DNA of 64,000 nt from an uncultured Nitrospiraceae bacterium (GTDB lineage: Bacteria; Nitrospirota; Nitrospiria; Nitrospirales; Nitrospiraceae), in contig CAWJWJ010000002.1 of the NCBI GenBank assembly GCA_963846575.1, forward strand, positions 2,464,001 through 2,528,000. Direction: 5' to 3'. Every line of letters begins with the position of its first letter. The stretch's first letter is position 1. The notes below the pieces were generated by a model. It saw only the letters and a list, made by a program, of their open reading frames with translations. It had not been told where the DNA came from and searched no databases. This document shows, piece by piece, positions 1 through 64,000 of the stretch. The translations under genes were made by a program, and so were the position numbers.

Positions 1-1243
1 TTGCGCGACGGATTTTATTTTCTCCCCGCTCACAGATATACAGATACCCTTGTGAGTCGAGCGCCAGGCCCACAGGAGAATTGACGACCGCCTCAACCGC
101 CAGAAGGCCATCTCCATGCTTGAGCCCACCGGCCGCATCCTTGGCGACAAAACGAGCGGCACCACAGCCGCCCATGTTTTTATCGTCATAGCCGCTGTCC
201 CCATTCCCGGACACTGTACTGATGAGCCCCGTATCAGCATCGACTTTGCGGACTCTGTGATTACCAGTATCGGAAATGTAGGCGTGATTATGTTGATCGA
301 ACACAATGGCTTCGGGAGCGTGCAACATCGATTTCGTTGCCGGCTTGCCGTCGCCGTCGTAGCCATACCGGCACACCCCGGCAAGAGTTGAGATCAGGCC
401 GGTCTTGCGATCTATTTTCCGTACCCGATTACTCCCCTTGTCCACAACATAGACGTCACCCGCATTGTCTACCGCGATGCCGACAATATCATAGAGCCTC
501 GCATCCATTGCCGGCCGACCGTCATCCAAATACATGGAGAGGCTGAGCCCGTCCGAACAGACCGGCATGAGCCATCCATTGTCATCACTGAAATCGATTC
601 CAATCGCATCGCCGGACAATACGACCAGGCTCCGGGCGACCAGAGGCTGCTCACGGGCCTCGTCTTCCGCGGTCCAGCTTCCCGCAATGGTTTCCACACG
701 GCCGGTTCTCGAATCGTACCGGCGAATCCGATGCGCCTGTGTATCGGCGATATACATCACATCGGCGGCGTCGAATGCTATCGCCGCCGGCCAAGTCAAA
801 TTCACTTCCAATGCCGCGCCATCGCCATTGAACCCGTGCTCACCGGTTCCCACTACGGTCGTAATGATGCCTGTCTCGCGATCGACCTTGCGGATCCGGT
901 TACTGCCTGAATCACAGATATACAGATCGTTATGTGAATCAAACGCCACGTCGAGCGGCAGGTACAGTCCGGCCTCTCCGCAAAGGCCCTCGTCCCCACT
1001 GTAGCAAGTCTCACCAATGCCGGCAAAGTTATGGAGAGTGCCTTCGGCAAGATTGACGCGCCGCACACGATCAGACCCGGATTCGGCGAAATACAGCCAC
1101 CGCTCCTCACGGTCCAAGGCCACGTGGTGAGGAAGGGGGATGCCCGCTTTTACGGCACGTTTGCCGTCTCCGGTGCTTCGGGCTTTGCCGTTTCCTGCGA
1201 AGGTTTCAATGTACCCGATGGCTAACTGGACATCTGTTTCCAT
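1..1243 (-). CDS. NHL-repeat beta-propeller protein (3' end runs off the window)
   Basis: Hand translation from the ATG at 1243 gives METDVQLAIGYIETFAGNG..., with repeated NHL motifs such as PLDVAFDSHNDLYICDSGSNRIRKVD and DSQGYLYICERGENKIRR. The frame is still open at position 2, so it is absent from the ORF track. Only the ends and part of the middle were read. Confidence 0.85.
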   Translation of the reverse strand, partial: METDVQLAIGYIETFAGNGKARSTGDGKRAVKAGIPLPHHVALDREERWLYFAESGSDRVRRVNLAEGTLHNFAGIGETCYSGDEGLCGEAGLYLPLDVAFDSHNDLYICDSGSNRIRKVDRETGIITTVVGTGEHGFNGDGAALEVNLTWPAAIAFDAADVMYIADTQAHRIRRYDSRTGRVETIAGSWTAEDEAREQPLVARSLVVLSGDAIGIDFSDDNGWLMPVCSDGLSLSMYLDDGRPAMDARLYDIVGIAVDNAGDVYVVDKGSNRVRKIDRKTGLISTLAGVCRYGYDGDGKPATKSMLHAPEAIVFDQHNHAYISDTGNHRVRKVDADTGLISTVSGNGDSGYDDKNMGGCGAARFVAKDAAGGLKHGDGLLAVEAVVNSPVGLALDSQGYLYICERGENKIRRA

Positions 1244-1287
1244 AACTTGGTCGATCCGTTCTGTGCTAAGGCCGTTATGTATGCGAT

Positions 1288-1575
1288 CTACGCGCGCGCC
1301 GCTGGAGGCGTAGCGCCTACTGGCTGCTCCACGGAAGGCGGCGGCATGGAGACCGAAGGCTGCGCCTGAATGGCTTGTGCCTGCACCGGTTCGGCCTGCT
1401 GGGCTTGAGCCTGGGCTTCAGCTTCAATCGCGTCCGCCTCGTGGACAGACTTTTTGAACCCCTTAATCGCTTTGCCAATGCCTTCACCCAACTGCGGCAA
1501 TTTCCCGGCCCCGAAGATGATCAGCACGATAAACAGGATCAGGATTAGCTCTGTAAAACCAAGGCTGCCAAACAT
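1288..1575 (-). CDS. tatA: Twin-arginine translocase TatA/E subunit
   Basis: [34 protein letters not shown] is the TatA TM helix, FG hinge and amphipathic helix. Confidence 0.95.
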
Positions 1576-1599
1576 GGTGGTTCTCCTTTGCTCACATGT

Positions 1600-2418
1600 T
1601 CAGTGTTCAGGATGCGCTCCCTCTTTTGCCTTCTTCGCGAATCGTTCCTTCAGGCGCTGGCGAGCTTGTTCGGCCTGTTCAAACATCTTGCACTTATCGT
1701 AGACGCTGATCAAATTATAATAGGCCAGCGGCTCATCCGGACTGTGCTCCACAGCACTCTCCATCACCTTGATCGCCAGATCGGTCTTCTTGTGATTGAG
1801 GGCAATTTCCATCAGCTTGAAGCTGGCTTCCAAATGCTTCGGATCCAGTTCGAGAACCCGCAAGTAACACTGGATTGCCATGTCCATGGTGTTATAGTCC
1901 GACACCTGCGGATTGTCGAGTTCCACATAGACGGCCGCGAGATTGTACCATGCCATGGGGTCGTCCGGAGTGATCTCCACGAGTCGTTCATAATAGTTTT
2001 TCGACTCCATGTATTTTCTTTTGTCCGCCTGCACGCGGCCGAGATTGAACAGGGCCAGGACATCGTAGGCATGAACATCAAGGGCCTTCTTGAATTCCGC
2101 CTCGGCCTCATCGATCATACCCTTCGTAGCATAAATGGTCCCGAGGTTTGAGTAATACATGGCGAGTGAGCGGTTCATTTCCGCCCTGAGGCCCTCGGCC
2201 ATCTCAATTGATTTCTTCACTTCGGTCAACGCATCATCCAGGCGACCTTTGCTGAAATACAGTTCCCCCAGCCGACACCGGGCCTGAAAATCATCCGGCT
2301 CGGTGCTGAGCAATTTCTCGATCTCGATAATTTCCTCATCGGGATTCAAGGCTTGATCCTCTGGGTCGATCGCTGCACTGCCTTGCTCCACGCCGGCCGC
2401 TTGTGTCTGTTCATCCAT
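1600..2418 (-). CDS. TPR-repeat protein
   Basis: Multiple TPR motifs (YYSNLGTIY, ALFNLGRV, AWYNLAAVY). The start was moved to MDEQ at 2418 to avoid overlapping the upstream gene. Confidence 0.85.
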   Translation of the reverse strand: MDEQTQAAGVEQGSAAIDPEDQALNPDEEIIEIEKLLSTEPDDFQARCRLGELYFSKGRLDDALTEVKKSIEMAEGLRAEMNRSLAMYYSNLGTIYATKGMIDEAEAEFKKALDVHAYDVLALFNLGRVQADKRKYMESKNYYERLVEITPDDPMAWYNLAAVYVELDNPQVSDYNTMDMAIQCYLRVLELDPKHLEASFKLMEIALNHKKTDLAIKVMESAVEHSPDEPLAYYNLISVYDKCKMFEQAEQARQRLKERFAKKAKEGAHPEH

Positions 2419-2452
2419 AGCTACGTATCCTAATCTGGGTGACGAAAAGAAA

Positions 2453-3574
2453 TTAAATTTGTCCACCAACAAAAGAATCCTGCGAGCCCATGAGCGGAGG
2501 CTTGGTCACCGCCGCCTGTTCCATCGAGGCACCCTGGGGCCGGTCGAGCGTGAGTAACATCACCCCGAGAATGACCATGAGGCTCAAATTTGAAAATAGC
2601 AACGCATACCCGGCGATAAACATCAAAGCAAGCCCATATCCCGCAAGGCGTCCCATCGTGACAAGCCTGATCACCGTATAAGACCAGCAGAGAAGTCCTG
2701 CAACGTAAAACGCGAAGGGCAAGTAGAAGGTATACCCCATGCCCATCTGAAAGATCCAGCTGATCCCCTCACCGGCTTTCCGGATCGAATGGGCCAGCAC
2801 TGGATTGTAGAGTCCCAGAAAATAGTCCATGAACAACAAGGCGAAAAACACGACGACCGAGACCCCCCCGAACCAGATCGCGCGCCGCCGCTGCTGTCGA
2901 TTTCTGGTCCGAAACGACACACCCTGACCATACGCGAAGAACACGAGGATGCTCGCAAGAACCATCAGAGCTTCGCCGAGACGATTGGCTTCATAGACGA
3001 GCGGCGGAGCCGCAATCACCCCCATCCACCCATAGGTGGTGGAGAAAATCTGGTAGTAGAGCCATCCTGAAATACCCAAATAATAGGTCGCGCCCATGAT
3101 CCGCTTCGACCACTCCTTATGCTGCGACAGATATTCAATCATTAAGGCGGTCAGCGCGATAAGTGTAGTGACATTGTACGCAATGGAGCCCAGCATGGCC
3201 GGCGGCACGATCAGGAAGGCGACGGTAAGTATCAACAGCAGCCCCACGCTTGGAATGGTGACGGCATGGATACCGGTGAGGCCTCTGGCCCGCATTCTAT
3301 TTACTAACAGGACAACGAGGGCTAGGAAGACGAAGATCGCTACGACATTCAACAGGGCGAAGCCGACGGAAGTGAGTAGCTGAAATGTAGTTCCGACCCA
3401 CTCATGTTGCGCAGCAATTTTGCTGATATGCATCCCGAGGCGGGAAACAAGTCGATAGAGAACCAGTTCAAAAAAACCGACGAACAGTACCAGCTTGATA
3501 GTGTATTCGAACAGTAAGCCCTGATCCTGAACCCGTCCAGTGGAGCGTTCGACCGTGGCGGCTATGCCAGACAT
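2453..3574 (-). CDS. Polytopic membrane protein of unknown function (about 10 TM)
   Basis: Many hydrophobic segments. The likely start is MSGIAA at 3574, after a G-rich RBS. Confidence 0.8.
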   Translation of the reverse strand: MSGIAATVERSTGRVQDQGLLFEYTIKLVLFVGFFELVLYRLVSRLGMHISKIAAQHEWVGTTFQLLTSVGFALLNVVAIFVFLALVVLLVNRMRARGLTGIHAVTIPSVGLLLILTVAFLIVPPAMLGSIAYNVTTLIALTALMIEYLSQHKEWSKRIMGATYYLGISGWLYYQIFSTTYGWMGVIAAPPLVYEANRLGEALMVLASILVFFAYGQGVSFRTRNRQQRRRAIWFGGVSVVVFFALLFMDYFLGLYNPVLAHSIRKAGEGISWIFQMGMGYTFYLPFAFYVAGLLCWSYTVIRLVTMGRLAGYGLALMFIAGYALLFSNLSLMVILGVMLLTLDRPQGASMEQAAVTKPPLMGSQDSFVGGQI

Positions 3575-3651
3575 TTCTAGCCCCCTGTGCAAAACGTTAG
3601 GATGGCCCAAACACCGACGATGGACCCTCATCCGCGAGAACTTTCGAGAGT

Positions 3652-5433
3652 CTAGGAGCCGGTCGGCTGGGGCACTTGCAACGCTTGCGATTTAGCCCGG
3701 GCAATGTATAACAACCCGTCGGCCATTGAATAGTTAAACGGCAGCTCACACACGACTTCACTGATTTTTTCATACACCTGCTGATACAACTGTTCGGCCT
3801 GAGCAGGAGTCATCCCTTCTTGTACTTCATAGAAGAAGCCCAGGCTCAAATCCTCTGTAGCAGGCCTCATAATTCGTCGGATACCGTAACTGCCTGGATC
3901 ACTCATGATCGGCGCTTCTTTTTCCAAGTCGAAAAGGCAGGGTTGGCACGAAAACCCGTAGGACTGGTTGAGCTTGGTATTCCCGACCACGAAGTTCATC
4001 GTATCGAGTGCTTCCTCTTCCTTTTCCGTGGGGAATCCGACGATCACATAACAATGTACGGCAATGCCAAGATCGACGCAATCATCTGCGATCCGACGCA
4101 CCGACTCCTGCTTGATCCCCTTCTTCATGAAATCCATGACCCGCTGATTGAACGACTCAAGACCAAATACGATTTTCAAACAGCCTGCGTCCCGCATCTG
4201 CGTGAGCAATTCGCGTGTGAGGTTTTTCTCGAACCGTAACTCACAGGTCCATTTCACATTTAACTGACGGTCGATCATTTGCTGGCAGAGGCGTTTGGTC
4301 GGAGACAAGGCAAAACATTCATCGGTGAAGAAAAAGGACTCCGCCCCATAACGTTCCTTTAACCAGGCCAGATCGTCGACGGTTTTTCCTGGGTCACGCT
4401 GACGGAAATTCTGGTGATCCAGTGTCAGCGCGCAGAAGGCGCAGTCCTTGTAATAACACCCCCGGGAAAATTGCACAGGCAGAACGGGTTCCGGCGATAG
4501 GTACAGATCGAGCGGAAACCCATCGTAGTTCGGGGCCGTGAGCTGGTTTATGTTTTCAGAGTAAAATGGCTGATTGACCGTGATTTTGTCATTCTGCCTG
4601 TAAATCAGATTGGGGACTTTACTGAAGTCCCGTTTACCGTCCATCTGATTGACAAGTTCCAGGAGAGCCGTTTCTCCCTCAAAAACCACAAAATCATCGA
4701 CAAGGTCAAAGAGCCAGGGGCAGCGCCGCAGGTTATCTACAAGCCTGGTAAAAATACTTCCGCCAACCGTTACATGCATTTCCGGTGCATGCTCTTTAAT
4801 CAATCGGCAGAGTGTCAGGCCCGGGATAATTTGTGAGGTAGCAGTAATAGACACGCCGACCAAATCCGGACGATCCGTCAAAAGGGACGGCAACACATGA
4901 TCGCGGAATAAACTTACATATGGGTTCTGAGTCTCATCGCGAATGGCCTTCACCAGGTCTTTGGACGAATAGATCGAGTAGTCTCCAAACTGGTTGTCGA
5001 CGACAGTCATCCGTGTCGGGAAATACAGAGACGAAATCACCTCAAGCCATTTATCGATCAGGAAAAGACTGTTGCGGTAAGCCTCAATATCATAGAAACC
5101 CTCGCCTCTCAAAGTCTCCTTCGCCAATTCGATTCGCTCGAACAGATAGGGAAATCGATCCAGAGACTCGATGATCTTTGCAAGTTGTTCAGCGCTACCC
5201 GGGCCGGTTTCACCCGTGCGCTCACGCTCGAGGTCATGTTGCTTACCCACCAGCTGCTGATAAAGATTCTGTGCAAATGTCTGCGTTAGGACCTTATCCA
5301 ACAATTCAATGCCGAGATCGCGCTGAGAGACATTTTTCACACCCGCCTGCGCAAGAAACCCCGTAAGCGAAGGCAGGCTCAGGTAGGGCTGGGAGGGGTG
5401 CCAAGTGGGAGGAAACAAAAGTGAAACTTTCAT
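3652..5433 (-). CDS. B12-binding-domain radical SAM protein
   Basis: N-terminal LLFPP..PYLSLPSL, cobalamin-domain PDLVGVS..VTVGG, and SRGCYYKDCAFC cluster motif (Cx4Cx2C), followed by FGLES and IVGFPTE. Confidence 0.9.
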   Translation of the reverse strand: MKVSLLFPPTWHPSQPYLSLPSLTGFLAQAGVKNVSQRDLGIELLDKVLTQTFAQNLYQQLVGKQHDLERERTGETGPGSAEQLAKIIESLDRFPYLFERIELAKETLRGEGFYDIEAYRNSLFLIDKWLEVISSLYFPTRMTVVDNQFGDYSIYSSKDLVKAIRDETQNPYVSLFRDHVLPSLLTDRPDLVGVSITATSQIIPGLTLCRLIKEHAPEMHVTVGGSIFTRLVDNLRRCPWLFDLVDDFVVFEGETALLELVNQMDGKRDFSKVPNLIYRQNDKITVNQPFYSENINQLTAPNYDGFPLDLYLSPEPVLPVQFSRGCYYKDCAFCALTLDHQNFRQRDPGKTVDDLAWLKERYGAESFFFTDECFALSPTKRLCQQMIDRQLNVKWTCELRFEKNLTRELLTQMRDAGCLKIVFGLESFNQRVMDFMKKGIKQESVRRIADDCVDLGIAVHCYVIVGFPTEKEEEALDTMNFVVGNTKLNQSYGFSCQPCLFDLEKEAPIMSDPGSYGIRRIMRPATEDLSLGFFYEVQEGMTPAQAEQLYQQVYEKISEVVCELPFNYSMADGLLYIARAKSQALQVPQPTGS

Positions 5434-5591
5434 AAGGCAATCTTTATATTAAGCAGGAAAATCAGGGTTTTCAGTAGCATTACGCCGTATCGGTTTATAC
5501 ACTCCGCTCCCGTTCAAATGCAACCCTGCGCGACCAGCAGGCCGCAAGAAATCACAATTCTTAAGTGCATGCCTGCCCCTTATAAATGCAC

Positions 5592-5638
5592 GAAGGCCCC
5601 GATCCTTTTTGCCCTTCCAGGCAACGGCTCGGGGCCTC
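5592..5638 (-). terminator. Stem-loop downstream of the NxrC-like gene (probable terminator)
   Basis: Inverted repeat gaaggccccga...tcggggcctc with an inner ttgcc/ggcaa stem. The U-tract is weak. Confidence 0.5.
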
Positions 5639-5706
5639 CTGCAACCATTTAGAAACGATACTCCTACTCGACGACTGAGTAGAAGATCTTCCCTAGCTCA
5701 CTTGGT

Positions 5707-6660
5707 TTACGGCAGCTTCAATGTAAACCAGGTGGAGAGTGCCTTCATACCGTTTCGTTCGATGTTGTTACCATCCCACACTGCAAACGCGATGGGCACG
5801 GAGGCTCCACCCTTAAATTGCGTGTCGTTTGCATCGCCAGTCTCCAGCGAACGCTTCACGACCACACGCCAAGTTGGGCCTGAGTATCCACCACCCTTGA
5901 GGGACCCTGACGGCTCCCACACACCATTGCCGATCACATCCTGGTGGGCTTGCGTGGTTAAGGTGCTAAACCCGTTAGCATTCAGATCCTCGACGGAGCT
6001 GACGCGCAGGGTTGGATCCGACATAATGTTACCGGACCAAATACCGCTGTTGAATGGACCAAGACTCCGACCGATACGATCAGGATAGGTGACCCCACCA
6101 GCTGGCTCCTCGAAATAGTAGTCCCAGAAGATACCAGGATATTGGTCATCCACATCCCACATTCCGGCGCTGTCCTTACCAAGATCCTTCTGCCACTCCG
6201 CGTTCCAGCGCCAGATATTGACCGTACCTCCAGACTGTCCCATACACTGAAATGGCGGTGCTCCCGCGGTGTTCACGGGGAACATGATCGCCACCTGATC
6301 ACGAAAATCCTGCGGTCCGATCGCCGTGTCGTTCTTGGTCTGATCGTTCCAATCGAGGCGCAAGCCTAACTCTTTCCCATTCGTAACCGCCTTCACAAAT
6401 ACCGACTTCACCGAAATATTCGGATGCATCGGTGTCGTGATGGTCTGGCCGCTCAACGGAATAATGACACCCGGCACTCCTTCCCAGATGGGGTTTGCAC
6501 CGTCCATCGGGATTGCCCCCTTGATCGCCTTCGCGGGAATGGTCACCGGTTGGCTGACCGCGAGAGGCACCTGCCCGATCGTCAACATAATGCCAACGAT
6601 CAGCGCAGAGAACAGTATGCCAAACACCAAACGCTTGTTGCGTGTCTGCACCAGTCTCAT
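5707..6660 (-). CDS. EbdC/DMSO-reductase type II gamma-subunit-like heme b protein (candidate NXR gamma, NxrC-like)
   Basis: N-terminal TM/signal, FRDQVAIMFP, MGQ..VNIWRW and FAVWDG..ERNGMK motifs carrying the EbdC Met/Lys heme ligands. It lies next to a TorD gene. Start at 6660 after GAGGAGG. Confidence 0.85.
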   Translation of the reverse strand: MRLVQTRNKRLVFGILFSALIVGIMLTIGQVPLAVSQPVTIPAKAIKGAIPMDGANPIWEGVPGVIIPLSGQTITTPMHPNISVKSVFVKAVTNGKELGLRLDWNDQTKNDTAIGPQDFRDQVAIMFPVNTAGAPPFQCMGQSGGTVNIWRWNAEWQKDLGKDSAGMWDVDDQYPGIFWDYYFEEPAGGVTYPDRIGRSLGPFNSGIWSGNIMSDPTLRVSSVEDLNANGFSTLTTQAHQDVIGNGVWEPSGSLKGGGYSGPTWRVVVKRSLETGDANDTQFKGGASVPIAFAVWDGNNIERNGMKALSTWFTLKLP

Positions 6661-6759
6661 TGCGTATGCCCTCCTCTGAAAGATTAATAAGAAAAAGAAC
6701 TGAGCCCTTATAACGTCCACCGAAAACCGAATCCCGCACTGCCCGCGAACCGAGAACCC

Positions 6760-7737
6760 CTACGCAGTTCCGACGGGGCCTTCACCTTTTTCGCCGTCCT
6801 TCTCTTTAACTTTCTGATCCATGAAGGACTCGGCTCCGACCTCGCTCAGCAGCATACTGAGCTCATTTCCCTTGTCCTGCGCCCCACACTCGTAGGTTTG
6901 ACCTTCCGGAGCATTGAAGGTAGCTGGTCTATAGTCCGCCTCAGAATACGGCTGCACAGTAACTCCGAGGAAGGCGACCTCAAAATCCATCCACTCCGAC
7001 ATACAGTCGGCGATTAGCTTGAACAATCCAGTATCGGACTTTTTCGATAACATCCGACAAAACAAAGGCACCCATCGTCCGATGTGATTTCTAATGAACT
7101 TCTTCTGCGCGTCAACCACAATGTCGGTCTTGTCCATTCCATCGTGGCAACGTGAATAGGATTCCTTGTAGGTCAGAAAGTGCATGAACTCGAGTTCGAC
7201 ACTGAGGTGATCCAGGCGTTCATGAACATCTTTGGAAAGCTCGACACCGAAAGCCTTATAAAATCCTGCGATGTCACCCATCACATGGGACTGGGCGAAG
7301 ACGTGATCGTTGCCGAAGAGGGTTTCATAGGGCGGACAATCGAGGGTAATAACGTTGGTGAATACCCGACGATGTTCGGTTTGGAGATCACCAATCTGCC
7401 AGTTGACACATTCCGCTGACACGAGCTTTTCAATCTGGTCAAATTGTTTTTTCATCAGCCCAATCTTTTGGACCGCTCGATCACCGCCCATACCGTCTAA
7501 CGCCAGACGCAACCCTTCAAGGGCAGCTCGTCCGTCTTCGACGAATTCACCGCACTGTAGGTAGTCCAAGAATTCTTCATCCTCCGGATACAACAGACTC
7601 CAGGAGAACAGAAGATAAATTTTGCTTCGATTGAGAGCGCGTTCAACGGCTGGCGAATCTTTGATGGCGACAGTCTTTGGGGGAGCGACTGCGGTAGAGG
7701 ACGGGGAGGTGGGCTGCACGACTTGTTTCGATGTCAT
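6760..7737 (-). CDS. TorD/DmsD-family molybdoenzyme chaperone
   Basis: PPYET and ERLDHLSVELEFM family motifs. Start MTSK at 7737 after GAGGAG. Confidence 0.9.
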   Translation of the reverse strand: MTSKQVVQPTSPSSTAVAPPKTVAIKDSPAVERALNRSKIYLLFSWSLLYPEDEEFLDYLQCGEFVEDGRAALEGLRLALDGMGGDRAVQKIGLMKKQFDQIEKLVSAECVNWQIGDLQTEHRRVFTNVITLDCPPYETLFGNDHVFAQSHVMGDIAGFYKAFGVELSKDVHERLDHLSVELEFMHFLTYKESYSRCHDGMDKTDIVVDAQKKFIRNHIGRWVPLFCRMLSKKSDTGLFKLIADCMSEWMDFEVAFLGVTVQPYSEADYRPATFNAPEGQTYECGAQDKGNELSMLLSEVGAESFMDQKVKEKDGEKGEGPVGTA

Positions 7738-7820
7738 ACGTTTATTGCTCCTCACCTCAACATGTTGCGCAACTTTTCCGCACACTACGCAACATCTGAG
7801 TCCTGCGGCACAGGAGGCGT

Positions 7821-7849
7821 ATGATAGGTAAAGGAGGAAGGGATGTCAA
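7821..7849 (-). promoter_or_regulatory. sigma70 promoter TTGACA-N17-TATCAT for torD/nxrC-like operon
   Basis: On the + strand, atgata is at 7821-7826 and tgtcaa at 7844-7849, giving a 17 nt spacer. Confidence 0.75.
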
Positions 7850-7946
7850 GCACGAACTCACCTCCGTTTGCCCTCGCCGCAAGTGCCATCGTTTCAATAA
7901 TTTTCTTGACGATCTCATCCGTTCTTCACGCATCTGTGTACGGATA

Positions 7947-8552
7947 TCACCATCCCAGGGCCCCGGCAGCAAGATTTCGCGCCGGCGTGACCTTAATGGC
8001 AATACGATCGTTCACGGTCTTGCAAATCTGCTCGCACATACCACATCCGACACAACGCTCTTGAGCCACCACCAGATGCATGGCATTAAAATCCATGGAC
8101 AGCGCATCGACCGGACACTTGGACACGCAGGCATGACAACCTTGCCCAGCCGTACAGACGCGGTGCAAAACCATCGCCACCCCCATCCGAACGTCCGAAT
8201 GATCCGCGACCGGCAGGAGCGCCTCAGTCGCACAAGCTGAAATGCAAGGGAAATCCTCGCATAGCTCGCAGGCGACTTGATTCGCAAAAATCACCGGACT
8301 GCCGCTTGCCACATCGGCAACGATCGCCCCGGGAGGGCAAGCCTTGATACAATCACTGCATCGCGTGCAGCGCTCAAGAAACGTTACTTCATCAACCGCA
8401 CCCGGCGGCCGTAGCCAGTCCATCCGCACCGGAGCAGCAGGCTGTTCACGGGGTGCATCTTTGTGAGCGGCGAACTCCCTCGCCGCCTTAGCTACCGACA
8501 CAACGGAGTCTTTCAAAAAATCCCGGCGCCCGTATTTCGGATCACTGGTCAT
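7947..8552 (-). CDS. NapF/NapG-like polyferredoxin (four 4Fe-4S clusters)
   Basis: LRPPGA, CTRCSDCIKACP, CELCEDFPCISAC, CTAGQGCHACVSKCP and CVGCGMCEQIC motifs, plus an N-terminal GRRDFLK. Confidence 0.9.
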   Translation of the reverse strand: MTSDPKYGRRDFLKDSVVSVAKAAREFAAHKDAPREQPAAPVRMDWLRPPGAVDEVTFLERCTRCSDCIKACPPGAIVADVASGSPVIFANQVACELCEDFPCISACATEALLPVADHSDVRMGVAMVLHRVCTAGQGCHACVSKCPVDALSMDFNAMHLVVAQERCVGCGMCEQICKTVNDRIAIKVTPARNLAAGALGW

Positions 8553-8564
8553 GACGGTTCCTGA

Positions 8565-9596
8565 CTACATCACACCGTCGGCGCGCAACTTGTAGACCTC
8601 TACACAACGATCGCAGGCGCCATATTCCACATCCCATCCCGGATGATTCTCACGGATGAAGTCCAGGATGTACCCCTCCAACTTGGTCTCCATATCCTCC
8701 ACCCATGAATAGGTTGGGAAGCGACAAAGCGGACAAGGGAATCCCGGCATAAGCATCACCTTGTTGGTGGTCTCCGGAACCTCCCCCCCTTCGACATCCA
8801 CCGCGCGATCTAAAATCCGCAGAGTATCGGTGGCCATTTCGACCAATTCGGAATGGGTGAAATAGCTGGTCTGCCACAAACCTTCAAACACGGACTTCAA
8901 CTGAGCGGGCGGAATTTTTCTATACCACGACCGAAACTCTTTGAACCGATCTTCCTTTGACAACATCGGTTCTTTGCTGGTCGCGATCAACCGGCTGTCG
9001 ACGCTGATATTCCAAAGAATCCGGTACCGGTGCAGAATCAGCGTTTCCTCTCCCGGGTTCTGGCCGACCCTTGTGTCAGGGTCATACCCGAAGCCAGGAT
9101 CGAGCATGTCATGAATATGCATCAGTTCGTGACGACAGTATCGCGTTAGGGCCGGATCGTAAAACCGCCGCGGGATCAGCTTGATACCGACTCCCTTCAA
9201 ACCCTTTTCTTCGAATTGCTTAGCCAGATCGTGTTCGACAGATCCCCATTTGCGTAGGATATCGACCCCTTCCTGATCTTCCTTGAGGACTCCTTTCACG
9301 AGCACAATGCCGACCCGCTGTTTCAGCTCAGGAAACTCCAAAAAAGCGTCGCGAATAATATCCGAAAACCCCCAAATCCCGAACAAATACTGGTAGAGCT
9401 TCTTGAACTCCGCTTCGCGATCATCGAGGGTGAACTTCTCATAGATCGGATCGGCCAATTCGTGGAACTCTTTGTAGTAGGTAGGATCCCCTTCTCGCTC
9501 GGTCTTCTCAATGAAGGAGTCGATCACCTCCTGCAGCAAAGCCGGCTGAAAACGGATTTCCATCGCCTGCCTGGATACTTCCACTCCGGTTGCCAT
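8565..9596 (-). CDS. Hypothetical protein with HExxH motif and C-terminal CxxC/CxxC
   Basis: 343 aa ORF in operon position with RHELMH, CPLC and CDRC. Confidence 0.8.
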   Translation of the reverse strand: MATGVEVSRQAMEIRFQPALLQEVIDSFIEKTEREGDPTYYKEFHELADPIYEKFTLDDREAEFKKLYQYLFGIWGFSDIIRDAFLEFPELKQRVGIVLVKGVLKEDQEGVDILRKWGSVEHDLAKQFEEKGLKGVGIKLIPRRFYDPALTRYCRHELMHIHDMLDPGFGYDPDTRVGQNPGEETLILHRYRILWNISVDSRLIATSKEPMLSKEDRFKEFRSWYRKIPPAQLKSVFEGLWQTSYFTHSELVEMATDTLRILDRAVDVEGGEVPETTNKVMLMPGFPCPLCRFPTYSWVEDMETKLEGYILDFIRENHPGWDVEYGACDRCVEVYKLRADGVM

Positions 9597-9650
9597 AAGA
9601 CCTCACATGTCTGGTTCAGTGAAGAGATGAAACCCGCGCGAGTACCGTGC

Positions 9651-9680
9651 TTGACTTGCTCCCGGTCCTTCTCTTACGAT
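9651..9680 (+). promoter_or_regulatory. Possible sigma70 promoter TTGACT-N18-TACGAT for the WD40 gene
   Basis: Hexamers at 9651-9656 and 9675-9680, upstream of the ATG at 9794. Confidence 0.45.
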
Positions 9681-9793
9681 CATCGAAACGAGCGCAGATT
9701 ATACAAACCCCTCGACGATTTTTGCAAACCGCTGAGGATCAGGCAGGGGCCAGGGTGGCTCCCGCTCAGACTTTGGTACGAGGCACAGATTAT

Positions 9794-10909
9794 ATGAGCA
9801 ATCAGACGACCGCGCCTGCCACCGCACCTTCCGCTCCAGCTCTGAATAACCCCCAGGGAGCTGCACCCACGACCACGCCCCAGGCCATCGACCACTTAGC
9901 GTATTGGAAGGCGGGTTTGCGGGAACTAAAAACTTTCCGTGGGCATTCTCATGGTGTCTGGGCTGTAGCCTATGCCCCCGACGGGCAAACAATCGTCAGC
10001 GGAGGCGTGGATCGATACGTGCGAGTCTGGGACATTGAAACAGGGCGGCTTCTGCGCTCGCTACGAGGCCACACGGCCGACATCCGCGCCCTGGTGTTTA
10101 CGCCGGACGGCCGGACGCTCGCCTCCGGTAGCGAGGACCGGACGATCCGCCTCTGGAATCCCAAGACCGGAGAACCGACCAAGCTCCTATTCACGCGCTA
10201 TGATCACAATGTTTGCAGCTTATCGCTCTCGCCCGACGGCCTAATGCTGGCCCGTGGCAGTCACAATAAGGACATCAAGATCTGGGAGGTGACGACTGGA
10301 ACAGACCTCATGACCCTGTTGGGGAAAGACCAATTCGATCACCACTGGTCGGTCTGTGTCGCATTTTCGCCGGATGGCCTACACCTCGCCAGTGGGTCAG
10401 ACATTGGCAAAATCAGGATCTGGGAAGTACTGCCGAGTGGTGAAGAAAAGATTCTACATAATGGCCATTGGCAGGAAACGGAAGAAGACTCGACGGAAAC
10501 CCGCGGTTTTTTCATTGAGGACGACGGAGGCTTCCAGAAGCCGATGGAGTACTGGATCGGCGCGATGGTGTTCACCCCGGATGCGAAACTTCTCATCACA
10601 GGCAGCCGTGATAATACGATCCGTTTCTTTGAAATGCCGACGATGAACGAACTTCGAGTCCTGCGCGTACATAGCGGATGGGTCCGATGCCTTGTGGTTT
10701 CGCCTGATGGAAAGGTCCTCATCAGTTCAGGAGACGACGGCACCATCCGATTCTGGGACATTGCCACAGGCCGCAATTTCAGGACCGACAAAAGCCACAC
10801 GGGGGCGGTACGCGGCATCGCACTATCTCCCGATGGCTTGCGATTAGCCAGCGCCTCATGGGATCGCACCGTGAAATTGTGGGAAGGCGGCCCAGAACCG
10901 ACAGAATAA
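9794..10909 (+). CDS. WD40-repeat protein
   Basis: About 7 GH..WD repeats (GHSHGVWAVAYAPDG...VRVWD, LASASWDRTVKLW). Start MSNQ at 9794 after GAGG. Confidence 0.92.
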   Translation: MSNQTTAPATAPSAPALNNPQGAAPTTTPQAIDHLAYWKAGLRELKTFRGHSHGVWAVAYAPDGQTIVSGGVDRYVRVWDIETGRLLRSLRGHTADIRALVFTPDGRTLASGSEDRTIRLWNPKTGEPTKLLFTRYDHNVCSLSLSPDGLMLARGSHNKDIKIWEVTTGTDLMTLLGKDQFDHHWSVCVAFSPDGLHLASGSDIGKIRIWEVLPSGEEKILHNGHWQETEEDSTETRGFFIEDDGGFQKPMEYWIGAMVFTPDAKLLITGSRDNTIRFFEMPTMNELRVLRVHSGWVRCLVVSPDGKVLISSGDDGTIRFWDIATGRNFRTDKSHTGAVRGIALSPDGLRLASASWDRTVKLWEGGPEPTE

Positions 10910-10910
10910 C

Positions 10911-12362
10911 TCAGTCGGCATCCTCCTCTGCCTCACCCTTGGCCGCGGAGATACCGTATTTCTTGCACTTGTCCCATAACGCTTTTCTGGACAACCCCAA
11001 CATTCCCGCCGCATTGGTTCGATTGCCGTCCACCCGCTTTAATACCTCGACAATATAGTCCCGCTCAAATCCTTCGCGCGCTGCCGCTAGAGTCATCGGC
11101 TCGGCCACTGCCTGCTTCCTGACTTCCGCAGTCAGTCCCTCAGCACAGAAACCGCAGGCACTCTGGGTAGTCCCACCAAGATAAGGGCAGGTCTGGAATC
11201 CGCACAGATTCCACGGTTGTATGGGTTCCCCCTCCTGCCCCGAGACGACGGCACGCTCAACTATCTGCTCCAGTTCACCCACATTCCCGGGAAACGAATA
11301 GTGCTGGAGCAGGTCGCAACTCGTTTCCGAAAACCCCTTCAGCGACTTGCCAAGCGTCGCAGAACGAGCCTCCAGTACATGTTCGGCAATGACCACGACA
11401 TCGTCACGTCGCTCACGCAGGGGCGGCACGACGACCTGGACTGGCTTGAAATAGTCATACAGCTCAATGCGAAACCCCCCGTGGGTGACCGCTTCTTGAA
11501 GATCGCGCTGGACTGCACAGATGAGTCGGACATCGACCTCGATTGCCTCTCGTCCCCCGACACGGCAAAACCGGTTCTCTCGCAGCAAGCGTACCAGTCC
11601 GTCCTGAAGCGCAGGAGACAGTGAGTCAATATCATTGAGAACCAAAGTTCCTTTGTGGGCCAGTTCGAACCGTCCTCGTCGTTGACGGACCGCCCCTGGC
11701 ATGGCCCCCTTCTCGTGGCCGAATAACTCCGATTTCATAAGGGCCTCTGGAATGTCGGCACAGCAAACCTTCACCAAAGGCTGGTCTCGCCGTGGGCTGC
11801 TCAGATGGATGGCATGAGCGACCAACTCTTTGCCGGTACCACGCTCTCCGATAATCGACACCGGCGTGTCGGTGGCCGCCAGCTGCTTTATTCTCTCCAG
11901 CAACGCCCGCATTTGGTGATTGCTGCCGTGCATTCCGCTGAAACTGAAGCGGTCCTCGAGGACCTCTTGTGATTCAAGGGTTTCACGGCGTAATCCTAGA
12001 ATTTTCCCGACACGCTCAACGATCAGGAGCAATTCGTCCATTTGAAACGGTTTAGTGATGTAATCATACGCGCCAAGCTTAATCGCGCCGACCGCCGTAT
12101 CGACCGATGCATGAGCCGTGATCAATATGACTTCGGTTGTGGGACTCCGCTCTTTGGATGCCTTCAAAATCGTCAGTCCATCGGCGCCGGGGAGGCGTAA
12201 GTCGGTAATAACGATATCGAAGTGACGTGTCTCGAGGATCGCCAGTCCCTCTGTTCCAGTTGCCGCGGCAATCACCTCGCACCCCATACCTTCCAAAGCA
12301 TCCATGATGGACAATCGCATGAGCGGTTCGTCATCGACAATAAAAACCCTGAGCCCCTTCAC
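10911..12362 (-). CDS. NtrC-like REC-AAA+-HTH response regulator with degenerate activation motifs
   Basis: REC domain (VDDE, TDLRLP, KPF), Walker A GERGTGKE and Fis HTH (GNRTNAAGMLGLSR). GAFTGA reads GAMPGA. Confidence 0.9.
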   Translation of the reverse strand: MKGLRVFIVDDEPLMRLSIMDALEGMGCEVIAAATGTEGLAILETRHFDIVITDLRLPGADGLTILKASKERSPTTEVILITAHASVDTAVGAIKLGAYDYITKPFQMDELLLIVERVGKILGLRRETLESQEVLEDRFSFSGMHGSNHQMRALLERIKQLAATDTPVSIIGERGTGKELVAHAIHLSSPRRDQPLVKVCCADIPEALMKSELFGHEKGAMPGAVRQRRGRFELAHKGTLVLNDIDSLSPALQDGLVRLLRENRFCRVGGREAIEVDVRLICAVQRDLQEAVTHGGFRIELYDYFKPVQVVVPPLRERRDDVVVIAEHVLEARSATLGKSLKGFSETSCDLLQHYSFPGNVGELEQIVERAVVSGQEGEPIQPWNLCGFQTCPYLGGTTQSACGFCAEGLTAEVRKQAVAEPMTLAAAREGFERDYIVEVLKRVDGNRTNAAGMLGLSRKALWDKCKKYGISAAKGEAEEDAD

Positions 12363-15300
12363 GAAAACCTCCCGCCGGCGTACCGTGCGATCGCGAGGGG
12401 AATTGATACGGTAAACGTCGTCCCCCTCCCCACTTCGCTCTCAACAAAAATCTTACCCCCATGCCGTTCCACGATTCCCAGACTCACCGAAAGACCAAGC
12501 CCCGTGCCTTCGCCCTCATTCTTCGTGGTAAAAAATGGATCGAAAATACGTGGCAGCACCAATGGGGAGATCCCGCAGCCGGAATCCCGGATGTGAAGCA
12601 GACAATTGCTTCCGTCCACCATGGTGCGGATCGTCAGAACTCCGCCACTCCGCATCGCTTGAATGGCATTCAAAATAAGATTCATCAACACCTGTTCCAT
12701 CATGTGCCGATCAATCATAATATCCGGCATATCCTGTGCCAGTGAGGTTTCCAGCCGTACGTGATGGGGTACGAGTAAGTGTTCCGTTAGCAGCAATACC
12801 CGCTTGATGACCTGATGAATGTCCGCAAGCGCTAATTCTGGATTATGCTGCTGCGAAAAATCGAGCAGTTGCCGAACAATCTTCTGCACCCGGCGCAATC
12901 CGTCTTCCATTGACACCAAATACTCCTCTTGCCGGGACGGAGAAAGTGTTCCTTTGCGCATGTTGTAGAGACAGTTCAGGATGCCGCCGAGTGGGTTGTT
13001 GATCTCGTGCGCGACACCCGCGGCCAGTTTTCCCACCGAGGCCAGCTTCTCGGAACTTCTGATTTGCTGCTCCAGTTTCTTTGTGTCCGTCATATCACGT
13101 GCAATGCCAAGCACGCCCAATATCTCTCCTTCCACGCCATGCAACGGCGAGACGCTTACCATGACAGAACGTGGCTCGCCGGTCTTTGTGAGCACCTCCA
13201 CCTCATAAACCTGTTTGACGCCGATGTCCAAAGTCGATTTCAAACGCCTGCCTCGATGCCGCTTCGACAATAGAGCCAAGTAGGGACGGCCCAAGAGATC
13301 TTCCTTGGTGTACCCCCACGCCAGGACCTTGCTGTTGACATAGGTAAAACACTGCTCGCTATCGAGCGTGTAAATGACGTCGTTGGCATTCTCCAACAGG
13401 TTTTCGAGATACTGTTTGGTTTCTTCAATTTCTCTAGTTCTCTCGATGACTTTCGTTTCTAACTCCTGCTGATAGGTATGCATCTGCCGTTCAAGACGTT
13501 TGCGGTCCGTAATGTCGCGAAGTTGCACCATGACCCACGCATGGTCGCTACCGCGCACCAAAATCAGGTCCATTTCCACCGGCCTATCCTTGCCGGTAGC
13601 ATCACGCACAGTCATTTCCTGAGTTGGCACCTGGCGCTCACCTGCATGAATTTTTGCCAACATCGATCTCATGGACTCATGGTATGCCGGGTCAACCACA
13701 TCGAGAATACTGCTCCCCATCACCTGTTCTTCCGAGTATCCCAGCGCCTGCTCCTCACGCTTGTTGACCGCGACAATCAGACTATCCTCCCCGACCATGA
13801 ACACAGAGTCAGCCACGAGGTCGAACAGGGCCTTGTATCGTTCCTGAGACGCGACGAGCTGTTGTGTGCGCTCATTCACGGCCTGTTCGAGTTGAGTCGT
13901 ATAGCGTTGGATTTGCTGTTCCAGTAAACGCCGTTCCGTCACATCCCGGACGAAGGCACGAGAGTGGACTAGTCCGCCCCCGCTTTCAAAGAGAGCCGTG
14001 GCATGAATTTCCACGTCGATCGCATGACCATCAACTGCCAGAAACACCGTCTCTATGGTGCTGCGCCCCTCCGAGACCAGACGCTCCAGATAAGCCAGCA
14101 CTTCCAATTCTCGTCCTTTGGGAACAAGATCCCAGAGGCGCATGTGCAGCATCTCATCGAGGGAATACCCGAGCTTATCCAAACCGGTCTTATTGACATG
14201 CACAAACTGACCGGCCTTATTGAGCTGATAGATCATTTCCGGGGAATGCTCGATGAGATCCCGGTATCGCGCCTCCAACCGGCGGACATCCTCCATGCGA
14301 TGCTCAATTTGTTCGAATGAGACTCGCAAATTGACCGCCATTTTGTTGAACGCCTCGGCCAGTTGCTCGATTTCATCACCGGTTTTGAGATTCAGTTGCT
14401 GATCAAGCCGCCCACTTCCAATCCGCTGCACGCCTTCATGGAGCAAGCTGATAGGACGGGCAATCCGTCGCGCAACAGCCAGTCCGGTGAGCACCAAGAC
14501 CCCAAACACCCCCAACCCATATACAGTCACCTGAACGACAAGCCGCGACAGGGGCGCATAGGACTCCTGCGGGTCCTGCCGTACAAACGTCACCCATCGC
14601 TTGCCGCCCAGACTATCCGGCGTGAGATGATCGCCCAACCGGACCGGCGCAAATCCGACGATCGAGTCCCGCCCGCCGTGTGAATCATTCGTTACGGTAC
14701 TCCATCCGGCATGGCTCGCATCAATGGCGCTGACCAGTTCAGGTGTCACCGTGTGCTCTTCCGGCGACAGGACCGGACAGATCACCGGCACACCGTCTGA
14801 ATTGAACAACATGGCATGCCCCGTATTTCCCACAGTGACTTCCGATACGGAATGGAACAGCGTATCCCGACGTAACAGGATCGTGACTGCGCCGATGGCC
14901 ACATGCTGTTCATCGTCGAGAAGCGGCACGGACACGTTCAGGACATGCGTACCAAAGGACGGGTCGAAGAATAGATCACTGACATAGACCCCACCGGTTC
15001 CGCCCTTCATCACCGCCTGCCACCAGGGCGTCTTGCCGTAATAATATTCGACCTGCGGAATGGAGCTCACGACGAGGGCGCCGCGATTGTCGGTCACGAA
15101 AATGGCGACGTAATCATCCTTCCGGATGTCGTGCCATCGAATCAGGTAGTTGGTCACGATCCGATTGATGAATAATGGAAACTCGCTTTGCTTATCCCGT
15201 TGCCGCCACCGCTTCTGCCATGCCTTGATCATGGACTGGACGGCTCTCTCATCCTTATCCTGATAGGTTCGATTGGACTCCGTCACGGATGTGCGGAGGA

Positions 15301-15574
15301 ACGGCGTGGCAGCCAACTGCTCAGCCTCGTTGATTCCACGCGTCACCTGCATCTCGATGCGCCGGGCGGCTTCCACGGCCACTTCTTTGAAGTTGGCCCC
15401 GATCGTTTCGCGAAGCGCCCGGCGTTCTTCAATGTAGGTCATCAGGAGGGAGAGACAGAGCGGCAGAAGACCAACCATCACGATGGCCGTGATGATTTTA
15501 CGCTGGAGACTGTGAGACCCGCTCCAGAACAGCATGGGTATGACGTGCCCCGACAAACAGCCCTTTCCGAACAC
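12359..15574 (-). CDS. Sensor histidine kinase (TM-Cache-TM-HAMP-3xPAS-HisKA-HATPase)
   Basis: HAMP GDEIEQLAEAFNKM, three PAS segments, H-box AHEINNPL, N-box NLILNA, and DPFFTTK and GTGLGL. It overlaps the regulator start by 4 nt. The exact start is uncertain. Confidence 0.92.
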   Translation of the reverse strand: MFGKGCLSGHVIPMLFWSGSHSLQRKIITAIVMVGLLPLCLSLLMTYIEERRALRETIGANFKEVAVEAARRIEMQVTRGINEAEQLAATPFLRTSVTESNRTYQDKDERAVQSMIKAWQKRWRQRDKQSEFPLFINRIVTNYLIRWHDIRKDDYVAIFVTDNRGALVVSSIPQVEYYYGKTPWWQAVMKGGTGGVYVSDLFFDPSFGTHVLNVSVPLLDDEQHVAIGAVTILLRRDTLFHSVSEVTVGNTGHAMLFNSDGVPVICPVLSPEEHTVTPELVSAIDASHAGWSTVTNDSHGGRDSIVGFAPVRLGDHLTPDSLGGKRWVTFVRQDPQESYAPLSRLVVQVTVYGLGVFGVLVLTGLAVARRIARPISLLHEGVQRIGSGRLDQQLNLKTGDEIEQLAEAFNKMAVNLRVSFEQIEHRMEDVRRLEARYRDLIEHSPEMIYQLNKAGQFVHVNKTGLDKLGYSLDEMLHMRLWDLVPKGRELEVLAYLERLVSEGRSTIETVFLAVDGHAIDVEIHATALFESGGGLVHSRAFVRDVTERRLLEQQIQRYTTQLEQAVNERTQQLVASQERYKALFDLVADSVFMVGEDSLIVAVNKREEQALGYSEEQVMGSSILDVVDPAYHESMRSMLAKIHAGERQVPTQEMTVRDATGKDRPVEMDLILVRGSDHAWVMVQLRDITDRKRLERQMHTYQQELETKVIERTREIEETKQYLENLLENANDVIYTLDSEQCFTYVNSKVLAWGYTKEDLLGRPYLALLSKRHRGRRLKSTLDIGVKQVYEVEVLTKTGEPRSVMVSVSPLHGVEGEILGVLGIARDMTDTKKLEQQIRSSEKLASVGKLAAGVAHEINNPLGGILNCLYNMRKGTLSPSRQEEYLVSMEDGLRRVQKIVRQLLDFSQQHNPELALADIHQVIKRVLLLTEHLLVPHHVRLETSLAQDMPDIMIDRHMMEQVLMNLILNAIQAMRSGGVLTIRTMVDGSNCLLHIRDSGCGISPLVLPRIFDPFFTTKNEGEGTGLGLSVSLGIVERHGGKIFVESEVGRGTTFTVSIPLAIARYAGGRFS

Positions 15575-15612
15575 CGTGCGGGGCCTAGACGCCGGCTTGG
15601 ATCAACCGACGC

Positions 15613-16530
15613 CTAGCGACGCTTCATGAGGTTCCCGGCGCTGCCGGGCCATAGCAGCAACAACGGGCTGGCTACGAACACTGAGGAATACGTCCCGAAC
15701 ATGACGCCTCCCAGCAATGCCAGGGAAAAATCGTGCAAGACTTCGGCACCCGCCAGCACCAGCGGAATGAGCACGATGACCACGGTCAAACTGGTCACGA
15801 TGGTGCGACTCAGCACCTGATTGATCGCAGCATTGATGATCGTTTCCTCGTTCTCCCGCCGACGGGCTCGCAGATTCTCACGGATACGGTCAAACACAAC
15901 AACAGTATCTGTCAGCGAATAGCCTGCCAAGGTCAAGAGGGCCGTGACAACCAGCAAAGTAATTTCTTTGTCAAACAGGTAAAAGACTCCCAGCACCGCG
16001 AGCACATCGTGAAAGGTCGCCAGTGCCGCCGCCACGCCGAACCGCAGCTCAAAACGAACCGCGATGTAGAGGACGATGCCGACAAACGAGATGAGCACGG
16101 CAATCAGAGCGTCTTCCTGAAGTTTCTTGCCGATCGTTGGGCCGATTTCCATGCTGGAATCGACTACAAACTTATTAGCGGGGAATTCTTTGCTAAACAC
16201 CGCCACCACCCGCTCCGCGATTTTCTCTTCGATGGTCGTCGACGTTTTCACCCGGATGAGGAGCTTGTTATCCTGGGTAAATTCCTGCAGTTCGGCCGAG
16301 CCGAGACCATTCTTTTCCAACGCATGCCTGGCCTCGTCGATCCTGATCGCCTGGTCAAATTTCAACTGCACCGCCGTCCCACCGGCAAAATCGATTCCCA
16401 AATTCGCCGCGCCGCGCCCGATTTGGATCACCGCAAGGATGCCCAGCAATGCGAGGATGCCGGAAAGCGCAAACGAGATGCTCCGCTTTCCCATAAAATC
16501 GATATTCGTCTTCCCCAAAATCTCGAACAT
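15613..16530 (-). CDS. secF: Protein translocase subunit SecF
   Basis: GIDFAGG, FHDV, GYSLTDTVVVFDRIRE and SRTIVTS motifs, downstream of secD. Confidence 0.97.
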   Translation of the reverse strand: MFEILGKTNIDFMGKRSISFALSGILALLGILAVIQIGRGAANLGIDFAGGTAVQLKFDQAIRIDEARHALEKNGLGSAELQEFTQDNKLLIRVKTSTTIEEKIAERVVAVFSKEFPANKFVVDSSMEIGPTIGKKLQEDALIAVLISFVGIVLYIAVRFELRFGVAAALATFHDVLAVLGVFYLFDKEITLLVVTALLTLAGYSLTDTVVVFDRIRENLRARRRENEETIINAAINQVLSRTIVTSLTVVIVLIPLVLAGAEVLHDFSLALLGGVMFGTYSSVFVASPLLLLWPGSAGNLMKRR

Positions 16531-16542
16531 GCCGGCTCCTTC

Positions 16543-18192
16543 CTAGATACTGAGCTGCTCAATTTTTCTGCGTTGATTCAGCACATCGAAGACCACCTTG
16601 GTTCCGACCAGCGCCGTGAACAGGTTGATCCCGATGCCAAGGCACAACGTCACAGCGAAACCTTTGATCGGCCCGGTTCCAAACAGAAACAACGCAAACC
16701 CTGTGATCAGCGTCGTGACGTGCGAGTCGACGATGGTCAACAATGCTTTATCATATCCCGCATCGATCGCGAGGCGCACCGGCTTCCCCTGCCGTAACTC
16801 TTCACGTATACGCTCAAAAATCAATACGTTAGAGTCAACCCCCATGCCGATCGTCAGGATGATGCCGGCGATGCCGGGAAGGGTCAGCGTTGCATTCAAT
16901 GCCGCGAGGAAACCGATCAGGCAGACCAGATTCAAAAGCAACGCGAAATTCGCGATCACTCCGGACAACCGGTAATAACTCGCCATGAACACGATGACGA
17001 GAAGCCCGGCAAAGAGAGTGGCCTTCACCCCTTTCTCAATGGAATCTTGTCCGAGCGATGGTCCCACGGTCAGATCCTGAATGATCTTTAAGGGCGCCGG
17101 CAATGCACCGGCTCGCAGTACAATCGCCAGGTTGTTGGCCTCTTCCATCGAGAACGTTCCGGTAATTTGGGCCCGTCCCCCACTGATACGCTCCTGAATG
17201 ACCGGTGCGGAATAGATAGTATTATCAAGGACGATGGCCATGCGCTTTTTGACATTCTCACCGGTGATCCGATCGAATTCTCGCGCACCTTTTGCATCGA
17301 AGGTGACCGATACATACGGCTCATTGAACTGGCCGATAGACACCCGGGCGTCACTCAATACGTCGCCGGCCAACATGACTCGCTTTTTGACTAAATACGG
17401 CGACAGCCATTCTTGCCCGCTGTCTTTTTCCACGACCCGTTCGAAGAGAATTTGGTCGCCTTCCGGCACCTTCCCTTCCACCTGCTTCAAAAACGCTTCT
17501 TCGCGCTCCTTTCCCTTCTGGATACGACCCGGAAAATCAAGCTTCGTCTGATTATCATCGTCTAATAACTTGAACTCGAGCAACGCCGTCTGCTTGATGA
17601 GATCCTTTGCCATCTTGGCATCCTTGATCCCGGGTAGTTGAACCACCACCTGCTTCAAGCCCTGCCGCTGGATGAGAGGTTCGGCCACACCAAATTGGTC
17701 AATGCGGTTCCGAATGGTCTCCAGCGCCTGGTTGATGGCAGAGTCCTTGATTCGCTTGATCTCTGCGTCCCGCAGTTCCCAGACGACGCTATTCGGGGAG
17801 CCGGCCGATTCCACCTCCAGATAAGTTGGGAAATCATCCAGAACTTTCTGTACCTGCGCTTTCAGTTCAGCATTCTGAAATCCGATGGTAATCCGTGATG
17901 GCCCCGTTCGTTTGACTGATTCGGCCGGAATTTTTTTCTCAACCAGCAGATCCTGAATCCCAGCCGCCGTGCGTTCGACTGCAATCTCCACGGCCCGATC
18001 CTCTTCGACTTCGAGCACCAGATGAATCCCGCCTTGCAGGTCCAGCCCCAGGGTAATGCCCTTATCGGGAAGGACATCCCGAATCCACCGCGGCAGTTCC
18101 TTGTAAAGAGGCTGATAGGAAGGCAAGAAAAAGATGATCGAGGCGACCACCATCGTCACTAAGGCTAATAACCGTCCGCCGACTTTCTTCAT
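16543..18192 (-). CDS. secD: Protein translocase subunit SecD
   Basis: LGLDLQGG, RIDQFGVAEP, LRAGALPAP, VGPSLG and GMGVDSNVLIFERIREE motifs. Confidence 0.97.
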   Translation of the reverse strand: MKKVGGRLLALVTMVVASIIFFLPSYQPLYKELPRWIRDVLPDKGITLGLDLQGGIHLVLEVEEDRAVEIAVERTAAGIQDLLVEKKIPAESVKRTGPSRITIGFQNAELKAQVQKVLDDFPTYLEVESAGSPNSVVWELRDAEIKRIKDSAINQALETIRNRIDQFGVAEPLIQRQGLKQVVVQLPGIKDAKMAKDLIKQTALLEFKLLDDDNQTKLDFPGRIQKGKEREEAFLKQVEGKVPEGDQILFERVVEKDSGQEWLSPYLVKKRVMLAGDVLSDARVSIGQFNEPYVSVTFDAKGAREFDRITGENVKKRMAIVLDNTIYSAPVIQERISGGRAQITGTFSMEEANNLAIVLRAGALPAPLKIIQDLTVGPSLGQDSIEKGVKATLFAGLLVIVFMASYYRLSGVIANFALLLNLVCLIGFLAALNATLTLPGIAGIILTIGMGVDSNVLIFERIREELRQGKPVRLAIDAGYDKALLTIVDSHVTTLITGFALFLFGTGPIKGFAVTLCLGIGINLFTALVGTKVVFDVLNQRRKIEQLSI

Positions 18193-18228
18193 ACGTGCGC
18201 CAATCCCTTCCCGTCTCCGTCGCGTGCG

Positions 18229-18549
18229 TCAATCTTCTTCGTCACCGCGCAGCCGAGCAATGTGCTCTTTTTGGATTTTTATTTTGGTGTTGTCCGCAAT
18301 TTGCAGCGTGACCGTGTCTTTTCCCATATTCGTGATGGTGCCCCAAATTCCTGATGCCGTGACTACCTTGTCACCCTTTTTGAGGGCAGCCAGCATCGTA
18401 TCCGCCTGTTTCTTGCGTTTCTGCTGCGGCAGAATCAACATGAAATAAAAAATCACAAAAATGAGGACAAATGGGACCAGCGAGAGAAAACCCCCTCCTG
18501 CCCCCGCACTCCCGGATGTCCCCTGCGCCCACGCCACTGAATTCCACAT
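18229..18549 (-). CDS. yajC: Preprotein translocase subunit YajC
   Basis: IFYFMLILPQQK..LKKGDKVVTASGIWG, in the tgt-yajC-secDF order. Confidence 0.96.
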   Translation of the reverse strand: MWNSVAWAQGTSGSAGAGGGFLSLVPFVLIFVIFYFMLILPQQKRKKQADTMLAALKKGDKVVTASGIWGTITNMGKDTVTLQIADNTKIKIQKEHIARLRGDEED

Positions 18550-18573
18550 AATGTGCCTCGCCTATTTCGCCAT

Positions 18574-19731
18574 TTAGGAAACATCTGTATTTTGAGTATC
18601 TAAGCCGCTTTCGCCCGCCGGACGCTCCACGACGTAGGTCCGGTGAAACTCCCGACGAAACTCTTGAAACGTACCGCCTCGCACGGCGCTCCGGATCTCC
18701 TGCATGAGCTGCGCAAAAAACCATAGATTATGGATCGTGTTGAGACGGGCTCCCAACATTTCCTTGATGCCGAATAAATGGTGCAAATAAGCCCGCGTAT
18801 AACGCGTACAGACGGGGCACTGGCAGGCAGGGTCGATAGGCTGCTCGTCCCGCGCATAGCGGGCCTGCTTGATCACCACACGGCCAAATGACGTGAACAA
18901 CCAGCCGGTGCGGCCATGACGTGAGGGGACAACGCAATCGAACAGATCAATGCCACGCGCCACCCCTTCCACGAGGTCCTCGGGCATGCCCACCCCCATG
19001 AGATAGCGCGGCTTTGCCGACGGCAGCTCCGGCACCGTCACATCCAACATCGCATACATATCGGACTTACCCTCGCCCACCGACAATCCACCCACGGCGT
19101 ATCCATCAAATCCCACCGATACCAGGTCCCGCGCTGACTCCACACGTAGCGCAGAATCCAACCCACCCTGGACGATGCCAAACAGCGACTGATCCGATCG
19201 CCGCTTGGCGCTCACACAGCGGCGCGCCCATAAGGACGTCCTCTCGGCTGCATCGCGCACCTGCTCTATCGAGGAAGGCAGCGCGACCACATGATCAAAC
19301 GCCATGATGATATCCGCGCCCAACGCCTCCTGAATTTCTATCGACGTCTCCGGACTGATAAACCTCGACGACCCATCGATATGCGATTGAAAAATCACGC
19401 CTTCATCCGTGACCTTGCAAAACTTGGCCAGACTAAAAACCTGAAAACCACCGCTGTCGGTCAGGATTGCGCCGGGCCAGGCGGTGAAGCCATGCACGCC
19501 ACCCAACTCTTCAACCACTTTGTGGCCGGGACGCAGATAGAGATGGTACGCATTGTTCAGGATAAGCCCATAGCCCATCTTGAGTAGCTCGTCGCCATCG
19601 ACGCTCCGCACATTGCCCAGCGATCCGACCGGCATGAACGCCGGGGTAGCAATTTCACTGCGGCCAGTGGTCAAAACGCCGACACGAGCGTGCCCGTGGG
19701 GTTCTTCGTGTGTGGTGCGGAAGGACAACAT
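18574..19731 (-). CDS. tgt: Queuine tRNA-ribosyltransferase
   Basis: TPAFMPVG, YHLYLRPG, LTDSGGFQVFSL, GGLSVGE, PRYLMGVG, and the Zn site CQCPVC..HN. Confidence 0.97.
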   Translation of the reverse strand: MLSFRTTHEEPHGHARVGVLTTGRSEIATPAFMPVGSLGNVRSVDGDELLKMGYGLILNNAYHLYLRPGHKVVEELGGVHGFTAWPGAILTDSGGFQVFSLAKFCKVTDEGVIFQSHIDGSSRFISPETSIEIQEALGADIIMAFDHVVALPSSIEQVRDAAERTSLWARRCVSAKRRSDQSLFGIVQGGLDSALRVESARDLVSVGFDGYAVGGLSVGEGKSDMYAMLDVTVPELPSAKPRYLMGVGMPEDLVEGVARGIDLFDCVVPSRHGRTGWLFTSFGRVVIKQARYARDEQPIDPACQCPVCTRYTRAYLHHLFGIKEMLGARLNTIHNLWFFAQLMQEIRSAVRGGTFQEFRREFHRTYVVERPAGESGLDTQNTDVS

Positions 19732-19744
19732 GCGATCGGTGGTC

Positions 19745-21499
19745 CTACATCTGCTCGGGAGCTGAGACGCCCAGCACGTTCAGCCCGTTTCGGACCACCT
19801 GCTGCACCGCCCCCATCAACGCCAGCCGCGCCCCCGTCAGGCCGGGCGTCACAACTTCACGCTGCCCGTTGGCGGGAGGTACGGTGTCGGTCGCAACTGT
19901 AGGGTGCGCCTCGCTCTCGGAGGCGGGAGGCAGAATGCGATGCTTATTGTAAAAGGGATGCAGCATCCCGGCCAACTCACGAAGATAATACGCCATGCGG
20001 TGCGGCTCCAGTTCGACGGCACTAGCCTGCAATACGACCGGAAAGGCCGACAGCTTTCGGATGAGCGCAAGTTCGTCAGGGTCCTGCAGCAGATCGAGAT
20101 TAGCCTGACCGGGAGTCGGACTATCGATACCTCGGGCTGCCGCCACCCGTCGGAGACTGGCAATCCGAGCATGCGCGTACTGCACGTAATAGACCGGGTT
20201 CTCTTGCGACTGCTGTTTGGCTAATTCCAAGTCGAAGTCCAAGTGCGTGCTGGAATCTCGCATGAGAAAGAAAAATTTGGCGGCATCGGCCCCGACCTCG
20301 TCCATCACTTCGCGAAGCGTAATGAACTCGCCGGCCCGCTTCGACATTTCAACTTTCTGGCCACCACGCAAGAGGTTGACCATTTGCACCAGCACGACCC
20401 TTAGCCGTGCCTTTGGATACCCGTAGGCCTGAACGACCGCCTGCATCCTCGGAATATATCCATGATGATCAGCACCCCATACGTCTACCAATAGGTCGAA
20501 CCCGCGCCGGAGCTTGTCTCGGTGATAGGCGATGTCCGAGGCCAGATAGGTATAGTCGCCCTCCTGCTTGCGAACCACCCGATCCTTTTCATCTCCAAAC
20601 GCTGATGAGCGAAACCATAATGCGCCATCTTGTGTGAACAAAAGGTCCCGCGACTCTAACTCATTTAGGACCTGTTCCACGGTGCCGGAGACCAGAAGCG
20701 AGGCTTCACTGAACCAGGACTCGAAGCCAATCCCGAAAGTTTCCAGATCCTGCTGAATAACCGCCAATAACGCGCGATAGGCAAGCTCCTTACTGCGCTG
20801 CTCAGCCTCACCGGTCGGCAGCGAGAGCAGAGCCTCCCCCAGGTCCGCCTTGATCTGCGCGGCGACCGAGCGGATATAGTCGCCCTGATACCCATCTTCC
20901 GGAAAAAAACCAGGCTTTCCGCAAGACTCAAGATACCGCGCCAGAACAGACATTCCCAGCAGCTTCATCTGTCGCCCGGCATCATTGATATAGTATTCGC
21001 TGACTACCTCATGCCCGGTGGTCTTGAGGAGACGAACCAGTGCCTGGCCTAAAGCGGCTCCACGTCCATGTCCGACATGCAGAGGGCCGGTCGGATTCGC
21101 ACTGACATATTCCACCAGCACTCGACGCCCTCGCCCAACCTGGCTGTGGCCATACGCAGCACCCTGGGTCTCAATTTCATGGAGGACTTCCATCCATACA
21201 TGTTGTTTAACCGTGAGATTGAGAAATCCAGGTCGCGCGATTTCGACACGATTAAAGAGAGCGTCTCGGTGTTCAAGATGATCAATGATGATCTGAGCGA
21301 TTTCGAACGGTGGTCGTCCTTCAGATGCCGATAACGACATGGCCAAGGTGGAAGACACATCCCCCCACTCGGGGCGTTTCGGAGATTCGAGACTCACGAC
21401 CGGCATCTGTTCTACCCGAAGGAGTCCCCGTTGTTTCGCCAGTCGGAGCGCCCCGACAAGCGCCGCGCTGACTTTATCCTGCACTAAGCCCTGAGTCAC
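19745..21499 (-). CDS. argS: Arginine--tRNA ligase
   Basis: VEYVSANPTGPLHVGHGR (HIGH), WGADHHGY, MSKRAG and YYVQYAHAR. Confidence 0.97.
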   Translation of the reverse strand: MTQGLVQDKVSAALVGALRLAKQRGLLRVEQMPVVSLESPKRPEWGDVSSTLAMSLSASEGRPPFEIAQIIIDHLEHRDALFNRVEIARPGFLNLTVKQHVWMEVLHEIETQGAAYGHSQVGRGRRVLVEYVSANPTGPLHVGHGRGAALGQALVRLLKTTGHEVVSEYYINDAGRQMKLLGMSVLARYLESCGKPGFFPEDGYQGDYIRSVAAQIKADLGEALLSLPTGEAEQRSKELAYRALLAVIQQDLETFGIGFESWFSEASLLVSGTVEQVLNELESRDLLFTQDGALWFRSSAFGDEKDRVVRKQEGDYTYLASDIAYHRDKLRRGFDLLVDVWGADHHGYIPRMQAVVQAYGYPKARLRVVLVQMVNLLRGGQKVEMSKRAGEFITLREVMDEVGADAAKFFFLMRDSSTHLDFDLELAKQQSQENPVYYVQYAHARIASLRRVAAARGIDSPTPGQANLDLLQDPDELALIRKLSAFPVVLQASAVELEPHRMAYYLRELAGMLHPFYNKHRILPPASESEAHPTVATDTVPPANGQREVVTPGLTGARLALMGAVQQVVRNGLNVLGVSAPEQM

Positions 21500-21603
21500 A
21501 AAAACCTCTCTAAGTATGCGTGGAAACAGCGAAAATCAAACCCGCAATGTAACACACCATGACCGGAGAGACAACATCGCGATTAGGCAATGGAAACCAA
21601 TGA

Positions 21604-22619
21604 TCACCTTTTCAGGAAGTCCCTACAGACCTCGATGATGCGCTCAGAGGAAATACTGAGACACACCTTCTCGCCGCAACGCTCCACGCTGTTCCAATCT
21701 GGGCAGCTGCATGGCGGGCCGGATAGAATCGCGACGCTCGGTCCGAGCGGAGCCCAGCGTCGAGGATTGGTGGGACCAAAACAGGCGATGGTGGGGATCG
21801 ATAGTGCTGCGGCAAGGATGCGTCACGCCGGAATCGTGTCCGAGATAGCAATCCGCATGGGATAGGACTCCAGCTACCGCAGAGAGCGTACAGTCACGTA
21901 TGACGGGCACGTACCTGCCGAGTGTCGCTTGAACCCTGGCGACTGGCTCACCATCCGAGGGCCCTTCAAGCATAAGCGGGAATGTTCCCTCGCGATGTAA
22001 CCATGCGAGTATAGCTGCCCATTGTGATGGCCCTAAACATTTATGCATGCTCCCACTACCGACGTGGAGCACGACAAGGCGCTGCCGCTGGCTCCATTTC
22101 AGCGTTTCAAGTAACTCCCGTCCCTTCTCACGAGTAGAGGATGACAGGACTAGTGCATTGCCCTCTACCAGGTTGCCAGATTCTCTCTCCAGCGTTTCAA
22201 GATACCGAGCCGCCTGATGTTCGGACAGCAGAGCAGGAGAAGAGGGTGATTGTATTCTCACGCGCTGAACGCCTAGGGCCTGGAGGGAATCTGCGATCGT
22301 TGCCTCCACATCCTGTAGCCAACCGACGGCTAGATCACAGGTCTGCAACCATTTTTTGAATGCCGCGTTAACACAACCACTCCCGGCGAATAGTTCAGCC
22401 AAATGCGTCGACTCAACGGGAAAGACACGATCTGATCTCCCCTGCATCGTGTAATACTGACGCCACCGCTGTGGTGGCCAGAAGTGCTAGCTCATGTTCG
22501 GGAAATCGACGACGAAGTCGATTCAACGAAGGACGCGACAGGAGCACATCGCCAACCGCGCCGGGATGGATCGTGAGAACGCTTCGCGCGTTGCCATGCT
22601 TTGTATGGTGATTCCTCAA
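21604..22619 (-). pseudogene. Glycosyltransferase family 9 (heptosyltransferase-like), interrupted by two +1 frameshifts (pseudogene or sequencing error)
   Basis: IHPGAVGDVLL, GHDSGVTH and LAAALSIPTIACFGPT occur in three different frames. Removing one base at about 22433 and one at about 21816 gives a 337 aa ORF ending at the TGA at 21604. Confidence 0.8.
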
Positions 22620-22621
22620 GG

Positions 22622-23236
22622 CTACTCTGAGGGGGAGGCCTCGGCACGTACAAGATCGTCCGGCGTATTGATATTCTCGAAAGAACGCAATCCCGACTCG
22701 AGAATGCCAAGGTGACGTGTATCCACGACGGTAATACGCAGTTCGCCCTGCCGAAACAGTTTCTGAATCTTGAGATCCCGCTGCTCAGCCATCGTCTTAA
22801 GAAATGGTCTGCAGCGCTGAGAATAGACCGCGTGCATGGGTTGAAACCTGCCGGACAGTTCAGCCACGACTACATCAGCAGATTCGTCGCACGAAATCAT
22901 AGAACGAATGACCTTAGACTCCAGGAAGGGCATATCACAAGCAACAGCAAATACCCGCGGCTTGGTGGCAGCCACCAGCCCCGTATAGAGTCCACCCAGA
23001 CTTCCAGCGTTTGGAATCTGGTCGTAAACAACTCGACACCCTTGCACGTCCAGTGCGGCAACGGGTTCTGCAAGCACTACAATTGTCTCAGTAAACGTAG
23101 CCGTCAGCACTTCGAGCGTGCGGCGAAACAGACTCTTCTGACCTACTCTCAGAAAGCGTTTGTCCTGCCCCATGCGCCGACTCTTCCCGCCGGCAATCAG
23201 AATACCTGAAACGTTCTGAATCCTGGGCTGGTTCAT
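22622..23236 (-). CDS. mobA: Molybdenum cofactor guanylyltransferase
   Basis: ILIAGGKSRRMGQDK, GSLGGL, ACDMPF and FENINTPDD. Confidence 0.93.
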   Translation of the reverse strand: MNQPRIQNVSGILIAGGKSRRMGQDKRFLRVGQKSLFRRTLEVLTATFTETIVVLAEPVAALDVQGCRVVYDQIPNAGSLGGLYTGLVAATKPRVFAVACDMPFLESKVIRSMISCDESADVVVAELSGRFQPMHAVYSQRCRPFLKTMAEQRDLKIQKLFRQGELRITVVDTRHLGILESGLRSFENINTPDDLVRAEASPSE

Positions 23237-23265
23237 CCCACATTAATCCTTGGTAACTCGAGACC

Positions 23266-23302
23266 AAAAAACAGCGAGGGGGTGAGTTTCCCCACCCCCT
23301 CG
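23266..23302 (-). terminator. Rho-independent terminator ending the bd-like/cytochrome c operon
   Basis: Minus strand reads cgagggggtg-gggaaact-caccccctcg followed by ctgtttttt. Confidence 0.8.
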
Positions 23303-23332
23303 TCATTACCGACCACGTAGATCAGGTATCGC

Positions 23333-25117
23333 CTACATCACCTTCCCCTTTTTCTTGTTGGCTCGACGTGTCAACATCCAACCTTCCAGAAGTACAACAC
23401 CAACCGCGATAACGGCCGGATAAATGTAGACTTCCTGAGGTATCGGGGGTTGCAAGATGGTGTAATAAAAGGCAGAGACGGCCATTTTCCGTCCGGCATC
23501 GCCGTTATGCCCATCCCAGGCAAAGAAAACCATCGGGATGTACTTGCCAACGTCAAACCGGGTGTATTCGTCATAGTCGTCCTTATCACCCTTAAGTGGG
23601 CGGGAGATCATGACGGTCCACTGACCATTCTTCCACTCAGCCTTCAGTACCTTCACTTTTTCTTCAAAATCATCGCGCTCTTCAAAATCCTGATCCCACC
23701 CGGTCCCTAAGAAGGAACGCAGCGAACCATCCGCTTCCCACTTAAGAATGTCCGCATGAAACTTGGCGTCACCCCACAAATATCTGGGCTTAAAGGGTGC
23801 AGGGATCTCCTGCCATTTAATCGGGAATTGGAAGGCAATTCCGTCGTTATACACCGAATAGTTATTCTGGTGCGCAGCAATAGAACCTTCTTCACCCGTT
23901 TTCGGAGCCTGCTCCTTAACGCCGAAGTTCTCAACGTTGACCTGCGTCGGTGCCCAAGGCAACTTGCCCTCCGCAACACTCTTCGTCCGGTCGTCCCACT
24001 GGATGAGATAGACAACGTTCTTTTCGTTGTAGAGTGATTTGACCCAGATATCATCAATACGATTCACGAAATTCCGTGGCTTATGTGTGATCTGTCCGCC
24101 CATAGCTACGTAGCGACGACCCTGTTTTTTCCACATTTCATTCTCAGGGTCATCTGAGATCTCCCCTTCAACAGGCGCCGAAGGGATAACGAAATTGATC
24201 TTGGGTTTATCCGTCAGCGGGTCGATGCCAAGAGGTTTCCCTTCCACATCCCGCTCACACAACGAATTGACGAAGTTGGCAATATCCCATCGCTCTTCAA
24301 CAGTCGTGTTATCCGCGAATGACGGCATTGGGGTACCGTTCACACCGGTCGAAAATGTCCGGAAAATGTTACGCACGTTGTAAGGATCTTGCCGACTGCC
24401 ACGGAAATTCCAGCACTTGTGCCAATTTGCCGGCTGGATGGAAAATCCCCAGTCGTCTTTTAAATTGAAGGCATTGCCGTCTCCGCGCCCCTCGACGCCA
24501 TGACACTCGATACATTTCCTATCAACAATCAGTGCGGCGCCTCGCTTGAGACTTTCTTCATTTGCTTCAACAGGTTTGATAGTTCCAAGTTGAAGAATAG
24601 TTTGCGACTCAGATTCCTTGTCGGTAAACTTCCGATCTTTGACCAACTGGGTGGTCACGAATGACAAGACCTGGATCCGTTGCTCCTCGGATAAAATGCC
24701 TTCCCATGGAGGCATGGCAGACCCAGGAAGTCCGTGCGTAACTGTGTCAAAAAGGTCATTCTTTCCGGAATCGGCATTCATTTCGTTATAGTTAAACAAT
24801 GGCAATTCGCCACTTGCCGTGTGGCGAATTTTGAATGTCCCCTGGTTGAAGTTTCTGGGACGAGGCCACAGCCGATCAGCACCAGGACCATCCCCGGCGC
24901 CATCGACCCCGTGACACCAGACACACTTAGTAAAGTAGACCCGCTTACCAGCCTCGATCATTTCGGCTGGCGGAGGGGGAGCCAATTCACCAGCCTTGAA
25001 CCCCGCTGGCAAATCTGAGGCACTCACCATACCCGTCATACTAGTCGAGTACAACAGTGCACCTAGTGCCGCTCCGATCACCAGAGACGGCTTTCCGATC
25101 GTACGAAGTTTACTCAT
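23333..25117 (-). CDS. Di-heme cytochrome c fused to an EbdC-like domain with C-terminal TM anchor (alternative NxrC candidate)
   Basis: Signal peptide, CVWCH and CIECH, EbdC-like WKNGQWTVMISRPL and FFAWDG, and a C-terminal TM. Start MSKL at 25117 after GAGG. Confidence 0.85.
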   Translation of the reverse strand: MSKLRTIGKPSLVIGAALGALLYSTSMTGMVSASDLPAGFKAGELAPPPPAEMIEAGKRVYFTKCVWCHGVDGAGDGPGADRLWPRPRNFNQGTFKIRHTASGELPLFNYNEMNADSGKNDLFDTVTHGLPGSAMPPWEGILSEEQRIQVLSFVTTQLVKDRKFTDKESESQTILQLGTIKPVEANEESLKRGAALIVDRKCIECHGVEGRGDGNAFNLKDDWGFSIQPANWHKCWNFRGSRQDPYNVRNIFRTFSTGVNGTPMPSFADNTTVEERWDIANFVNSLCERDVEGKPLGIDPLTDKPKINFVIPSAPVEGEISDDPENEMWKKQGRRYVAMGGQITHKPRNFVNRIDDIWVKSLYNEKNVVYLIQWDDRTKSVAEGKLPWAPTQVNVENFGVKEQAPKTGEEGSIAAHQNNYSVYNDGIAFQFPIKWQEIPAPFKPRYLWGDAKFHADILKWEADGSLRSFLGTGWDQDFEERDDFEEKVKVLKAEWKNGQWTVMISRPLKGDKDDYDEYTRFDVGKYIPMVFFAWDGHNGDAGRKMAVSAFYYTILQPPIPQEVYIYPAVIAVGVVLLEGWMLTRRANKKKGKVM

Positions 25118-25164
25118 TGTTAACCTCACCACCTGTTCTCCCAGGTTGTTTTTAAAAATCCCGA

Positions 25165-26202
25165 TTAATCCCATGTCCGAGGATAGTATCCTGTGTGCCA
25201 GTATTCGAACAGGATGACTTTCCAGATTTCATCAGTTGTCAGATGCTGTTCCCATGGCGGCATGACAGAGGCCCAAGGAAAGCCTTCGTTCGGCAACCCA
25301 ATGCCCCCCTTAGCCACCCGCCAAAAAATGAATGTTTCCTGCAGCTGTGCAATGGTGCCTGGGTCGGTAAAGTTGGCAGGAATTGGGTTGAAAGCGAAAG
25401 CATGCAACCCTCGGCCGTTTAGATTGTCACCGTGGCAGAAATGACAATTCTGGAAAAATATCTCTCCGCCCTCTCGGACGTACTTGAGGTAACCCTCAGC
25501 CTTATCATCCCACGGATTGGCATTAGGAGCCATCAACCGCCCCATGGACTGCTCAACGATTAACTTATTGCTATACTCCTGATCGTATTTCCCCTCAGGA
25601 TTCACACGGTATGGATTCTGGGATGTTTGCAAGGTGTAGGTCTTGCCGTGAACCTTGGTGCTGGCGGGCGGTGCAGGATGCACTGTACGAAGCTCGATCG
25701 GTTCATCAATGCTCGGCTTCATCGTCAAGAACGAGAACCCTCCGATAAGCAAAGGCAAGAGGATCAAATACATCGTACGAAGTGCCTTATGGAACCCGGT
25801 GTTGGCATCCAAGACGTTGAGTATTGGTTGGCGAAACTTTTTCCAATCTTCCTCGTTGGCAGATACCCACATAAAGACCGCCACAAACGACACCGTTCCG
25901 TACATCGCCCGCACGCTGAAGGGAATTGGCGGATAGATGCGGAACTTAAGGTACGTTTGTATAAATACCCAGAATAAAATTCCCTGCCAAAAACGAGGGA
26001 ATGCAATCCCCATCGAATTCAGCAGGTAACTGAGACCTGCAAAGCCAGCCACGAACATGGCCAACTCACTTAATACCTGCATGGGCATGTAGCCCTCAAC
26101 GAGCCTGACGGTATTCGATGGGACGACTCCGAAGATCATTCCGATCAACACGAGTAGTCCCGCGACACCAATCAGCGCCCCGACTGACATTAAAGCTTTC
26201 AT
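25165..26202 (-). CDS. Membrane-bound mono-heme cytochrome c
   Basis: About 5 N-terminal TM helices, CHFCH, and a distal SVMPPW. Confidence 0.88.
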   Translation of the reverse strand: MKALMSVGALIGVAGLLVLIGMIFGVVPSNTVRLVEGYMPMQVLSELAMFVAGFAGLSYLLNSMGIAFPRFWQGILFWVFIQTYLKFRIYPPIPFSVRAMYGTVSFVAVFMWVSANEEDWKKFRQPILNVLDANTGFHKALRTMYLILLPLLIGGFSFLTMKPSIDEPIELRTVHPAPPASTKVHGKTYTLQTSQNPYRVNPEGKYDQEYSNKLIVEQSMGRLMAPNANPWDDKAEGYLKYVREGGEIFFQNCHFCHGDNLNGRGLHAFAFNPIPANFTDPGTIAQLQETFIFWRVAKGGIGLPNEGFPWASVMPPWEQHLTTDEIWKVILFEYWHTGYYPRTWD

Positions 26203-26253
26203 TTCGTCATCTCCCTTTGTTCCGCAGCAGCAAGGAACACCCCAGCTTTTGAG

Positions 26254-27567
26254 TTAAGATGCCTTGGGCGGCTCTTTCCCTTCCTGCACCTGCGAGAGGT
26301 AATCTACAATTTTCTTCAATGCACCCGCGCTGAGCTTCTGGCCGAACACCTTGGGCATGGTGTTGTCCGGGAAGCCCTTTACAACATACGCGCTAGGCTC
26401 AATGATGGATTCCATGATGTAGTCAGGTACGCTTTTGGCCTTACCTTTGTATTCCTTATCCTTGATCCGAAGTGGCGCATTGGTTCCTTCAACCAGCTTC
26501 GGCCCGATCGTTCCAACCGCGCCTGCAATACCGGGTATGGTATGGCAAGCTACGCATTGACCTTTGGCAAAAATCTGGTCCACGGGTTCAGTTCCGTCTG
26601 CCATCAACGCGCTGGCGCCTGGCTTGGCATCACCCTCTGTTGGTGGCTTCGGGCGATCGGATTCTGGGATGAACTTCTCATACGACTTCACGATCTCATC
26701 GAAACTTGGCGCGTCACGTCCCTCACGGACATAAAGCCACGTGTCTACAGCCGCCAGTTCAGGTAAAGACAATGAAATTGGTGGCTTATGGATTGCCGGC
26801 ATCGGGCTTTCCTTATCGTTGGTGCCTTTGACTCCGTAACCAGCAACCACGAAACAGCTTGGACAGGCGTGTGACTCCGCAATATATTCCTGCGCATTTT
26901 CGGCGGTACCGGACCCAGGAAATGCCTCTTTTTGGTTCGAGTCACGAGCGGCAGGGTTTCCCTTGTGGTATCGGGGATCTTCAAGCTGTGTGGTAGCGCG
27001 CTCCGGAAGTCCATCTAAGTTTGGAGCTCGCTCACCCAACATACCTTTGTGAAACGCATGGCAAAGCGGACACTGTCCCTTACCGATCGCGCCCTGAACT
27101 TTATTCTGCCCAACGCCACCGAAGATGATTTTCTCGCCCTCATCCGCGAGTTCGGTCTGAGGCATATTGCTGAAATCTTTTTTCTCTTCAACGGGTGGGA
27201 ATCCACCTTCCACCTGAGGCAGCCAGTTACCATAGCCTGAGAGCGCTGCTGCGATGAAGAACATGAATCCACCGATTTTCAGGAGAGCGCTGATATTCGT
27301 AAAATAAAGCGCCATCATGAATGCCATTGAGGTGATCAAGACGAGAGAAACAGGCAACAGTCTTGATTCCGCGAAGAAGTTCATTTTGTAATTGGCAATG
27401 GCCATGAAGAGGAGCATAGCCCCAAGTATGCCGATAAATGTCTTGAAGACCGCGCGCTTATTGGCGACGGGGTCAGAAATCGAGGCTTTGAAGTAAAACA
27501 TTAGGGCAACGAGGATGCCCAGTGCAGGCCATCCCATTGCCAAGCCCGCTTGTATGAGTTCAATCAC
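26254..27567 (-). CDS. Membrane-bound di-heme cytochrome c
   Basis: About 4 TM helices, GQCPLCH and GQCVACH with distal SPMP and NTMP, and a GTG start after GGAGG. Confidence 0.88.
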   Translation of the reverse strand: MIELIQAGLAMGWPALGILVALMFYFKASISDPVANKRAVFKTFIGILGAMLLFMAIANYKMNFFAESRLLPVSLVLITSMAFMMALYFTNISALLKIGGFMFFIAAALSGYGNWLPQVEGGFPPVEEKKDFSNMPQTELADEGEKIIFGGVGQNKVQGAIGKGQCPLCHAFHKGMLGERAPNLDGLPERATTQLEDPRYHKGNPAARDSNQKEAFPGSGTAENAQEYIAESHACPSCFVVAGYGVKGTNDKESPMPAIHKPPISLSLPELAAVDTWLYVREGRDAPSFDEIVKSYEKFIPESDRPKPPTEGDAKPGASALMADGTEPVDQIFAKGQCVACHTIPGIAGAVGTIGPKLVEGTNAPLRIKDKEYKGKAKSVPDYIMESIIEPSAYVVKGFPDNTMPKVFGQKLSAGALKKIVDYLSQVQEGKEPPKAS

Positions 27568-27588
27568 AGCTCAAACCTCCTGCAGGAG

Positions 27589-27627
27589 GGGAAGTGCCGG
27601 GCTGCTTCAACAGCCCGGCTCCTTCCC
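27589..27627 (-). other. Intra-operon stem-loop between the bd-like subunit and the cytochrome c gene
   Basis: gggaag-t-gccgggctg-cttcaa-cagcccggc-tc-cttccc, with no U-tract, immediately 5' of the next RBS. Confidence 0.55.
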
Positions 27628-27652
27628 ACATTGTTCGTTTGATGCGTTCTGC

Positions 27653-29573
27653 TTAGTGACCAACCGCCGGAGCTGCTGCCCTTCCTGGCACAGCGGCTTT
27701 TGCATCGACGGGTGCCTTCTTGGCGGCAAGGGCACCTAACCAGAACACAAACATAATAGTCGTCCAAAAGAACAACACATTAAATGAAATCATGTTGGCA
27801 GCGAAACCCACCGTATGCGTGTACGCCCACGGGAGAATTGTCCCGCATGATTTCATTGACATGCCAGAATAAGCGAACCGATGACCGAATGTATCCCATC
27901 AGTCCCATCATCCAGGTAAAGGCCGTTGCCAACATAATGAGGGCATACTGAGACCGGGCGGATATTTTACCCCATTCAATCGGCCCCATCTGCTTCGCCC
28001 CTTTCATCATGACGCTGTTGAGCGCGAACATGAAGAACAGGCATGACAATGTAGTGGCCACCTGCGGCACGGACAATCCAACTCGGACGTTGGCTGGAAT
28101 GTAATAGCCGTAAATGGCGAGCAGGATGATGTTGAGATATGCGAAGAAGAAGAAACAGCCCATAAAGATGTTACCGAACTTGGACCACGACACCGTTGAA
28201 ACCTTGTTTCCTCGCATATACCACACGAAGCTTAAGACGGTGGTAGTAATAATCACGTTGATTCCACCGTTCTTGGCGGACATAACACCGTAGTTCCCTA
28301 AGACTGGATGTTGCTGCCCTCCCATCGCCTTCAACTCAGCTGGCGTCATAACGATCGTGTGCGGGGTGATAAAGACCAGGAATCCGCACGTAAGCAAGAA
28401 CACCAGATACTTAATGTAACGTTGATACTTCTCAGCCCCGCGCATTCGACCAAGCGCCTGCCAAAGGTAATAATTGGTGCTAAGAAAAAGGATGCCGATC
28501 ATGGTTGCCTGAATAATAAACAACCAGGCCAACAATCCTCCCATCAAGGTAATTCCCATTTGCTGCCGATAGGCATACACCTCGCGCATCAACCAGTACC
28601 CTGCGAAGGGAAGCGGTATTAGGAACGAAACCCCGAGGGCCATGGCGATATAGCCCATCCAGTCGTAATGAGCACGCTCCTCATCGGTCTTGGCTGACAG
28701 GAACCGGTATGCCGCATAAGCTGCGACGACACCGCCACCAAACGCCATGTTGCCGAGAATACGGTGCAGATTCAGCGGATTCCACAAGGCAGTATGGATG
28801 ACGTGCCAGATGTTACCGAGATAACGACCCTGCTCATCGACTCCCGCGGGTGACATCATGAAACCGATCCACGAGTTGGCGAGGAACATCAAGATCGTAC
28901 CAATGACATTCAAGACAACGGACATACTGAGGTGAATCCATTTCAGGAATCCCTCCTTCATCTTGTCCCAGCCATAATAATAAATGTAGAGCGTCCCACT
29001 CTCCGCCACGAACATCAAAGCATAGATGTGCATGACTGGCCTAAAGATGCTCGACAGATACTGGAAGAAGGCCGGATAGAGCGTCAGGAAGGTGAAGATC
29101 AGGATCCCCCCCAGAATGGCCGTCAAGGAGTACGCAGTCAAACTGATCTTGACGAAATCATACGCCAGCTGATCGTAACGCTTCGCCAAGGCCTTATCCT
29201 TACTCACGACCCCCATGAACTCGATGATCATACAGAAGATCGGCACGGCTAAAACGAAACTGCCGTAATAGAGATGCTGCTGGTTCGCGAACCACAGCAA
29301 AACCCGACTCTCGAAGTTATAGCGGGGGTAGTCCTTGTCACTATCGGTAGTCTTTGGAGCCGGAGGGCCCGAGACAATCCCTTCCGTCTTGTAATAAACA
29401 TCCTTGCCCTTTTCCACCTTTGCATCACCGCCCTCTTTTTTCACTTCAGCAGCCGGCGCGCCACCGTCGCCGGCAAGGGCAGGGATCGCAACCAGAATAG
29501 GCAGGAGGAGGAGGCCGATCATCGCGCCCAGCGCCATGATCGACATCAACTTCGTGCGGGTTACAGAGCCCAT
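27653..29573 (-). CDS. Cytochrome bd-like oxidase subunit I (CydA-fold, Nitrospira type), paralog A, with one +1 frameshift near 27831
   Basis: CydA-like QQHLYYG (His), FVAES, ANSWIGFMMSPAG and LHRILG. The C-terminus WAYTHTVGFAANM.. continues in the next frame and matches paralog B (SPWAFTPSLGFAAKM). Repaired length is 639 aa. Confidence 0.88.
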
Positions 29574-29638
29574 GGGTTACCTCCTTGATACATCGCGTAT
29601 GTGAGCAACAACTTCAAAGCCTTGCCTCTCCCTAATGC

Positions 29639-29761
29639 CTACTTCCGCAGCAGATACCAAAAATCTAGCCCCTGCGCGTCCATCAGAAAGTGATCAACGG
29701 CTGCGAAAAATGAAACGCAGATCAACACTGAGACGACGAAATACACAATTGTTTGGCCCAT
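29639..29761 (-). CDS. Small single-TM protein (40 aa)
   Basis: Hand translation gives MGQTIVYFVVSVLICVSFFAAVDHFLMDAQGLDFWYLLRK*, with a GAGGGGGG RBS. It lies between the promoter and the bd-like gene. Confidence 0.75.
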   Translation of the reverse strand: MGQTIVYFVVSVLICVSFFAAVDHFLMDAQGLDFWYLLRK

Positions 29762-29810
29762 CTCAAACCCCCCTCAACATGATAAACAATCAACCTGCCG
29801 GGATACGGGC

Positions 29811-29927
29811 TCAGCATGGGCACTGAACCCCACCGAACCAATAGAAAAACCAAATACTGACTGCACAGGTGATGTAGAAAATCATTTTCCCTATTTTAAT
29901 TTTGACGTCATCCTGAGCAGCTTCCAT
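29811..29927 (-). CDS. Small single-TM protein (38 aa) ending in Cys-Pro-Cys
   Basis: Hand translation gives MEAAQDDVKIKIGKMIFYITCAVSIWFFYWFGGVQCPC*, with a GGGAGA RBS. Confidence 0.75.
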   Translation of the reverse strand: MEAAQDDVKIKIGKMIFYITCAVSIWFFYWFGGVQCPC

Positions 29928-30055
29928 CGTGATTCTCCCAACGGTTTAAGTACGTATTTTAAATTGACACACCAACTACGCTGTGTTAATCAAAATCCCT
30001 CATTCACATGTTTTTAAACAGGAATTTTATGGCTAAAAACTCAAAAGTGTTCGAC

Positions 30056-30084
30056 ATTATAGTTTTGGCTGGAATGGTTGTCAA
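30056..30084 (-). promoter_or_regulatory. Perfect-consensus sigma70 promoter TTGACA-N17-TATAAT
   Basis: On the + strand, attata is at 30056-30061 and tgtcaa at 30079-30084, giving a 17 nt spacer. Confidence 0.88.
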
Positions 30085-30086
30085 TA

Positions 30087-31040
30087 TCATTTTGGCCGTG
30101 TTCCTAATCCTCTACTACTTTGATTTCCTATGATTTTCTTCGAATTTAGCGCGTCATCGGATATGCCGCGCTCAACCCGCGATTGCGCGCACCGGAAGCC
30201 AATGGTTTCATCACGAAAATCGAGCATCATTTTGCTGCGCGCGGTAATGCGCAGATCTGATCCGGCACTCGTGTATGCTGCTCCCCGCAAGACCTTGTAT
30301 GTGCCATATTCCGGGCTGGCTGAATTCCGCTCTTCGGATGCCGCATACGCATTCTCCTGATACCAATCGTCCACCCACTCCATCACATTGCCCGCGCCAT
30401 CCATCACTCCATAGGGACTTTCATCGCTCCGCACACTCCCGACAGGAGCAGCCACGTCAAAGCCGTCATCTACCCGAGCCCAGTTTGCGCCGTCTTGAAT
30501 CTCGACATTGCCCCACGGCCAAAGGCGCCCATCGGTCCCTCTCATAGCTTTCTCCCACTCTGCCTCGGAGGGCAATCGTCGGCCACGCCAAGCACAGTAG
30601 GCTTTTGCATCTTCCCACGATACGTAGACCACGGGTTGATTCACCCCTCGCATTCGGGCGGTATTCTTCGCGTACCGTGAGGGAGGCCCTGCCTTACGAT
30701 GGCCTGTGGCCTTCAGAAAGGCGGAGTATTGAGCGTTTGTCACTTCGTACCGATCGATGAAGAAACTATCGAGGTAGATTATCCGTTCAGGGCGCTCATC
30801 AAACCCTCCCCGACTTGTTCCACGCACGAAAGGCCCCGCAGGAATCTCCACAAGTTCCTCCTCGAGCGGTTCTTCGTCAGGTGACAGTTCAGCAGGTGGG
30901 TTCACGGCCACTTCGGCATTGTGAGGTGAATCCGCCTCAAAAGGCGTGGAGCTTGTTCCGCGGAGAATCGCTATGACAGGCAAACTGGCGGCGAAAAGCA
31001 CCACAAAGAGAAAGATAATTTTGAAGCGTGTTTCGAGCAT
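30087..31040 (-). CDS. Membrane-anchored FGE-sulfatase (SUMF1/NirV-like) domain protein
   Basis: YEVTNAQY, RLPSEAEWEKA, MDGAGNVMEW and IGFRCA, with an N-terminal TM. Confidence 0.9.
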   Translation of the reverse strand: MLETRFKIIFLFVVLFAASLPVIAILRGTSSTPFEADSPHNAEVAVNPPAELSPDEEPLEEELVEIPAGPFVRGTSRGGFDERPERIIYLDSFFIDRYEVTNAQYSAFLKATGHRKAGPPSRYAKNTARMRGVNQPVVYVSWEDAKAYCAWRGRRLPSEAEWEKAMRGTDGRLWPWGNVEIQDGANWARVDDGFDVAAPVGSVRSDESPYGVMDGAGNVMEWVDDWYQENAYAASEERNSASPEYGTYKVLRGAAYTSAGSDLRITARSKMMLDFRDETIGFRCAQSRVERGISDDALNSKKIIGNQSSRGLGTRPK

Positions 31041-31051
31041 GACCTGACCGA

Positions 31052-31966
31052 CTACTTGGCCGGCACATCGGCGTCAACGTCCTTGGCGCAGCGAAAACCC
31101 ACGGTGATATCGTGCCGCCATGGTTTGGCCTGAAACCTCTTTGACGAACGGACATTTCGCTTCGTTTCCCGCCAGGAACCACCGCGAATCACTCGTTGTT
31201 CCCCCTGATCAGGCCCCTTCGGATCACGGTAGGGGGATTTGCGATAGGCGTTTTCATCGTAAAAATCCGCGACCCATTCGCCAATGTTCCCCGTCATGTC
31301 ATAAATCCCATAGGGACTGCGGCCTGCGTCAAACGATCCGGGCGGCGCCAGGTAGCGGTAGCCATCCTCAGTACCGTCGATATTCGCATACCCCACCACG
31401 AAATCTTCACCCCATGGATATCGCCGCTTTCCCTCTCCACGGGCAGCCTTTTCCCACTCCGCTTCGGTCGGTAGTCGTTTCCCTGCCCATTTGCAGTAAG
31501 CTTCCGCGTCATCCCAGGTCACTGCAATCATCGGGTTTTCCGGCTTAAGCAGTTTGGCGGGATCATCTTCAAAGACTTCGATCTTACGCTTGATCCGCTT
31601 CGTCATTTTGGCAAAGCGTTCATACGCATCCTGCGTCACTTCATGCTTATCGAAGTAGTACGACTTCAAATAGGCTTGGTGCTCCGGTTTTTCGTCTGGA
31701 TCACTGTCGTTATCACGACTACCCATCACAAATGGACCCTCAGAGATTTGCACCATCTCACGCCCGTCATCGCCGACGAGGGTCTTATACATGGAGAAAT
31801 CCTGCGCCACAGGCGCTGCAACTGTCTTCGTCTCTGTCGTAATAGACATCGCCAACTGACGCATCTGCTTGGCCTTGTAGGACTCATAGACCAATGCTCC
31901 AATCATCAGGATGAACGATGCAAACACAAAGATAATCGACCCGATGAGTACGCCCCTGTTTTCCAT
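31052..31966 (-). CDS. Membrane-anchored FGE-sulfatase (SUMF1/NirV-like) domain protein
   Basis: HEVT, RLPTEAEWEKAARG, YDMTGNIGEW, RGGSW and VGFRCA. Confidence 0.9.
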   Translation of the reverse strand: MENRGVLIGSIIFVFASFILMIGALVYESYKAKQMRQLAMSITTETKTVAAPVAQDFSMYKTLVGDDGREMVQISEGPFVMGSRDNDSDPDEKPEHQAYLKSYYFDKHEVTQDAYERFAKMTKRIKRKIEVFEDDPAKLLKPENPMIAVTWDDAEAYCKWAGKRLPTEAEWEKAARGEGKRRYPWGEDFVVGYANIDGTEDGYRYLAPPGSFDAGRSPYGIYDMTGNIGEWVADFYDENAYRKSPYRDPKGPDQGEQRVIRGGSWRETKRNVRSSKRFQAKPWRHDITVGFRCAKDVDADVPAK

Positions 31967-31980
31967 TAGCTATTCACGCC

Positions 31981-32373
31981 TCACGATTTGGTGACGGTAG
32001 GATGCGCGGCAGGCGTTTCCTCAGGAAGCTCCTCGTCCGCTGCATTTCGTGCCGCCCGCATATCCAACAACATCGAAATCTGTACGCCCAGAAATCCACC
32101 CATGGCCGCACCGGATCCTGCTCCGATGGAAATTTTCTCAAACCCCGCTACCAGCCATGCCAGCAGGCCACCCAGGACCGCTCCTACCAGGATGCTGGCC
32201 AGGAACCGACGCCCCCCAAGAAATCCCACAACCGCTCCCAGTGCTAATCCTAGTCCAGCCGTAATGGGGACTGAGGAGCCACCCAAGATCGTGCCGATCA
32301 AAGCTCCGACAGTGCCCATGACCAGGACACCGAACATTACATCCAATAACGTCCTGATCGACGGCCTGCTCAT
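31981..32373 (-). CDS. Gly-rich (glycine-zipper-like) membrane protein
   Basis: About 4 TM helices with repeated GxxxG motifs, in operon position. Confidence 0.75.
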   Translation of the reverse strand: MSRPSIRTLLDVMFGVLVMGTVGALIGTILGGSSVPITAGLGLALGAVVGFLGGRRFLASILVGAVLGGLLAWLVAGFEKISIGAGSGAAMGGFLGVQISMLLDMRAARNAADEELPEETPAAHPTVTKS

Positions 32374-32415
32374 AACAATGACCGATTCCTTATGAACCTG
32401 AAATCACAGAGATTC

Positions 32416-33102
32416 TCACTTGCCTGTGCTGGCGGTGATCGCACCGAAGTCGATTTCTACACCGGGGGCAGCGAACAACGAGATCCCCCAGGCTTTCTCA
32501 GCCGGCTCATGTTTATGAATACGTTTAAAGTCTTCGTATACATTGATGCGCTCTTCAACCCACTCTCCGACAGGAAGCAAGCCGCTTTGCACGACTAATT
32601 CCGACCCACTGAACATCCCACCCTCGACAAATGTGCCCTCCGGCTTGCCGGCACTCCAAATGTATTTGGTGAAAACCGGAATAAACATGAGGTCGGTGTC
32701 CAGAGAAGCATACAGCGCCGCAATGGGCTCCGAGGCTGGGGGTGCCTTATGCAGACGCCACCGCCACGTCAGGACCGGATAAGCCTTCGGATCCCATTCG
32801 ATTTTTCGTTTTTTCAGGCGTTGCCCGGCGTCTCTAACCGCAAGGAACTTCTGTCCGTCGGAGGATTGAACTTTGTATGCGCTTCGACCCTTGGCCTGGC
32901 TGCGCTGGTTCTCGTGCTGCCAGTCGATCGGAACGCCTTCCTGGTCCGCGGATTGAAAATCCTCCAAAACCAACACCTGCTCTTCGGCAGCATGCGCAGA
33001 GGGACTCGCACCCGTCAGGCCAAACAACCCAGTCAACCCGACAACGGACACAAAACCGACAATTAACTTCATAACAATTCTCCGCACTCCCAATAAACTC
33101 AC
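32416..33102 (-). CDS. Exported DUF3047-like protein
   Basis: Signal peptide, YPVLTWRWR, KYIWS and GEWVEERINVYEDFK. Confidence 0.75.
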   Translation of the reverse strand: MSLLGVRRIVMKLIVGFVSVVGLTGLFGLTGASPSAHAAEEQVLVLEDFQSADQEGVPIDWQHENQRSQAKGRSAYKVQSSDGQKFLAVRDAGQRLKKRKIEWDPKAYPVLTWRWRLHKAPPASEPIAALYASLDTDLMFIPVFTKYIWSAGKPEGTFVEGGMFSGSELVVQSGLLPVGEWVEERINVYEDFKRIHKHEPAEKAWGISLFAAPGVEIDFGAITASTGK

Positions 33103-34971
33103 CTATCCCTCGTGCGACGGAGTCGGCAAGAACCCCGCCTCCTTCTCCGCACTCACATCTTCATGCATGACCGGTTGCCGCCCACGCTGACACACCCAGA
33201 ACAGGAAAAACACGGCGCCCCAAAATACGACCATGTTAATGGTGACCATTTTGGCTGCGAATCCGAGCGACGGTGTAAACGCCCAGGGAGAGGCATCCGG
33301 CATCAACTCATTAACATGCCAAGCCAAGCGTCCTGAAGAGCGAATGTAACCCATCAGCCCCATCACCCAGGTAAAGGCCGCCGCCAATCCGAATAAGCCA
33401 ACCATGCCTCGAATGGAAATCCGCCCCCATTGCACGGGACCATGAATCGTCGCGCCGCGCAACATGCGCCGATTCAACAGCAATCCCAGCGTGACTACAG
33501 CCAGCGTCGTGACCGCCTGCGGACCGGAAAGTCCCACCCGGAGACTCGCCGGAAGATAGAATCCATATACCGATAAGCCGATAATGTGCGCCACCCCGAA
33601 ACCAAACAAGGCTCCCATAATGACGTTCCCGGTCTTACGCCATGAAATGGTCAGACTACGATTCGCCCGACGATAGAAGATGTAGCTCAGCGCGGTGATA
33701 CAAATCATGACATTGACCGCACCATTTTTCGACGACATGACGCCGTAATTTCCGATGACCGGGTGTTGCGCTCCACCCATGGCTTTCACTTCGGTACCAG
33801 TCATGAGAATAGTATGCGGCGTTAACCAGATAAAGAGGCATGCGGTAAGACCCAACAGCAGATACTGGTAGTAGGATTGGTACCGCTCGCCGCCACGAAT
33901 TCGTCCCATACTCTGCCACAGATAATAGTTGACCCCCAGGAAGAGCGCGCCGATCAGAAGCGCCTGAACTACAAAAAGCCAGGTCAACAACCCGCCCATC
34001 ATAGTCACGCCCATACTCTGGCTGTAGGCGTAGACCGAGCGCATTAACCAATAACCGGCGAAGGGCATCGGTAACAAGGCGCAAACGGTGACGAATAAGA
34101 ATATGTAACCGACCCAATCGTAGTACGCGCGCTCCTCCTGGGTCTTACCAGTGAAGAAACGATAACAGGCATAGGCCAGGACCACCGCACCGCCCGACAT
34201 AATGTCTGCTAAGAACCGATGCAGATTCAATGGATTCCAGAGGGCGGAATGGAGCAGGTGCCAGGGATTACCCAAATAGCGCCCCTGGTCGTCGACCCCT
34301 GCCGGCGCCATCATGAAGGCGGACCATGCGTTGGCGAGCAGTAGCAAGGACGTCCCGAATACCACCGCCGTCAACCCTAGGGAAAGATGTACCCACTTAA
34401 CACCGGGTAGGGCCATACGATCCCACGTGTAGTAATAGGCAATCGTGAGAAATGTCGTGCCCATGAAGACGAGGGCGTACAGCGGCATCATCACCTTAAA
34501 CGTCCCGCCCATGTACTGCATAAAGCTGGGATAGAGCGTGATAAACATGGTCAGCATGAGGCTGCCCACGACGGCGGTGACGGAGAGAGCCAGCAGCGCC
34601 ACCTTCAGGAGGTCTTGCGCCAGGCCGTCATATCGTATGGCCAATGCAGGATTTCGCGCGAGCAACCCGAGGAACTCCAGCAGGACGCAAAAAATCGGCA
34701 ACGCCAACACAAAGCCACCGAAATAGGTGTGCTGTTGAATGATAAACCACATCAACAACCGGCTGTCGACCGAGCCAAATTGAGGATAGTGGCTCTCATT
34801 ACCCGTCGGCGCCGACGGGCCGCTGGGAACACCGGGTGTATTGAAGTACACATCTCTGGAAGAGTCTGCCGCCCTGAGCGAATCCGGATTCCACAAGGCA
34901 ACCCCTGCGTTCGATAGCACCACGCACAATAGCACACCGATCAAGACCCGAAACGAAAGGCGTGTGGTCAT
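33103..34971 (-). CDS. Cytochrome bd-like oxidase subunit I (CydA-fold), paralog B
   Basis: Colinear paralog of 27653-29573 (QQHTYFGGFVLA, LWNPLNLHRF, GNYGVMSSKNG, MGLMGYIRSS). Confidence 0.9.
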   Translation of the reverse strand: MTTRLSFRVLIGVLLCVVLSNAGVALWNPDSLRAADSSRDVYFNTPGVPSGPSAPTGNESHYPQFGSVDSRLLMWFIIQQHTYFGGFVLALPIFCVLLEFLGLLARNPALAIRYDGLAQDLLKVALLALSVTAVVGSLMLTMFITLYPSFMQYMGGTFKVMMPLYALVFMGTTFLTIAYYYTWDRMALPGVKWVHLSLGLTAVVFGTSLLLLANAWSAFMMAPAGVDDQGRYLGNPWHLLHSALWNPLNLHRFLADIMSGGAVVLAYACYRFFTGKTQEERAYYDWVGYIFLFVTVCALLPMPFAGYWLMRSVYAYSQSMGVTMMGGLLTWLFVVQALLIGALFLGVNYYLWQSMGRIRGGERYQSYYQYLLLGLTACLFIWLTPHTILMTGTEVKAMGGAQHPVIGNYGVMSSKNGAVNVMICITALSYIFYRRANRSLTISWRKTGNVIMGALFGFGVAHIIGLSVYGFYLPASLRVGLSGPQAVTTLAVVTLGLLLNRRMLRGATIHGPVQWGRISIRGMVGLFGLAAAFTWVMGLMGYIRSSGRLAWHVNELMPDASPWAFTPSLGFAAKMVTINMVVFWGAVFFLFWVCQRGRQPVMHEDVSAEKEAGFLPTPSHEG

Positions 34972-36053
34972 GACGATACTCTCTGACTGTTTTTTTCAAA
35001 CACAGCCGCAGATGCATTCAATGACGAAGTGGAAACGGACTTACGAGACTGGCCGAGAATCCCCATCACGAAGGGACAGCGCAACAATGCTTCCGGCACC
35101 TCTCCTGACTGACGATTCTCGAGGTCCCGTCGGGAGCCCAAGTAATAACAGTACAAGGCCATCAGTCCACCGACTAGCCCCGCGACCCCTGCAAAGCTGC
35201 CCATCGACTGCATTGGTTGTTTCAACACGTAGAGACAGCTTCCGAGGAGTACTAAGTAGTACGTCGAGGCGAACGCCAATCCAGGCCACCACCAAAACTT
35301 CATCAATTCTCCCCAACGAGTCGCCGCGAGCCTGGACCACCATGCTCTTCCACCTGCCTGGCCGGCAAAAAACGCGAAAAGCGCCACCGTTCCCGCTGCC
35401 ACACTCACGATGCCGCCTTGCATCAGTACGGCCAGGTCCCCACTCACCGCATTGGCGACCATCGCGGAAAGGCCCGCGCAAGCGAGGACTCCAACGCCGA
35501 TCCAACTCAACAGGATCGGGTCAAATCGTTGAAGTAGGGAACGCAGCTCTGCTCCGTCAGGAAAGGTCATGAGCGGACGCCCGTTGGACTCAAGCCACCG
35601 AAGGTACCCGATTTCAAAGGCGTCACGAGCGACCGCTGTACTCGGAATAATCAGCGCCATCATCGCGGGCCCGTCAGGATGTTTGGCATAGTCGTATCCC
35701 ACCAGCCATAACAGGGCCAACACCAGCAGCGAAAGCTGAACACCATAGACAAACCCGATCCAGACCAGCACCCATCCGATACGCCTGATACCATCCGCGC
35801 CCGTCAAGCGGGCGAAAGGCACTGCACGCCCGACACGATAGGCGCAGGCGGCGGTCGCCATCGAGATCAGTCCACTCAGCAGAAGTAGGGTCATGGGATC
35901 CGCCAGCGAAAAACTCTGCTTGGCAAGTCGATAGCAGGCGAAGGCCACCAGCCCGGGGACAAACATGACCAGACGCTTGCGCTTCCGAGCTGAGTCTTCA
36001 GTCACGGGTAAGGTCAAACTGGGGAGAACGCGTAATGCCAGCCGATGCAACAT
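34968..36053 (-). CDS. Polytopic membrane protein of unknown function
   Basis: About 8 TM segments. Its stop overlaps the start of paralog B (ATGA). Confidence 0.8.
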   Translation of the reverse strand: MLHRLALRVLPSLTLPVTEDSARKRKRLVMFVPGLVAFACYRLAKQSFSLADPMTLLLLSGLISMATAACAYRVGRAVPFARLTGADGIRRIGWVLVWIGFVYGVQLSLLVLALLWLVGYDYAKHPDGPAMMALIIPSTAVARDAFEIGYLRWLESNGRPLMTFPDGAELRSLLQRFDPILLSWIGVGVLACAGLSAMVANAVSGDLAVLMQGGIVSVAAGTVALFAFFAGQAGGRAWWSRLAATRWGELMKFWWWPGLAFASTYYLVLLGSCLYVLKQPMQSMGSFAGVAGLVGGLMALYCYYLGSRRDLENRQSGEVPEALLRCPFVMGILGQSRKSVSTSSLNASAAVFEKNSQRVSS

Positions 36054-36128
36054 GGTTCATCCATGGGGAGTGAGGGGTTGGGCGAGGAGACGATGCCTAC
36101 GTCGCAATCCTCAAGTGCGTCTCAGTAT

Positions 36129-36629
36129 TTATGCCTCTTCTCGCTGCGGGGCCATACCGAAATATCGCGCCTTGACCTCTTCCATCAAGGCGACGGTTAC
36201 GGAGACTGCGCCACGATCTACAGCCGTCCGCTCCAGTTCGATTCGAGCCATCGCGCGGACTGGTGCAGGAACGTTGGCGAGCCGACGCTCGGCTTCCGGA
36301 TCCCACGACACCACATCGCCAGTCTGAGCCTGATCGATCAACTCATAGGTAATCACGCGCTGCCGCCTGGTCCGGGCAAACCCTTCCACAAGATCGCGCA
36401 GCGCAGGGACCGCATATGGTGGCACACGATCCAGGCGATGCCTGGCCTCATCGCTCCACATCAGCCGATCGACGATCCCATCGACCTGCCCTACCGGCAG
36501 GTCGATGCCGACCAGCCACCGACAGGAGCGACATTCCGAGCGAACGAACCAGGTTGGCGTGCCGTCCTCGGCATTCCGTTCCTCAACCCCCTCGGTATGC
36601 ATCCATCCCCCGCACCCGCAAACCAGCAT
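36129..36629 (-). CDS. Zinc-ribbon plus two PCP_red (BchB/ChlB C-terminal-like) domains
   Basis: CGCG..CRSC, followed by WSDEARHRLDRVPP and WDPEAERRLANVPAPVR..IE repeats. Confidence 0.8.
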   Translation of the reverse strand: MLVCGCGGWMHTEGVEERNAEDGTPTWFVRSECRSCRWLVGIDLPVGQVDGIVDRLMWSDEARHRLDRVPPYAVPALRDLVEGFARTRRQRVITYELIDQAQTGDVVSWDPEAERRLANVPAPVRAMARIELERTAVDRGAVSVTVALMEEVKARYFGMAPQREEA

Positions 36630-36650
36630 GTCGTGTTCAGCCTCTCCGTG

Positions 36651-37367
36651 CTATCCGATCTTCCCCGGATACAGGATATACAGCATGGCATAGGTAAAGG
36701 TTCCGGTGAGAAACAAGATGCAGTAGACGATCATGGTGAAGCGCCCCAGCGCGCGATGCCGCTGGCTGCCATCCGGCCAAATACGTTGAATCCCCATTTC
36801 CACCGCAAATACAACCGCTACCAGAATGAGCAACCAGAGATAGACTTCCAATTTGCGTATGGAGAACCCCGCGGACCAGACACGCGTGCCGAACAGGAGC
36901 GCCACAACTGCGGTGAGCCCTACAAAGATGAGACTGACTTTTTTCCATGATGTCTGCAACAGACTACCACTCAGCACTCGGGCGCCGCTGATGAAGCGTT
37001 GCGCGCGAAAACCCAGTACGATCATGTAGACCGCCATGACCAGTCCAATGATCACGAGGATGATGTGAATGGTGAGGACGGGAATGAAAACGTAATCGTA
37101 GAGCGCTTGAGAACCGCCGAATCCTTCTTTCCCTTCGAACGCCAGCACGCCCAGTTGGCGAAACAGGTAATAGGCGGTAAAAAATCCCACCATGGTCACC
37201 ATGCCGCCCAACATCAGCCAGTGATGGCCGTCCGCCCGATGGCGTTTGGCCTGAAACCAGCCGATGATGAATAGCCCCGTAAATAGGGCAGCCATCAACT
37301 GGCTAAGATCGGCACCCAGCGTCGCATGTGTCCCGAAGAAACCCGGTTGTCGAAGGAGCTCAAACAT
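36651..37367 (-). CDS. DUF420 (CtaM/YozB-like) membrane protein
   Basis: GW..AK...HHWLM, F..AYY, LTIHIIL and HRALGR.T..VY..LF.TG..TY.MLY. Confidence 0.8.
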   Translation of the reverse strand: MFELLRQPGFFGTHATLGADLSQLMAALFTGLFIIGWFQAKRHRADGHHWLMLGGMVTMVGFFTAYYLFRQLGVLAFEGKEGFGGSQALYDYVFIPVLTIHIILVIIGLVMAVYMIVLGFRAQRFISGARVLSGSLLQTSWKKVSLIFVGLTAVVALLFGTRVWSAGFSIRKLEVYLWLLILVAVVFAVEMGIQRIWPDGSQRHRALGRFTMIVYCILFLTGTFTYAMLYILYPGKIG

Positions 37368-37375
37368 GGTACATC

Positions 37376-38365
37376 CTAACAGCCAATCGGCTTGACACCT
37401 TGAACCACGGCCGTCCGCTCAATTTCCTCAACCGCGACATACCCTCCATCATGCATCCACTGCATCGCTTCTGCCGTACGATAGCAGGCGCCCCGCTCCG
37501 TATTTACAAGAATATGGACGGCAAATGCCGCGGTCCAAGCCGGGCTTGTGCCGGAAGCATCCAAGAAGCGATCCTTGATGACTAATCGGCCACCGGGATT
37601 GAGATGGCCATGGATCTTTGTCACCAGCGCGGCATTGGTCGCCAGGTCTTGGTAATGAAGAATGTCCGACATCAACACCACATCATAAGGACCGCCTAAC
37701 GAATCACGATTGAAATCACCGGGTTTCAATTGAATTCTCGCCTCTAACCCGGCTTCCTTCACGGTGCGTTCAGTCAAGGGTAGGGTGGTCCGGAGGTCGA
37801 AGACCGTCGCCGAGAGTTGTGGATAAATTTGGCAAAAGGCAATGGCATTCGTCCCCGCCCCCCCGCCCAGATCAAGCATCGTGCGAGCCTTGTCGAGCCC
37901 CAGCCGTTTCGCAAGATCAGGCCCGCTTTGCTGCCCAATCCGATGCAAGACGGACAGGACGTTTGCCCCAAGCGCCGGATCCGTTTCAAAGACATGCTGT
38001 GTCACCGGGGAGCGGCCGGTTCTAATGGCCTCTTCCAGCTTCCCCCAATTGCTCCACTCGGCATCGTGCAGGAGAAGTAAATGCCCTACATACTGAGACG
38101 AATGTTTGACTAGATGGGTTGTGGCCACCGGGCTGTTGGCGTAAATATCGCCGGTTTTCGCGAGGAGTCTGATTGCCACCAGCGCATTAAGCAGAAGTTC
38201 CAGTGTCCGGACATCGGTACCGATTTTTTCAGCGGCTTCGACAGCTGTACGCCCTCGGCCATCCAGCGCCGAAAAGACATCTAACTTCACAGCGGTCAAC
38301 AGAATTTTTGTCTCCCAGTAGTAGCCCAGCTGGAAGATTTCGGCGAGAGACAATTCTCGAGGCAC
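37376..38365 (-). CDS. SAM-dependent O-methyltransferase (dimerisation plus Methyltransf_2)
   Basis: LLTAVKLDVF, MLDLGGGAG, GDF and MSDILH. Confidence 0.9.
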   Translation of the reverse strand: MPRELSLAEIFQLGYYWETKILLTAVKLDVFSALDGRGRTAVEAAEKIGTDVRTLELLLNALVAIRLLAKTGDIYANSPVATTHLVKHSSQYVGHLLLLHDAEWSNWGKLEEAIRTGRSPVTQHVFETDPALGANVLSVLHRIGQQSGPDLAKRLGLDKARTMLDLGGGAGTNAIAFCQIYPQLSATVFDLRTTLPLTERTVKEAGLEARIQLKPGDFNRDSLGGPYDVVLMSDILHYQDLATNAALVTKIHGHLNPGGRLVIKDRFLDASGTSPAWTAAFAVHILVNTERGACYRTAEAMQWMHDGGYVAVEEIERTAVVQGVKPIGC

Positions 38366-38570
38366 TCGTCACCCACTCAGTTATGTGTCGTTCAAATTGG
38401 GCATCTTACCCAGTTCAGAAAGGGAAACGCAAGGCGAGGAGAGTCACGGAACGCCCCATAAAGAAGGCTGATATTGCGGCGCTGTGCCCGCACGCGCACA
38501 GCGATCCCGTGTAGGTGGAGCACGCCACCGAATCGTCGTTTCTCGCGAGAGCGGATAACAATAATCGACA

Positions 38571-38607
38571 AACAAAAAGAGCAGTGGCTCATTGGAACCA
38601 CTGCCCT
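38571..38607 (-). terminator. Rho-independent terminator
   Basis: Minus strand reads agggcagtggttc-caat-gagccactgctct followed by ttttgttt. Confidence 0.75.
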
Positions 38608-38641
38608 TCCTGCGGCGGGATCACCCCGCGGAGACGAGTAA

Positions 38642-39439
38642 TTACTTGAGGTCGGCTTTCAAGGTAGCCGTTCCACCTTCGGCAACTTCGACCTCGAACT
38701 CATTCAGCTTTCCCCGGTTCACAAACGGGTGAAAGACCACCACTTTGTGTTTTCCAGCAGGAACACCCTTGAGCTCGAATGATCCATCTTCCTTCACGAC
38801 CGCGTGGTATGGGTTGGCGACTGGGAGGAAGAAGGATTGCATGAACTCATGCTGGTCGCACTGCAACCGGTAATAGCCCTGCTTGTCCGCTCCGCCGCGG
38901 AACTGCACTGGCTTGTCCAACGTGTCACCCTTTTTGGCCAGACCAATGTTGAAACCAGTGGCTGACGAGGAGCCCTTCACCGTAAAGCTGTGCGGATTGT
39001 GGAGCACGCCCTGTGTGGACTTGGGATCATCGGGATCGGCATCGTGGTTTTCGACATGGAAGTTCTTGGTGTTCACCACCACGCCGGCAAACGGCAGAAA
39101 CTGGCAGAACTCCGCGATCACTTCCGTGCCCTTGAAGCCATCGATGAATGCCTTGTCTTCGACGTCATGAACGGAGACGATCGCGTTCTTCAAGCCGCCG
39201 TCTTTACCCACTTCGATGGTCTTGAGAATGCGCTTATCCCCTTCCACCAGGCTCGTGTCCGGAATCTTGGGACAGAACTTAGGATTCGGGAACTTAGAAA
39301 ACAAAAATTCCTTCTGCTCATTTTTCCCAGCGTATGTCACTTTACCGGAAATCGCCCCTCCGGCAAACGAGGCGAGAGGCGCAGCCAGAAACGCTGCGGC
39401 CGCAACGCCGAATACTAATGTCATCGCACCCTTTTTCAT
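38642..39439 (-). CDS. Exported carboxypeptidase-regulatory-like/cupredoxin-like protein (copy 1)
   Basis: Signal peptide ending SFA, ISGKVTY, LHNPH, CDQHEFM and DGSFELKGVPAG. Confidence 0.8.
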   Translation of the reverse strand: MKKGAMTLVFGVAAAAFLAAPLASFAGGAISGKVTYAGKNEQKEFLFSKFPNPKFCPKIPDTSLVEGDKRILKTIEVGKDGGLKNAIVSVHDVEDKAFIDGFKGTEVIAEFCQFLPFAGVVVNTKNFHVENHDADPDDPKSTQGVLHNPHSFTVKGSSSATGFNIGLAKKGDTLDKPVQFRGGADKQGYYRLQCDQHEFMQSFFLPVANPYHAVVKEDGSFELKGVPAGKHKVVVFHPFVNRGKLNEFEVEVAEGGTATLKADLK

Positions 39440-39592
39440 GTCACTGCCTCCTTGTAATAAACATTAACGAATCACTTCCGCCGTCACCCAATCAATACAT
39501 AAGAAGGGGCCGGTGACTACTACCCCCATCACGTCATCACAGTTCATTACGTTGTTTGGACGCGGCTGTACGTCCAGAACCCTGAACGTTTG

Positions 39593-39622
39593 TCTATACT
39601 GGAATCATACTCGTACTGTCAA
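39593..39622 (-). promoter_or_regulatory. Probable sigma70 promoter TTGACA-N18-TATAGA
   Basis: On the + strand, tctata is at 39593-39598 and tgtcaa at 39617-39622. Confidence 0.55.
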
Positions 39623-39647
39623 CTTGAAAACCAGCGGTTTGAAAGCC

Positions 39648-41027
39648 TCACAATTTCACTGGATTAGACGAACGTTTCGGATGTGTGATAATCCGTGCAA
39701 TCGATCCTCCCGCCGTGGCTCGGACGGCATCGTCCTCATCGTGCAAAGCCTCCATCAAGATCGGCAGGACTTCAGCCCCTCCGATTTGCCCCAGCGCTCG
39801 GGCTGCGGCTATTCTGGGACGAGGGATTGGATCCTTCAACATGCCGGCAAGAAATGCGATGCCGGCCTTCGCGCTGGCACCATGAGCCCGACCCACTGCC
39901 TTACCTGCGGCGGAACGTGTTCCCGGATCGGTATTCTGCGCCAACTGATACAACTGAGTCCCGACGGCCTCGAATGGCTCACCCAGCCTCAATAGCGCTG
40001 ACACGACGGCAGCCTTGACGACCGGATTCGAATCATTCAATGCCTTTCTCAGGGCGACGCGGGCCTCCGGCGAACCCAGTTCTCCCAAACTGATCGCCGC
40101 CGAGGTCCTGACCGCAGCTATTTTGTCCTCGAGCGCATGCTCAACCGCTGGAATGCCCTGCACGTTGCCGAAATCTCCCAGGGCAGATGCAGCGGCCCCC
40201 CGCACAGATGGTTGTGTATGGGTCGCGGCTTCCAACAGTATCTCAAGTCCCCGCGAGTCCCTCAGTTCCCCGATCAACCGCAGCGCGGTGGCTCGCTCTT
40301 CTGGGTTTTGCGCCAATGCAGCCTGTCGAACCGTTTCCCACTTCGCCTTCTGCCCCATCTGGTAAAGCGCCCCGGCGGCGGCCAGCCGCACAGCCGGCTG
40401 CTCGTCCTTGAAGGCCTCCTCCAGCAACGGTATCACCGACCGATCGCCGTGTTTCCCCAGCACCTTTAGTACAGTCGCCTTCACCAAACCAGCCTGGTCC
40501 TCCAGGGCTTGGCGGAGTCGAGGCGAACGCCGGCCTGCTTCGAGTTTCCCAAGCGCCTCCGCGACTAGCGCTCGCACCAGGCCAGAACCATCACTCAATC
40601 CATCTTCCAGGTAGGGGATAGTTTCGGATGAATCCACATCCTTAAGAGCCGTATAGGCTGCGCCACGCATCTGTTCCCGCATATCTTTCACAAGAATCAC
40701 GACAAACCCTAGGGCGACTGCTTTCAGCAATCCCGGTTCCTCCTGCGTGACTTGCTCATACTCAGCTAGCGCCTCTTTCGGTTTGCCCACATGGATGAGT
40801 GAATGAATCTTCAGCCGCCTGGTTTCCTGTTGAGGTCCCTTCTCCGCGACAATCTGCTCGATGAGGTCCAGCGCCTCCTGATACTGTTTTCTGTCGAACG
40901 CCGCTTGCGCCTCCGTCACTGTTCGTGCCGAGGCGATTAATGGCCAGAGCACCACCAGCGCCACCAACAGAAGCGACAAGAGCATCCATCCATACGCCCT
41001 CGGAGTCGTTTTCAGTCGAGTCTTCAA
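39648..41027 (-). CDS. Exported HEAT-repeat protein
   Basis: Signal/TM followed by many L.D....VR..AA.ALG repeats. Confidence 0.88.
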   Translation of the reverse strand: MKTRLKTTPRAYGWMLLSLLLVALVVLWPLIASARTVTEAQAAFDRKQYQEALDLIEQIVAEKGPQQETRRLKIHSLIHVGKPKEALAEYEQVTQEEPGLLKAVALGFVVILVKDMREQMRGAAYTALKDVDSSETIPYLEDGLSDGSGLVRALVAEALGKLEAGRRSPRLRQALEDQAGLVKATVLKVLGKHGDRSVIPLLEEAFKDEQPAVRLAAAGALYQMGQKAKWETVRQAALAQNPEERATALRLIGELRDSRGLEILLEAATHTQPSVRGAAASALGDFGNVQGIPAVEHALEDKIAAVRTSAAISLGELGSPEARVALRKALNDSNPVVKAAVVSALLRLGEPFEAVGTQLYQLAQNTDPGTRSAAGKAVGRAHGASAKAGIAFLAGMLKDPIPRPRIAAARALGQIGGAEVLPILMEALHDEDDAVRATAGGSIARIITHPKRSSNPVKL

Positions 41028-41063
41028 TCGTATGACCTTTCCCGGTACTCCGCTTCTGGCGCC

Positions 41064-41843
41064 CTACCCTCGTTCCTGCAGAGTGGACCCCGGAACCCAA
41101 CGTCTATATCCAGCGGGTTCATCAAAATAGTAGTCAGGCTGGGGAGAAAAACGGATACGCAGATATTCAATGGACCATTCCCGGTCCTGGCTCACCAGTT
41201 TCAAAACGACACCCGTCTCGGTATCCACCCATTCGTAAAATCGTTCCTTCCGGCCGTGATGATCAGCCCGCACCTCATAGAGCTTTGACGCACGGCCGAT
41301 CGTCGTGGCATCACCCACCAGAATTCTGCCGGTCTCTCCAGGAAGAGTAGGCTCAATGGGCAGGATGTCTTCGGACTTGACAGGCACCGCAAGAATTTCT
41401 CGACGCTGCGCCAACAAAAACCAGGATTCCTGTTTGTCCAGACGAATAATTTCTATGCTGGAATAACCGAGTTCTGTCTTCACCGCATACTTGTACTCCA
41501 AACGAAGCCGATCGCCCTTGGCGAAGACCTGGGCTTCGAAGCGACGCGCTCCCACATGCTTGACCAGGGAAGCCGAAAACTCTGTCTGCCTGGGAGACGG
41601 CGGCCTGTCTAGGGCCGCAGACGCAAGTCCAGCGTTGAGACAGAGACTCAGCAGCAGGCATCCTGCGACAACCTCCCGGGGAAGGCCGATCCCTGCACGT
41701 CTAGTGTTGATGCTCCACCAGTGGCTGAATCTCAATGTGGTGTCCAAGAGATTCCAGACCGAAACGCGGGTTATCCATGACTTTATAGGCCGTACGGTTC
41801 CCCTTCGGGGCCGGGAGTTCAACCTGTTCAGTCGTCGAGCCAT
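41064..41843 (-). CDS. Exported DUF4412/LolA-fold-like protein (true start uncertain, probably near 41700)
   Basis: Signal-like LLLSLCLNAGLASA, then FSASLV, IIRLDK, IGRASKLYEV, WVDTETG and FDEPAGY. Confidence 0.65.
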   Translation of the reverse strand: MARRLNRLNSRPRRGTVRPIKSWITRVSVWNLLDTTLRFSHWWSINTRRAGIGLPREVVAGCLLLSLCLNAGLASAALDRPPSPRQTEFSASLVKHVGARRFEAQVFAKGDRLRLEYKYAVKTELGYSSIEIIRLDKQESWFLLAQRREILAVPVKSEDILPIEPTLPGETGRILVGDATTIGRASKLYEVRADHHGRKERFYEWVDTETGVVLKLVSQDREWSIEYLRIRFSPQPDYYFDEPAGYRRWVPGSTLQERG

Positions 41844-42633
41844 CCGGAGCCACTGTTACAGTCCGCGTCACACCGGGCCCGGACTGCGGATGCCACACCA
41901 CCAGCTTATAGGTTCCTGGCGGCACGTCCTCAATGCTAAATCTGCCCTGATCATCCGTCACTGCATAGTACGGATTGTTGACGGCCATGGCCCAACTCTC
42001 CATATAGGCGTGAAACCCGCACTGCATGTAAAAAGTGCGCCGCCCCTTGTTCAGATAAATAGGCCCCACTAAAGATTTGCCGGGCGCGTGGTTATGAATG
42101 GCGTGCAGATCGCCCCGACGGTGCTGCTGGTTCAAGGTCAAGGGCGTATTGAACAACACGCGCGCTCCCGCTTCCGGGGATGTTTCATATCCTTGAATGT
42201 CGTGCATGACCGGGTCCATATTCACCACTTCAACCGCATGTCCATTGCGTACGATCGTAACCCAGGGCTGAAACATGCAATCACGCGCCTCAATGAGAGG
42301 AACTGACAGGTCAAATGGCTTGCCGGCCTCTACTCCTTCAAGTGTCACAATTGCATTCTTCAGTCCCCCCTCGGAATTGACCGTGAAGTCGTGCAGCAAC
42401 CGCCATCCTTTCCCGTTTGAGATCCGACCGCAGTAGGCGGGATCGGGAAAGGTGATCAGGTTAAACCCCTTCGGCTCCGGGACTTCCCCGGACAGGATCA
42501 CTCGACCGTCGAGCGTACCCCCGTGCTGGACGTCAATGACGTCGTAGGCACCGACCGTCGGAACGAGAGGACAGAGCCAGGCTGTGAACGCAAACGCGGC
42601 CATACGAAGCATGTGTGATAGAGTGAACCTCAT
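41701..42633 (-). CDS. Exported carboxypeptidase-regulatory-like/cupredoxin-like protein (copy 2)
   Basis: Signal peptide, NMDPVMHD, CGFHAYM and DVPPGTY.VVWHP. Start MRFT at 42633. Confidence 0.8.
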   Translation of the reverse strand: MRFTLSHMLRMAAFAFTAWLCPLVPTVGAYDVIDVQHGGTLDGRVILSGEVPEPKGFNLITFPDPAYCGRISNGKGWRLLHDFTVNSEGGLKNAIVTLEGVEAGKPFDLSVPLIEARDCMFQPWVTIVRNGHAVEVVNMDPVMHDIQGYETSPEAGARVLFNTPLTLNQQHRRGDLHAIHNHAPGKSLVGPIYLNKGRRTFYMQCGFHAYMESWAMAVNNPYYAVTDDQGRFSIEDVPPGTYKLVVWHPQSGPGVTRTVTVAPDGSTTEQVELPAPKGNRTAYKVMDNPRFGLESLGHHIEIQPLVEHQH

Positions 42634-42658
42634 AAGTCCCCCATAGTGGTGCGCTGGC

Positions 42659-43600
42659 TTACGGATTTTGAACTTGCAAGGTCGGCCGAATGTCGACGAC
42701 CTTACCGAGGGATTCTGGTCCGTAGTGTGGATTCTCGGCGATCTCGTGGGCACTTCGCCGCCCTGTCGGAGCCTCGAACGAAAAATCGACCGTGGAGACG
42801 CCTTTCTCAGTAACAGTCACCCTCTTCTGCAGAATGGTTCCAACACCGGGATGCCACGCCAAAAGGGTATACTCGCCGGGAGGCACATCGGTCAGCGTAA
42901 AGGCTCCGCCCTCACCAGTCATGGCATAGTAGGGATTATCGACCGCAAATCCCCAGCTTTCCATGTAGGCATGAAATCCGCACTGCATGACGAACATTCT
43001 TCTCCCTTTGGTCATATGGATGGTTTCCTTCACCGGTTGCCCGGGGAGATGCTCATGGCTCTCTGCATTCACCCGTCGCGTGTGGTGGGGATTCATCGGC
43101 AGCGGAGTATTGAACAGCACCCTCGGGCCGAGTTCGGACGTTTCATAGGCCTGAATGTCGTGCATCACGGGATCCATGTTCGTCACGACCACGTCAGACC
43201 CATTTTTCACGACCGTGACGAAGGGAAGAAATCGACAATCGCGGGCCTCAATCGTCAACGGTTCGAAGCTGAAGGGCTTCCCCTTCGTCGCATCAGCCAG
43301 CAAGACCACCGCATCCTTCAGTCCATCGCCTGCCGTCATAGAAAATTCATCGAGGATCCGCCAACCCGTTCCGGTTGAAATCCTGCCGCAATAGACCGGG
43401 TCAGGAAACGTGATCAGGTTATATCCCTTCGGAGTGGGCTTCCCCCCTGTCATTGTGACAGTACCCGTAACACTCCCGCCATCCGTGACCGCGATCTCTT
43501 CATAGGCCCATAAGGGAGACCAACAGACAGCGACGGTCCAAAACATGGCAAGACCAACGGATCGCATGACGTCCCTCCAAGCAAGCCGAACAATGGCCAA
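42659..43600 (-). CDS. Exported carboxypeptidase-regulatory-like/cupredoxin-like protein (copy 3)
   Basis: Tandem paralog of copy 2 (NLITFPDP.YCGRIS, NMDPVMHDIQ, CGFHAYMESW). Confidence 0.8.
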   Translation of the reverse strand: MAIVRLAWRDVMRSVGLAMFWTVAVCWSPLWAYEEIAVTDGGSVTGTVTMTGGKPTPKGYNLITFPDPVYCGRISTGTGWRILDEFSMTAGDGLKDAVVLLADATKGKPFSFEPLTIEARDCRFLPFVTVVKNGSDVVVTNMDPVMHDIQAYETSELGPRVLFNTPLPMNPHHTRRVNAESHEHLPGQPVKETIHMTKGRRMFVMQCGFHAYMESWGFAVDNPYYAMTGEGGAFTLTDVPPGEYTLLAWHPGVGTILQKRVTVTEKGVSTVDFSFEAPTGRRSAHEIAENPHYGPESLGKVVDIRPTLQVQNP

Positions 43601-43661
43601 TAGAAGCAGTGTCCCGAAGGTGATTGGACACTTTTTTCATCATACACAATCAAGCCGCCAT

Positions 43662-43694
43662 AACAAAAGGGGGGAGCCCTTTCAGGCTCCCCCC
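43662..43694 (-). terminator. Rho-independent terminator after the multicopper oxidase
   Basis: Minus strand reads ggggggagcct-gaaa-gggctcccccc followed by ttttgtt. Confidence 0.82.
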
Positions 43695-43723
43695 TCCCGC
43701 GCATCTCTTGCGAGATTGACTAC

Positions 43724-46700
43724 TTACTTTGCCGCAACAGGAACCGCTTGAACAGTCGGCTGTTCAACCGCGGCACTCTTCGCGCCAGCACTTGCTCCCG
43801 CCAATGGCAACAATCGTGTATCGCCGGACGGCAATACCCTGACATAGCCCCACTGGCCGGACTGCGAGTACGGCAACCGCTGATTGCTATACACATAGTC
43901 ACCAGGCAGACGGTAGGGACCACCTGCCGAGGAGATGAACGCGTCGAGCACTTCTGAACCGGAGTATTCGACCACACTGATTTGATCGGCTCCTCGCATG
44001 AACGGCTCGATCGGCCATTCGTGCTTCTCTACGCTGAACATCCCGTTCTGCTCATTGCTGACACCCAGCACATGGATCCGTACCGGGTCTCCGGCATGGG
44101 TCTCGATGATGGGGGTCGCCGGATCCTCAGGCTTGTCCGCTTTGCAAGGTTGGAACACCTTGCCCAACGAACAGCCCTGCTCTTCACGGAACTTGTAGGG
44201 TTCGGACCGGTAGTTCACACCGGTCAAACCAGCCACATTCTGGACGTACGGCATAAAGCTGGTGCCGATGATGTTGTCCTCGTCCTGGAAGAACAAGGCC
44301 ACATCGCGATAGTTGGCGCGCAGTTCATTGCCTGGCACTGAACGGTCGATGATCACATCGGCTGCCCAGGCGTTCTTATTGGAAAGGTCCGCACCGGTCT
44401 TGGGATCACGATATTTCGATCCCTTCGGACCGACGACAACAGCGCCGAACAACCCGTTCCGTGGATTGGTCATCACATTCCCCCAATCCCACACCAATGA
44501 CGTCGTCTCCCCATTGAACGGATCTGCATAATACGTGTAATCGCGCTCACCTCCTGGGGCAATGGTCTGATCACCGGGGTTATTGCCCACGTTCGCACCC
44601 AACGAATCCTTGGGATCGAAGGCCAAACCGATTGCAGAGAAGGAGGCTCTGCTTTCCTTCATTTTGTTTTTCAGATGCACCTTCACGCAATCACCGGTAT
44701 TCACACGGAGCGTCAGCGGCATCGGATGCGTTCCGGCTGCCACCTTGGCCGTGTCCTCCTCCAAAGCATAGATCTTGGCTTCGGAATTGGTCATGAGGAT
44801 CTTGCGTTCAAAGTCCACCTCGATTTCTTCCGGCGCATTCGCATTGAACTTCATCCCCGGATAGTCCATCGCGACGACGTTGAAGGATTTCACCGGAGCG
44901 TCAGCAGGACATATCGGTAGAGTTTTCGGAATATCCCCCTTAAGCGAATACCCAGCAGGCAGTTTCTTCAGATCAGCCTGCTCTTTATCCAGCACGCGAA
45001 TGATTCCCCAGCCGCCCTCTGAAAACTTCGAGGATCGACCGTTGAAGTGAATGTAGTCACCGGCCTGGTGACGCGACCCACCTGCTGCAGGAACCACCAG
45101 GTCGTACCGCTCGGCGATGCCGATATGAATTGAGTTCTTCCGATTGGCATCTGATGCGTATCGCTCCGTCCAGAACGTATGGCCGGACAGGGTCCAGACC
45201 ATCGATTCATTCATGAGCGTGTGCAGCAGCCGGAACACCATCGTGTCTCCGACATAGGCCCGCAAGGTCGGCGTGTACGGATCGCCGTGAACCTGGCTGC
45301 TGAATGCCTGTGACACATCTGGGTTGGTCGCCAACCGCTGCGCGATCGGTGCCGCCCTGAAGTTCAGGCCGCTCCCGGTCGTATGAGTCCCACCATTCAG
45401 AAACGGCATGGGGGTCATGTAGATTTTCTCGGGCATCATAAAGGATACGGTTTTGCCTGCCTCGAGCGCCACTTCGATCGGCTGCCCTGGAGGATTACCG
45501 GCCGTCACCACGTTCACCGTGTGCGGCACGGTGTCATGCACTTGCACCATCAGCTCACGGAAGCTGTTGTTCACGCCATGACCAACCGGCTCGTTCGTGT
45601 GAATGTCCGCGATCGGACCGCTGCGGATTAACTTCCCGGTCTTCGGATCATGGTAGGTCGATCCAACCGGCTCCGCGATGAAGGTTCCGAACCCACCGTG
45701 CGGCCACGTGGTCGCACCAAACGCGTGGTCGTGCCAGAACACCGTCCCCACGTCCGCATCGACCCAGAACCGCTGCCGCACGAACTCCACTGTCACGATA
45801 TCGTTGACCGGGTGATCATGCTTCAGACCCTTGGCCAGCGTGATCGTATTGCCCTTGATGGCCTTGATGCGGGAAAGTTCATTACCTTTCACATTGTCGG
45901 CCCCAACGAGGATGAGGGTCCCAACATGGTACTGCTTGGCATTTTTCACGGTAATGCTCGTCGCACCCTTCTTAGCCGCGGCGCGTAAAGACCGTGTTCA
46001 TCGGGACAGGCAGTCCCTTCGGATTCTTCTTTTCCAGCATCGTGAACGGACGCACCGACTGTTCATAGGAGAACCCGGTGATCACACCGTCTGACGCTTG
46101 GTTATCGAACTGCAAGAAATGCCAGTGGGTATTGATCTTCGACGACTGGAAGTTGGTGTAGTCGTCGTCATCCCACTCGCTGGTCAAAGTCCAGTCCACG
46201 CAATCATAAATATTGCCGCGAACCACCAGCGGATACTTGAGATCATCGTTTTTCCGGACTTCGGCTTCTTCTTCATGCAAGACATAGATCAAGCCGTTCG
46301 GATCAACAACCGGCGGTTCCTTGCCTGTTTTCTTGGCAATGGTGATCGGCAGCTTGATGAAGTGAACATTGAAGCTCTTCTGTCCGGCGTTTTCAGGGCA
46401 GAGACTCCAATTCCCGTTCTCGCCTGGTATTGCCTGCTCAACGCTTTCCTCGCCATTGGCCTCCCGACGGATCATTTCCAGCCAGGGCGCGCCCACATGG
46501 TTCGGGGAGAACATCACGCGCTTCCCGAAATGCGGGGTAAGGTGCGGCCAGGCAACCTTACCTGTCAAAGGCTCGAAGGTGATCGGATGCCGTTTGCCTG
46601 GATGAGTCGACTTGTATTTAGGATTGTCGATCGTGCTTTCAGGCTCGCTCATGGCACGGGTACCTTCCCAGGCCCAAGGAAGAACCGTGGCGTCGTACGA

Positions 46701-48590
46701 CACAATCTGACCCTTCTCGTCATCCTTGTGTCCCGGCTTACCCATGGTCGGGAGCTGCATCTCAACCCAGTCCTTGATGTTGATGGTGGCTGGGTTTGAC
46801 TTCCAGTCACTCTTGCCCTTCTCGACGATCTTGAAGGACTTGCCGAACCAATCCACGGTCTGACCCACTAATTTGTCCGAGGTGATCGGAGCACGGATGC
46901 GGCCCTTCCGATCAGGCAATTCGCGCAAATCCGGCATGACGTCATTGCGCATGTCGCCCTGCTGAAGCGTGTTGTAGACCCTCCAGTAGCCCCACATTCC
47001 TGCGACATAGTGGTGCGCCACGTGGCAATGGAAGAGAAAGTCGCCAGCCAGCTGCTGACAGAGGCCGGAGCCGCACTCGGTTTCGAGATCCAACGCTTCG
47101 GACGGACCGATCACTTCAACGTCAACCCGGTCGCTTTTCGCACGGATCACCGGATACTTCACCGGTCCGTTGACGGCGGTGGTCCACAAGTTCATGTCAT
47201 CGATCGCGCGCGGGCTTCGCGGCCACCGGATCGTGCCGCCGTGGGGATGGTGGCTGTGGAATACTTCGGATCCACCATGCACCAGTCGGAACTTCGCCGG
47301 GTCGCCCATGTAGGAACGGGGAATCGTCGGGGACGCGTCGCCGAAGGTATAGGAGCTATACCCCATGGACTCATCTTCAAAGCCGAAATATTCGTGTTGA
47401 ACATGCATGTTGTTGATACCGAAAGGCTCGCTGCGATAATTGATCGCACGGCCACCCGGACGATAGGCGTCCGTCAGCGGATCACGCTGTGGCAGGAAGT
47501 CGCCCTTCTTATTGACCGGGCGGAAAGCCTCGTCACCGACCTCGTGATACATCAGAACGAATTCGCGAAAGTCAGGTCCCGTCCCGTTCTTGATGATGAC
47601 CTGCCACCCGCTGGCGGCGGGGGTGGGATCACCCGTGCCCAATGGTTCGAAATATTCAGAGCCGCGCGGCTCGACGATGAACGAACCGAAGAGTCCCATC
47701 ACCGTCAATTCGCGGTCATTGGCGAACGTATGGAACTGCCGGACGCCCTCCTGCGTGCTCGGATGGATGTACCACTCAAACTCCCCGCTCTTCTCAGCCG
47801 GCACGATGCTGTCGGAGTTGGTCGTGGCGGCCGGGGCACCGGTTGCACTGACGACCATGCTGGAGCCGTGAATGTGCAGACTGACATCCTCGCCACCTTC
47901 CAGCTTATTGCTCAGCTTAATCTTGAGGCAATCTCCCTGGTTGGCTCGAATTGCCAATGGTTGAATCCACTGGGCCTGCACACCTGGAATCACTGCGCCC
48001 GGATCGAAACCGTCTACCTCGCGCGCCGTGCGGTTCTTTTCTTCCTCCGCGCGGACCTTTTCGAGATTCTCATCCAGCGTGTACATGTAACCGGGATAGA
48101 AATCGAGCCACTGGTTGAGGGTGATTTCGACGTTAATCGCGGAGATGTTGTACTGCCTCACCGGAGCGGTAGCCGGACACTTGCCGCCATTGTTCATTGC
48201 CACCGGTTCCACTCGCGGATCGGACATCAAGAGGAGGTCCTGGCCGCCTGCTCCATACTGGTGCATCATGGTCTGGGTGTTGAACATACCCGTATTGACC
48301 TGCTGCACCTGCGGATCTTGGGCCAGATGGTCCATGATGCGCTGATGTTGCTGTTCCACCATGGCAGAACGCTCGGACTTGCCAACGATCGCATCTTCGA
48401 CGATCGTTTGCCCCTTCAGCTGTTGTGCCCATGTGGGTAAATTATGCGACATCGCCGTCTGTTGCGGCGCCACATGATCCGCATGCGACTGGTTCTCAGC
48501 CGACGCGGCCAGCGGCAGACACACGAGCGCACCACCAGCGATGACGGTGAGCGCGCGCGTTGTGACACGGGTTAACCAATGACGATCCAT
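43724..48590 (-). CDS. Large exported multicopper oxidase (MnxG-like, about 1621 aa repaired), split by a +1 frameshift at about 45983-45989
   Basis: Cu motifs HIHG, HSHHPHG, HCHVAHHYVAGM and HWH lie in the 872 aa ORF, and WHDH lies in the 741 aa ORF. Removing one base joins PMNTV to AAAKKGATSITVKNAK. Confidence 0.88.
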
Positions 48591-48750
48591 GGACCGGCCT
48601 CCTTGGATAGAGTTGAGAGAAGGATTGATAAAAACGTATAGCCGTTACAGGCGGAATGAAAAAAATCCACGACGACCAATGGGCGTGCTTCAGCGTGACA
48701 TTCCGCGTGTTATTCGACGCAGAGCTTTACCTCTGAGAAACAAGAGCCGG

Positions 48751-48779
48751 AGATTACTGAAGTCCATCTTCTCTGTCAA
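48751..48779 (-). promoter_or_regulatory. sigma70 promoter TTGACA-N17-TAATCT for the MCO gene
   Basis: On the + strand, agatta is at 48751-48756 and tgtcaa at 48774-48779. Confidence 0.65.
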
Positions 48780-48949
48780 CCCCCAACACTGTTCCTCTTG
48801 CCTGATTCCGACCTGGCTCCTCTTCGGAAAACTATCCTACCATGCCGGGCCTCTCTTTTGGGATGACCAGCGAAGGAGTCCACATGGTCGGCTGCCGCGA
48901 GGAAGTTCGTTCCATTGTTACTGTTCTGCTGTTTGAGGCATAATGACGC

Positions 48950-50764
48950 ATGATCTTGAAACGCTGGCTTGTTGGCCTGCCACTCAAGACGAAGGAAGCC
49001 GCTCACGAACGCCTTTCCAAGCGACTCGCCCTAGCCGTCTTTTCCTCCGATGCCCTTTCCTCGGTGGCCTACGCCACGGAGGAAATCCTGCTCGTCCTGA
49101 CCCTGGCCGGCACGGCCATGGTGGGGTACTCCATTCCGCTCAGCCTTTCCATTGTCGGCCTCCTCGCCATCCTCACCATGTCCTATCGGCAAATAATCTT
49201 TGAATATCCGGATGGTGGCGGCGCCTATATTGTCGGCAAGTCCAACCTCGGTGAATGGCCTGGTCTGGTTGCGGCAGCCGCCTTGATGATCGACTACGTC
49301 CTGACAGTGGCGGTCAGCGTTGCGGCCGGAATGGCTGCGCTGACCTCCGCCGTTCCATCTCTCCTTCCGCATCGGGAAACGCTGTGCTTTGCGGCCATCG
49401 TTCTGGTGACCCTGGTCAATTTGCGGGGGGTGCGCGAATCGGGGCAGTTTTTTGCCATCCCGACCTACATCTTCATCGGCAGCCTCGCGGCCATGCTCGG
49501 CGTGGGGGCCGTCCAGATTCTCTTCGGTCACGCAGCGAGGATCGAACCGCCTCCCAGCATCGCTGTCACGGAACCATTGACCCTGTTTCTGCTGCTCCGC
49601 GCCTTTTCGTCCGGTTGTACCGCTCTCACCGGAGTGGAAGTCATTTCCAACGGCGTGTCTGCGTTCAAAAAACCTGAACCGAAGAACGCTGCCTTCACGA
49701 TGACCGGCATGGCCGCAATCCTCGGCACCCTGTTCATCGGCATCAGCGCCATGGCCTATTACTTCGGCATCGTTCCAAAGGGAGACGAGACCGTCGTGTC
49801 TCAAATTGCGCGCGCCACCTTCGGGACCGGCCCTCTGTATTTCCTGGTACAGGCTTCGACCATGGTCATCTTAATCTTGGCGGCCAACAGCAGCTTCAAT
49901 GGATTCCCCAGGCTGGCGTCGATTCTGGCACGCGATAGTTACATGCCGCACCAGATGTCCATGATGGGTGACCGGCTGGTGTTCTCCAACGGCGTGATCA
50001 TTCTGGGGGTGTTTTCCTGCCTGTTAATCCTCCTGTTCAATGGCGACACCCACGCCCTCATTCCACTCTATGCCGTGGGCGTCTTTCTCTCTTTCACGAT
50101 CTCGCAAGCCGGCATGGTGAAGCGCTGGCTCATCAAGAAAGGGCCGCACTGGGAGAAGAAACTGCTGGTCAATGGAATCGGCGCGGTCACGACCGGGATT
50201 GCCACGCTGATCATCGCGAGTACGAAATTTACTCACGGGGCCTGGATCGTCATCGTCCTGATTCCCCTCTTGATCATGCTGTTTCGAACCATCCGTGCCC
50301 ACTACAAAGCCGTCTCCGAACAGGTGGCGCTCTCGCGAGATCATCGTCCTCCCATGCCCCGCCGCAATATCGTTGTTCTTCCCATCGGAGGGGTTAACCG
50401 AGCCGTGATTCGGGCAGTCGACTACGCACGCAGCCGCTCGGGAGACATTCGCGCCGTGCTCGTCGACGTCGACTCGGAGGAAACTGCCCGGGTGGAGATT
50501 CAATGGGCCCAATGGGGCTGTGGTGTCCCGCTGGCAGTTTTGCCATCTCCTTACCGTTCGGTGTTGAGCTCTCTGCTGGAATATATCGAACAGGTTCTTC
50601 AGAAGGACCAGGAGTGTTGGGTGACCGTCGTCATTCCAGAAATCCTCCCGGCGCGTTGGTGGCAAAATATCCTCCACAATCAACGTGCACTTATGCTCAA
50701 GGGCGCTCTTCTATTCAAGGATCGCGTGATTCTGACCGACGTCCCCTACCATCTGACGAGGTGA
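48950..50764 (+). CDS. APC-superfamily KimA/YdaO-like (K+) transporter
   Basis: SSDALSSVAYATEE, YPDGGGAY, DYVLTVAVS, ALTGVEVISNGV, LIPLYAVGVF, and C-terminal SPYRS and LHNQ. Confidence 0.88.
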   Translation: MILKRWLVGLPLKTKEAAHERLSKRLALAVFSSDALSSVAYATEEILLVLTLAGTAMVGYSIPLSLSIVGLLAILTMSYRQIIFEYPDGGGAYIVGKSNLGEWPGLVAAAALMIDYVLTVAVSVAAGMAALTSAVPSLLPHRETLCFAAIVLVTLVNLRGVRESGQFFAIPTYIFIGSLAAMLGVGAVQILFGHAARIEPPPSIAVTEPLTLFLLLRAFSSGCTALTGVEVISNGVSAFKKPEPKNAAFTMTGMAAILGTLFIGISAMAYYFGIVPKGDETVVSQIARATFGTGPLYFLVQASTMVILILAANSSFNGFPRLASILARDSYMPHQMSMMGDRLVFSNGVIILGVFSCLLILLFNGDTHALIPLYAVGVFLSFTISQAGMVKRWLIKKGPHWEKKLLVNGIGAVTTGIATLIIASTKFTHGAWIVIVLIPLLIMLFRTIRAHYKAVSEQVALSRDHRPPMPRRNIVVLPIGGVNRAVIRAVDYARSRSGDIRAVLVDVDSEETARVEIQWAQWGCGVPLAVLPSPYRSVLSSLLEYIEQVLQKDQECWVTVVIPEILPARWWQNILHNQRALMLKGALLFKDRVILTDVPYHLTR

Positions 50765-50768
50765 CGGT

Positions 50769-51890
50769 ATGACCAACACAACCACCAGGAATCCCCGGAA
50801 CATCCTATCAATTGGATATCTTTTCGCTGCAGGAATGTTTCTGAGCCTGCTCTCCGGCCAGGCGTCGGCCTTCCGCCTCATCTCACCGGCCGACGGGTCC
50901 ACCTTGGTTTCAGGTCAATCAGTCCCGGTCGAAGTCGACGCCAGCCGGGAGGCCGGTCTTTTCGAAGTGCGTTACTACTGGTACCAGGAGCAAACCGAAT
51001 CTCTCGTGGAGCAAGGAGAAAAGGGGGCCAGCAAGCCGAGCCGGGGAGCCACCATGGCGACGGGTCAGTACTGGCGGAAGGACAGTGTGACGGACGCTCC
51101 CGTGGTGGCGATCCCAGCCATGACCGCCACCATTAACGAAGTACCGCCGTACGGCGGGAATTTGCCCATTCCCCCGGACGCAATCGGCCGCATGCGACTC
51201 CTGGCCATCGCCGAGATTTCACAAGGCCGTCTGGGCCAAAGGGCCGACTTCGATGAGGTATTCGTGATGGTGCAGCCGGAGGCGGAGTTGGTCTCGATCA
51301 GCTTCGAAACCGAAAAACCTCTACAACTCGGGCGAACCGGGCAGTCTTCCGCCTTCGGGCATGTGGATTCGCTCGGCAAGATCTTCGAACTCCCGGTCGT
51401 CGGGGAGTTCGCAGACGGGATTCCACGCCCTCTCTCCTCACCCACCACAGGCACGACATACACTTCCGGCGACGAGCGCATCATTAAAGTATTACCCGAG
51501 GGGCTGTTGCAAATCGTGGGGAAGGGGAAGACCTCACTGACGGTGTCCAATCGAGGCAAGGAGGCAACTCTCGACATACGGGTTGACGTCAATGATGAAC
51601 CCAATGACCCTCCCGTTGCAGATGCCGGGACCGCAATGGCAGTCAAGGCTGGCTCTAAGGTCAGGTTGAACGGATTACGCAGTCGAGACCCGGAGGGGGA
51701 ATCGCTGTTCTACGCCTGGAGCCAGGTCCGCGGGAGCAAGGTGGCGATGCTCGACGTCAACATGCCGACTCCGACATTTACCGCACCCTATGTGGCCGAA
51801 AAACGCACCTTCCGCTTTAAGCTTCGCGTGACGGATAAGAAGGGCGCGGATGGTGTACCGGCCTACGTAGACGTGCGGGTCGAGCCCTAG
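50769..51890 (+). CDS. Exported protein with Ig-like/PKD-like C-terminal domain
   Basis: Signal peptide ending ASA, NDPPVADAG..LNG..SRDPEG..YAWSQ and F.LRVTD. Confidence 0.8.
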   Translation: MTNTTTRNPRNILSIGYLFAAGMFLSLLSGQASAFRLISPADGSTLVSGQSVPVEVDASREAGLFEVRYYWYQEQTESLVEQGEKGASKPSRGATMATGQYWRKDSVTDAPVVAIPAMTATINEVPPYGGNLPIPPDAIGRMRLLAIAEISQGRLGQRADFDEVFVMVQPEAELVSISFETEKPLQLGRTGQSSAFGHVDSLGKIFELPVVGEFADGIPRPLSSPTTGTTYTSGDERIIKVLPEGLLQIVGKGKTSLTVSNRGKEATLDIRVDVNDEPNDPPVADAGTAMAVKAGSKVRLNGLRSRDPEGESLFYAWSQVRGSKVAMLDVNMPTPTFTAPYVAEKRTFRFKLRVTDKKGADGVPAYVDVRVEP

Positions 51891-52266
51891 CTCCCGACGT
51901 CCCCTAGTCCAATCGGCCTCTCGGCCTGTCTCCCCACGACATCTGCAGGAACTATCCCTCCTATACCTCCCGTTGTCCCATCGTGGCGCTCGTTGCGCCA
52001 TCTGCACGGTTGGCCGGATGGCCAGGCCATCGGCTCGACCAGTCTTGTTCCTTTCATGCGAATGCTCAACCTATCTGCCCGGATACGATGAGCGCTTTTC
52101 ACCGCTTGAATCTCACCTCATCACCAAATCAGAGAAAAAAAGCCGACCCTGATCCCGCCTTGAACCCGATCTGTCCTGACTGATCAACTGTGTTACTATT
52201 CGGTGCAACTGTTCCCGAATATTCTTCGCCGGTTTTCCCGCTGCATATTTGAAAAGGAGGCCTCTC

Positions 52267-52818
52267 GTGGCACTGATTCAACAAGACCTCGTTCCCGGTA
52301 GCGGGGATCAGCTCCTGACCCTGGATACCGACAGCAACCTTCAGTGGTTGAACCTCACCGTGACCGCTGGTCGCTCCTACAATGAAGTGATGGGAGGGTT
52401 CGGCGGATTTACCACGACACATGGCTTTCAATATGCTGACGGCGCCCAAATCGGAGAACTATGCGCTCATGCGGGCATTACTAAGGGCCTGACGGAACCG
52501 GCCTTTACGCCTTCCCCCAACGACGCCAAGAATCACTACGGCACGGAGGCGCTCCAGAATTTCATGAACGGCAAAACTCTCATCGGATCTGTAGTCCACA
52601 GCCGCGGAATCATGAAACCACCAGCGCCTCCATCCAACGTGTCGTCGTCGATTCTGGGCACCCTCCACACGTTTCTCAATCTCCTGGATATCAGCGCGTC
52701 CCACACGGAAAGCGAAGGCCCGACGGCCGATCCCCAGGTAGGCAATCCCGAGATTGGCTCTTATCTGGTGAGAGTCCGACCGGCACCTGTCAGTGGGAAG
52801 AAGCCAGCGGCCAAGTAA
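52267..52818 (+). CDS. Hypothetical protein
   Basis: GTG start after AGGAGG. It contains LDTDSNLQWLNL..GRSYNEV..GFQYA and ends GSYLVR plus a short tail. Confidence 0.6.
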   Translation: MALIQQDLVPGSGDQLLTLDTDSNLQWLNLTVTAGRSYNEVMGGFGGFTTTHGFQYADGAQIGELCAHAGITKGLTEPAFTPSPNDAKNHYGTEALQNFMNGKTLIGSVVHSRGIMKPPAPPSNVSSSILGTLHTFLNLLDISASHTESEGPTADPQVGNPEIGSYLVRVRPAPVSGKKPAAK

Positions 52819-52880
52819 TGTAAACAGAGATTCCCGGCTTCGCACACGCAAGTCAGGTATACCGCAATAGATCTGAGCGG

Positions 52881-52913
52881 CGGACGTCGGTGGCATGTGA
52901 CTACCGATGTCCG
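52881..52913. terminator. Hairpin between convergent genes (possible bidirectional terminator)
   Basis: cggacgtcggtgg-catgtga-ctaccgatgtccg, a 13 bp stem with G:U pairs. Confidence 0.55.
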
Positions 52914-52961
52914 TTCGTTCCGTCGGTCCGTCGTCGAGTAGCCTTGCGCTCAAGTCCGAGT

Positions 52962-54509
52962 TCAGACCAGACCACAGGTCTCCCGTGCACGAACGAGGTT
53001 GGCCCGATGCCGACGCAGGGCGGGACCGAATGAAGACCGGCTGACTGCAGCCTCATGCTTCCGCATGTGGCGTTCGACATGGTCCATCGTTTCCGCCAAT
53101 TGGTCTACTAATCTGTTACCCGCGCTCGTGAGCCATTTCAACTGACGGCCGGCGTACTCCAGATCCAGAAGGGAATAACGAACCGAGTCAATTTCTTCCA
53201 GACAACGAAATCGTGCACGTAGGAGGTCACGCGGTGTCAATCCTGTTTCCTTCCACTTCCGCCTCCCGGCCGTGGTTTCAGCCCACGCGGATAGCCGGCC
53301 GAACAGCACCGCTCCCATTGTAAACGTGAACGTGGCATGGAGAATGCCTCTCAACGGCCGCAAGGTCCGGCGCCAGGGCGAGTAGAAAATCTCCTGATTT
53401 TGATCGTTCTTGTAGAGCACGTTTTTTCGCAGCAGCAGGTTGAGGTGATGGTGGCTATTCTCATGAATGAGATCATCGATCAAATCGAGTCGGTCGCGGT
53501 CGAAACAGTTGATTACGGACAATCCGGGACGATGCCGGAAGCTGAAACTCACGACACCGGAGGCTTTCAGCGGAGCGATCCGCGAGGTGAACAAGGCCAG
53601 GAGTCGATTCCCTTCCGGCCAGGCCGACTCAATGACTGCCAACGCCCCCTGCATGCGCGTCGCCATCTCTGGCCTCGTCGGCCGCACCGCCACCGGAGAC
53701 CGGTCTTTGCCATACACCAACGTCGGCCCCAGCGAGAGCACACCGTGGTCGGTATCGCGCAACCAGCGAGGCTCGACGCGGCGCCAATGCCAGCGTTCCT
53801 CACCACCATAGTCAACGATGGGATACGACTGCTTGCCGACGAGCAAGTCGATGCCTGAGGCCCTGATCACAAACTTTGCCTGCCCTGCTGTGCGCGTGAG
53901 CGCTTGTCGCACCACGCGAGGCGCTTCATACCAGACGCCGGCCGTGCCGATCATACAGACCCCGGAGAGTTCGACCCGCTCCATATTCGCGTTCAGATCA
54001 GCGGGCACCAGCCAACTCTTCTGTCGTTTCTTCGCCATCCACTCGCTAGCCAGCCGAGGTGCTAGGCAGACAGACTCCTGCACCACTTCCTGCGTCAATC
54101 GCTGGCAGAGTGAAGTGAGGCGCGATTGCAGCCGACGGGGTTCAGGCGTCCCGTCTGGAAATATCTCATCCGCATACCCGTGTTCATAGAACTTCTCTCT
54201 GAACTCCACCCGTAGCTGATCGGCAAGATCCCGGCAAGATCGCTCCTGCCTGACCTGGCCCAAGATGTCGACAAAATAGAGCAGGTCATTCAACGCCTCA
54301 ATCCATCCCACCAACTTCCAGTTGCTGAACTCTGCCGGAGACAAAGCGCGTTCGATCTCCCGAAACCACTCGACCGGTAATCGAAGGGACTGAGCAGGCT
54401 CCGCATAATTCCGTTCGAAATCGCAGCACAGGTCCTTCAACAAACGACGCATCGAACGACCAAACTCCGCCATGAGCCGGTCAAGATATCGAATATCCAG
54501 CAATGTCAT
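52962..54509 (-). CDS. aKG-HExxH family peptide-modifying enzyme
   Basis: LIHENSHHHL followed by YSPWRRTLRPLRGILHA, the family PWR.D.RP..G.LH signature. Start MTLL at 54509. Confidence 0.82.
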   Translation of the reverse strand: MTLLDIRYLDRLMAEFGRSMRRLLKDLCCDFERNYAEPAQSLRLPVEWFREIERALSPAEFSNWKLVGWIEALNDLLYFVDILGQVRQERSCRDLADQLRVEFREKFYEHGYADEIFPDGTPEPRRLQSRLTSLCQRLTQEVVQESVCLAPRLASEWMAKKRQKSWLVPADLNANMERVELSGVCMIGTAGVWYEAPRVVRQALTRTAGQAKFVIRASGIDLLVGKQSYPIVDYGGEERWHWRRVEPRWLRDTDHGVLSLGPTLVYGKDRSPVAVRPTRPEMATRMQGALAVIESAWPEGNRLLALFTSRIAPLKASGVVSFSFRHRPGLSVINCFDRDRLDLIDDLIHENSHHHLNLLLRKNVLYKNDQNQEIFYSPWRRTLRPLRGILHATFTFTMGAVLFGRLSAWAETTAGRRKWKETGLTPRDLLRARFRCLEEIDSVRYSLLDLEYAGRQLKWLTSAGNRLVDQLAETMDHVERHMRKHEAAVSRSSFGPALRRHRANLVRARETCGLV

Positions 54510-54781
54510 GCCTGCACACCCTTTCTGGTCCAAGCCGTCTGTGCGGGCGCACTCTACGCGACTGTTCGAGCCCCTGACAAGGCAAAGCCGGGCAAGCAGG
54601 AAGTGCAAGACCGTCAGTTCAGTGCAACAGCAACGCATCCAGCCTATGGCTGAGACAACATCGGCGCTGTGGGATATCTATGTTGTTGAGGGAAAACCTG
54701 GATGGGAGTGATGGGCGGATCCTAGTAGGGCAAGGCGGGAGCCGCGTCGCTATCTCCAGTGGGGCTCCGAAAAAGCCCCAC

Positions 54782-55009
54782 TCATGCCGTCAACTTAATG
54801 AGATCATACAGGAATGGTTTCTCCGGCGAACATTCCGCGACCGGGCGGAGATGGGAATTTCGCACCATCCGGTTACGCTGGATCAGCGGGTCGACCACAT
54901 TCCCGCAACTCAGACAGCGAAAGCCCTCCAGTCGCATGGGGTGGAAACTTTCCTGGAGATCCAGCAAATCATCCGAAACCATCAACCCTTCACATCGTGT
55001 GCACGTCAT
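54782..55009 (-). CDS. Small zinc-ribbon protein (75 aa)
   Basis: MTCTRCEGLMV...FRCLSCGNVVDP, with a GGAGG RBS 5' of the ATG at 55009. Confidence 0.78.
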   Translation of the reverse strand: MTCTRCEGLMVSDDLLDLQESFHPMRLEGFRCLSCGNVVDPLIQRNRMVRNSHLRPVAECSPEKPFLYDLIKLTA

Positions 55010-55098
55010 GAATCGCCTCCCTCGGACAACTGGTCGGGTATGGCCCAAATCTCCGTTCTCATCTGTGGACAACTCCGCGGCCATTCGGGGATAAATGA

Positions 55099-55114
55099 AG
55101 CAATGTGGATGCCA
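55099..55114 (-). promoter_or_regulatory. sigma54 -24/-12 promoter TGGCATCCACATTGCT
   Basis: The GG-N10-GC spacing is exact. It lies 90 nt upstream of the zinc-ribbon ATG. Confidence 0.75.
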
Positions 55115-55332
55115 GCCCGATTCCCACTCAATTCTCGGACAGTCCGGACAGGTCGTGCGAAAGAAAATCCCTGCTTCTCGCCACCAATTGATCAGCGCTG
55201 ACTCAATTGGTCTCATCAGACAGAATTGGGTAGAATCGGGTACCCTTATTGAACAGAGCCCTGTCCCTGTAATCAGCAAGGTCACATCGGTCCTCGACTT
55301 GGTTCTCAACGCCACACAGAGAGTCTCCGGAA

Positions 55333-56769
55333 ATGGCGCTCACTGCGACAGAAATTGGTTCCATTGTTCAGGAACTGGCTCCGGCTCTCACTGGGGGCTG
55401 GATTCAAAAGATCACCCAACCACTCCCTGAGGTCCTGTTGTTGGAGGTTCGCGTCCCTGGACAGACTCATCGAGTCCTCTGTTCGGTGCATGAGGAGACC
55501 GCACGGATACACCTCGTTCGTCAGGGCCTCCCTAATCCCCCCACGCCGCCCTCTTTCTGTCAATTGCTGCGAGCCCGCGTACAAGGGGCCCGGATCGACG
55601 CTCTCCGTCGCATTGCACAGGACCGGATCATCCGTATTGATCTCACGAGCCGGGATGGTCCTGCCTCCTTAATCGCGGAACTATTCGGCCGGAAGGCAGA
55701 CGTGCTGTTCCTTGACGGAGAGGAGCGTGTACTCGCCACGCTTCGACACAGCAGAGAACGGAGCGGTAAGCCCTATGAAGCCCCGGCGCAGTCACGGTCC
55801 CTTCCCCAAGGAAGGATCGAACCGAGGCACTCATCGGACGCCGAGCCTTTTCCTCTTTCTCTCAAACTGGATGCGATGTATCGTGCACGCGAGGCGGACC
55901 TGACCCTCCTCGCGCAACGTCGGGCACGCGAATCCGCTCTGCGAAAAACTCTCAAGAAGCATGTTCGCCGCATGGCGGGACTGCGCCGTGACCTCGATCA
56001 GGCGGCGAAATACGAACCCTATGCGCGCTATGGTGAATTGCTCAAAGCCAATCTCGGATTGTTGAAAAGAGGGCTCGTCAACGTGGACGTGGTAGATTAT
56101 TACGACGAGCGGCTCCCTGAGTTGACGATTCCCCTCGACCCGACCAAGTCCCCCCAGGCCAACATGGATGCGTACTTCGGTAAGTATCGAAAATTTGTGT
56201 CCGCCCAACGGGAAATCGCACCCCGCCTGGCGGCCATTGAGGCCGAGATCCAGCAGGTTCAGGCCGAGTTAACGGCCATTCAGAATGGAACCTGGCAGCC
56301 GTCGACCGCCGATGAAGATCGTGCGCCGCGATCCTCCTTGGTGATCACTCGCCGACAAGCATCCGTCCAGGAACGGCGCGGGCCCTTTAGGCGGTTCATC
56401 TCATCCGACGGCCATCTCATTTTCGTGGGACGGAATGCCCGCGAAAACGACGCACTGACCTTTAGTCACGCCAAGAGCGAGGACCTCTGGCTGCATGCCC
56501 ATGGCAGTCCCGGTTCTCATGTCGTGGTCCGCCTGGAGAAGGGAGCCGACCCGCCCCCGGAAACGCTAAAAGATGCCGCCACGTTAGCCCTTCTTTATAG
56601 CGATCTGAAAAAGAGCGGGAAGGGGGAGGTGATCTACACCCGACGGAAGTGGGTCCGGAAAGCCAAGGGTCAGGCTCCCGGGGCTGTCACAGTCACCCAG
56701 GAAAAAGCCTTGTACGTGACACTCGACCCGCGGCGCCTCAGCGCCATGAAGGAACGCTCTCAGCCCTGA
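55333..56769 (+). CDS. rqcH: Rqc2/RqcH (FbpA, NFACT) ribosome quality-control protein
   Basis: WIQKITQP, PPSFCQLLR, DRII, ELFGR, VGRNAREND, LWLHAHGSPGSHV and VIYTRRKWVRK. Confidence 0.88.
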   Translation: MALTATEIGSIVQELAPALTGGWIQKITQPLPEVLLLEVRVPGQTHRVLCSVHEETARIHLVRQGLPNPPTPPSFCQLLRARVQGARIDALRRIAQDRIIRIDLTSRDGPASLIAELFGRKADVLFLDGEERVLATLRHSRERSGKPYEAPAQSRSLPQGRIEPRHSSDAEPFPLSLKLDAMYRAREADLTLLAQRRARESALRKTLKKHVRRMAGLRRDLDQAAKYEPYARYGELLKANLGLLKRGLVNVDVVDYYDERLPELTIPLDPTKSPQANMDAYFGKYRKFVSAQREIAPRLAAIEAEIQQVQAELTAIQNGTWQPSTADEDRAPRSSLVITRRQASVQERRGPFRRFISSDGHLIFVGRNARENDALTFSHAKSEDLWLHAHGSPGSHVVVRLEKGADPPPETLKDAATLALLYSDLKKSGKGEVIYTRRKWVRKAKGQAPGAVTVTQEKALYVTLDPRRLSAMKERSQP

Positions 56770-57084
56770 ACACCGTGGATCTTAGGAACGGGTCAGCAGC
56801 GAACCTGTCCTGCCCGCATAACCATTCCTCCCCGCTCGATCAGGCATTGCAGTACGCGCCACCCGTACACACGACTTCGTCCTACATTCTCGCCCGATGC
56901 TTAAGCCGACGCGCCTACCGAGGACCGTCGCGGCACCACCTGGACTTCTTTCAACTTGAATTTTTTACCCGGATCGGGCTATCTGGCGTGACGCGAACCC
57001 ATGGTTCCATGGCTCGCGGCGAACCAGGCGCCCGTGACGCTGCCTTCGTTTTTCTCCACTTCATGTACTTAAGAAGGAGTTTCC

Positions 57085-57978
57085 ATGCCAGATGGTGTCC
57101 GCGCCCCGCAGAGGGCTCACCCAATCACTCGGATTGTCCTCATGACACTGGGAATGATCTCACTAGTCGGTCATCCGGTTGCGGCTCATCCTGACACACA
57201 GGCGCCTCACTCCCAGCCACTCGACCCTCTGGCGTTGGAGGAAGAGCACCTTGTATCACCCACCGATAAAATTACCAAACCGGTCGACACCGATGCCGAA
57301 GCCATGCGCCACAACGACCTCGGTGTGGCCTTTGTCTTTAAGGGAGATCTCGGCCAGGCCATTGACGAATTCACCCATGCGCTTCGACTTCAAACGAATT
57401 ATTTCGCCGCGCATCTCAACCTGGCCAATACGTTACTGGATATCGGGAAACATGACGAGGCGATTGCAGAATACCAGGCCGCCCTGCGGCTTAAACCCGA
57501 TGACCTGAAGGCCCACAACGATCTGGGGGTGGCCCTGAAGGAAATGGGGGATCTTGCGGGAGCCATGGCCGAGTTTAAAACGGTGTTGCGGCGGCGTCCC
57601 AGCGATGTCAACGCGCATAACAACCTCGGTGTGGTTCTAAAGGGTATGGGCGATCTTGACGGCGCTCTCGCAGAATATCGCACGGCGGCCGATCTTCAGC
57701 CACACGACATCAACGCACACTTCAACCTGGGTCTGGCCTTGATGGAGAAGCAGAACCCGGAGGCTGCCATTAACGAGTTCCGCACCGCGCTCCATCTGCG
57801 GCCCGACGATGCAAAAATCCGCTTTAACCTCGGACAGGCCTTGGCACTCACAGGTCAGCGGATGGAAGCGGCCCAGGAGTTGCGCCAGTACCTCCGGCTG
57901 GAACTCGATACCCCCGCGAACCGGCGGTGGATCGAGCAGGCCGAGGCGAAACTTCGAGATCTCGAGATGCCTCAGTGA
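57085..57978 (+). CDS. Exported TPR-repeat protein
   Basis: Signal-like N-terminus and about 6 tandem AH.NLG.AL TPRs. Confidence 0.88.
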   Translation: MPDGVRAPQRAHPITRIVLMTLGMISLVGHPVAAHPDTQAPHSQPLDPLALEEEHLVSPTDKITKPVDTDAEAMRHNDLGVAFVFKGDLGQAIDEFTHALRLQTNYFAAHLNLANTLLDIGKHDEAIAEYQAALRLKPDDLKAHNDLGVALKEMGDLAGAMAEFKTVLRRRPSDVNAHNNLGVVLKGMGDLDGALAEYRTAADLQPHDINAHFNLGLALMEKQNPEAAINEFRTALHLRPDDAKIRFNLGQALALTGQRMEAAQELRQYLRLELDTPANRRWIEQAEAKLRDLEMPQ

Positions 57979-58126
57979 TTCGCATGCGCCACATCCATCG
58001 GACCCAGACTGGACGTCTCCGTAGGCCCGGAACCGCGTTCGGCACAATTTCCTCGTCACACCCTCGCCGACGGCGTTCCGCTTACGATACAGTCCTCCCC
58101 GGCTGTCACTAGATGGGACCTCCGCC

Positions 58127-58837
58127 ATGACTATCGTTAAGCCTCGGCCTCTGTCGCACCTACTCATTTCTCTTGGATGCATGATGCTGGCCGCCATTGG
58201 GATTCCGGTTCCAGGGCTCGTCGGACCTGTTGCTGCCGAACCAGAGCCAACGCAGACGCAACAATGGAACTTTGATACTGTCGCTCCCGGTTCATTGCCG
58301 AGTTCGTTAGTCGTCGGCACCTTGTTCGACGGGAGGCCGGCCGGCGAATGGAAAGTCATGATGACCGACCGGGCGAAAAGCGGAGGACAAGTGCTCGCGC
58401 AAGTGTTGCCGAAAGGTTCAGACCATGCCTACAAGCTTCTCTTGGTGGAAGGCACCGACAGCGGTAATCTCGATATAAGTGTATTCTACTTAGCCGTAGC
58501 CGGAAAGGCAGACCTCGGCGGGGGACTGGTTTGGCATGCGACGGATGATCGCAATTACTACCTCCTGCGTGCCAGCCTTGTTGAACAACAGGTGCGCCTC
58601 TATCGAGTCGTGAAAGGCGTGCAGCATGTTGTGAAGCAGATCAATTATGCACTGTCAGCCAGCGGTTGGCACCAGTTACGGATCATCCAGGAAGGGTGTC
58701 AGATCAGAGCGGTGTACGACCATGCCACGCTGTTTCGTGTTTGCGATAGCGCCCTCTCCGGCGGCCGAGTCGGACTCTGGACGAAAGCCGACGCCGTCAC
58801 TTATTTTGACGACCTCGAACTCCAGGTTCTCAAATAA
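58127..58837 (+). CDS. Exported concanavalin A-like beta-sandwich protein
   Basis: Signal peptide, GGGLVW, NYY, WHQLRI and GRVGLWTKADAVTYFDD. Confidence 0.7.
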   Translation: MTIVKPRPLSHLLISLGCMMLAAIGIPVPGLVGPVAAEPEPTQTQQWNFDTVAPGSLPSSLVVGTLFDGRPAGEWKVMMTDRAKSGGQVLAQVLPKGSDHAYKLLLVEGTDSGNLDISVFYLAVAGKADLGGGLVWHATDDRNYYLLRASLVEQQVRLYRVVKGVQHVVKQINYALSASGWHQLRIIQEGCQIRAVYDHATLFRVCDSALSGGRVGLWTKADAVTYFDDLELQVLK

Positions 58838-58895
58838 CCTTTTTAATGAGGGTTGCCCCCTCGGCAATCCTTGCAAACCTTTTCGCGGCGGGCAC

Positions 58896-58938
58896 AAACA
58901 AAACGGGGCAGACATCCGAGCGGATGACTGCCCCGTTT
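58896..58938. terminator. Bidirectional Rho-independent terminator
   Basis: aaacggggcag-acatccg-ag-cggatg-actgccccgttt between convergent genes. Confidence 0.8.
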
Positions 58939-58957
58939 CCTCATTTACAGAGAGTGG

Positions 58958-59284
58958 CTACCAACGATCGCGCTTGGCCCCACGATCGCCAAATCCTCCG
59001 CCCCCGCTCCGGCCCGGTCCGCCACCGGATCGCGGCTCTTGCGGACGCGCTTCATTGACGGTTAAGGTTCGTCCGCCCATGTCCGTTCCGTTCAGAGCGG
59101 CAATCGCTTTCTGTGCTTCGTCCGAGGAGGTCATTTCGACGAATCCGAAGCCTCTCGATTGCCCGGTAAACTTGTCCGTGATGATGCGGGCTGACTCAAC
59201 CGCCCCATGTACCGCGAACAGGTCACTTAACTGCTGCTCGGTCGCCGAATAGGGCAACCCGCCAACATAAATTTTGGAACCCAT
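58958..59284 (-). CDS. RRM (RNP) RNA-binding protein with Gly-rich tail
   Basis: RNP2 IYVGGL, RNP1 RGFGFVEM and VNEARP. Start MGSK at 59284 after GAGGAGG. Confidence 0.95.
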   Translation of the reverse strand: MGSKIYVGGLPYSATEQQLSDLFAVHGAVESARIITDKFTGQSRGFGFVEMTSSDEAQKAIAALNGTDMGGRTLTVNEARPQEPRSGGGPGRSGGGGFGDRGAKRDRW

Positions 59285-59542
59285 GTGGGTCCTCCTCTTG
59301 GGTAATGACATTGTCTCGCGAAGGAAAGAAAGGGAAAGAACGGGCCAAAGACGCGACATAACGGGGCGGCTTGGGTCTGGCTTTCAATTAGATTCCCGGC
59401 CAAGGCAACATCGGTAGCAGGCCTGAACCATTTCAACGCATCTCTCACCAGGCCCCAATGGGAGACGGGGCGGATCCTATCACGCGTCCACGCGCCCATA
59501 CAAGCCAGGAATTAACTCAGGGTAGAGGGATCGGAATGGGGG

Positions 59543-60244
59543 CTAGCGGCTTCTGGATGGCCCATGCTCGGTCATAAACCAGCCGGCAATCGACAGGCGC
59601 TTGTGCTGGCCCGCCATTTGGTCCACGCGACAAACCCGGTGATACCGCGGCACCGTAAACATGACCAGCGACCCTGGCCTGGGGGGGATGCAATGAGTGA
59701 GGGCTAGGTCCGGGGTGCCATCGTGACGAGTGCCCACTGCCGAATAGACCATCAGTTCCCCTGCCCAATCACTTTCCCATCTCTCATGGAAATAGGTGAC
59801 GAGTGCGAGCCGCCGAAGCGGGAGCGGCTTTCCACCGGTCTGATGGCCCTGGTCTGTATCATCATGCGTAGGCAGGCAGTCACCGGCACCATAGGAATAG
59901 TAATTGAACCCCAAATGGCGACGCGTGATGTCTGGAAACGACTCGATGTACTCTTCGATGCAGGGTAACTGTAACCGGCTGAGCAGCAACTGCCCCTGCG
60001 GCTGAGCGATCTCGGCCTTCGCCCAGTTGCCGGAATTCGGAAAGTCCTGCCGCACAGAGGACAGGTTCTGCAGCTGATTCCAGTTGACCCGCTGCATGGC
60101 CTCCCGGAAATGACCGCGTTCGTCGGCAGACCAAAAATTCTCAATCACGAGGACGGGAGTTTCATGGAATGAAAAGCCGTCGAGATCTTCCGACGCTTGT
60201 GCTGCGCGAACTTGCCCTGAGGTAATTTTCATGTTCCCGCCCAT
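59543..60244 (-). CDS. 2OG-Fe(II) oxygenase (prolyl-hydroxylase-like)
   Basis: HxD (THDD), RRLALVTYF, WAGEL, YHRV and RLSIAGWF. Confidence 0.88.
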   Translation of the reverse strand: MGGNMKITSGQVRAAQASEDLDGFSFHETPVLVIENFWSADERGHFREAMQRVNWNQLQNLSSVRQDFPNSGNWAKAEIAQPQGQLLLSRLQLPCIEEYIESFPDITRRHLGFNYYSYGAGDCLPTHDDTDQGHQTGGKPLPLRRLALVTYFHERWESDWAGELMVYSAVGTRHDGTPDLALTHCIPPRPGSLVMFTVPRYHRVCRVDQMAGQHKRLSIAGWFMTEHGPSRSR

Positions 60245-60266
60245 CCCGATCGCCTACCGCACCCGG

Positions 60267-61058
60267 TTACTCGCCAACCCGCACCAGTGAGCCTCGATCC
60301 TTGCACACATTGAAGGTTCTATGGAACCACAATATAACTGCGATGAGATAAAACCCGTTCAATCCTGTGGCCAAGCCGAGACTGGCCAACGGTGGTGCGT
60401 GGTTCGTAAGGAGCCCCCGCATCCCTTCAAACACATGCGCAGCCGGGTTGATCCAGGCCACCCCTTGTAACCAGGGCGGCAACACGTCCATGGGATAAAA
60501 CACGCACGAGATCGGCTGAAACAGGAACACCATGCTCCAAGCCAGCACCTCCGCCTCCTGCCCGAAACGCATGATCAGCGAGGTGGTCAGCACGCCGATG
60601 ATCCATCCAGTCAGCACCAGATTAACTATGAACGGCAGGAGCCACAGGCCGATCATGAACACATTGTACCCATAGAAAACCCAGGCGCAGACGGACATCA
60701 CGACCGACACGGCCGCGACTTTGAGGAGGCTCATGACCATGGTGGCGGCTAAAAATTCGCTCGGGGTAAGCGGGCTGGCAAAGAGATTCATGAGGTTGCG
60801 CGCCCAAATTTCCTCCAGAAACGAAATGGCGATGCCCTGTTGCGACCGGAACAAGACGTCCCACAGAATCAGCGCGCCGAGGAGAAATGTCACGATGGCC
60901 GGCATCTGTCCCTGAAAAGTCGCCAGGTAGACGGTGATGAATCCCCACACCACCAAATCCAGAAACGGCCAATAGACGATTTCCATCATCCGCGGCAGGC
61001 TGCGTCGATACAGATACAGATGTCGGATCACCAATGCTGCGATGCGATGGTACGCCAT
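60267..61058 (-). CDS. ABC-2 type transporter permease
   Basis: 6 TM, FLEEIWARNLMNLFASPL and VFYPMDVLPPWLQ..NP..HVFEGMR. Confidence 0.9.
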   Translation of the reverse strand: MAYHRIAALVIRHLYLYRRSLPRMMEIVYWPFLDLVVWGFITVYLATFQGQMPAIVTFLLGALILWDVLFRSQQGIAISFLEEIWARNLMNLFASPLTPSEFLAATMVMSLLKVAAVSVVMSVCAWVFYGYNVFMIGLWLLPFIVNLVLTGWIIGVLTTSLIMRFGQEAEVLAWSMVFLFQPISCVFYPMDVLPPWLQGVAWINPAAHVFEGMRGLLTNHAPPLASLGLATGLNGFYLIAVILWFHRTFNVCKDRGSLVRVGE

Positions 61059-61064
61059 GGTCTG

Positions 61065-61475
61065 CTAGGGCTTCTCCTCGCAGGGCTTCTCATGACAATG
61101 CCCGCATCCCGCCTGCTCTATTCCGAGAAGTTGATGTAACATCGCGCGGCTGCCTTCGAAAAAGGCCGGACCGATCCGGCGCCCGTCCTCCAGGCGAAAG
61201 GCGCTGGCCACCAGCAGTGAGAGCGGCACCCCGAGCACCCCGGCGTAGAGGGCGGGACTGGTTAGTCTGGAGGGATCAACCGCCCATACCACGCCGGCAA
61301 TCGAGAGGGCGGCAATCGCACTACTGCTCATGCTACTGAGCAGAATCACGCTGCCGCAGGTCCGCCGCGCCCAGCCGATGCCACCGACCACCAGCCACAA
61401 CAAACCCCACAGCAGCATGAGGCTGAACCCACCGATGAGCAGACCCGCGCCGACCGACCATCCCGCATCTACCAT
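61065..61475 (-). CDS. Small 3-TM membrane protein with C-terminal CGHCHEKPC
   Basis: Hydrophobic portion of the 237 aa ORF, starting at MVDAG (61475) after GGAG. Confidence 0.7.
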   Translation of the reverse strand: MVDAGWSVGAGLLIGGFSLMLLWGLLWLVVGGIGWARRTCGSVILLSSMSSSAIAALSIAGVVWAVDPSRLTSPALYAGVLGVPLSLLVASAFRLEDGRRIGPAFFEGSRAMLHQLLGIEQAGCGHCHEKPCEEKP

Positions 61476-61521
61476 AACTGCTTGTACTCCCTTTCCGCTT
61501 CGATCGGACCTTCCACGACTG

Positions 61522-62250
61522 TCACTGTTCACGAGCGAGCTTGAGAAACACCTCTTCCAGATCGGCCTGCCCGAACCGAGCCACAATGGCCGGGGCCGTA
61601 CCCTCGGCCACAATCTTGCCTCGTTGCAGGAAGATAATCCGATCAGACATTGTTTCCATCTCCCGCATATTGTGCGACGTGTACAGGATGCTGAGCCCGC
61701 TGGTGCGCCGCTCCTCCAGGAGGATCGCCCTGATTTTGTGCGCGATGTCCGGATCAAGGCTTGCGGTGGGTTCGTCAAGAAACAGAATCTTAGGCTCCGT
61801 CAGCAACGCCTTCGCCAGCGTCAGCCTTGTCATCTGTCCCGACGAGAGCTTACGCGTTATCTTATGACGCCACTCCTGCATCTCCAGTTTCTTGACCATG
61901 TCATCGATCCGGGCCGGAACATTGGATAACCCATACATCCGGCCGATGACCGTGAGATTCTCTTCCACCGTCAGGGCATAGGGCATCGAAATATACGTGG
62001 AGGAAAAGTTCACCTGCTGCAGAATGTCACCCCGCCGGGTTCGTAAATCCAGACCGAACATATGGATCGAACCGGACGTCGGCGTAATCAGGCCGAGCAT
62101 CATTTGAAACGTCGTCGTTTTTCCGGCGCCGTTCGGGCCTAGCAGACCAAGAATTTCGCCACGTCGGATCTCGAAAGAGATGCCGTCTACGGCCGTAAAC
62201 TCGCCGAAGCGTTTGGTCAGATTGCGGACTTCGACCACCGCAGATGACAT
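61522..62250 (-). CDS. ABC transporter ATP-binding protein
   Basis: Walker A GPNGAGKT, signature LSSGQ, Walker B ILFLDEPT and H-loop TSH. Confidence 0.95.
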   Translation of the reverse strand: MSSAVVEVRNLTKRFGEFTAVDGISFEIRRGEILGLLGPNGAGKTTTFQMMLGLITPTSGSIHMFGLDLRTRRGDILQQVNFSSTYISMPYALTVEENLTVIGRMYGLSNVPARIDDMVKKLEMQEWRHKITRKLSSGQMTRLTLAKALLTEPKILFLDEPTASLDPDIAHKIRAILLEERRTSGLSILYTSHNMREMETMSDRIIFLQRGKIVAEGTAPAIVARFGQADLEEVFLKLAREQ

Positions 62251-62269
62251 GGGTCGCTCTTTCCGTGAA

Positions 62270-62974
62270 CTAGAAGGACAAGAAGTCTTTGAGCTTCTCA
62301 GGCAGATGGCATGTTTCGCACTTCCGATTCAGAACCCTTCCCTGATACTCCGTCTTATTGTCGTGACAGCGGAAGCAATCCGCCATCGCACGTTTGTGAA
62401 GCACGGAACCCTCCGGATGTTCCGGTTTCCACGGACGACTGTCAGCCGAGACGTGCCCGCGGGGAATCACGATCGGATACCCCTTGATCGGTTTCTCATG
62501 GACGACCGCCGCATGGCAAGTCGTGCATCCTTCGCCCTGGGCGCGAATACCGAATGCTTCAATGTGTTTGCGATGGCTCATGATCAGACCCACGTCGTTG
62601 ACCGGCGCGGGCAAGTCCCGGACGGCCACCTCCGACAGGCGCAGGATGTTGCGGTGACAGCCGAGGCAGACAGCGGAATCGACATGTGCTTGTAAATTAG
62701 ATGGCTCCGTCGGCGTGCCGAACAGCGTGATGGCCACATCTCTCGTTCCATGCCATGCCTTGTCCTGCAGCCACCCGACCACGCCGGGCCTGACATGACA
62801 GGCCACACACTCCACCTCTTTGTGAGACGATTGGAGCCAACTCTCGTATGACGGCTTGATAGTATGACAGCTGGCGCAGAACTTCGGATGGTTGGTGAGC
62901 GGCACCGCCACTCCCCCCAAAGCCACTGCGCCGGCCACGATGGCTCCGATCACAATGGCGGAAGGTCTACGCAT
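62270..62974 (-). CDS. Membrane-anchored hexaheme cytochrome c (NapC/NirT-like N-terminus)
   Basis: N-terminal TM and six CxxCH motifs: CASCH, CVACH, CLGCH, CTTCH, CFRCH, CETCH. Confidence 0.9.
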   Translation of the reverse strand: MRRPSAIVIGAIVAGAVALGGVAVPLTNHPKFCASCHTIKPSYESWLQSSHKEVECVACHVRPGVVGWLQDKAWHGTRDVAITLFGTPTEPSNLQAHVDSAVCLGCHRNILRLSEVAVRDLPAPVNDVGLIMSHRKHIEAFGIRAQGEGCTTCHAAVVHEKPIKGYPIVIPRGHVSADSRPWKPEHPEGSVLHKRAMADCFRCHDNKTEYQGRVLNRKCETCHLPEKLKDFLSF

Positions 62975-63476
62975 CGTCCCGTTGGGGTTTGGGGAAATGC
63001 CGGATGATCAACGCAGCCACGGCCGGCACATCGTCGGGATCGAGCAGCGGCACGGACGTTTCGACCGGTTTATTGGAGACAACGGCCAACAGACCATCCT
63101 GTGAAACGGGGACCTCACCAATCTGGTCTCGCACCACCACGATCTTAGGATAACCTTCGCTACGCCAGCCTTCGGCGAGAATCAGGTCATAGGAGGGATC
63201 CAAATAGTTCTCGCGCACATCCTCGACGTTCATATGATCCGACACATCGGCAAACATGGCGAGGCTGCTCTTGGAAATGATGACCACCGCGCTTGCACCC
63301 GCCTGCTTGTGACGCCAACTGTCTTTGCCTTCGGTATCCAGATCAAACCCATGCCCGGCATGTTTGACGGTCGCCACCTTATAGCCCGAACGCACCAATT
63401 CAGGAATCACCCGCTCAATCAACGTTGTCTTGCCGCTGTTCGATCGTCCGACAAAACACAGAATAGGGACGGCCAT
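62967..63476 (-). CDS. mobB: Molybdopterin-guanine dinucleotide biosynthesis protein B
   Basis: VGRSNSGKTTL, VKHAGHGFDLDTEGKDS and LILAEG. Confidence 0.93.
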   Translation of the reverse strand: MAVPILCFVGRSNSGKTTLIERVIPELVRSGYKVATVKHAGHGFDLDTEGKDSWRHKQAGASAVVIISKSSLAMFADVSDHMNVEDVRENYLDPSYDLILAEGWRSEGYPKIVVVRDQIGEVPVSQDGLLAVVSNKPVETSVPLLDPDDVPAVAALIIRHFPKPQRDDA

Positions 63477-63495
63477 TAAGGATTCCTTTCGCGGT

Positions 63496-64000
63496 TCAGC
63501 AGCAGGACTGATGGTGGCCGGTCGACGTCAGCGGCTCTGCAGCATGGTCCATCCAGGTCGAACCACTGAGCAATTGCACGGTCACGACATCGCCGGGATT
63601 CAGACGCTCCACTTCGACCGGGATATCGATCAGACAGTTGGCCTTGACCATGGAGGTGAGGATCCCGGAACCTTGGTTGCCGGTGGTCCGAACCTTGAAC
63701 GCCCCGTCCTCCCGCCATACCACTCCGCGGAGAAAGTGTCGGCGGTCGGTTCGTTTCGAAAATTTCTCCTGAAACGCGGCCTCGAGCAAAGGTCGTCCGG
63801 AACTCCGCAAACCAGCCATTTTTAGCATGGCCGGACGGACCAGCTGTTCAAAGGTCACCATGGACGAGACGGGATTCCCGGGAAGACCGAAGGCCAGTTT
63901 CCCCTGTATTTTTCCGAACGCCAGCGGTTGCCCGGGCCGGATGGCCAGCTTCCAGAAATTCATCTCGGCACCCAAGTCCCGGAACACCGCTTTGGTGAAA
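63496..64000 (-). CDS. moeA: Molybdopterin molybdotransferase (C-terminal part, 5' end outside window)
   Basis: IRPGQPLAFG, FGLPGNPVS, RRHFLRG and QGSGILTSMVKANC. Confidence 0.93.
   Translation of the reverse strand, partial: FTKAVFRDLGAEMNFWKLAIRPGQPLAFGKIQGKLAFGLPGNPVSSMVTFEQLVRPAMLKMAGLRSSGRPLLEAAFQEKFSKRTDRRHFLRGVVWREDGAFKVRTTGNQGSGILTSMVKANCLIDIPVEVERLNPGDVVTVQLLSGSTWMDHAAEPLTSTGHHQSCC

Follow-up and report, generated by a model that had tools for sequence, protein, structure and literature searches.

Conserved Nitrospirales neighbourhood of multicopper oxidase, blue-copper and bd-like genes consists of several transcription units

Introduction

The gene cluster closest to the locus described here was drawn earlier (Lücker 2013, Fig. 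6). In that account copper carriers are proposed, and a MnxG-like multicopper oxidase (MCO) is named in Nitrospira and Nitrospina and given as absent in Kuenenia. ROS defence via Mn(III) is suggested for the MCO, and the bd-like protein is described as lacking quinol-binding residues. The copper-carrier idea and the MCO are likewise in print elsewhere (JBC 2024). Quinone interaction and reverse electron flow were proposed for the bd-like protein (Lücker 2013; Mundinger 2019), and an association of the alternative NxrC (alt-NxrC) with NxrAB has been put forward (Mundinger 2019). bd-like proteins are also standing terminal-oxidase candidates, both in Nitrospirales (Mundinger 2019) and in Nitrospinales, for which a bd-like terminal oxidase was proposed (Mueller 2023). 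Published readings of the MCO lean to Mn(II) oxidation or ROS defence (Lücker 2013; Saunders 2022). In Pacific metaproteomes, a Nitrospinae MnxG-like protein is negatively correlated with O2 (r = -0.47), co-occurs with NxrA at low O2 (r = 0.64) and correlates with catalase in oxygenated waters (Saunders 2022).

A 64,000-nucleotide stretch of an uncultured Nitrospiraceae genome (the window) contains a block of such genes at positions 23333–48590. The block is the already described Nitrospira neighbourhood and not a new cluster; the gene list and gene order of NITMOv2_3640–3660 in N. moscoviensis are identical. The present analysis contributes the occurrence of a Cup–bd-like–cytochrome c–cytochrome c–NxrC-like unit in four anammox genomes without an MCO match, the movement and duplication of the MCO–Cup1–Cup2 group as a unit of its own, the complete T1 and trinuclear ligand set retained once in the MCO, and a 16-fold increase of one N. 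marina MCO paralog at low O2.

Gene content and conservation of the block

All genes listed in the initial annotation were found, co-directional and on the minus strand (Table 1). Seven further conserved genes are present: those for the TPR/HEAT, 259-aa exported, O-methyltransferase, PCP_red/4-Cys, 361-aa membrane, DUF3047 and Gly-zipper proteins. The block does not contain nxrAB. An EB_dh NxrC candidate and a NarJ/TorD-like chaperone are found 17 kb downstream of it.

Table 1. Positions of the features of the block in the window
Feature	Position	Strand	Description
Giant MnxG-like MCO	43724..48590	-	two ORFs, 45972-48590 and 43724-45949; Pfam Cu-oxidase_3/_2
Cup1	42659..43600	-	exported cupredoxin-like protein with CarboxypepD_reg-like beta-sandwich; motif CGFHAYM
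Cup2	41701..42753	-	Cup1 paralog
Hyp259	41064..41843	-	259-aa exported protein; travels with MCO unit in G037
TPR and HEAT-repeat protein	39648..41027	-	HEAT_2 E 3e-56; N-terminal hydrophobic segment; travels with MCO in G037
Cup3	38642..39439	-	exported type-1 blue-copper-like protein; motif CDQHEFM
Family-2 O-methyltransferase	37376..38365	-	Methyltransf_2 E 5e-20; Dimerisation E 2e-12
DUF420 (CtaM family) membrane protein	36651..37367	-	66.2 bits, cut-off 30.5; 6 hydrophobic helices
PCP_red/4-Cys cytoplasmic protein	36129..36629	-	N-terminal 4-Cys motif; two PCP_red, PF08369 E 2.8e-24
361-aa membrane protein	34968..36053	-	stop overlaps bd-like_4 start by 4 nt
bd-like_4	33103..34971	-	duplicate of bd-like_3, faster-evolving (tree)
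Exported DUF3047 protein	32416..33102	-	
Gly-rich membrane protein (Gly-zipper)	31981..32373	-	130 aa
FGE-sulfatase-fold protein 1	31052..31966	-	membrane-anchored; without FGE Cys pair
FGE-sulfatase-fold protein 2	30087..31040	-	membrane-anchored; without FGE Cys pair
Sigma-70 promoter (predicted)	30056..30084	-	exact consensus TTGACA-N17-TATAAT, 12/12 match; ahead of mini38
mini38	29811..29927	-	38 aa, single hydrophobic helix; conserved
mini40	29639..29761	-	40 aa, single hydrophobic helix; conserved
bd-like_3	27653..29573	-	ORF 27780-29573; displaced C-terminus in ORF 27653-27862
Dihaem cytochrome c	26254..27567	-	4 N-terminal helices; CxxCH at 166 and 338
Monohaem cytochrome c	25165..26202	-	3 helices; one CxxCH
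alt_NxrC_2-type protein	23333..25174	-	dihaem c (2 CxxCH), EB_dh (NxrC/EbdC-like) domain, C-terminal helix

The order from the MCO to the alt-NxrC gene is conserved in all six same-genus genomes fetched, in both genomes of family f3 and in one of the two of family f2. Of 24 same-genus genomes, 17 have the MCO and bd-like_4 on one contig at a spacing of ~9–11 kb, six have them on different small contigs, and one is without data. The flanking ArgRS and MobA-like genes are equally conserved in order across families f1–f3, as is an amino-acid permease gene within the genus. Since these housekeeping flanks are as syntenic as the block, conserved order within Nitrospirales is weak functional evidence. 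Family f4 has only the bd-like_3 unit at the equivalent place; bd-like_4, Cup3, DUF420 and the methyltransferase are absent from it.

The giant multicopper oxidase

One extra G at position 45984 of the assembly splits the MCO into two ORFs of 872 and 741 aa; this insertion is visible in the alignment and absent from a related contig. Full-length syntenic matches in relatives have a single open frame of 1532–1696 aa (757 here). Owing to the insertion, the ligand residues in the window are spread over the two ORFs; if the frameshift is real, the MCO of this strain is broken between the HxH and WHDH motifs. In nine of nine full-length homologs the T1 ligands and the eight trinuclear-cluster His are invariant (H460, H463, H465, H536-C537-H538, H542, H837, H839, H968 and H970 in G020 numbering). 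The T1 Met, five residues past H542, was read from the motif HCHVAHHYVAGM, outside the column scoring.

In one genome (G037) the MCO, Cup1, Cup2, Hyp259 and HEAT genes are relocated together, away from the bd-like genes. An MCO paralog in a second genome (G001) is followed by a Cup1-like gene and then two FGE-like genes, and a third (G030) has an MCO and a Cup gene separated by 3 kb. The MCO–Cup group is a unit of its own that moves and duplicates independently. MCO_C matches are found in 41 of 41 Nitrospirales genomes vs none of five anammox genomes.

Spectral counts of the block MCO in N. marina fall from 438/432/432 under atmospheric O2 to 281/230/245 when O2 is low. Those of an MCO paralog rise from 33/42/12 to 503/409/436 (log2FC 4.0). 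Together with the Nitrospinae correlation, these counts link the MCO to O2.

The MCO unit may instead oxidise metal ions in the periplasm, either Mn(II) or else Cu(I) or Fe(II), for oxidative-stress defence or metal homeostasis and without being wired to NXR, with Cup1 and Cup2 as accessory subunits and the bd-like genes mere neighbours. Both MCO halves are homologous to the Mn oxidase MnxG (PDB 9bxa; E = 1.5e-57 and 3.2e-70), but they score only 55.3 and 98 bits with the MnxG equivalog model NF041487, whose cut-off is 3100. The published ROS-defence proposal and the catalase correlation fit this explanation, as do the separability of the MCO unit from the bd-like genes and the consideration that nitrite would yield no conserved energy through an MCO in the periplasm. 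However, the constant partners of the MCO are T1 cupredoxins, i.e. electron-carrier proteins, and no MnxE/F-type gene was recognised. MCO transcript and protein levels also equal those of core respiratory proteins, and a respiratory link would account just as well for the switch of paralogs with O2 and for the co-occurrence with NxrA. A metal oxidase of this kind is considered somewhat unlikely.

Blue-copper proteins

Cup1, Cup2 and Cup3 each have a Cys-x2-His-x2-Met motif, and all 21 sequences in the alignment have H147, C194, H197 and M200. When sequences from anammox bacteria and other Nitrospirota are added, 30 of 32 rows retain the ligands; of the two exceptions, one has Gln for Met and the other Ser for Cys. 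The AF2 model of Cup3 (pLDDT 85.8) yielded Foldseek matches to amicyanin, plastocyanin and purple cupredoxin (prob 1.0, TMt 0.57–0.71). The fold evidence is from the Cup3 model, and Cup1 and Cup2 are tied in by alignment to Cup3 at 27–31% identity. By fold and ligand set the Cup proteins are real cupredoxins, as the initial annotation had supposed; copper binding, with a blue spectrum near 600 nm and a high potential, is putative.

All have two further invariant Cys and an extra C-terminal CarboxypepD_reg-like domain. The true start of Cup2 is probably near position 42633. Cup3 is 77% identical to the N. moscoviensis protein. Cup1 stays with the MCO in G037 and is beside the MCO paralog in G001. 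Cups beside bd-like genes in anammox bacteria and other Nitrospirota carry a Cup3-type motif, C-D-x-H-x-W/F-M; a tree of the Cup proteins left the orthology of Cup3 with the anammox Cups without resolution.

The bd-like proteins and the bd-like_3 operon

A one-base insertion near position 27830 causes bd-like_3 to lose its last helix; in relatives the protein is ~640 aa without a stop. The Pfam family Cyt_bd_oxida_I matches bd-like_4 and bd-like_3 only at model positions 2–247 and 2–241 of 418, respectively, and the Q-loop half (positions 248–418) is unmatched in both. Pfam gave no CydB family match among the block proteins. The haem-ligand positions of the N-terminal half (TM1 His, TM3 Glu, TM5 His) correspond in alignment to those of the canonical CydA of the same genome; the TM3 Glu is replaced by Thr in same-genus bd-like_4 only. 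Three extra invariant His (in TPH, QHP and WHV) are common to bd-like_3, bd-like_4, the anammox homologs and a protein at C2:119706. By its position, the latter is probably bd-like_2, the published terminal-oxidase candidate. As all of these proteins share the extra His, the sequence does not separate a “quinone” form from an “oxidase” form.

The promoter in Table 1 is the predicted start of the bd-like_3 operon. In f1–f3 relatives, all 10 loci have an exact match at the corresponding position, and it is the sole exact match in each. By tblastn, mini38 was found in all 10 loci of relatives and mini40 in eight of 10. The haem domain of the dihaem cytochrome c is similar to PDB 7zs0, “Hypothetical (Diheme) protein” (E = 1.1e-11). 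The alt_NxrC_2-type protein matches EB_dh (PF09459) with 47.7 bits (cut-off 33.3); with TIGR03477 it scores 58.6 bits, under the cut-off of 169.85.

Other genes

The FGE-sulfatase Pfam domain is present in both FGE-like proteins (E = 7e-58 and 8e-55), and its only Cys are one in an A-Y-C-x-W stretch and one in the final GFRC. The pair that we take to be the copper-binding catalytic Cys of true FGEs is absent, which argues against the suggested role of these proteins as copper factors. FGE-sulfatase-fold protein 2 adjoins bd-like_3 even in family f4 and in G134.

The O-methyltransferase is weakly BchU-like (TIGR02716, 66 bits, under cut-off) and has no signal peptide. For the DUF420 protein, a part in oxidase maturation like that of CtaM is putative. 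Weak homologs of the PCP_red protein are close to the bd-like units of anammox bacteria and of two other Nitrospirota (G077, G071). Fold comparison of the 361-aa membrane protein gave neither CydB nor another clear match. Hyp259 is without Pfam or NCBIfam matches, with a weak DUF4412 lead only.

Expression of orthologs in other Nitrospira species

The expression data are all from other species, i.e. the N. moscoviensis transcriptome and the N. marina proteome. Transcripts in N. moscoviensis reach 48.6-fold over the median for alt_NxrC_2, 44.5 for Cup3, 33.2 for the dihaem c, 27.1 for bd-like_3, 26.7 for cytochrome c and 19.7 for the MCO, and 1.6- to 4.5-fold for the other eleven block genes looked up; alt_NxrC_2 (NITMOv2_3640) and Cup3 have ranks 17 and 20 in the transcriptome (Mundinger 2019). 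In N. marina, no other block protein looked up exceeds Cup3 in NSAF (0.29–0.39); it is followed by alt-NxrC (0.26–0.29), dihaem c (0.22–0.30) and bd-like_3 (0.15–0.19). In these two species very high expression is limited to three parts: the bd-like_3/cytochrome c/alt-NxrC unit, Cup3 and the MCO. Transcript levels of adjoining genes differ 10- to 30-fold. The block is several transcription units and not a single operon.

The bd-like_4 transcript is ~10 times lower than that of bd-like_3, and the protein is almost absent from the N. marina proteome (about 3–5, falling to 0). A stoichiometric pair is therefore unlikely, and the description of the two as paired subunits is not upheld. In both data sets Cup3 and the MCO reach the expression level of the bd-like_3 unit.

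Anammox bacteria and other distant lineages

Four of five anammox genomes encode homologs of bd-like_3, and the H, E, H, H, H, H columns are unchanged in these. In Kuenenia, Brocadia, AMX3 and Scalindua C12 the gene immediately upstream of the bd-like one is a Cup gene; in G077, G071, G132 and G163 a Cup gene is directly or 1–3 kb upstream. The Cup/bd-like/cytochrome c/cytochrome c/NxrC-like unit thus recurs in the four anammox genomes and in other Nitrospirota. The anammox part of the Lücker 2013 cluster is reproduced by this comparison. The finding of a cupredoxin gene beside such units in independent lineages supports the copper-relay idea.

The block may owe its order to inheritance, with functional coupling confined to the four-gene bd-like_3 operon. 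The equally syntenic unrelated flanks and the wide expression gaps between neighbours would agree with this. Nevertheless, distant lineages with an otherwise different neighbourhood also have Cup and bd-like genes side by side, and MCO and Cup genes are adjacent again at paralogous loci; inheritance as the whole explanation is highly improbable.

The initial annotation suggested that the whole block may be one copper-relay terminal oxidase system, in which electrons pass from NXR-gamma via cytochromes c and blue copper to an O2-reducing module, taken here to be the bd-like proteins, the rest being copper and haem assembly factors. It is correct that the genome has no COX1 (haem-copper oxidase subunit I) match, at 99.93% completeness. 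In addition, the standing of bd-like proteins as oxidase candidates, the six H/E columns that bd-like_3 and bd-like_4 have in common with the probable bd-like_2, the same bd-like/cytochrome c/cytochrome c/NxrC-like layout at the locus of the latter, and an abundance of Cup3 on par with the complex all favour a single system. However, the four anammox genomes, which gave no MCO match, have the unit as well, down to its five His and one Glu. This argues against O2 reduction by bd-like_3, and the bd-like proteins are not supported as the O2-reducing module. The uneven expression over the block, the low level of bd-like_4, the relocation of the MCO group, the genes missing in f4 and the absence of the FGE Cys pair are also contrary to one system, which appears unlikely.

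Proposed organization of the block

The explanation preferred here, tentatively and at a little under even chances, is a neighbourhood conserved in Nitrospirales whose genes are expressed as three or more separate units. NXR would be the periplasmic electron donor to the products of the bd-like_3/two-cytochrome-c/alt-NxrC operon, and Cup3 may act as a high-potential electron shuttle. Within the membrane, the bd-like haem protein would then pass the electrons on, probably to quinone and not O2; being uphill, this step would draw on the proton-motive force. Cup3 is placed with the bd-like unit from its NSAF, the adjacency of upstream Cup genes and the shared motif. The MCO with Cup1 and Cup2 is predicted to form a separate periplasmic O2-reducing unit, in which Cup1 and Cup2 would feed the T1 site. 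bd-like_4, the 361-aa membrane protein, PCP_red, DUF420 and the O-methyltransferase may represent a low-abundance variant with its own cofactor or assembly genes. There is support for part of the copper-relay idea; the function of the block is putative.

Comparison with known systems

The cluster of Ca. Nitrospira defluvii, Nitrospina gracilis and Ca. Kuenenia stuttgartiensis (Lücker 2013) resembles the block in its alternative NxrC, mono- and dihaem cytochromes c, bd-like protein, two cupredoxin-like proteins and a zinc-finger protein; that cluster is NXR-associated, whereas the block has no nxrAB. The N. moscoviensis locus has a 4845-nt putative MCO and, as here, bd-like_4 a few genes from the highly transcribed bd-like_3. 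The word “multicopper” is absent from the main text of Mundinger 2019. The block differs in one-base insertions in the MCO and bd-like_3 of the present assembly.

The MCO resembles MnxG of the Bacillus Mnx system in being multi-domain and homologous along both halves. It is ~400 aa longer and far under the equivalog cut-off, and its partners are T1 cupredoxin/beta-sandwich proteins in place of MnxE/F; Mn oxidation is putative here.

The bd-like proteins share with cytochrome bd (CydABX) the N-terminal CydA half, the TM1 His, TM3 Glu and TM5 His, and small single-helix proteins adjoining. Unlike CydABX, they lack the Q-loop half, have no recognised CydB in the block and have three extra invariant His, and their partners are cytochromes c and an NxrC-like protein in contrast to quinol.

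Cupredoxins relay electrons to copper enzymes in known systems, e.g. amicyanin, and pseudoazurin or azurin to NirK. The Cup proteins are similar in being small T1-Cu proteins with an amicyanin-type C-x2-H-x2-M loop, encoded beside a T1 copper enzyme. They differ in the extra C-terminal domain and the two invariant Cys, and electron transfer is putative here.

Gene content of the block

The segment 23333–48590 was annotated on the basis of Pfam, NCBIfam and motif counts. Every long ORF in this segment lies on the minus strand. The genes reported here by the initial annotation are confirmed and its list is correct, with seven further conserved genes that it omitted.

Genes of the block in the direction of transcription, followed by related loci outside it
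Feature	Position	Strand	Properties
MCO (MnxG-like giant multicopper oxidase)	45972–48590 and 43724–45949	minus	two ORFs, 872 aa and 741 aa
Cup1 (cupredoxin-like)	42659–43600	minus	C-terminal CarboxypepD_reg-like domain
Cup2 (cupredoxin-like)	41701–42753	minus	C-terminal CarboxypepD_reg-like domain
Hyp259		minus	exported, 259 aa, no family match
TPR/HEAT protein	39648–41027	minus
Cup3 (cupredoxin-like)	38642–39439	minus
O-methyltransferase		minus	family 2
DUF420 protein		minus	after O-methyltransferase, before PCP_red protein
PCP_red protein		minus	166 aa; four N-terminal Cys, two PCP_red domains
Mem361		minus	membrane protein, 361 aa; its stop codon reaches 4 nt into the bd-like_4 start
bd-like_4 (CydA-like)	33103–34971	minus
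DUF3047 protein		minus	listed directly after bd-like_4
Gly-zipper protein		minus	Gly-rich membrane protein
Two FGE-sulfatase-fold proteins (FGE-like)		minus	both membrane-anchored
Two mini-proteins		minus	38 aa and 40 aa, one helix each
bd-like_3 (CydA-like)	ORF 27780–29573	minus
Dihaem cytochrome c		minus	four helices
Monohaem cytochrome c		minus	three helices
alt-NxrC-type protein		minus	613 aa; two CxxCH, EB_dh domain, C-terminal helix
Sigma-54 response regulator and large Cache/PAS histidine kinase	10911–15574		between NxrC/chaperone genes and block
2x[4Fe-4S] ferredoxin	7947–8552	minus	downstream of block
NarJ/TorD-like chaperone	6760–7785	minus	downstream of block
EB_dh protein	5707–6720	minus	likely NxrC candidate, downstream of block
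Radical-SAM/B12-binding protein	3652–5433	minus	downstream of block
Second EB_dh gene	G000:C2:2463118–2463741		immediately outside window start
Second giant MCO	G000:C2:2840307–2845010		intact 1641-aa frame, 76% identical

The proteins of the block display no match to the CydB family. Structure searches gave no support for Mem361 as a hidden CydB: Foldseek gave no match at E ≤ 0.001, and the best hits of a wide structure search (Z 7.7) are unrelated helical proteins. A protein atlas gives a weak DUF4412 lead for Hyp259 (10% of cluster members). Both FGE-like proteins lack the Cys pair that we take to be characteristic of true FGEs. No Rfam families were found in the window.

The three genes at 36129–38365, beside bd-like_4, have a joint tetrapyrrole-handling flavour. 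Weak similarity to BchU is seen in the O-methyltransferase, DUF420 corresponds to CtaM, and the PCP_red domains have their origin in BchB, a protochlorophyllide reductase.

Two one-base insertions

The two MCO ORFs are offset by one base, and a DNA alignment with relatives places an extra G at position 45984. The syntenic MCO is a single frame of 1532–1696 aa in the full-length matches of relatives, as against 757 aa here. Similarly, bd-like_3 terminates early, its last helix being carried by ORF 27653–27862, with an extra base near 27830; in relatives it is about 640 aa without a stop. Both extra bases are G relative to 3–4 relatives, both genes are highly conserved and highly expressed, and the sites lie within 18 kb. 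As every relative is in frame, programmed frameshifting was ruled out at both sites.

The extra base at 45984 is absent from the contig of a related strain (run X4). Three near-identical sequencing runs (X1–X3) show a depth of 0 in the bin containing 45984; the bin containing 27830 has a depth of 0.9 in one of them with no indel listed, a value that does not decide whether 27830 itself is covered. The sequencing-run search listed no RNA run, and the best DNA run contains 0.27 of the words. Because both genes are otherwise highly conserved, we consider assembly errors more likely than private mutations, and two insertions so close together suggest that some indel errors persist in this assembly. 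Should the extra G at 45984 be genuine, it would interrupt the MCO between the copper motifs HxH and WHDH. In addition, one X2 contig (depth 8.7; shorter side of 38 letters) lacks 65 bases within Cup2 (41925–41991), possibly through an artefact or through variation in the population.

The bd-like proteins

In both bd-like_3 and bd-like_4, a TM1 His, a TM3 Glu and a TM5 His align with those of the host's CydA. Both proteins display three additional His (in TPH, QHP and WHV) that are absent from canonical CydA. These are retained in 39 of 41 bd-like rows, including every bd-like_3, bd-like_4, probable bd-like_2 and anammox homolog; the exceptions are bd-like_1, which has none of the three, and genome G180, with one replaced. 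The three His could serve as ligands to an additional haem or to a CuB-like metal.

The anammox homologs share all six H/E columns, as does the host-genome protein at G000:C2:119706–121220, which is located in a paralogous unit of bd-like, cyt c, cyt c and NxrC-like genes and is probably the published bd-like_2. Sequence alone thus does not set bd-like_3 apart from the published oxidase candidate. The TM3 Glu is replaced by Thr only in bd-like_4 of the same genus (all six sequences); f2 and f3 (groups of Nitrospirales relatives) retain it in bd-like_4, as does every bd-like_3. A quick tree shows bd-like_4 as sister to bd-like_3 inside Nitrospirales plus genome G134, with longer branches. A PDB sequence search with bd-like_4 yielded no match.

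A search for COX1 in the host genome (99.93% completeness) gave no match; the control search was positive in 9 of 14 named genomes.

The Cup proteins

An AF2 model of Cup3 (21 aligned sequences) has a pLDDT of 85.8, and Foldseek matches it to amicyanin, plastocyanin and other cupredoxins at probability 1.0; a PDB sequence search gave no match below E 0.1. The H/C/H/M ligand set is retained in 30 of 32 aligned Cup rows. The motif C-D-x-H-x-W/F-M is common to Cup3 (CDQHEFM) and the Cups adjacent to bd-like genes; Cup1 and Cup2 have CGFHAYM. The Cup tree leaves orthology to Cup3 undecided. Among the matches listed (at least 120), all Cup3 homologs are from close Nitrospira relatives (74%–95% identity), and the protein atlas places Cup3 in Nitrospirota clusters only.

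The giant multicopper oxidase

Both MCO halves match MnxG (9bxa; E = 1.5e-57 and 3.2e-70), with scores far under the cut-off in the MnxG equivalog test. The motifs H-x2-H-x-H, H-C-H-x3-H, T-H-W-H and W-H-D-H are invariant across nine full-length homologs. Together with a Met five residues past the last His of H-C-H-x3-H (as read from the printed motif), they make up one T1 site and eight trinuclear-cluster His.

Next to the second giant MCO of the host genome, no Cup or FGE gene is detected at E < 1e-4. A third paralog, flanked by Cup and FGE genes in many relatives, was not detected in the host genome.

Conservation of gene order

The bd-like_4 query matches in all 41 genomes sampled from the order. 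Gene order was compared over about 35 kb around the match in ten genomes. The full order, from an amino-acid permease or MCO through ArgRS, is present in 6 of 6 genomes of the same genus, in one f2 genome (G028) and in both f3 genomes, but the latter have two additional FGE-like genes and no Cup2. In another f2 genome (G037) the genes MCO-Cup1-Cup2-Hyp259-HEAT are absent from the block's place and are found intact 1.2 Mb away.

When MCO and bd-like_4 are scored as being on the same contig at 9–14 kb apart, this is seen in 17 of 24 genomes of the same genus (six have them on different contigs of fragmented assemblies, one gives no data), four of six in f2 (one on different contigs, one truly apart), four of five in f3 (one on different contigs) and none of five in f4. 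Group f4 retains only FGE2-mini-mini-bd-like_3-cyt c-cyt c-alt-NxrC-MobA and has its MCOs elsewhere, one of them 3 kb from a Cup gene (G030). The block's flanks are housekeeping genes that are equally syntenic, and thus conservation of order inside Nitrospirales is weak evidence alone.

At E ≤ 1e-30, bd-like_3 is matched in 50 of 151 Nitrospirota genomes drawn. The bd-like/cyt c/cyt c/NxrC-like unit, whole or clipped by a contig end, is present in 7 of 9 non-Nitrospirales genomes fetched, the loci in G059 and G046 being too short to judge. A Cup-family gene lies directly or 1–3 kb upstream of the bd-like unit in G077, G071 (two copies), G132 (two copies) and G163.

Five anammox genomes were reached via a 16S probe scan. 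Homologs of bd-like_3 are found in four of them. The order Cup-bd-like-cyt c-cyt c-NxrC-like is seen in Kuenenia hertensis, a Brocadia and AMX3, and at one of two Scalindua loci. The MCO query (MCO_C) gave no match in the five genomes at E ≤ 1e-5; the same query matched 41 of 41 Nitrospirales.

Promoters and expression

An exact TTGACA-N17-TATAAT sequence is located at 30084–30056 on the minus strand, between FGE2 and the gene of the 38-aa mini-protein. An exact consensus is found at the equivalent place in 10 of 10 loci of f1–f3 relatives and is the sole exact match in each. The overall promoter scan gave 6 observed versus 10.2 expected sites, and only the exact consensus site is relied upon. 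A terminator scan gave 16 observed versus 17.9 expected.

In N. moscoviensis (Table_1 rows, Mundinger 2019; fold over the median transcript level) the values are 48.6 for alt_NxrC_2, 33.2 for the dihaem c, 26.7 for cyt c, 27.1 for bd-like_3, 44.5 for Cup3, 19.7 for MCO and 45.7 for a second MCO (NITMOv2_3987). Eleven other block genes reach 1.6–4.5. In N. marina (NSAF, Data Set 3 rows) Cup3 is at 0.29–0.39, alt-NxrC at 0.26–0.29, the dihaem c at 0.22–0.30, bd-like_3 at 0.15–0.19 and DUF420 at about 0.01. The bd-like_4 ortholog is at about 3–5 at atmospheric O2 and 0 at low O2 (Data Set 1). Low expression is a property of bd-like_4, Mem361, PCP_red, DUF420, methyltransferase, DUF3047, Gly-zipper and FGE-like genes. 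A bd-like_3/bd-like_4 heterodimer was rejected as unlikely because expression levels differ and bd-like_4 is missing in f4.

The block MCO of N. marina has an NSAF of 0.19–0.20 at atmospheric O2 and 0.11–0.12 at low O2. At about 5.6 uM O2 it falls to 0.6-fold and its paralog rises 16-fold; the counts of this 1627-aa paralog, whose neighbour is a Cup-like protein, change from 33/42/12 to 503/409/436 (log2FC 4.0, adjusted P = 1.6e-18).

A proposed neighbourhood of several units

Nitrospira and Nitrospina lack a standard cytochrome c oxidase. The path that electrons take from nitrite oxidoreductase (NXR) to oxygen, or in reverse to the quinone used in CO2 fixation, is among the open questions of nitrification. 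Proteins of the block are among the cell's most abundant in two cultured species. The initial annotation read the whole block as one candidate copper-relay terminal oxidase system. This is supported in part and is largely in print already, but several neighbouring units suit the data better than a single machine does.

The operon from the 38-aa mini-protein to alt-NxrC, together with Cup3, would form the entry of NXR electrons into the membrane, Cup3 being the likely copper partner of the bd-like_3 complex. This role is assigned since these genes are ancient, highly expressed and present in anaerobes, which favours quinone as the more likely acceptor and makes O2 less likely.

MCO, Cup1, Cup2, Hyp259 and the HEAT protein would constitute a separate, O2-responsive unit. 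It moves and duplicates independently, was not found in the five anammox genomes, and has a predicted complete O2-reducing copper set. It is conceivable, but in our judgement improbable, that nitrite oxidisers without haem-copper oxidases have their missing haem-free branch of O2 reduction in the MnxG-like giant MCOs and the blue-copper proteins dedicated to them (periplasmic NXR to alt-NxrC, cytochromes c, Cup, MCO and O2), with two or three isoenzymes exchanged by O2 supply. The comparison narrows the candidates on two points: Cup3 is the probable partner for the bd-like_3 complex, and the MCO with Cup1/Cup2 is a unit of its own.

Comparison with known systems

The nearest named homologs of the block are those of Nitrospira (N. 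moscoviensis Cup3 is 77% identical), and its gene content, synteny and the copper-carrier idea are already published. Mundinger 2019 describes a strongly transcribed cluster of bd-like_3, alt_NxrC_2 and two membrane cytochromes c, also conserved in Nitrospina and anammox bacteria, which may anchor NXR and reach the quinone pool; a duplicate bd-like_4 is found a few genes off in all Nitrospira. The same unit with two cupredoxin-like proteins, a zinc-finger protein and an MnxG-like MCO is reported in Lücker 2013, which places the MCO in Nitrospira and Nitrospina, not in Kuenenia, and proposes carriers of copper instead of haem and a role of the MCO in ROS defence.

The most useful leads are two findings in published data that seem to have passed without comment: the stoichiometric level of Cup3 relative to the bd-like_3 unit, and the O2-dependent switch between giant MCO isoforms. 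The word “multicopper” is absent from the main texts of Mundinger 2019 and the N. marina paper, and “multi-copper”, “Mco”, “MnxG” and “manganese” from that of the latter.

Several genes for blue copper proteins belong to the nxr cluster of anammox bacteria, whose dihaem cytochrome Kustd1711 was measured at about +350 mV (JBC 2024). The dihaem cytochrome c of the block matches PDB 7zs0, “hypothetical (diheme) protein” (E = 1.1e-11). In Nitrospinae, according to Saunders 2022, an MnxG-like protein is the second most abundant oxidoreductase, is negatively correlated with O2, co-occurs with NxrA in low-O2 waters, and is interpreted as a Mn oxidase.
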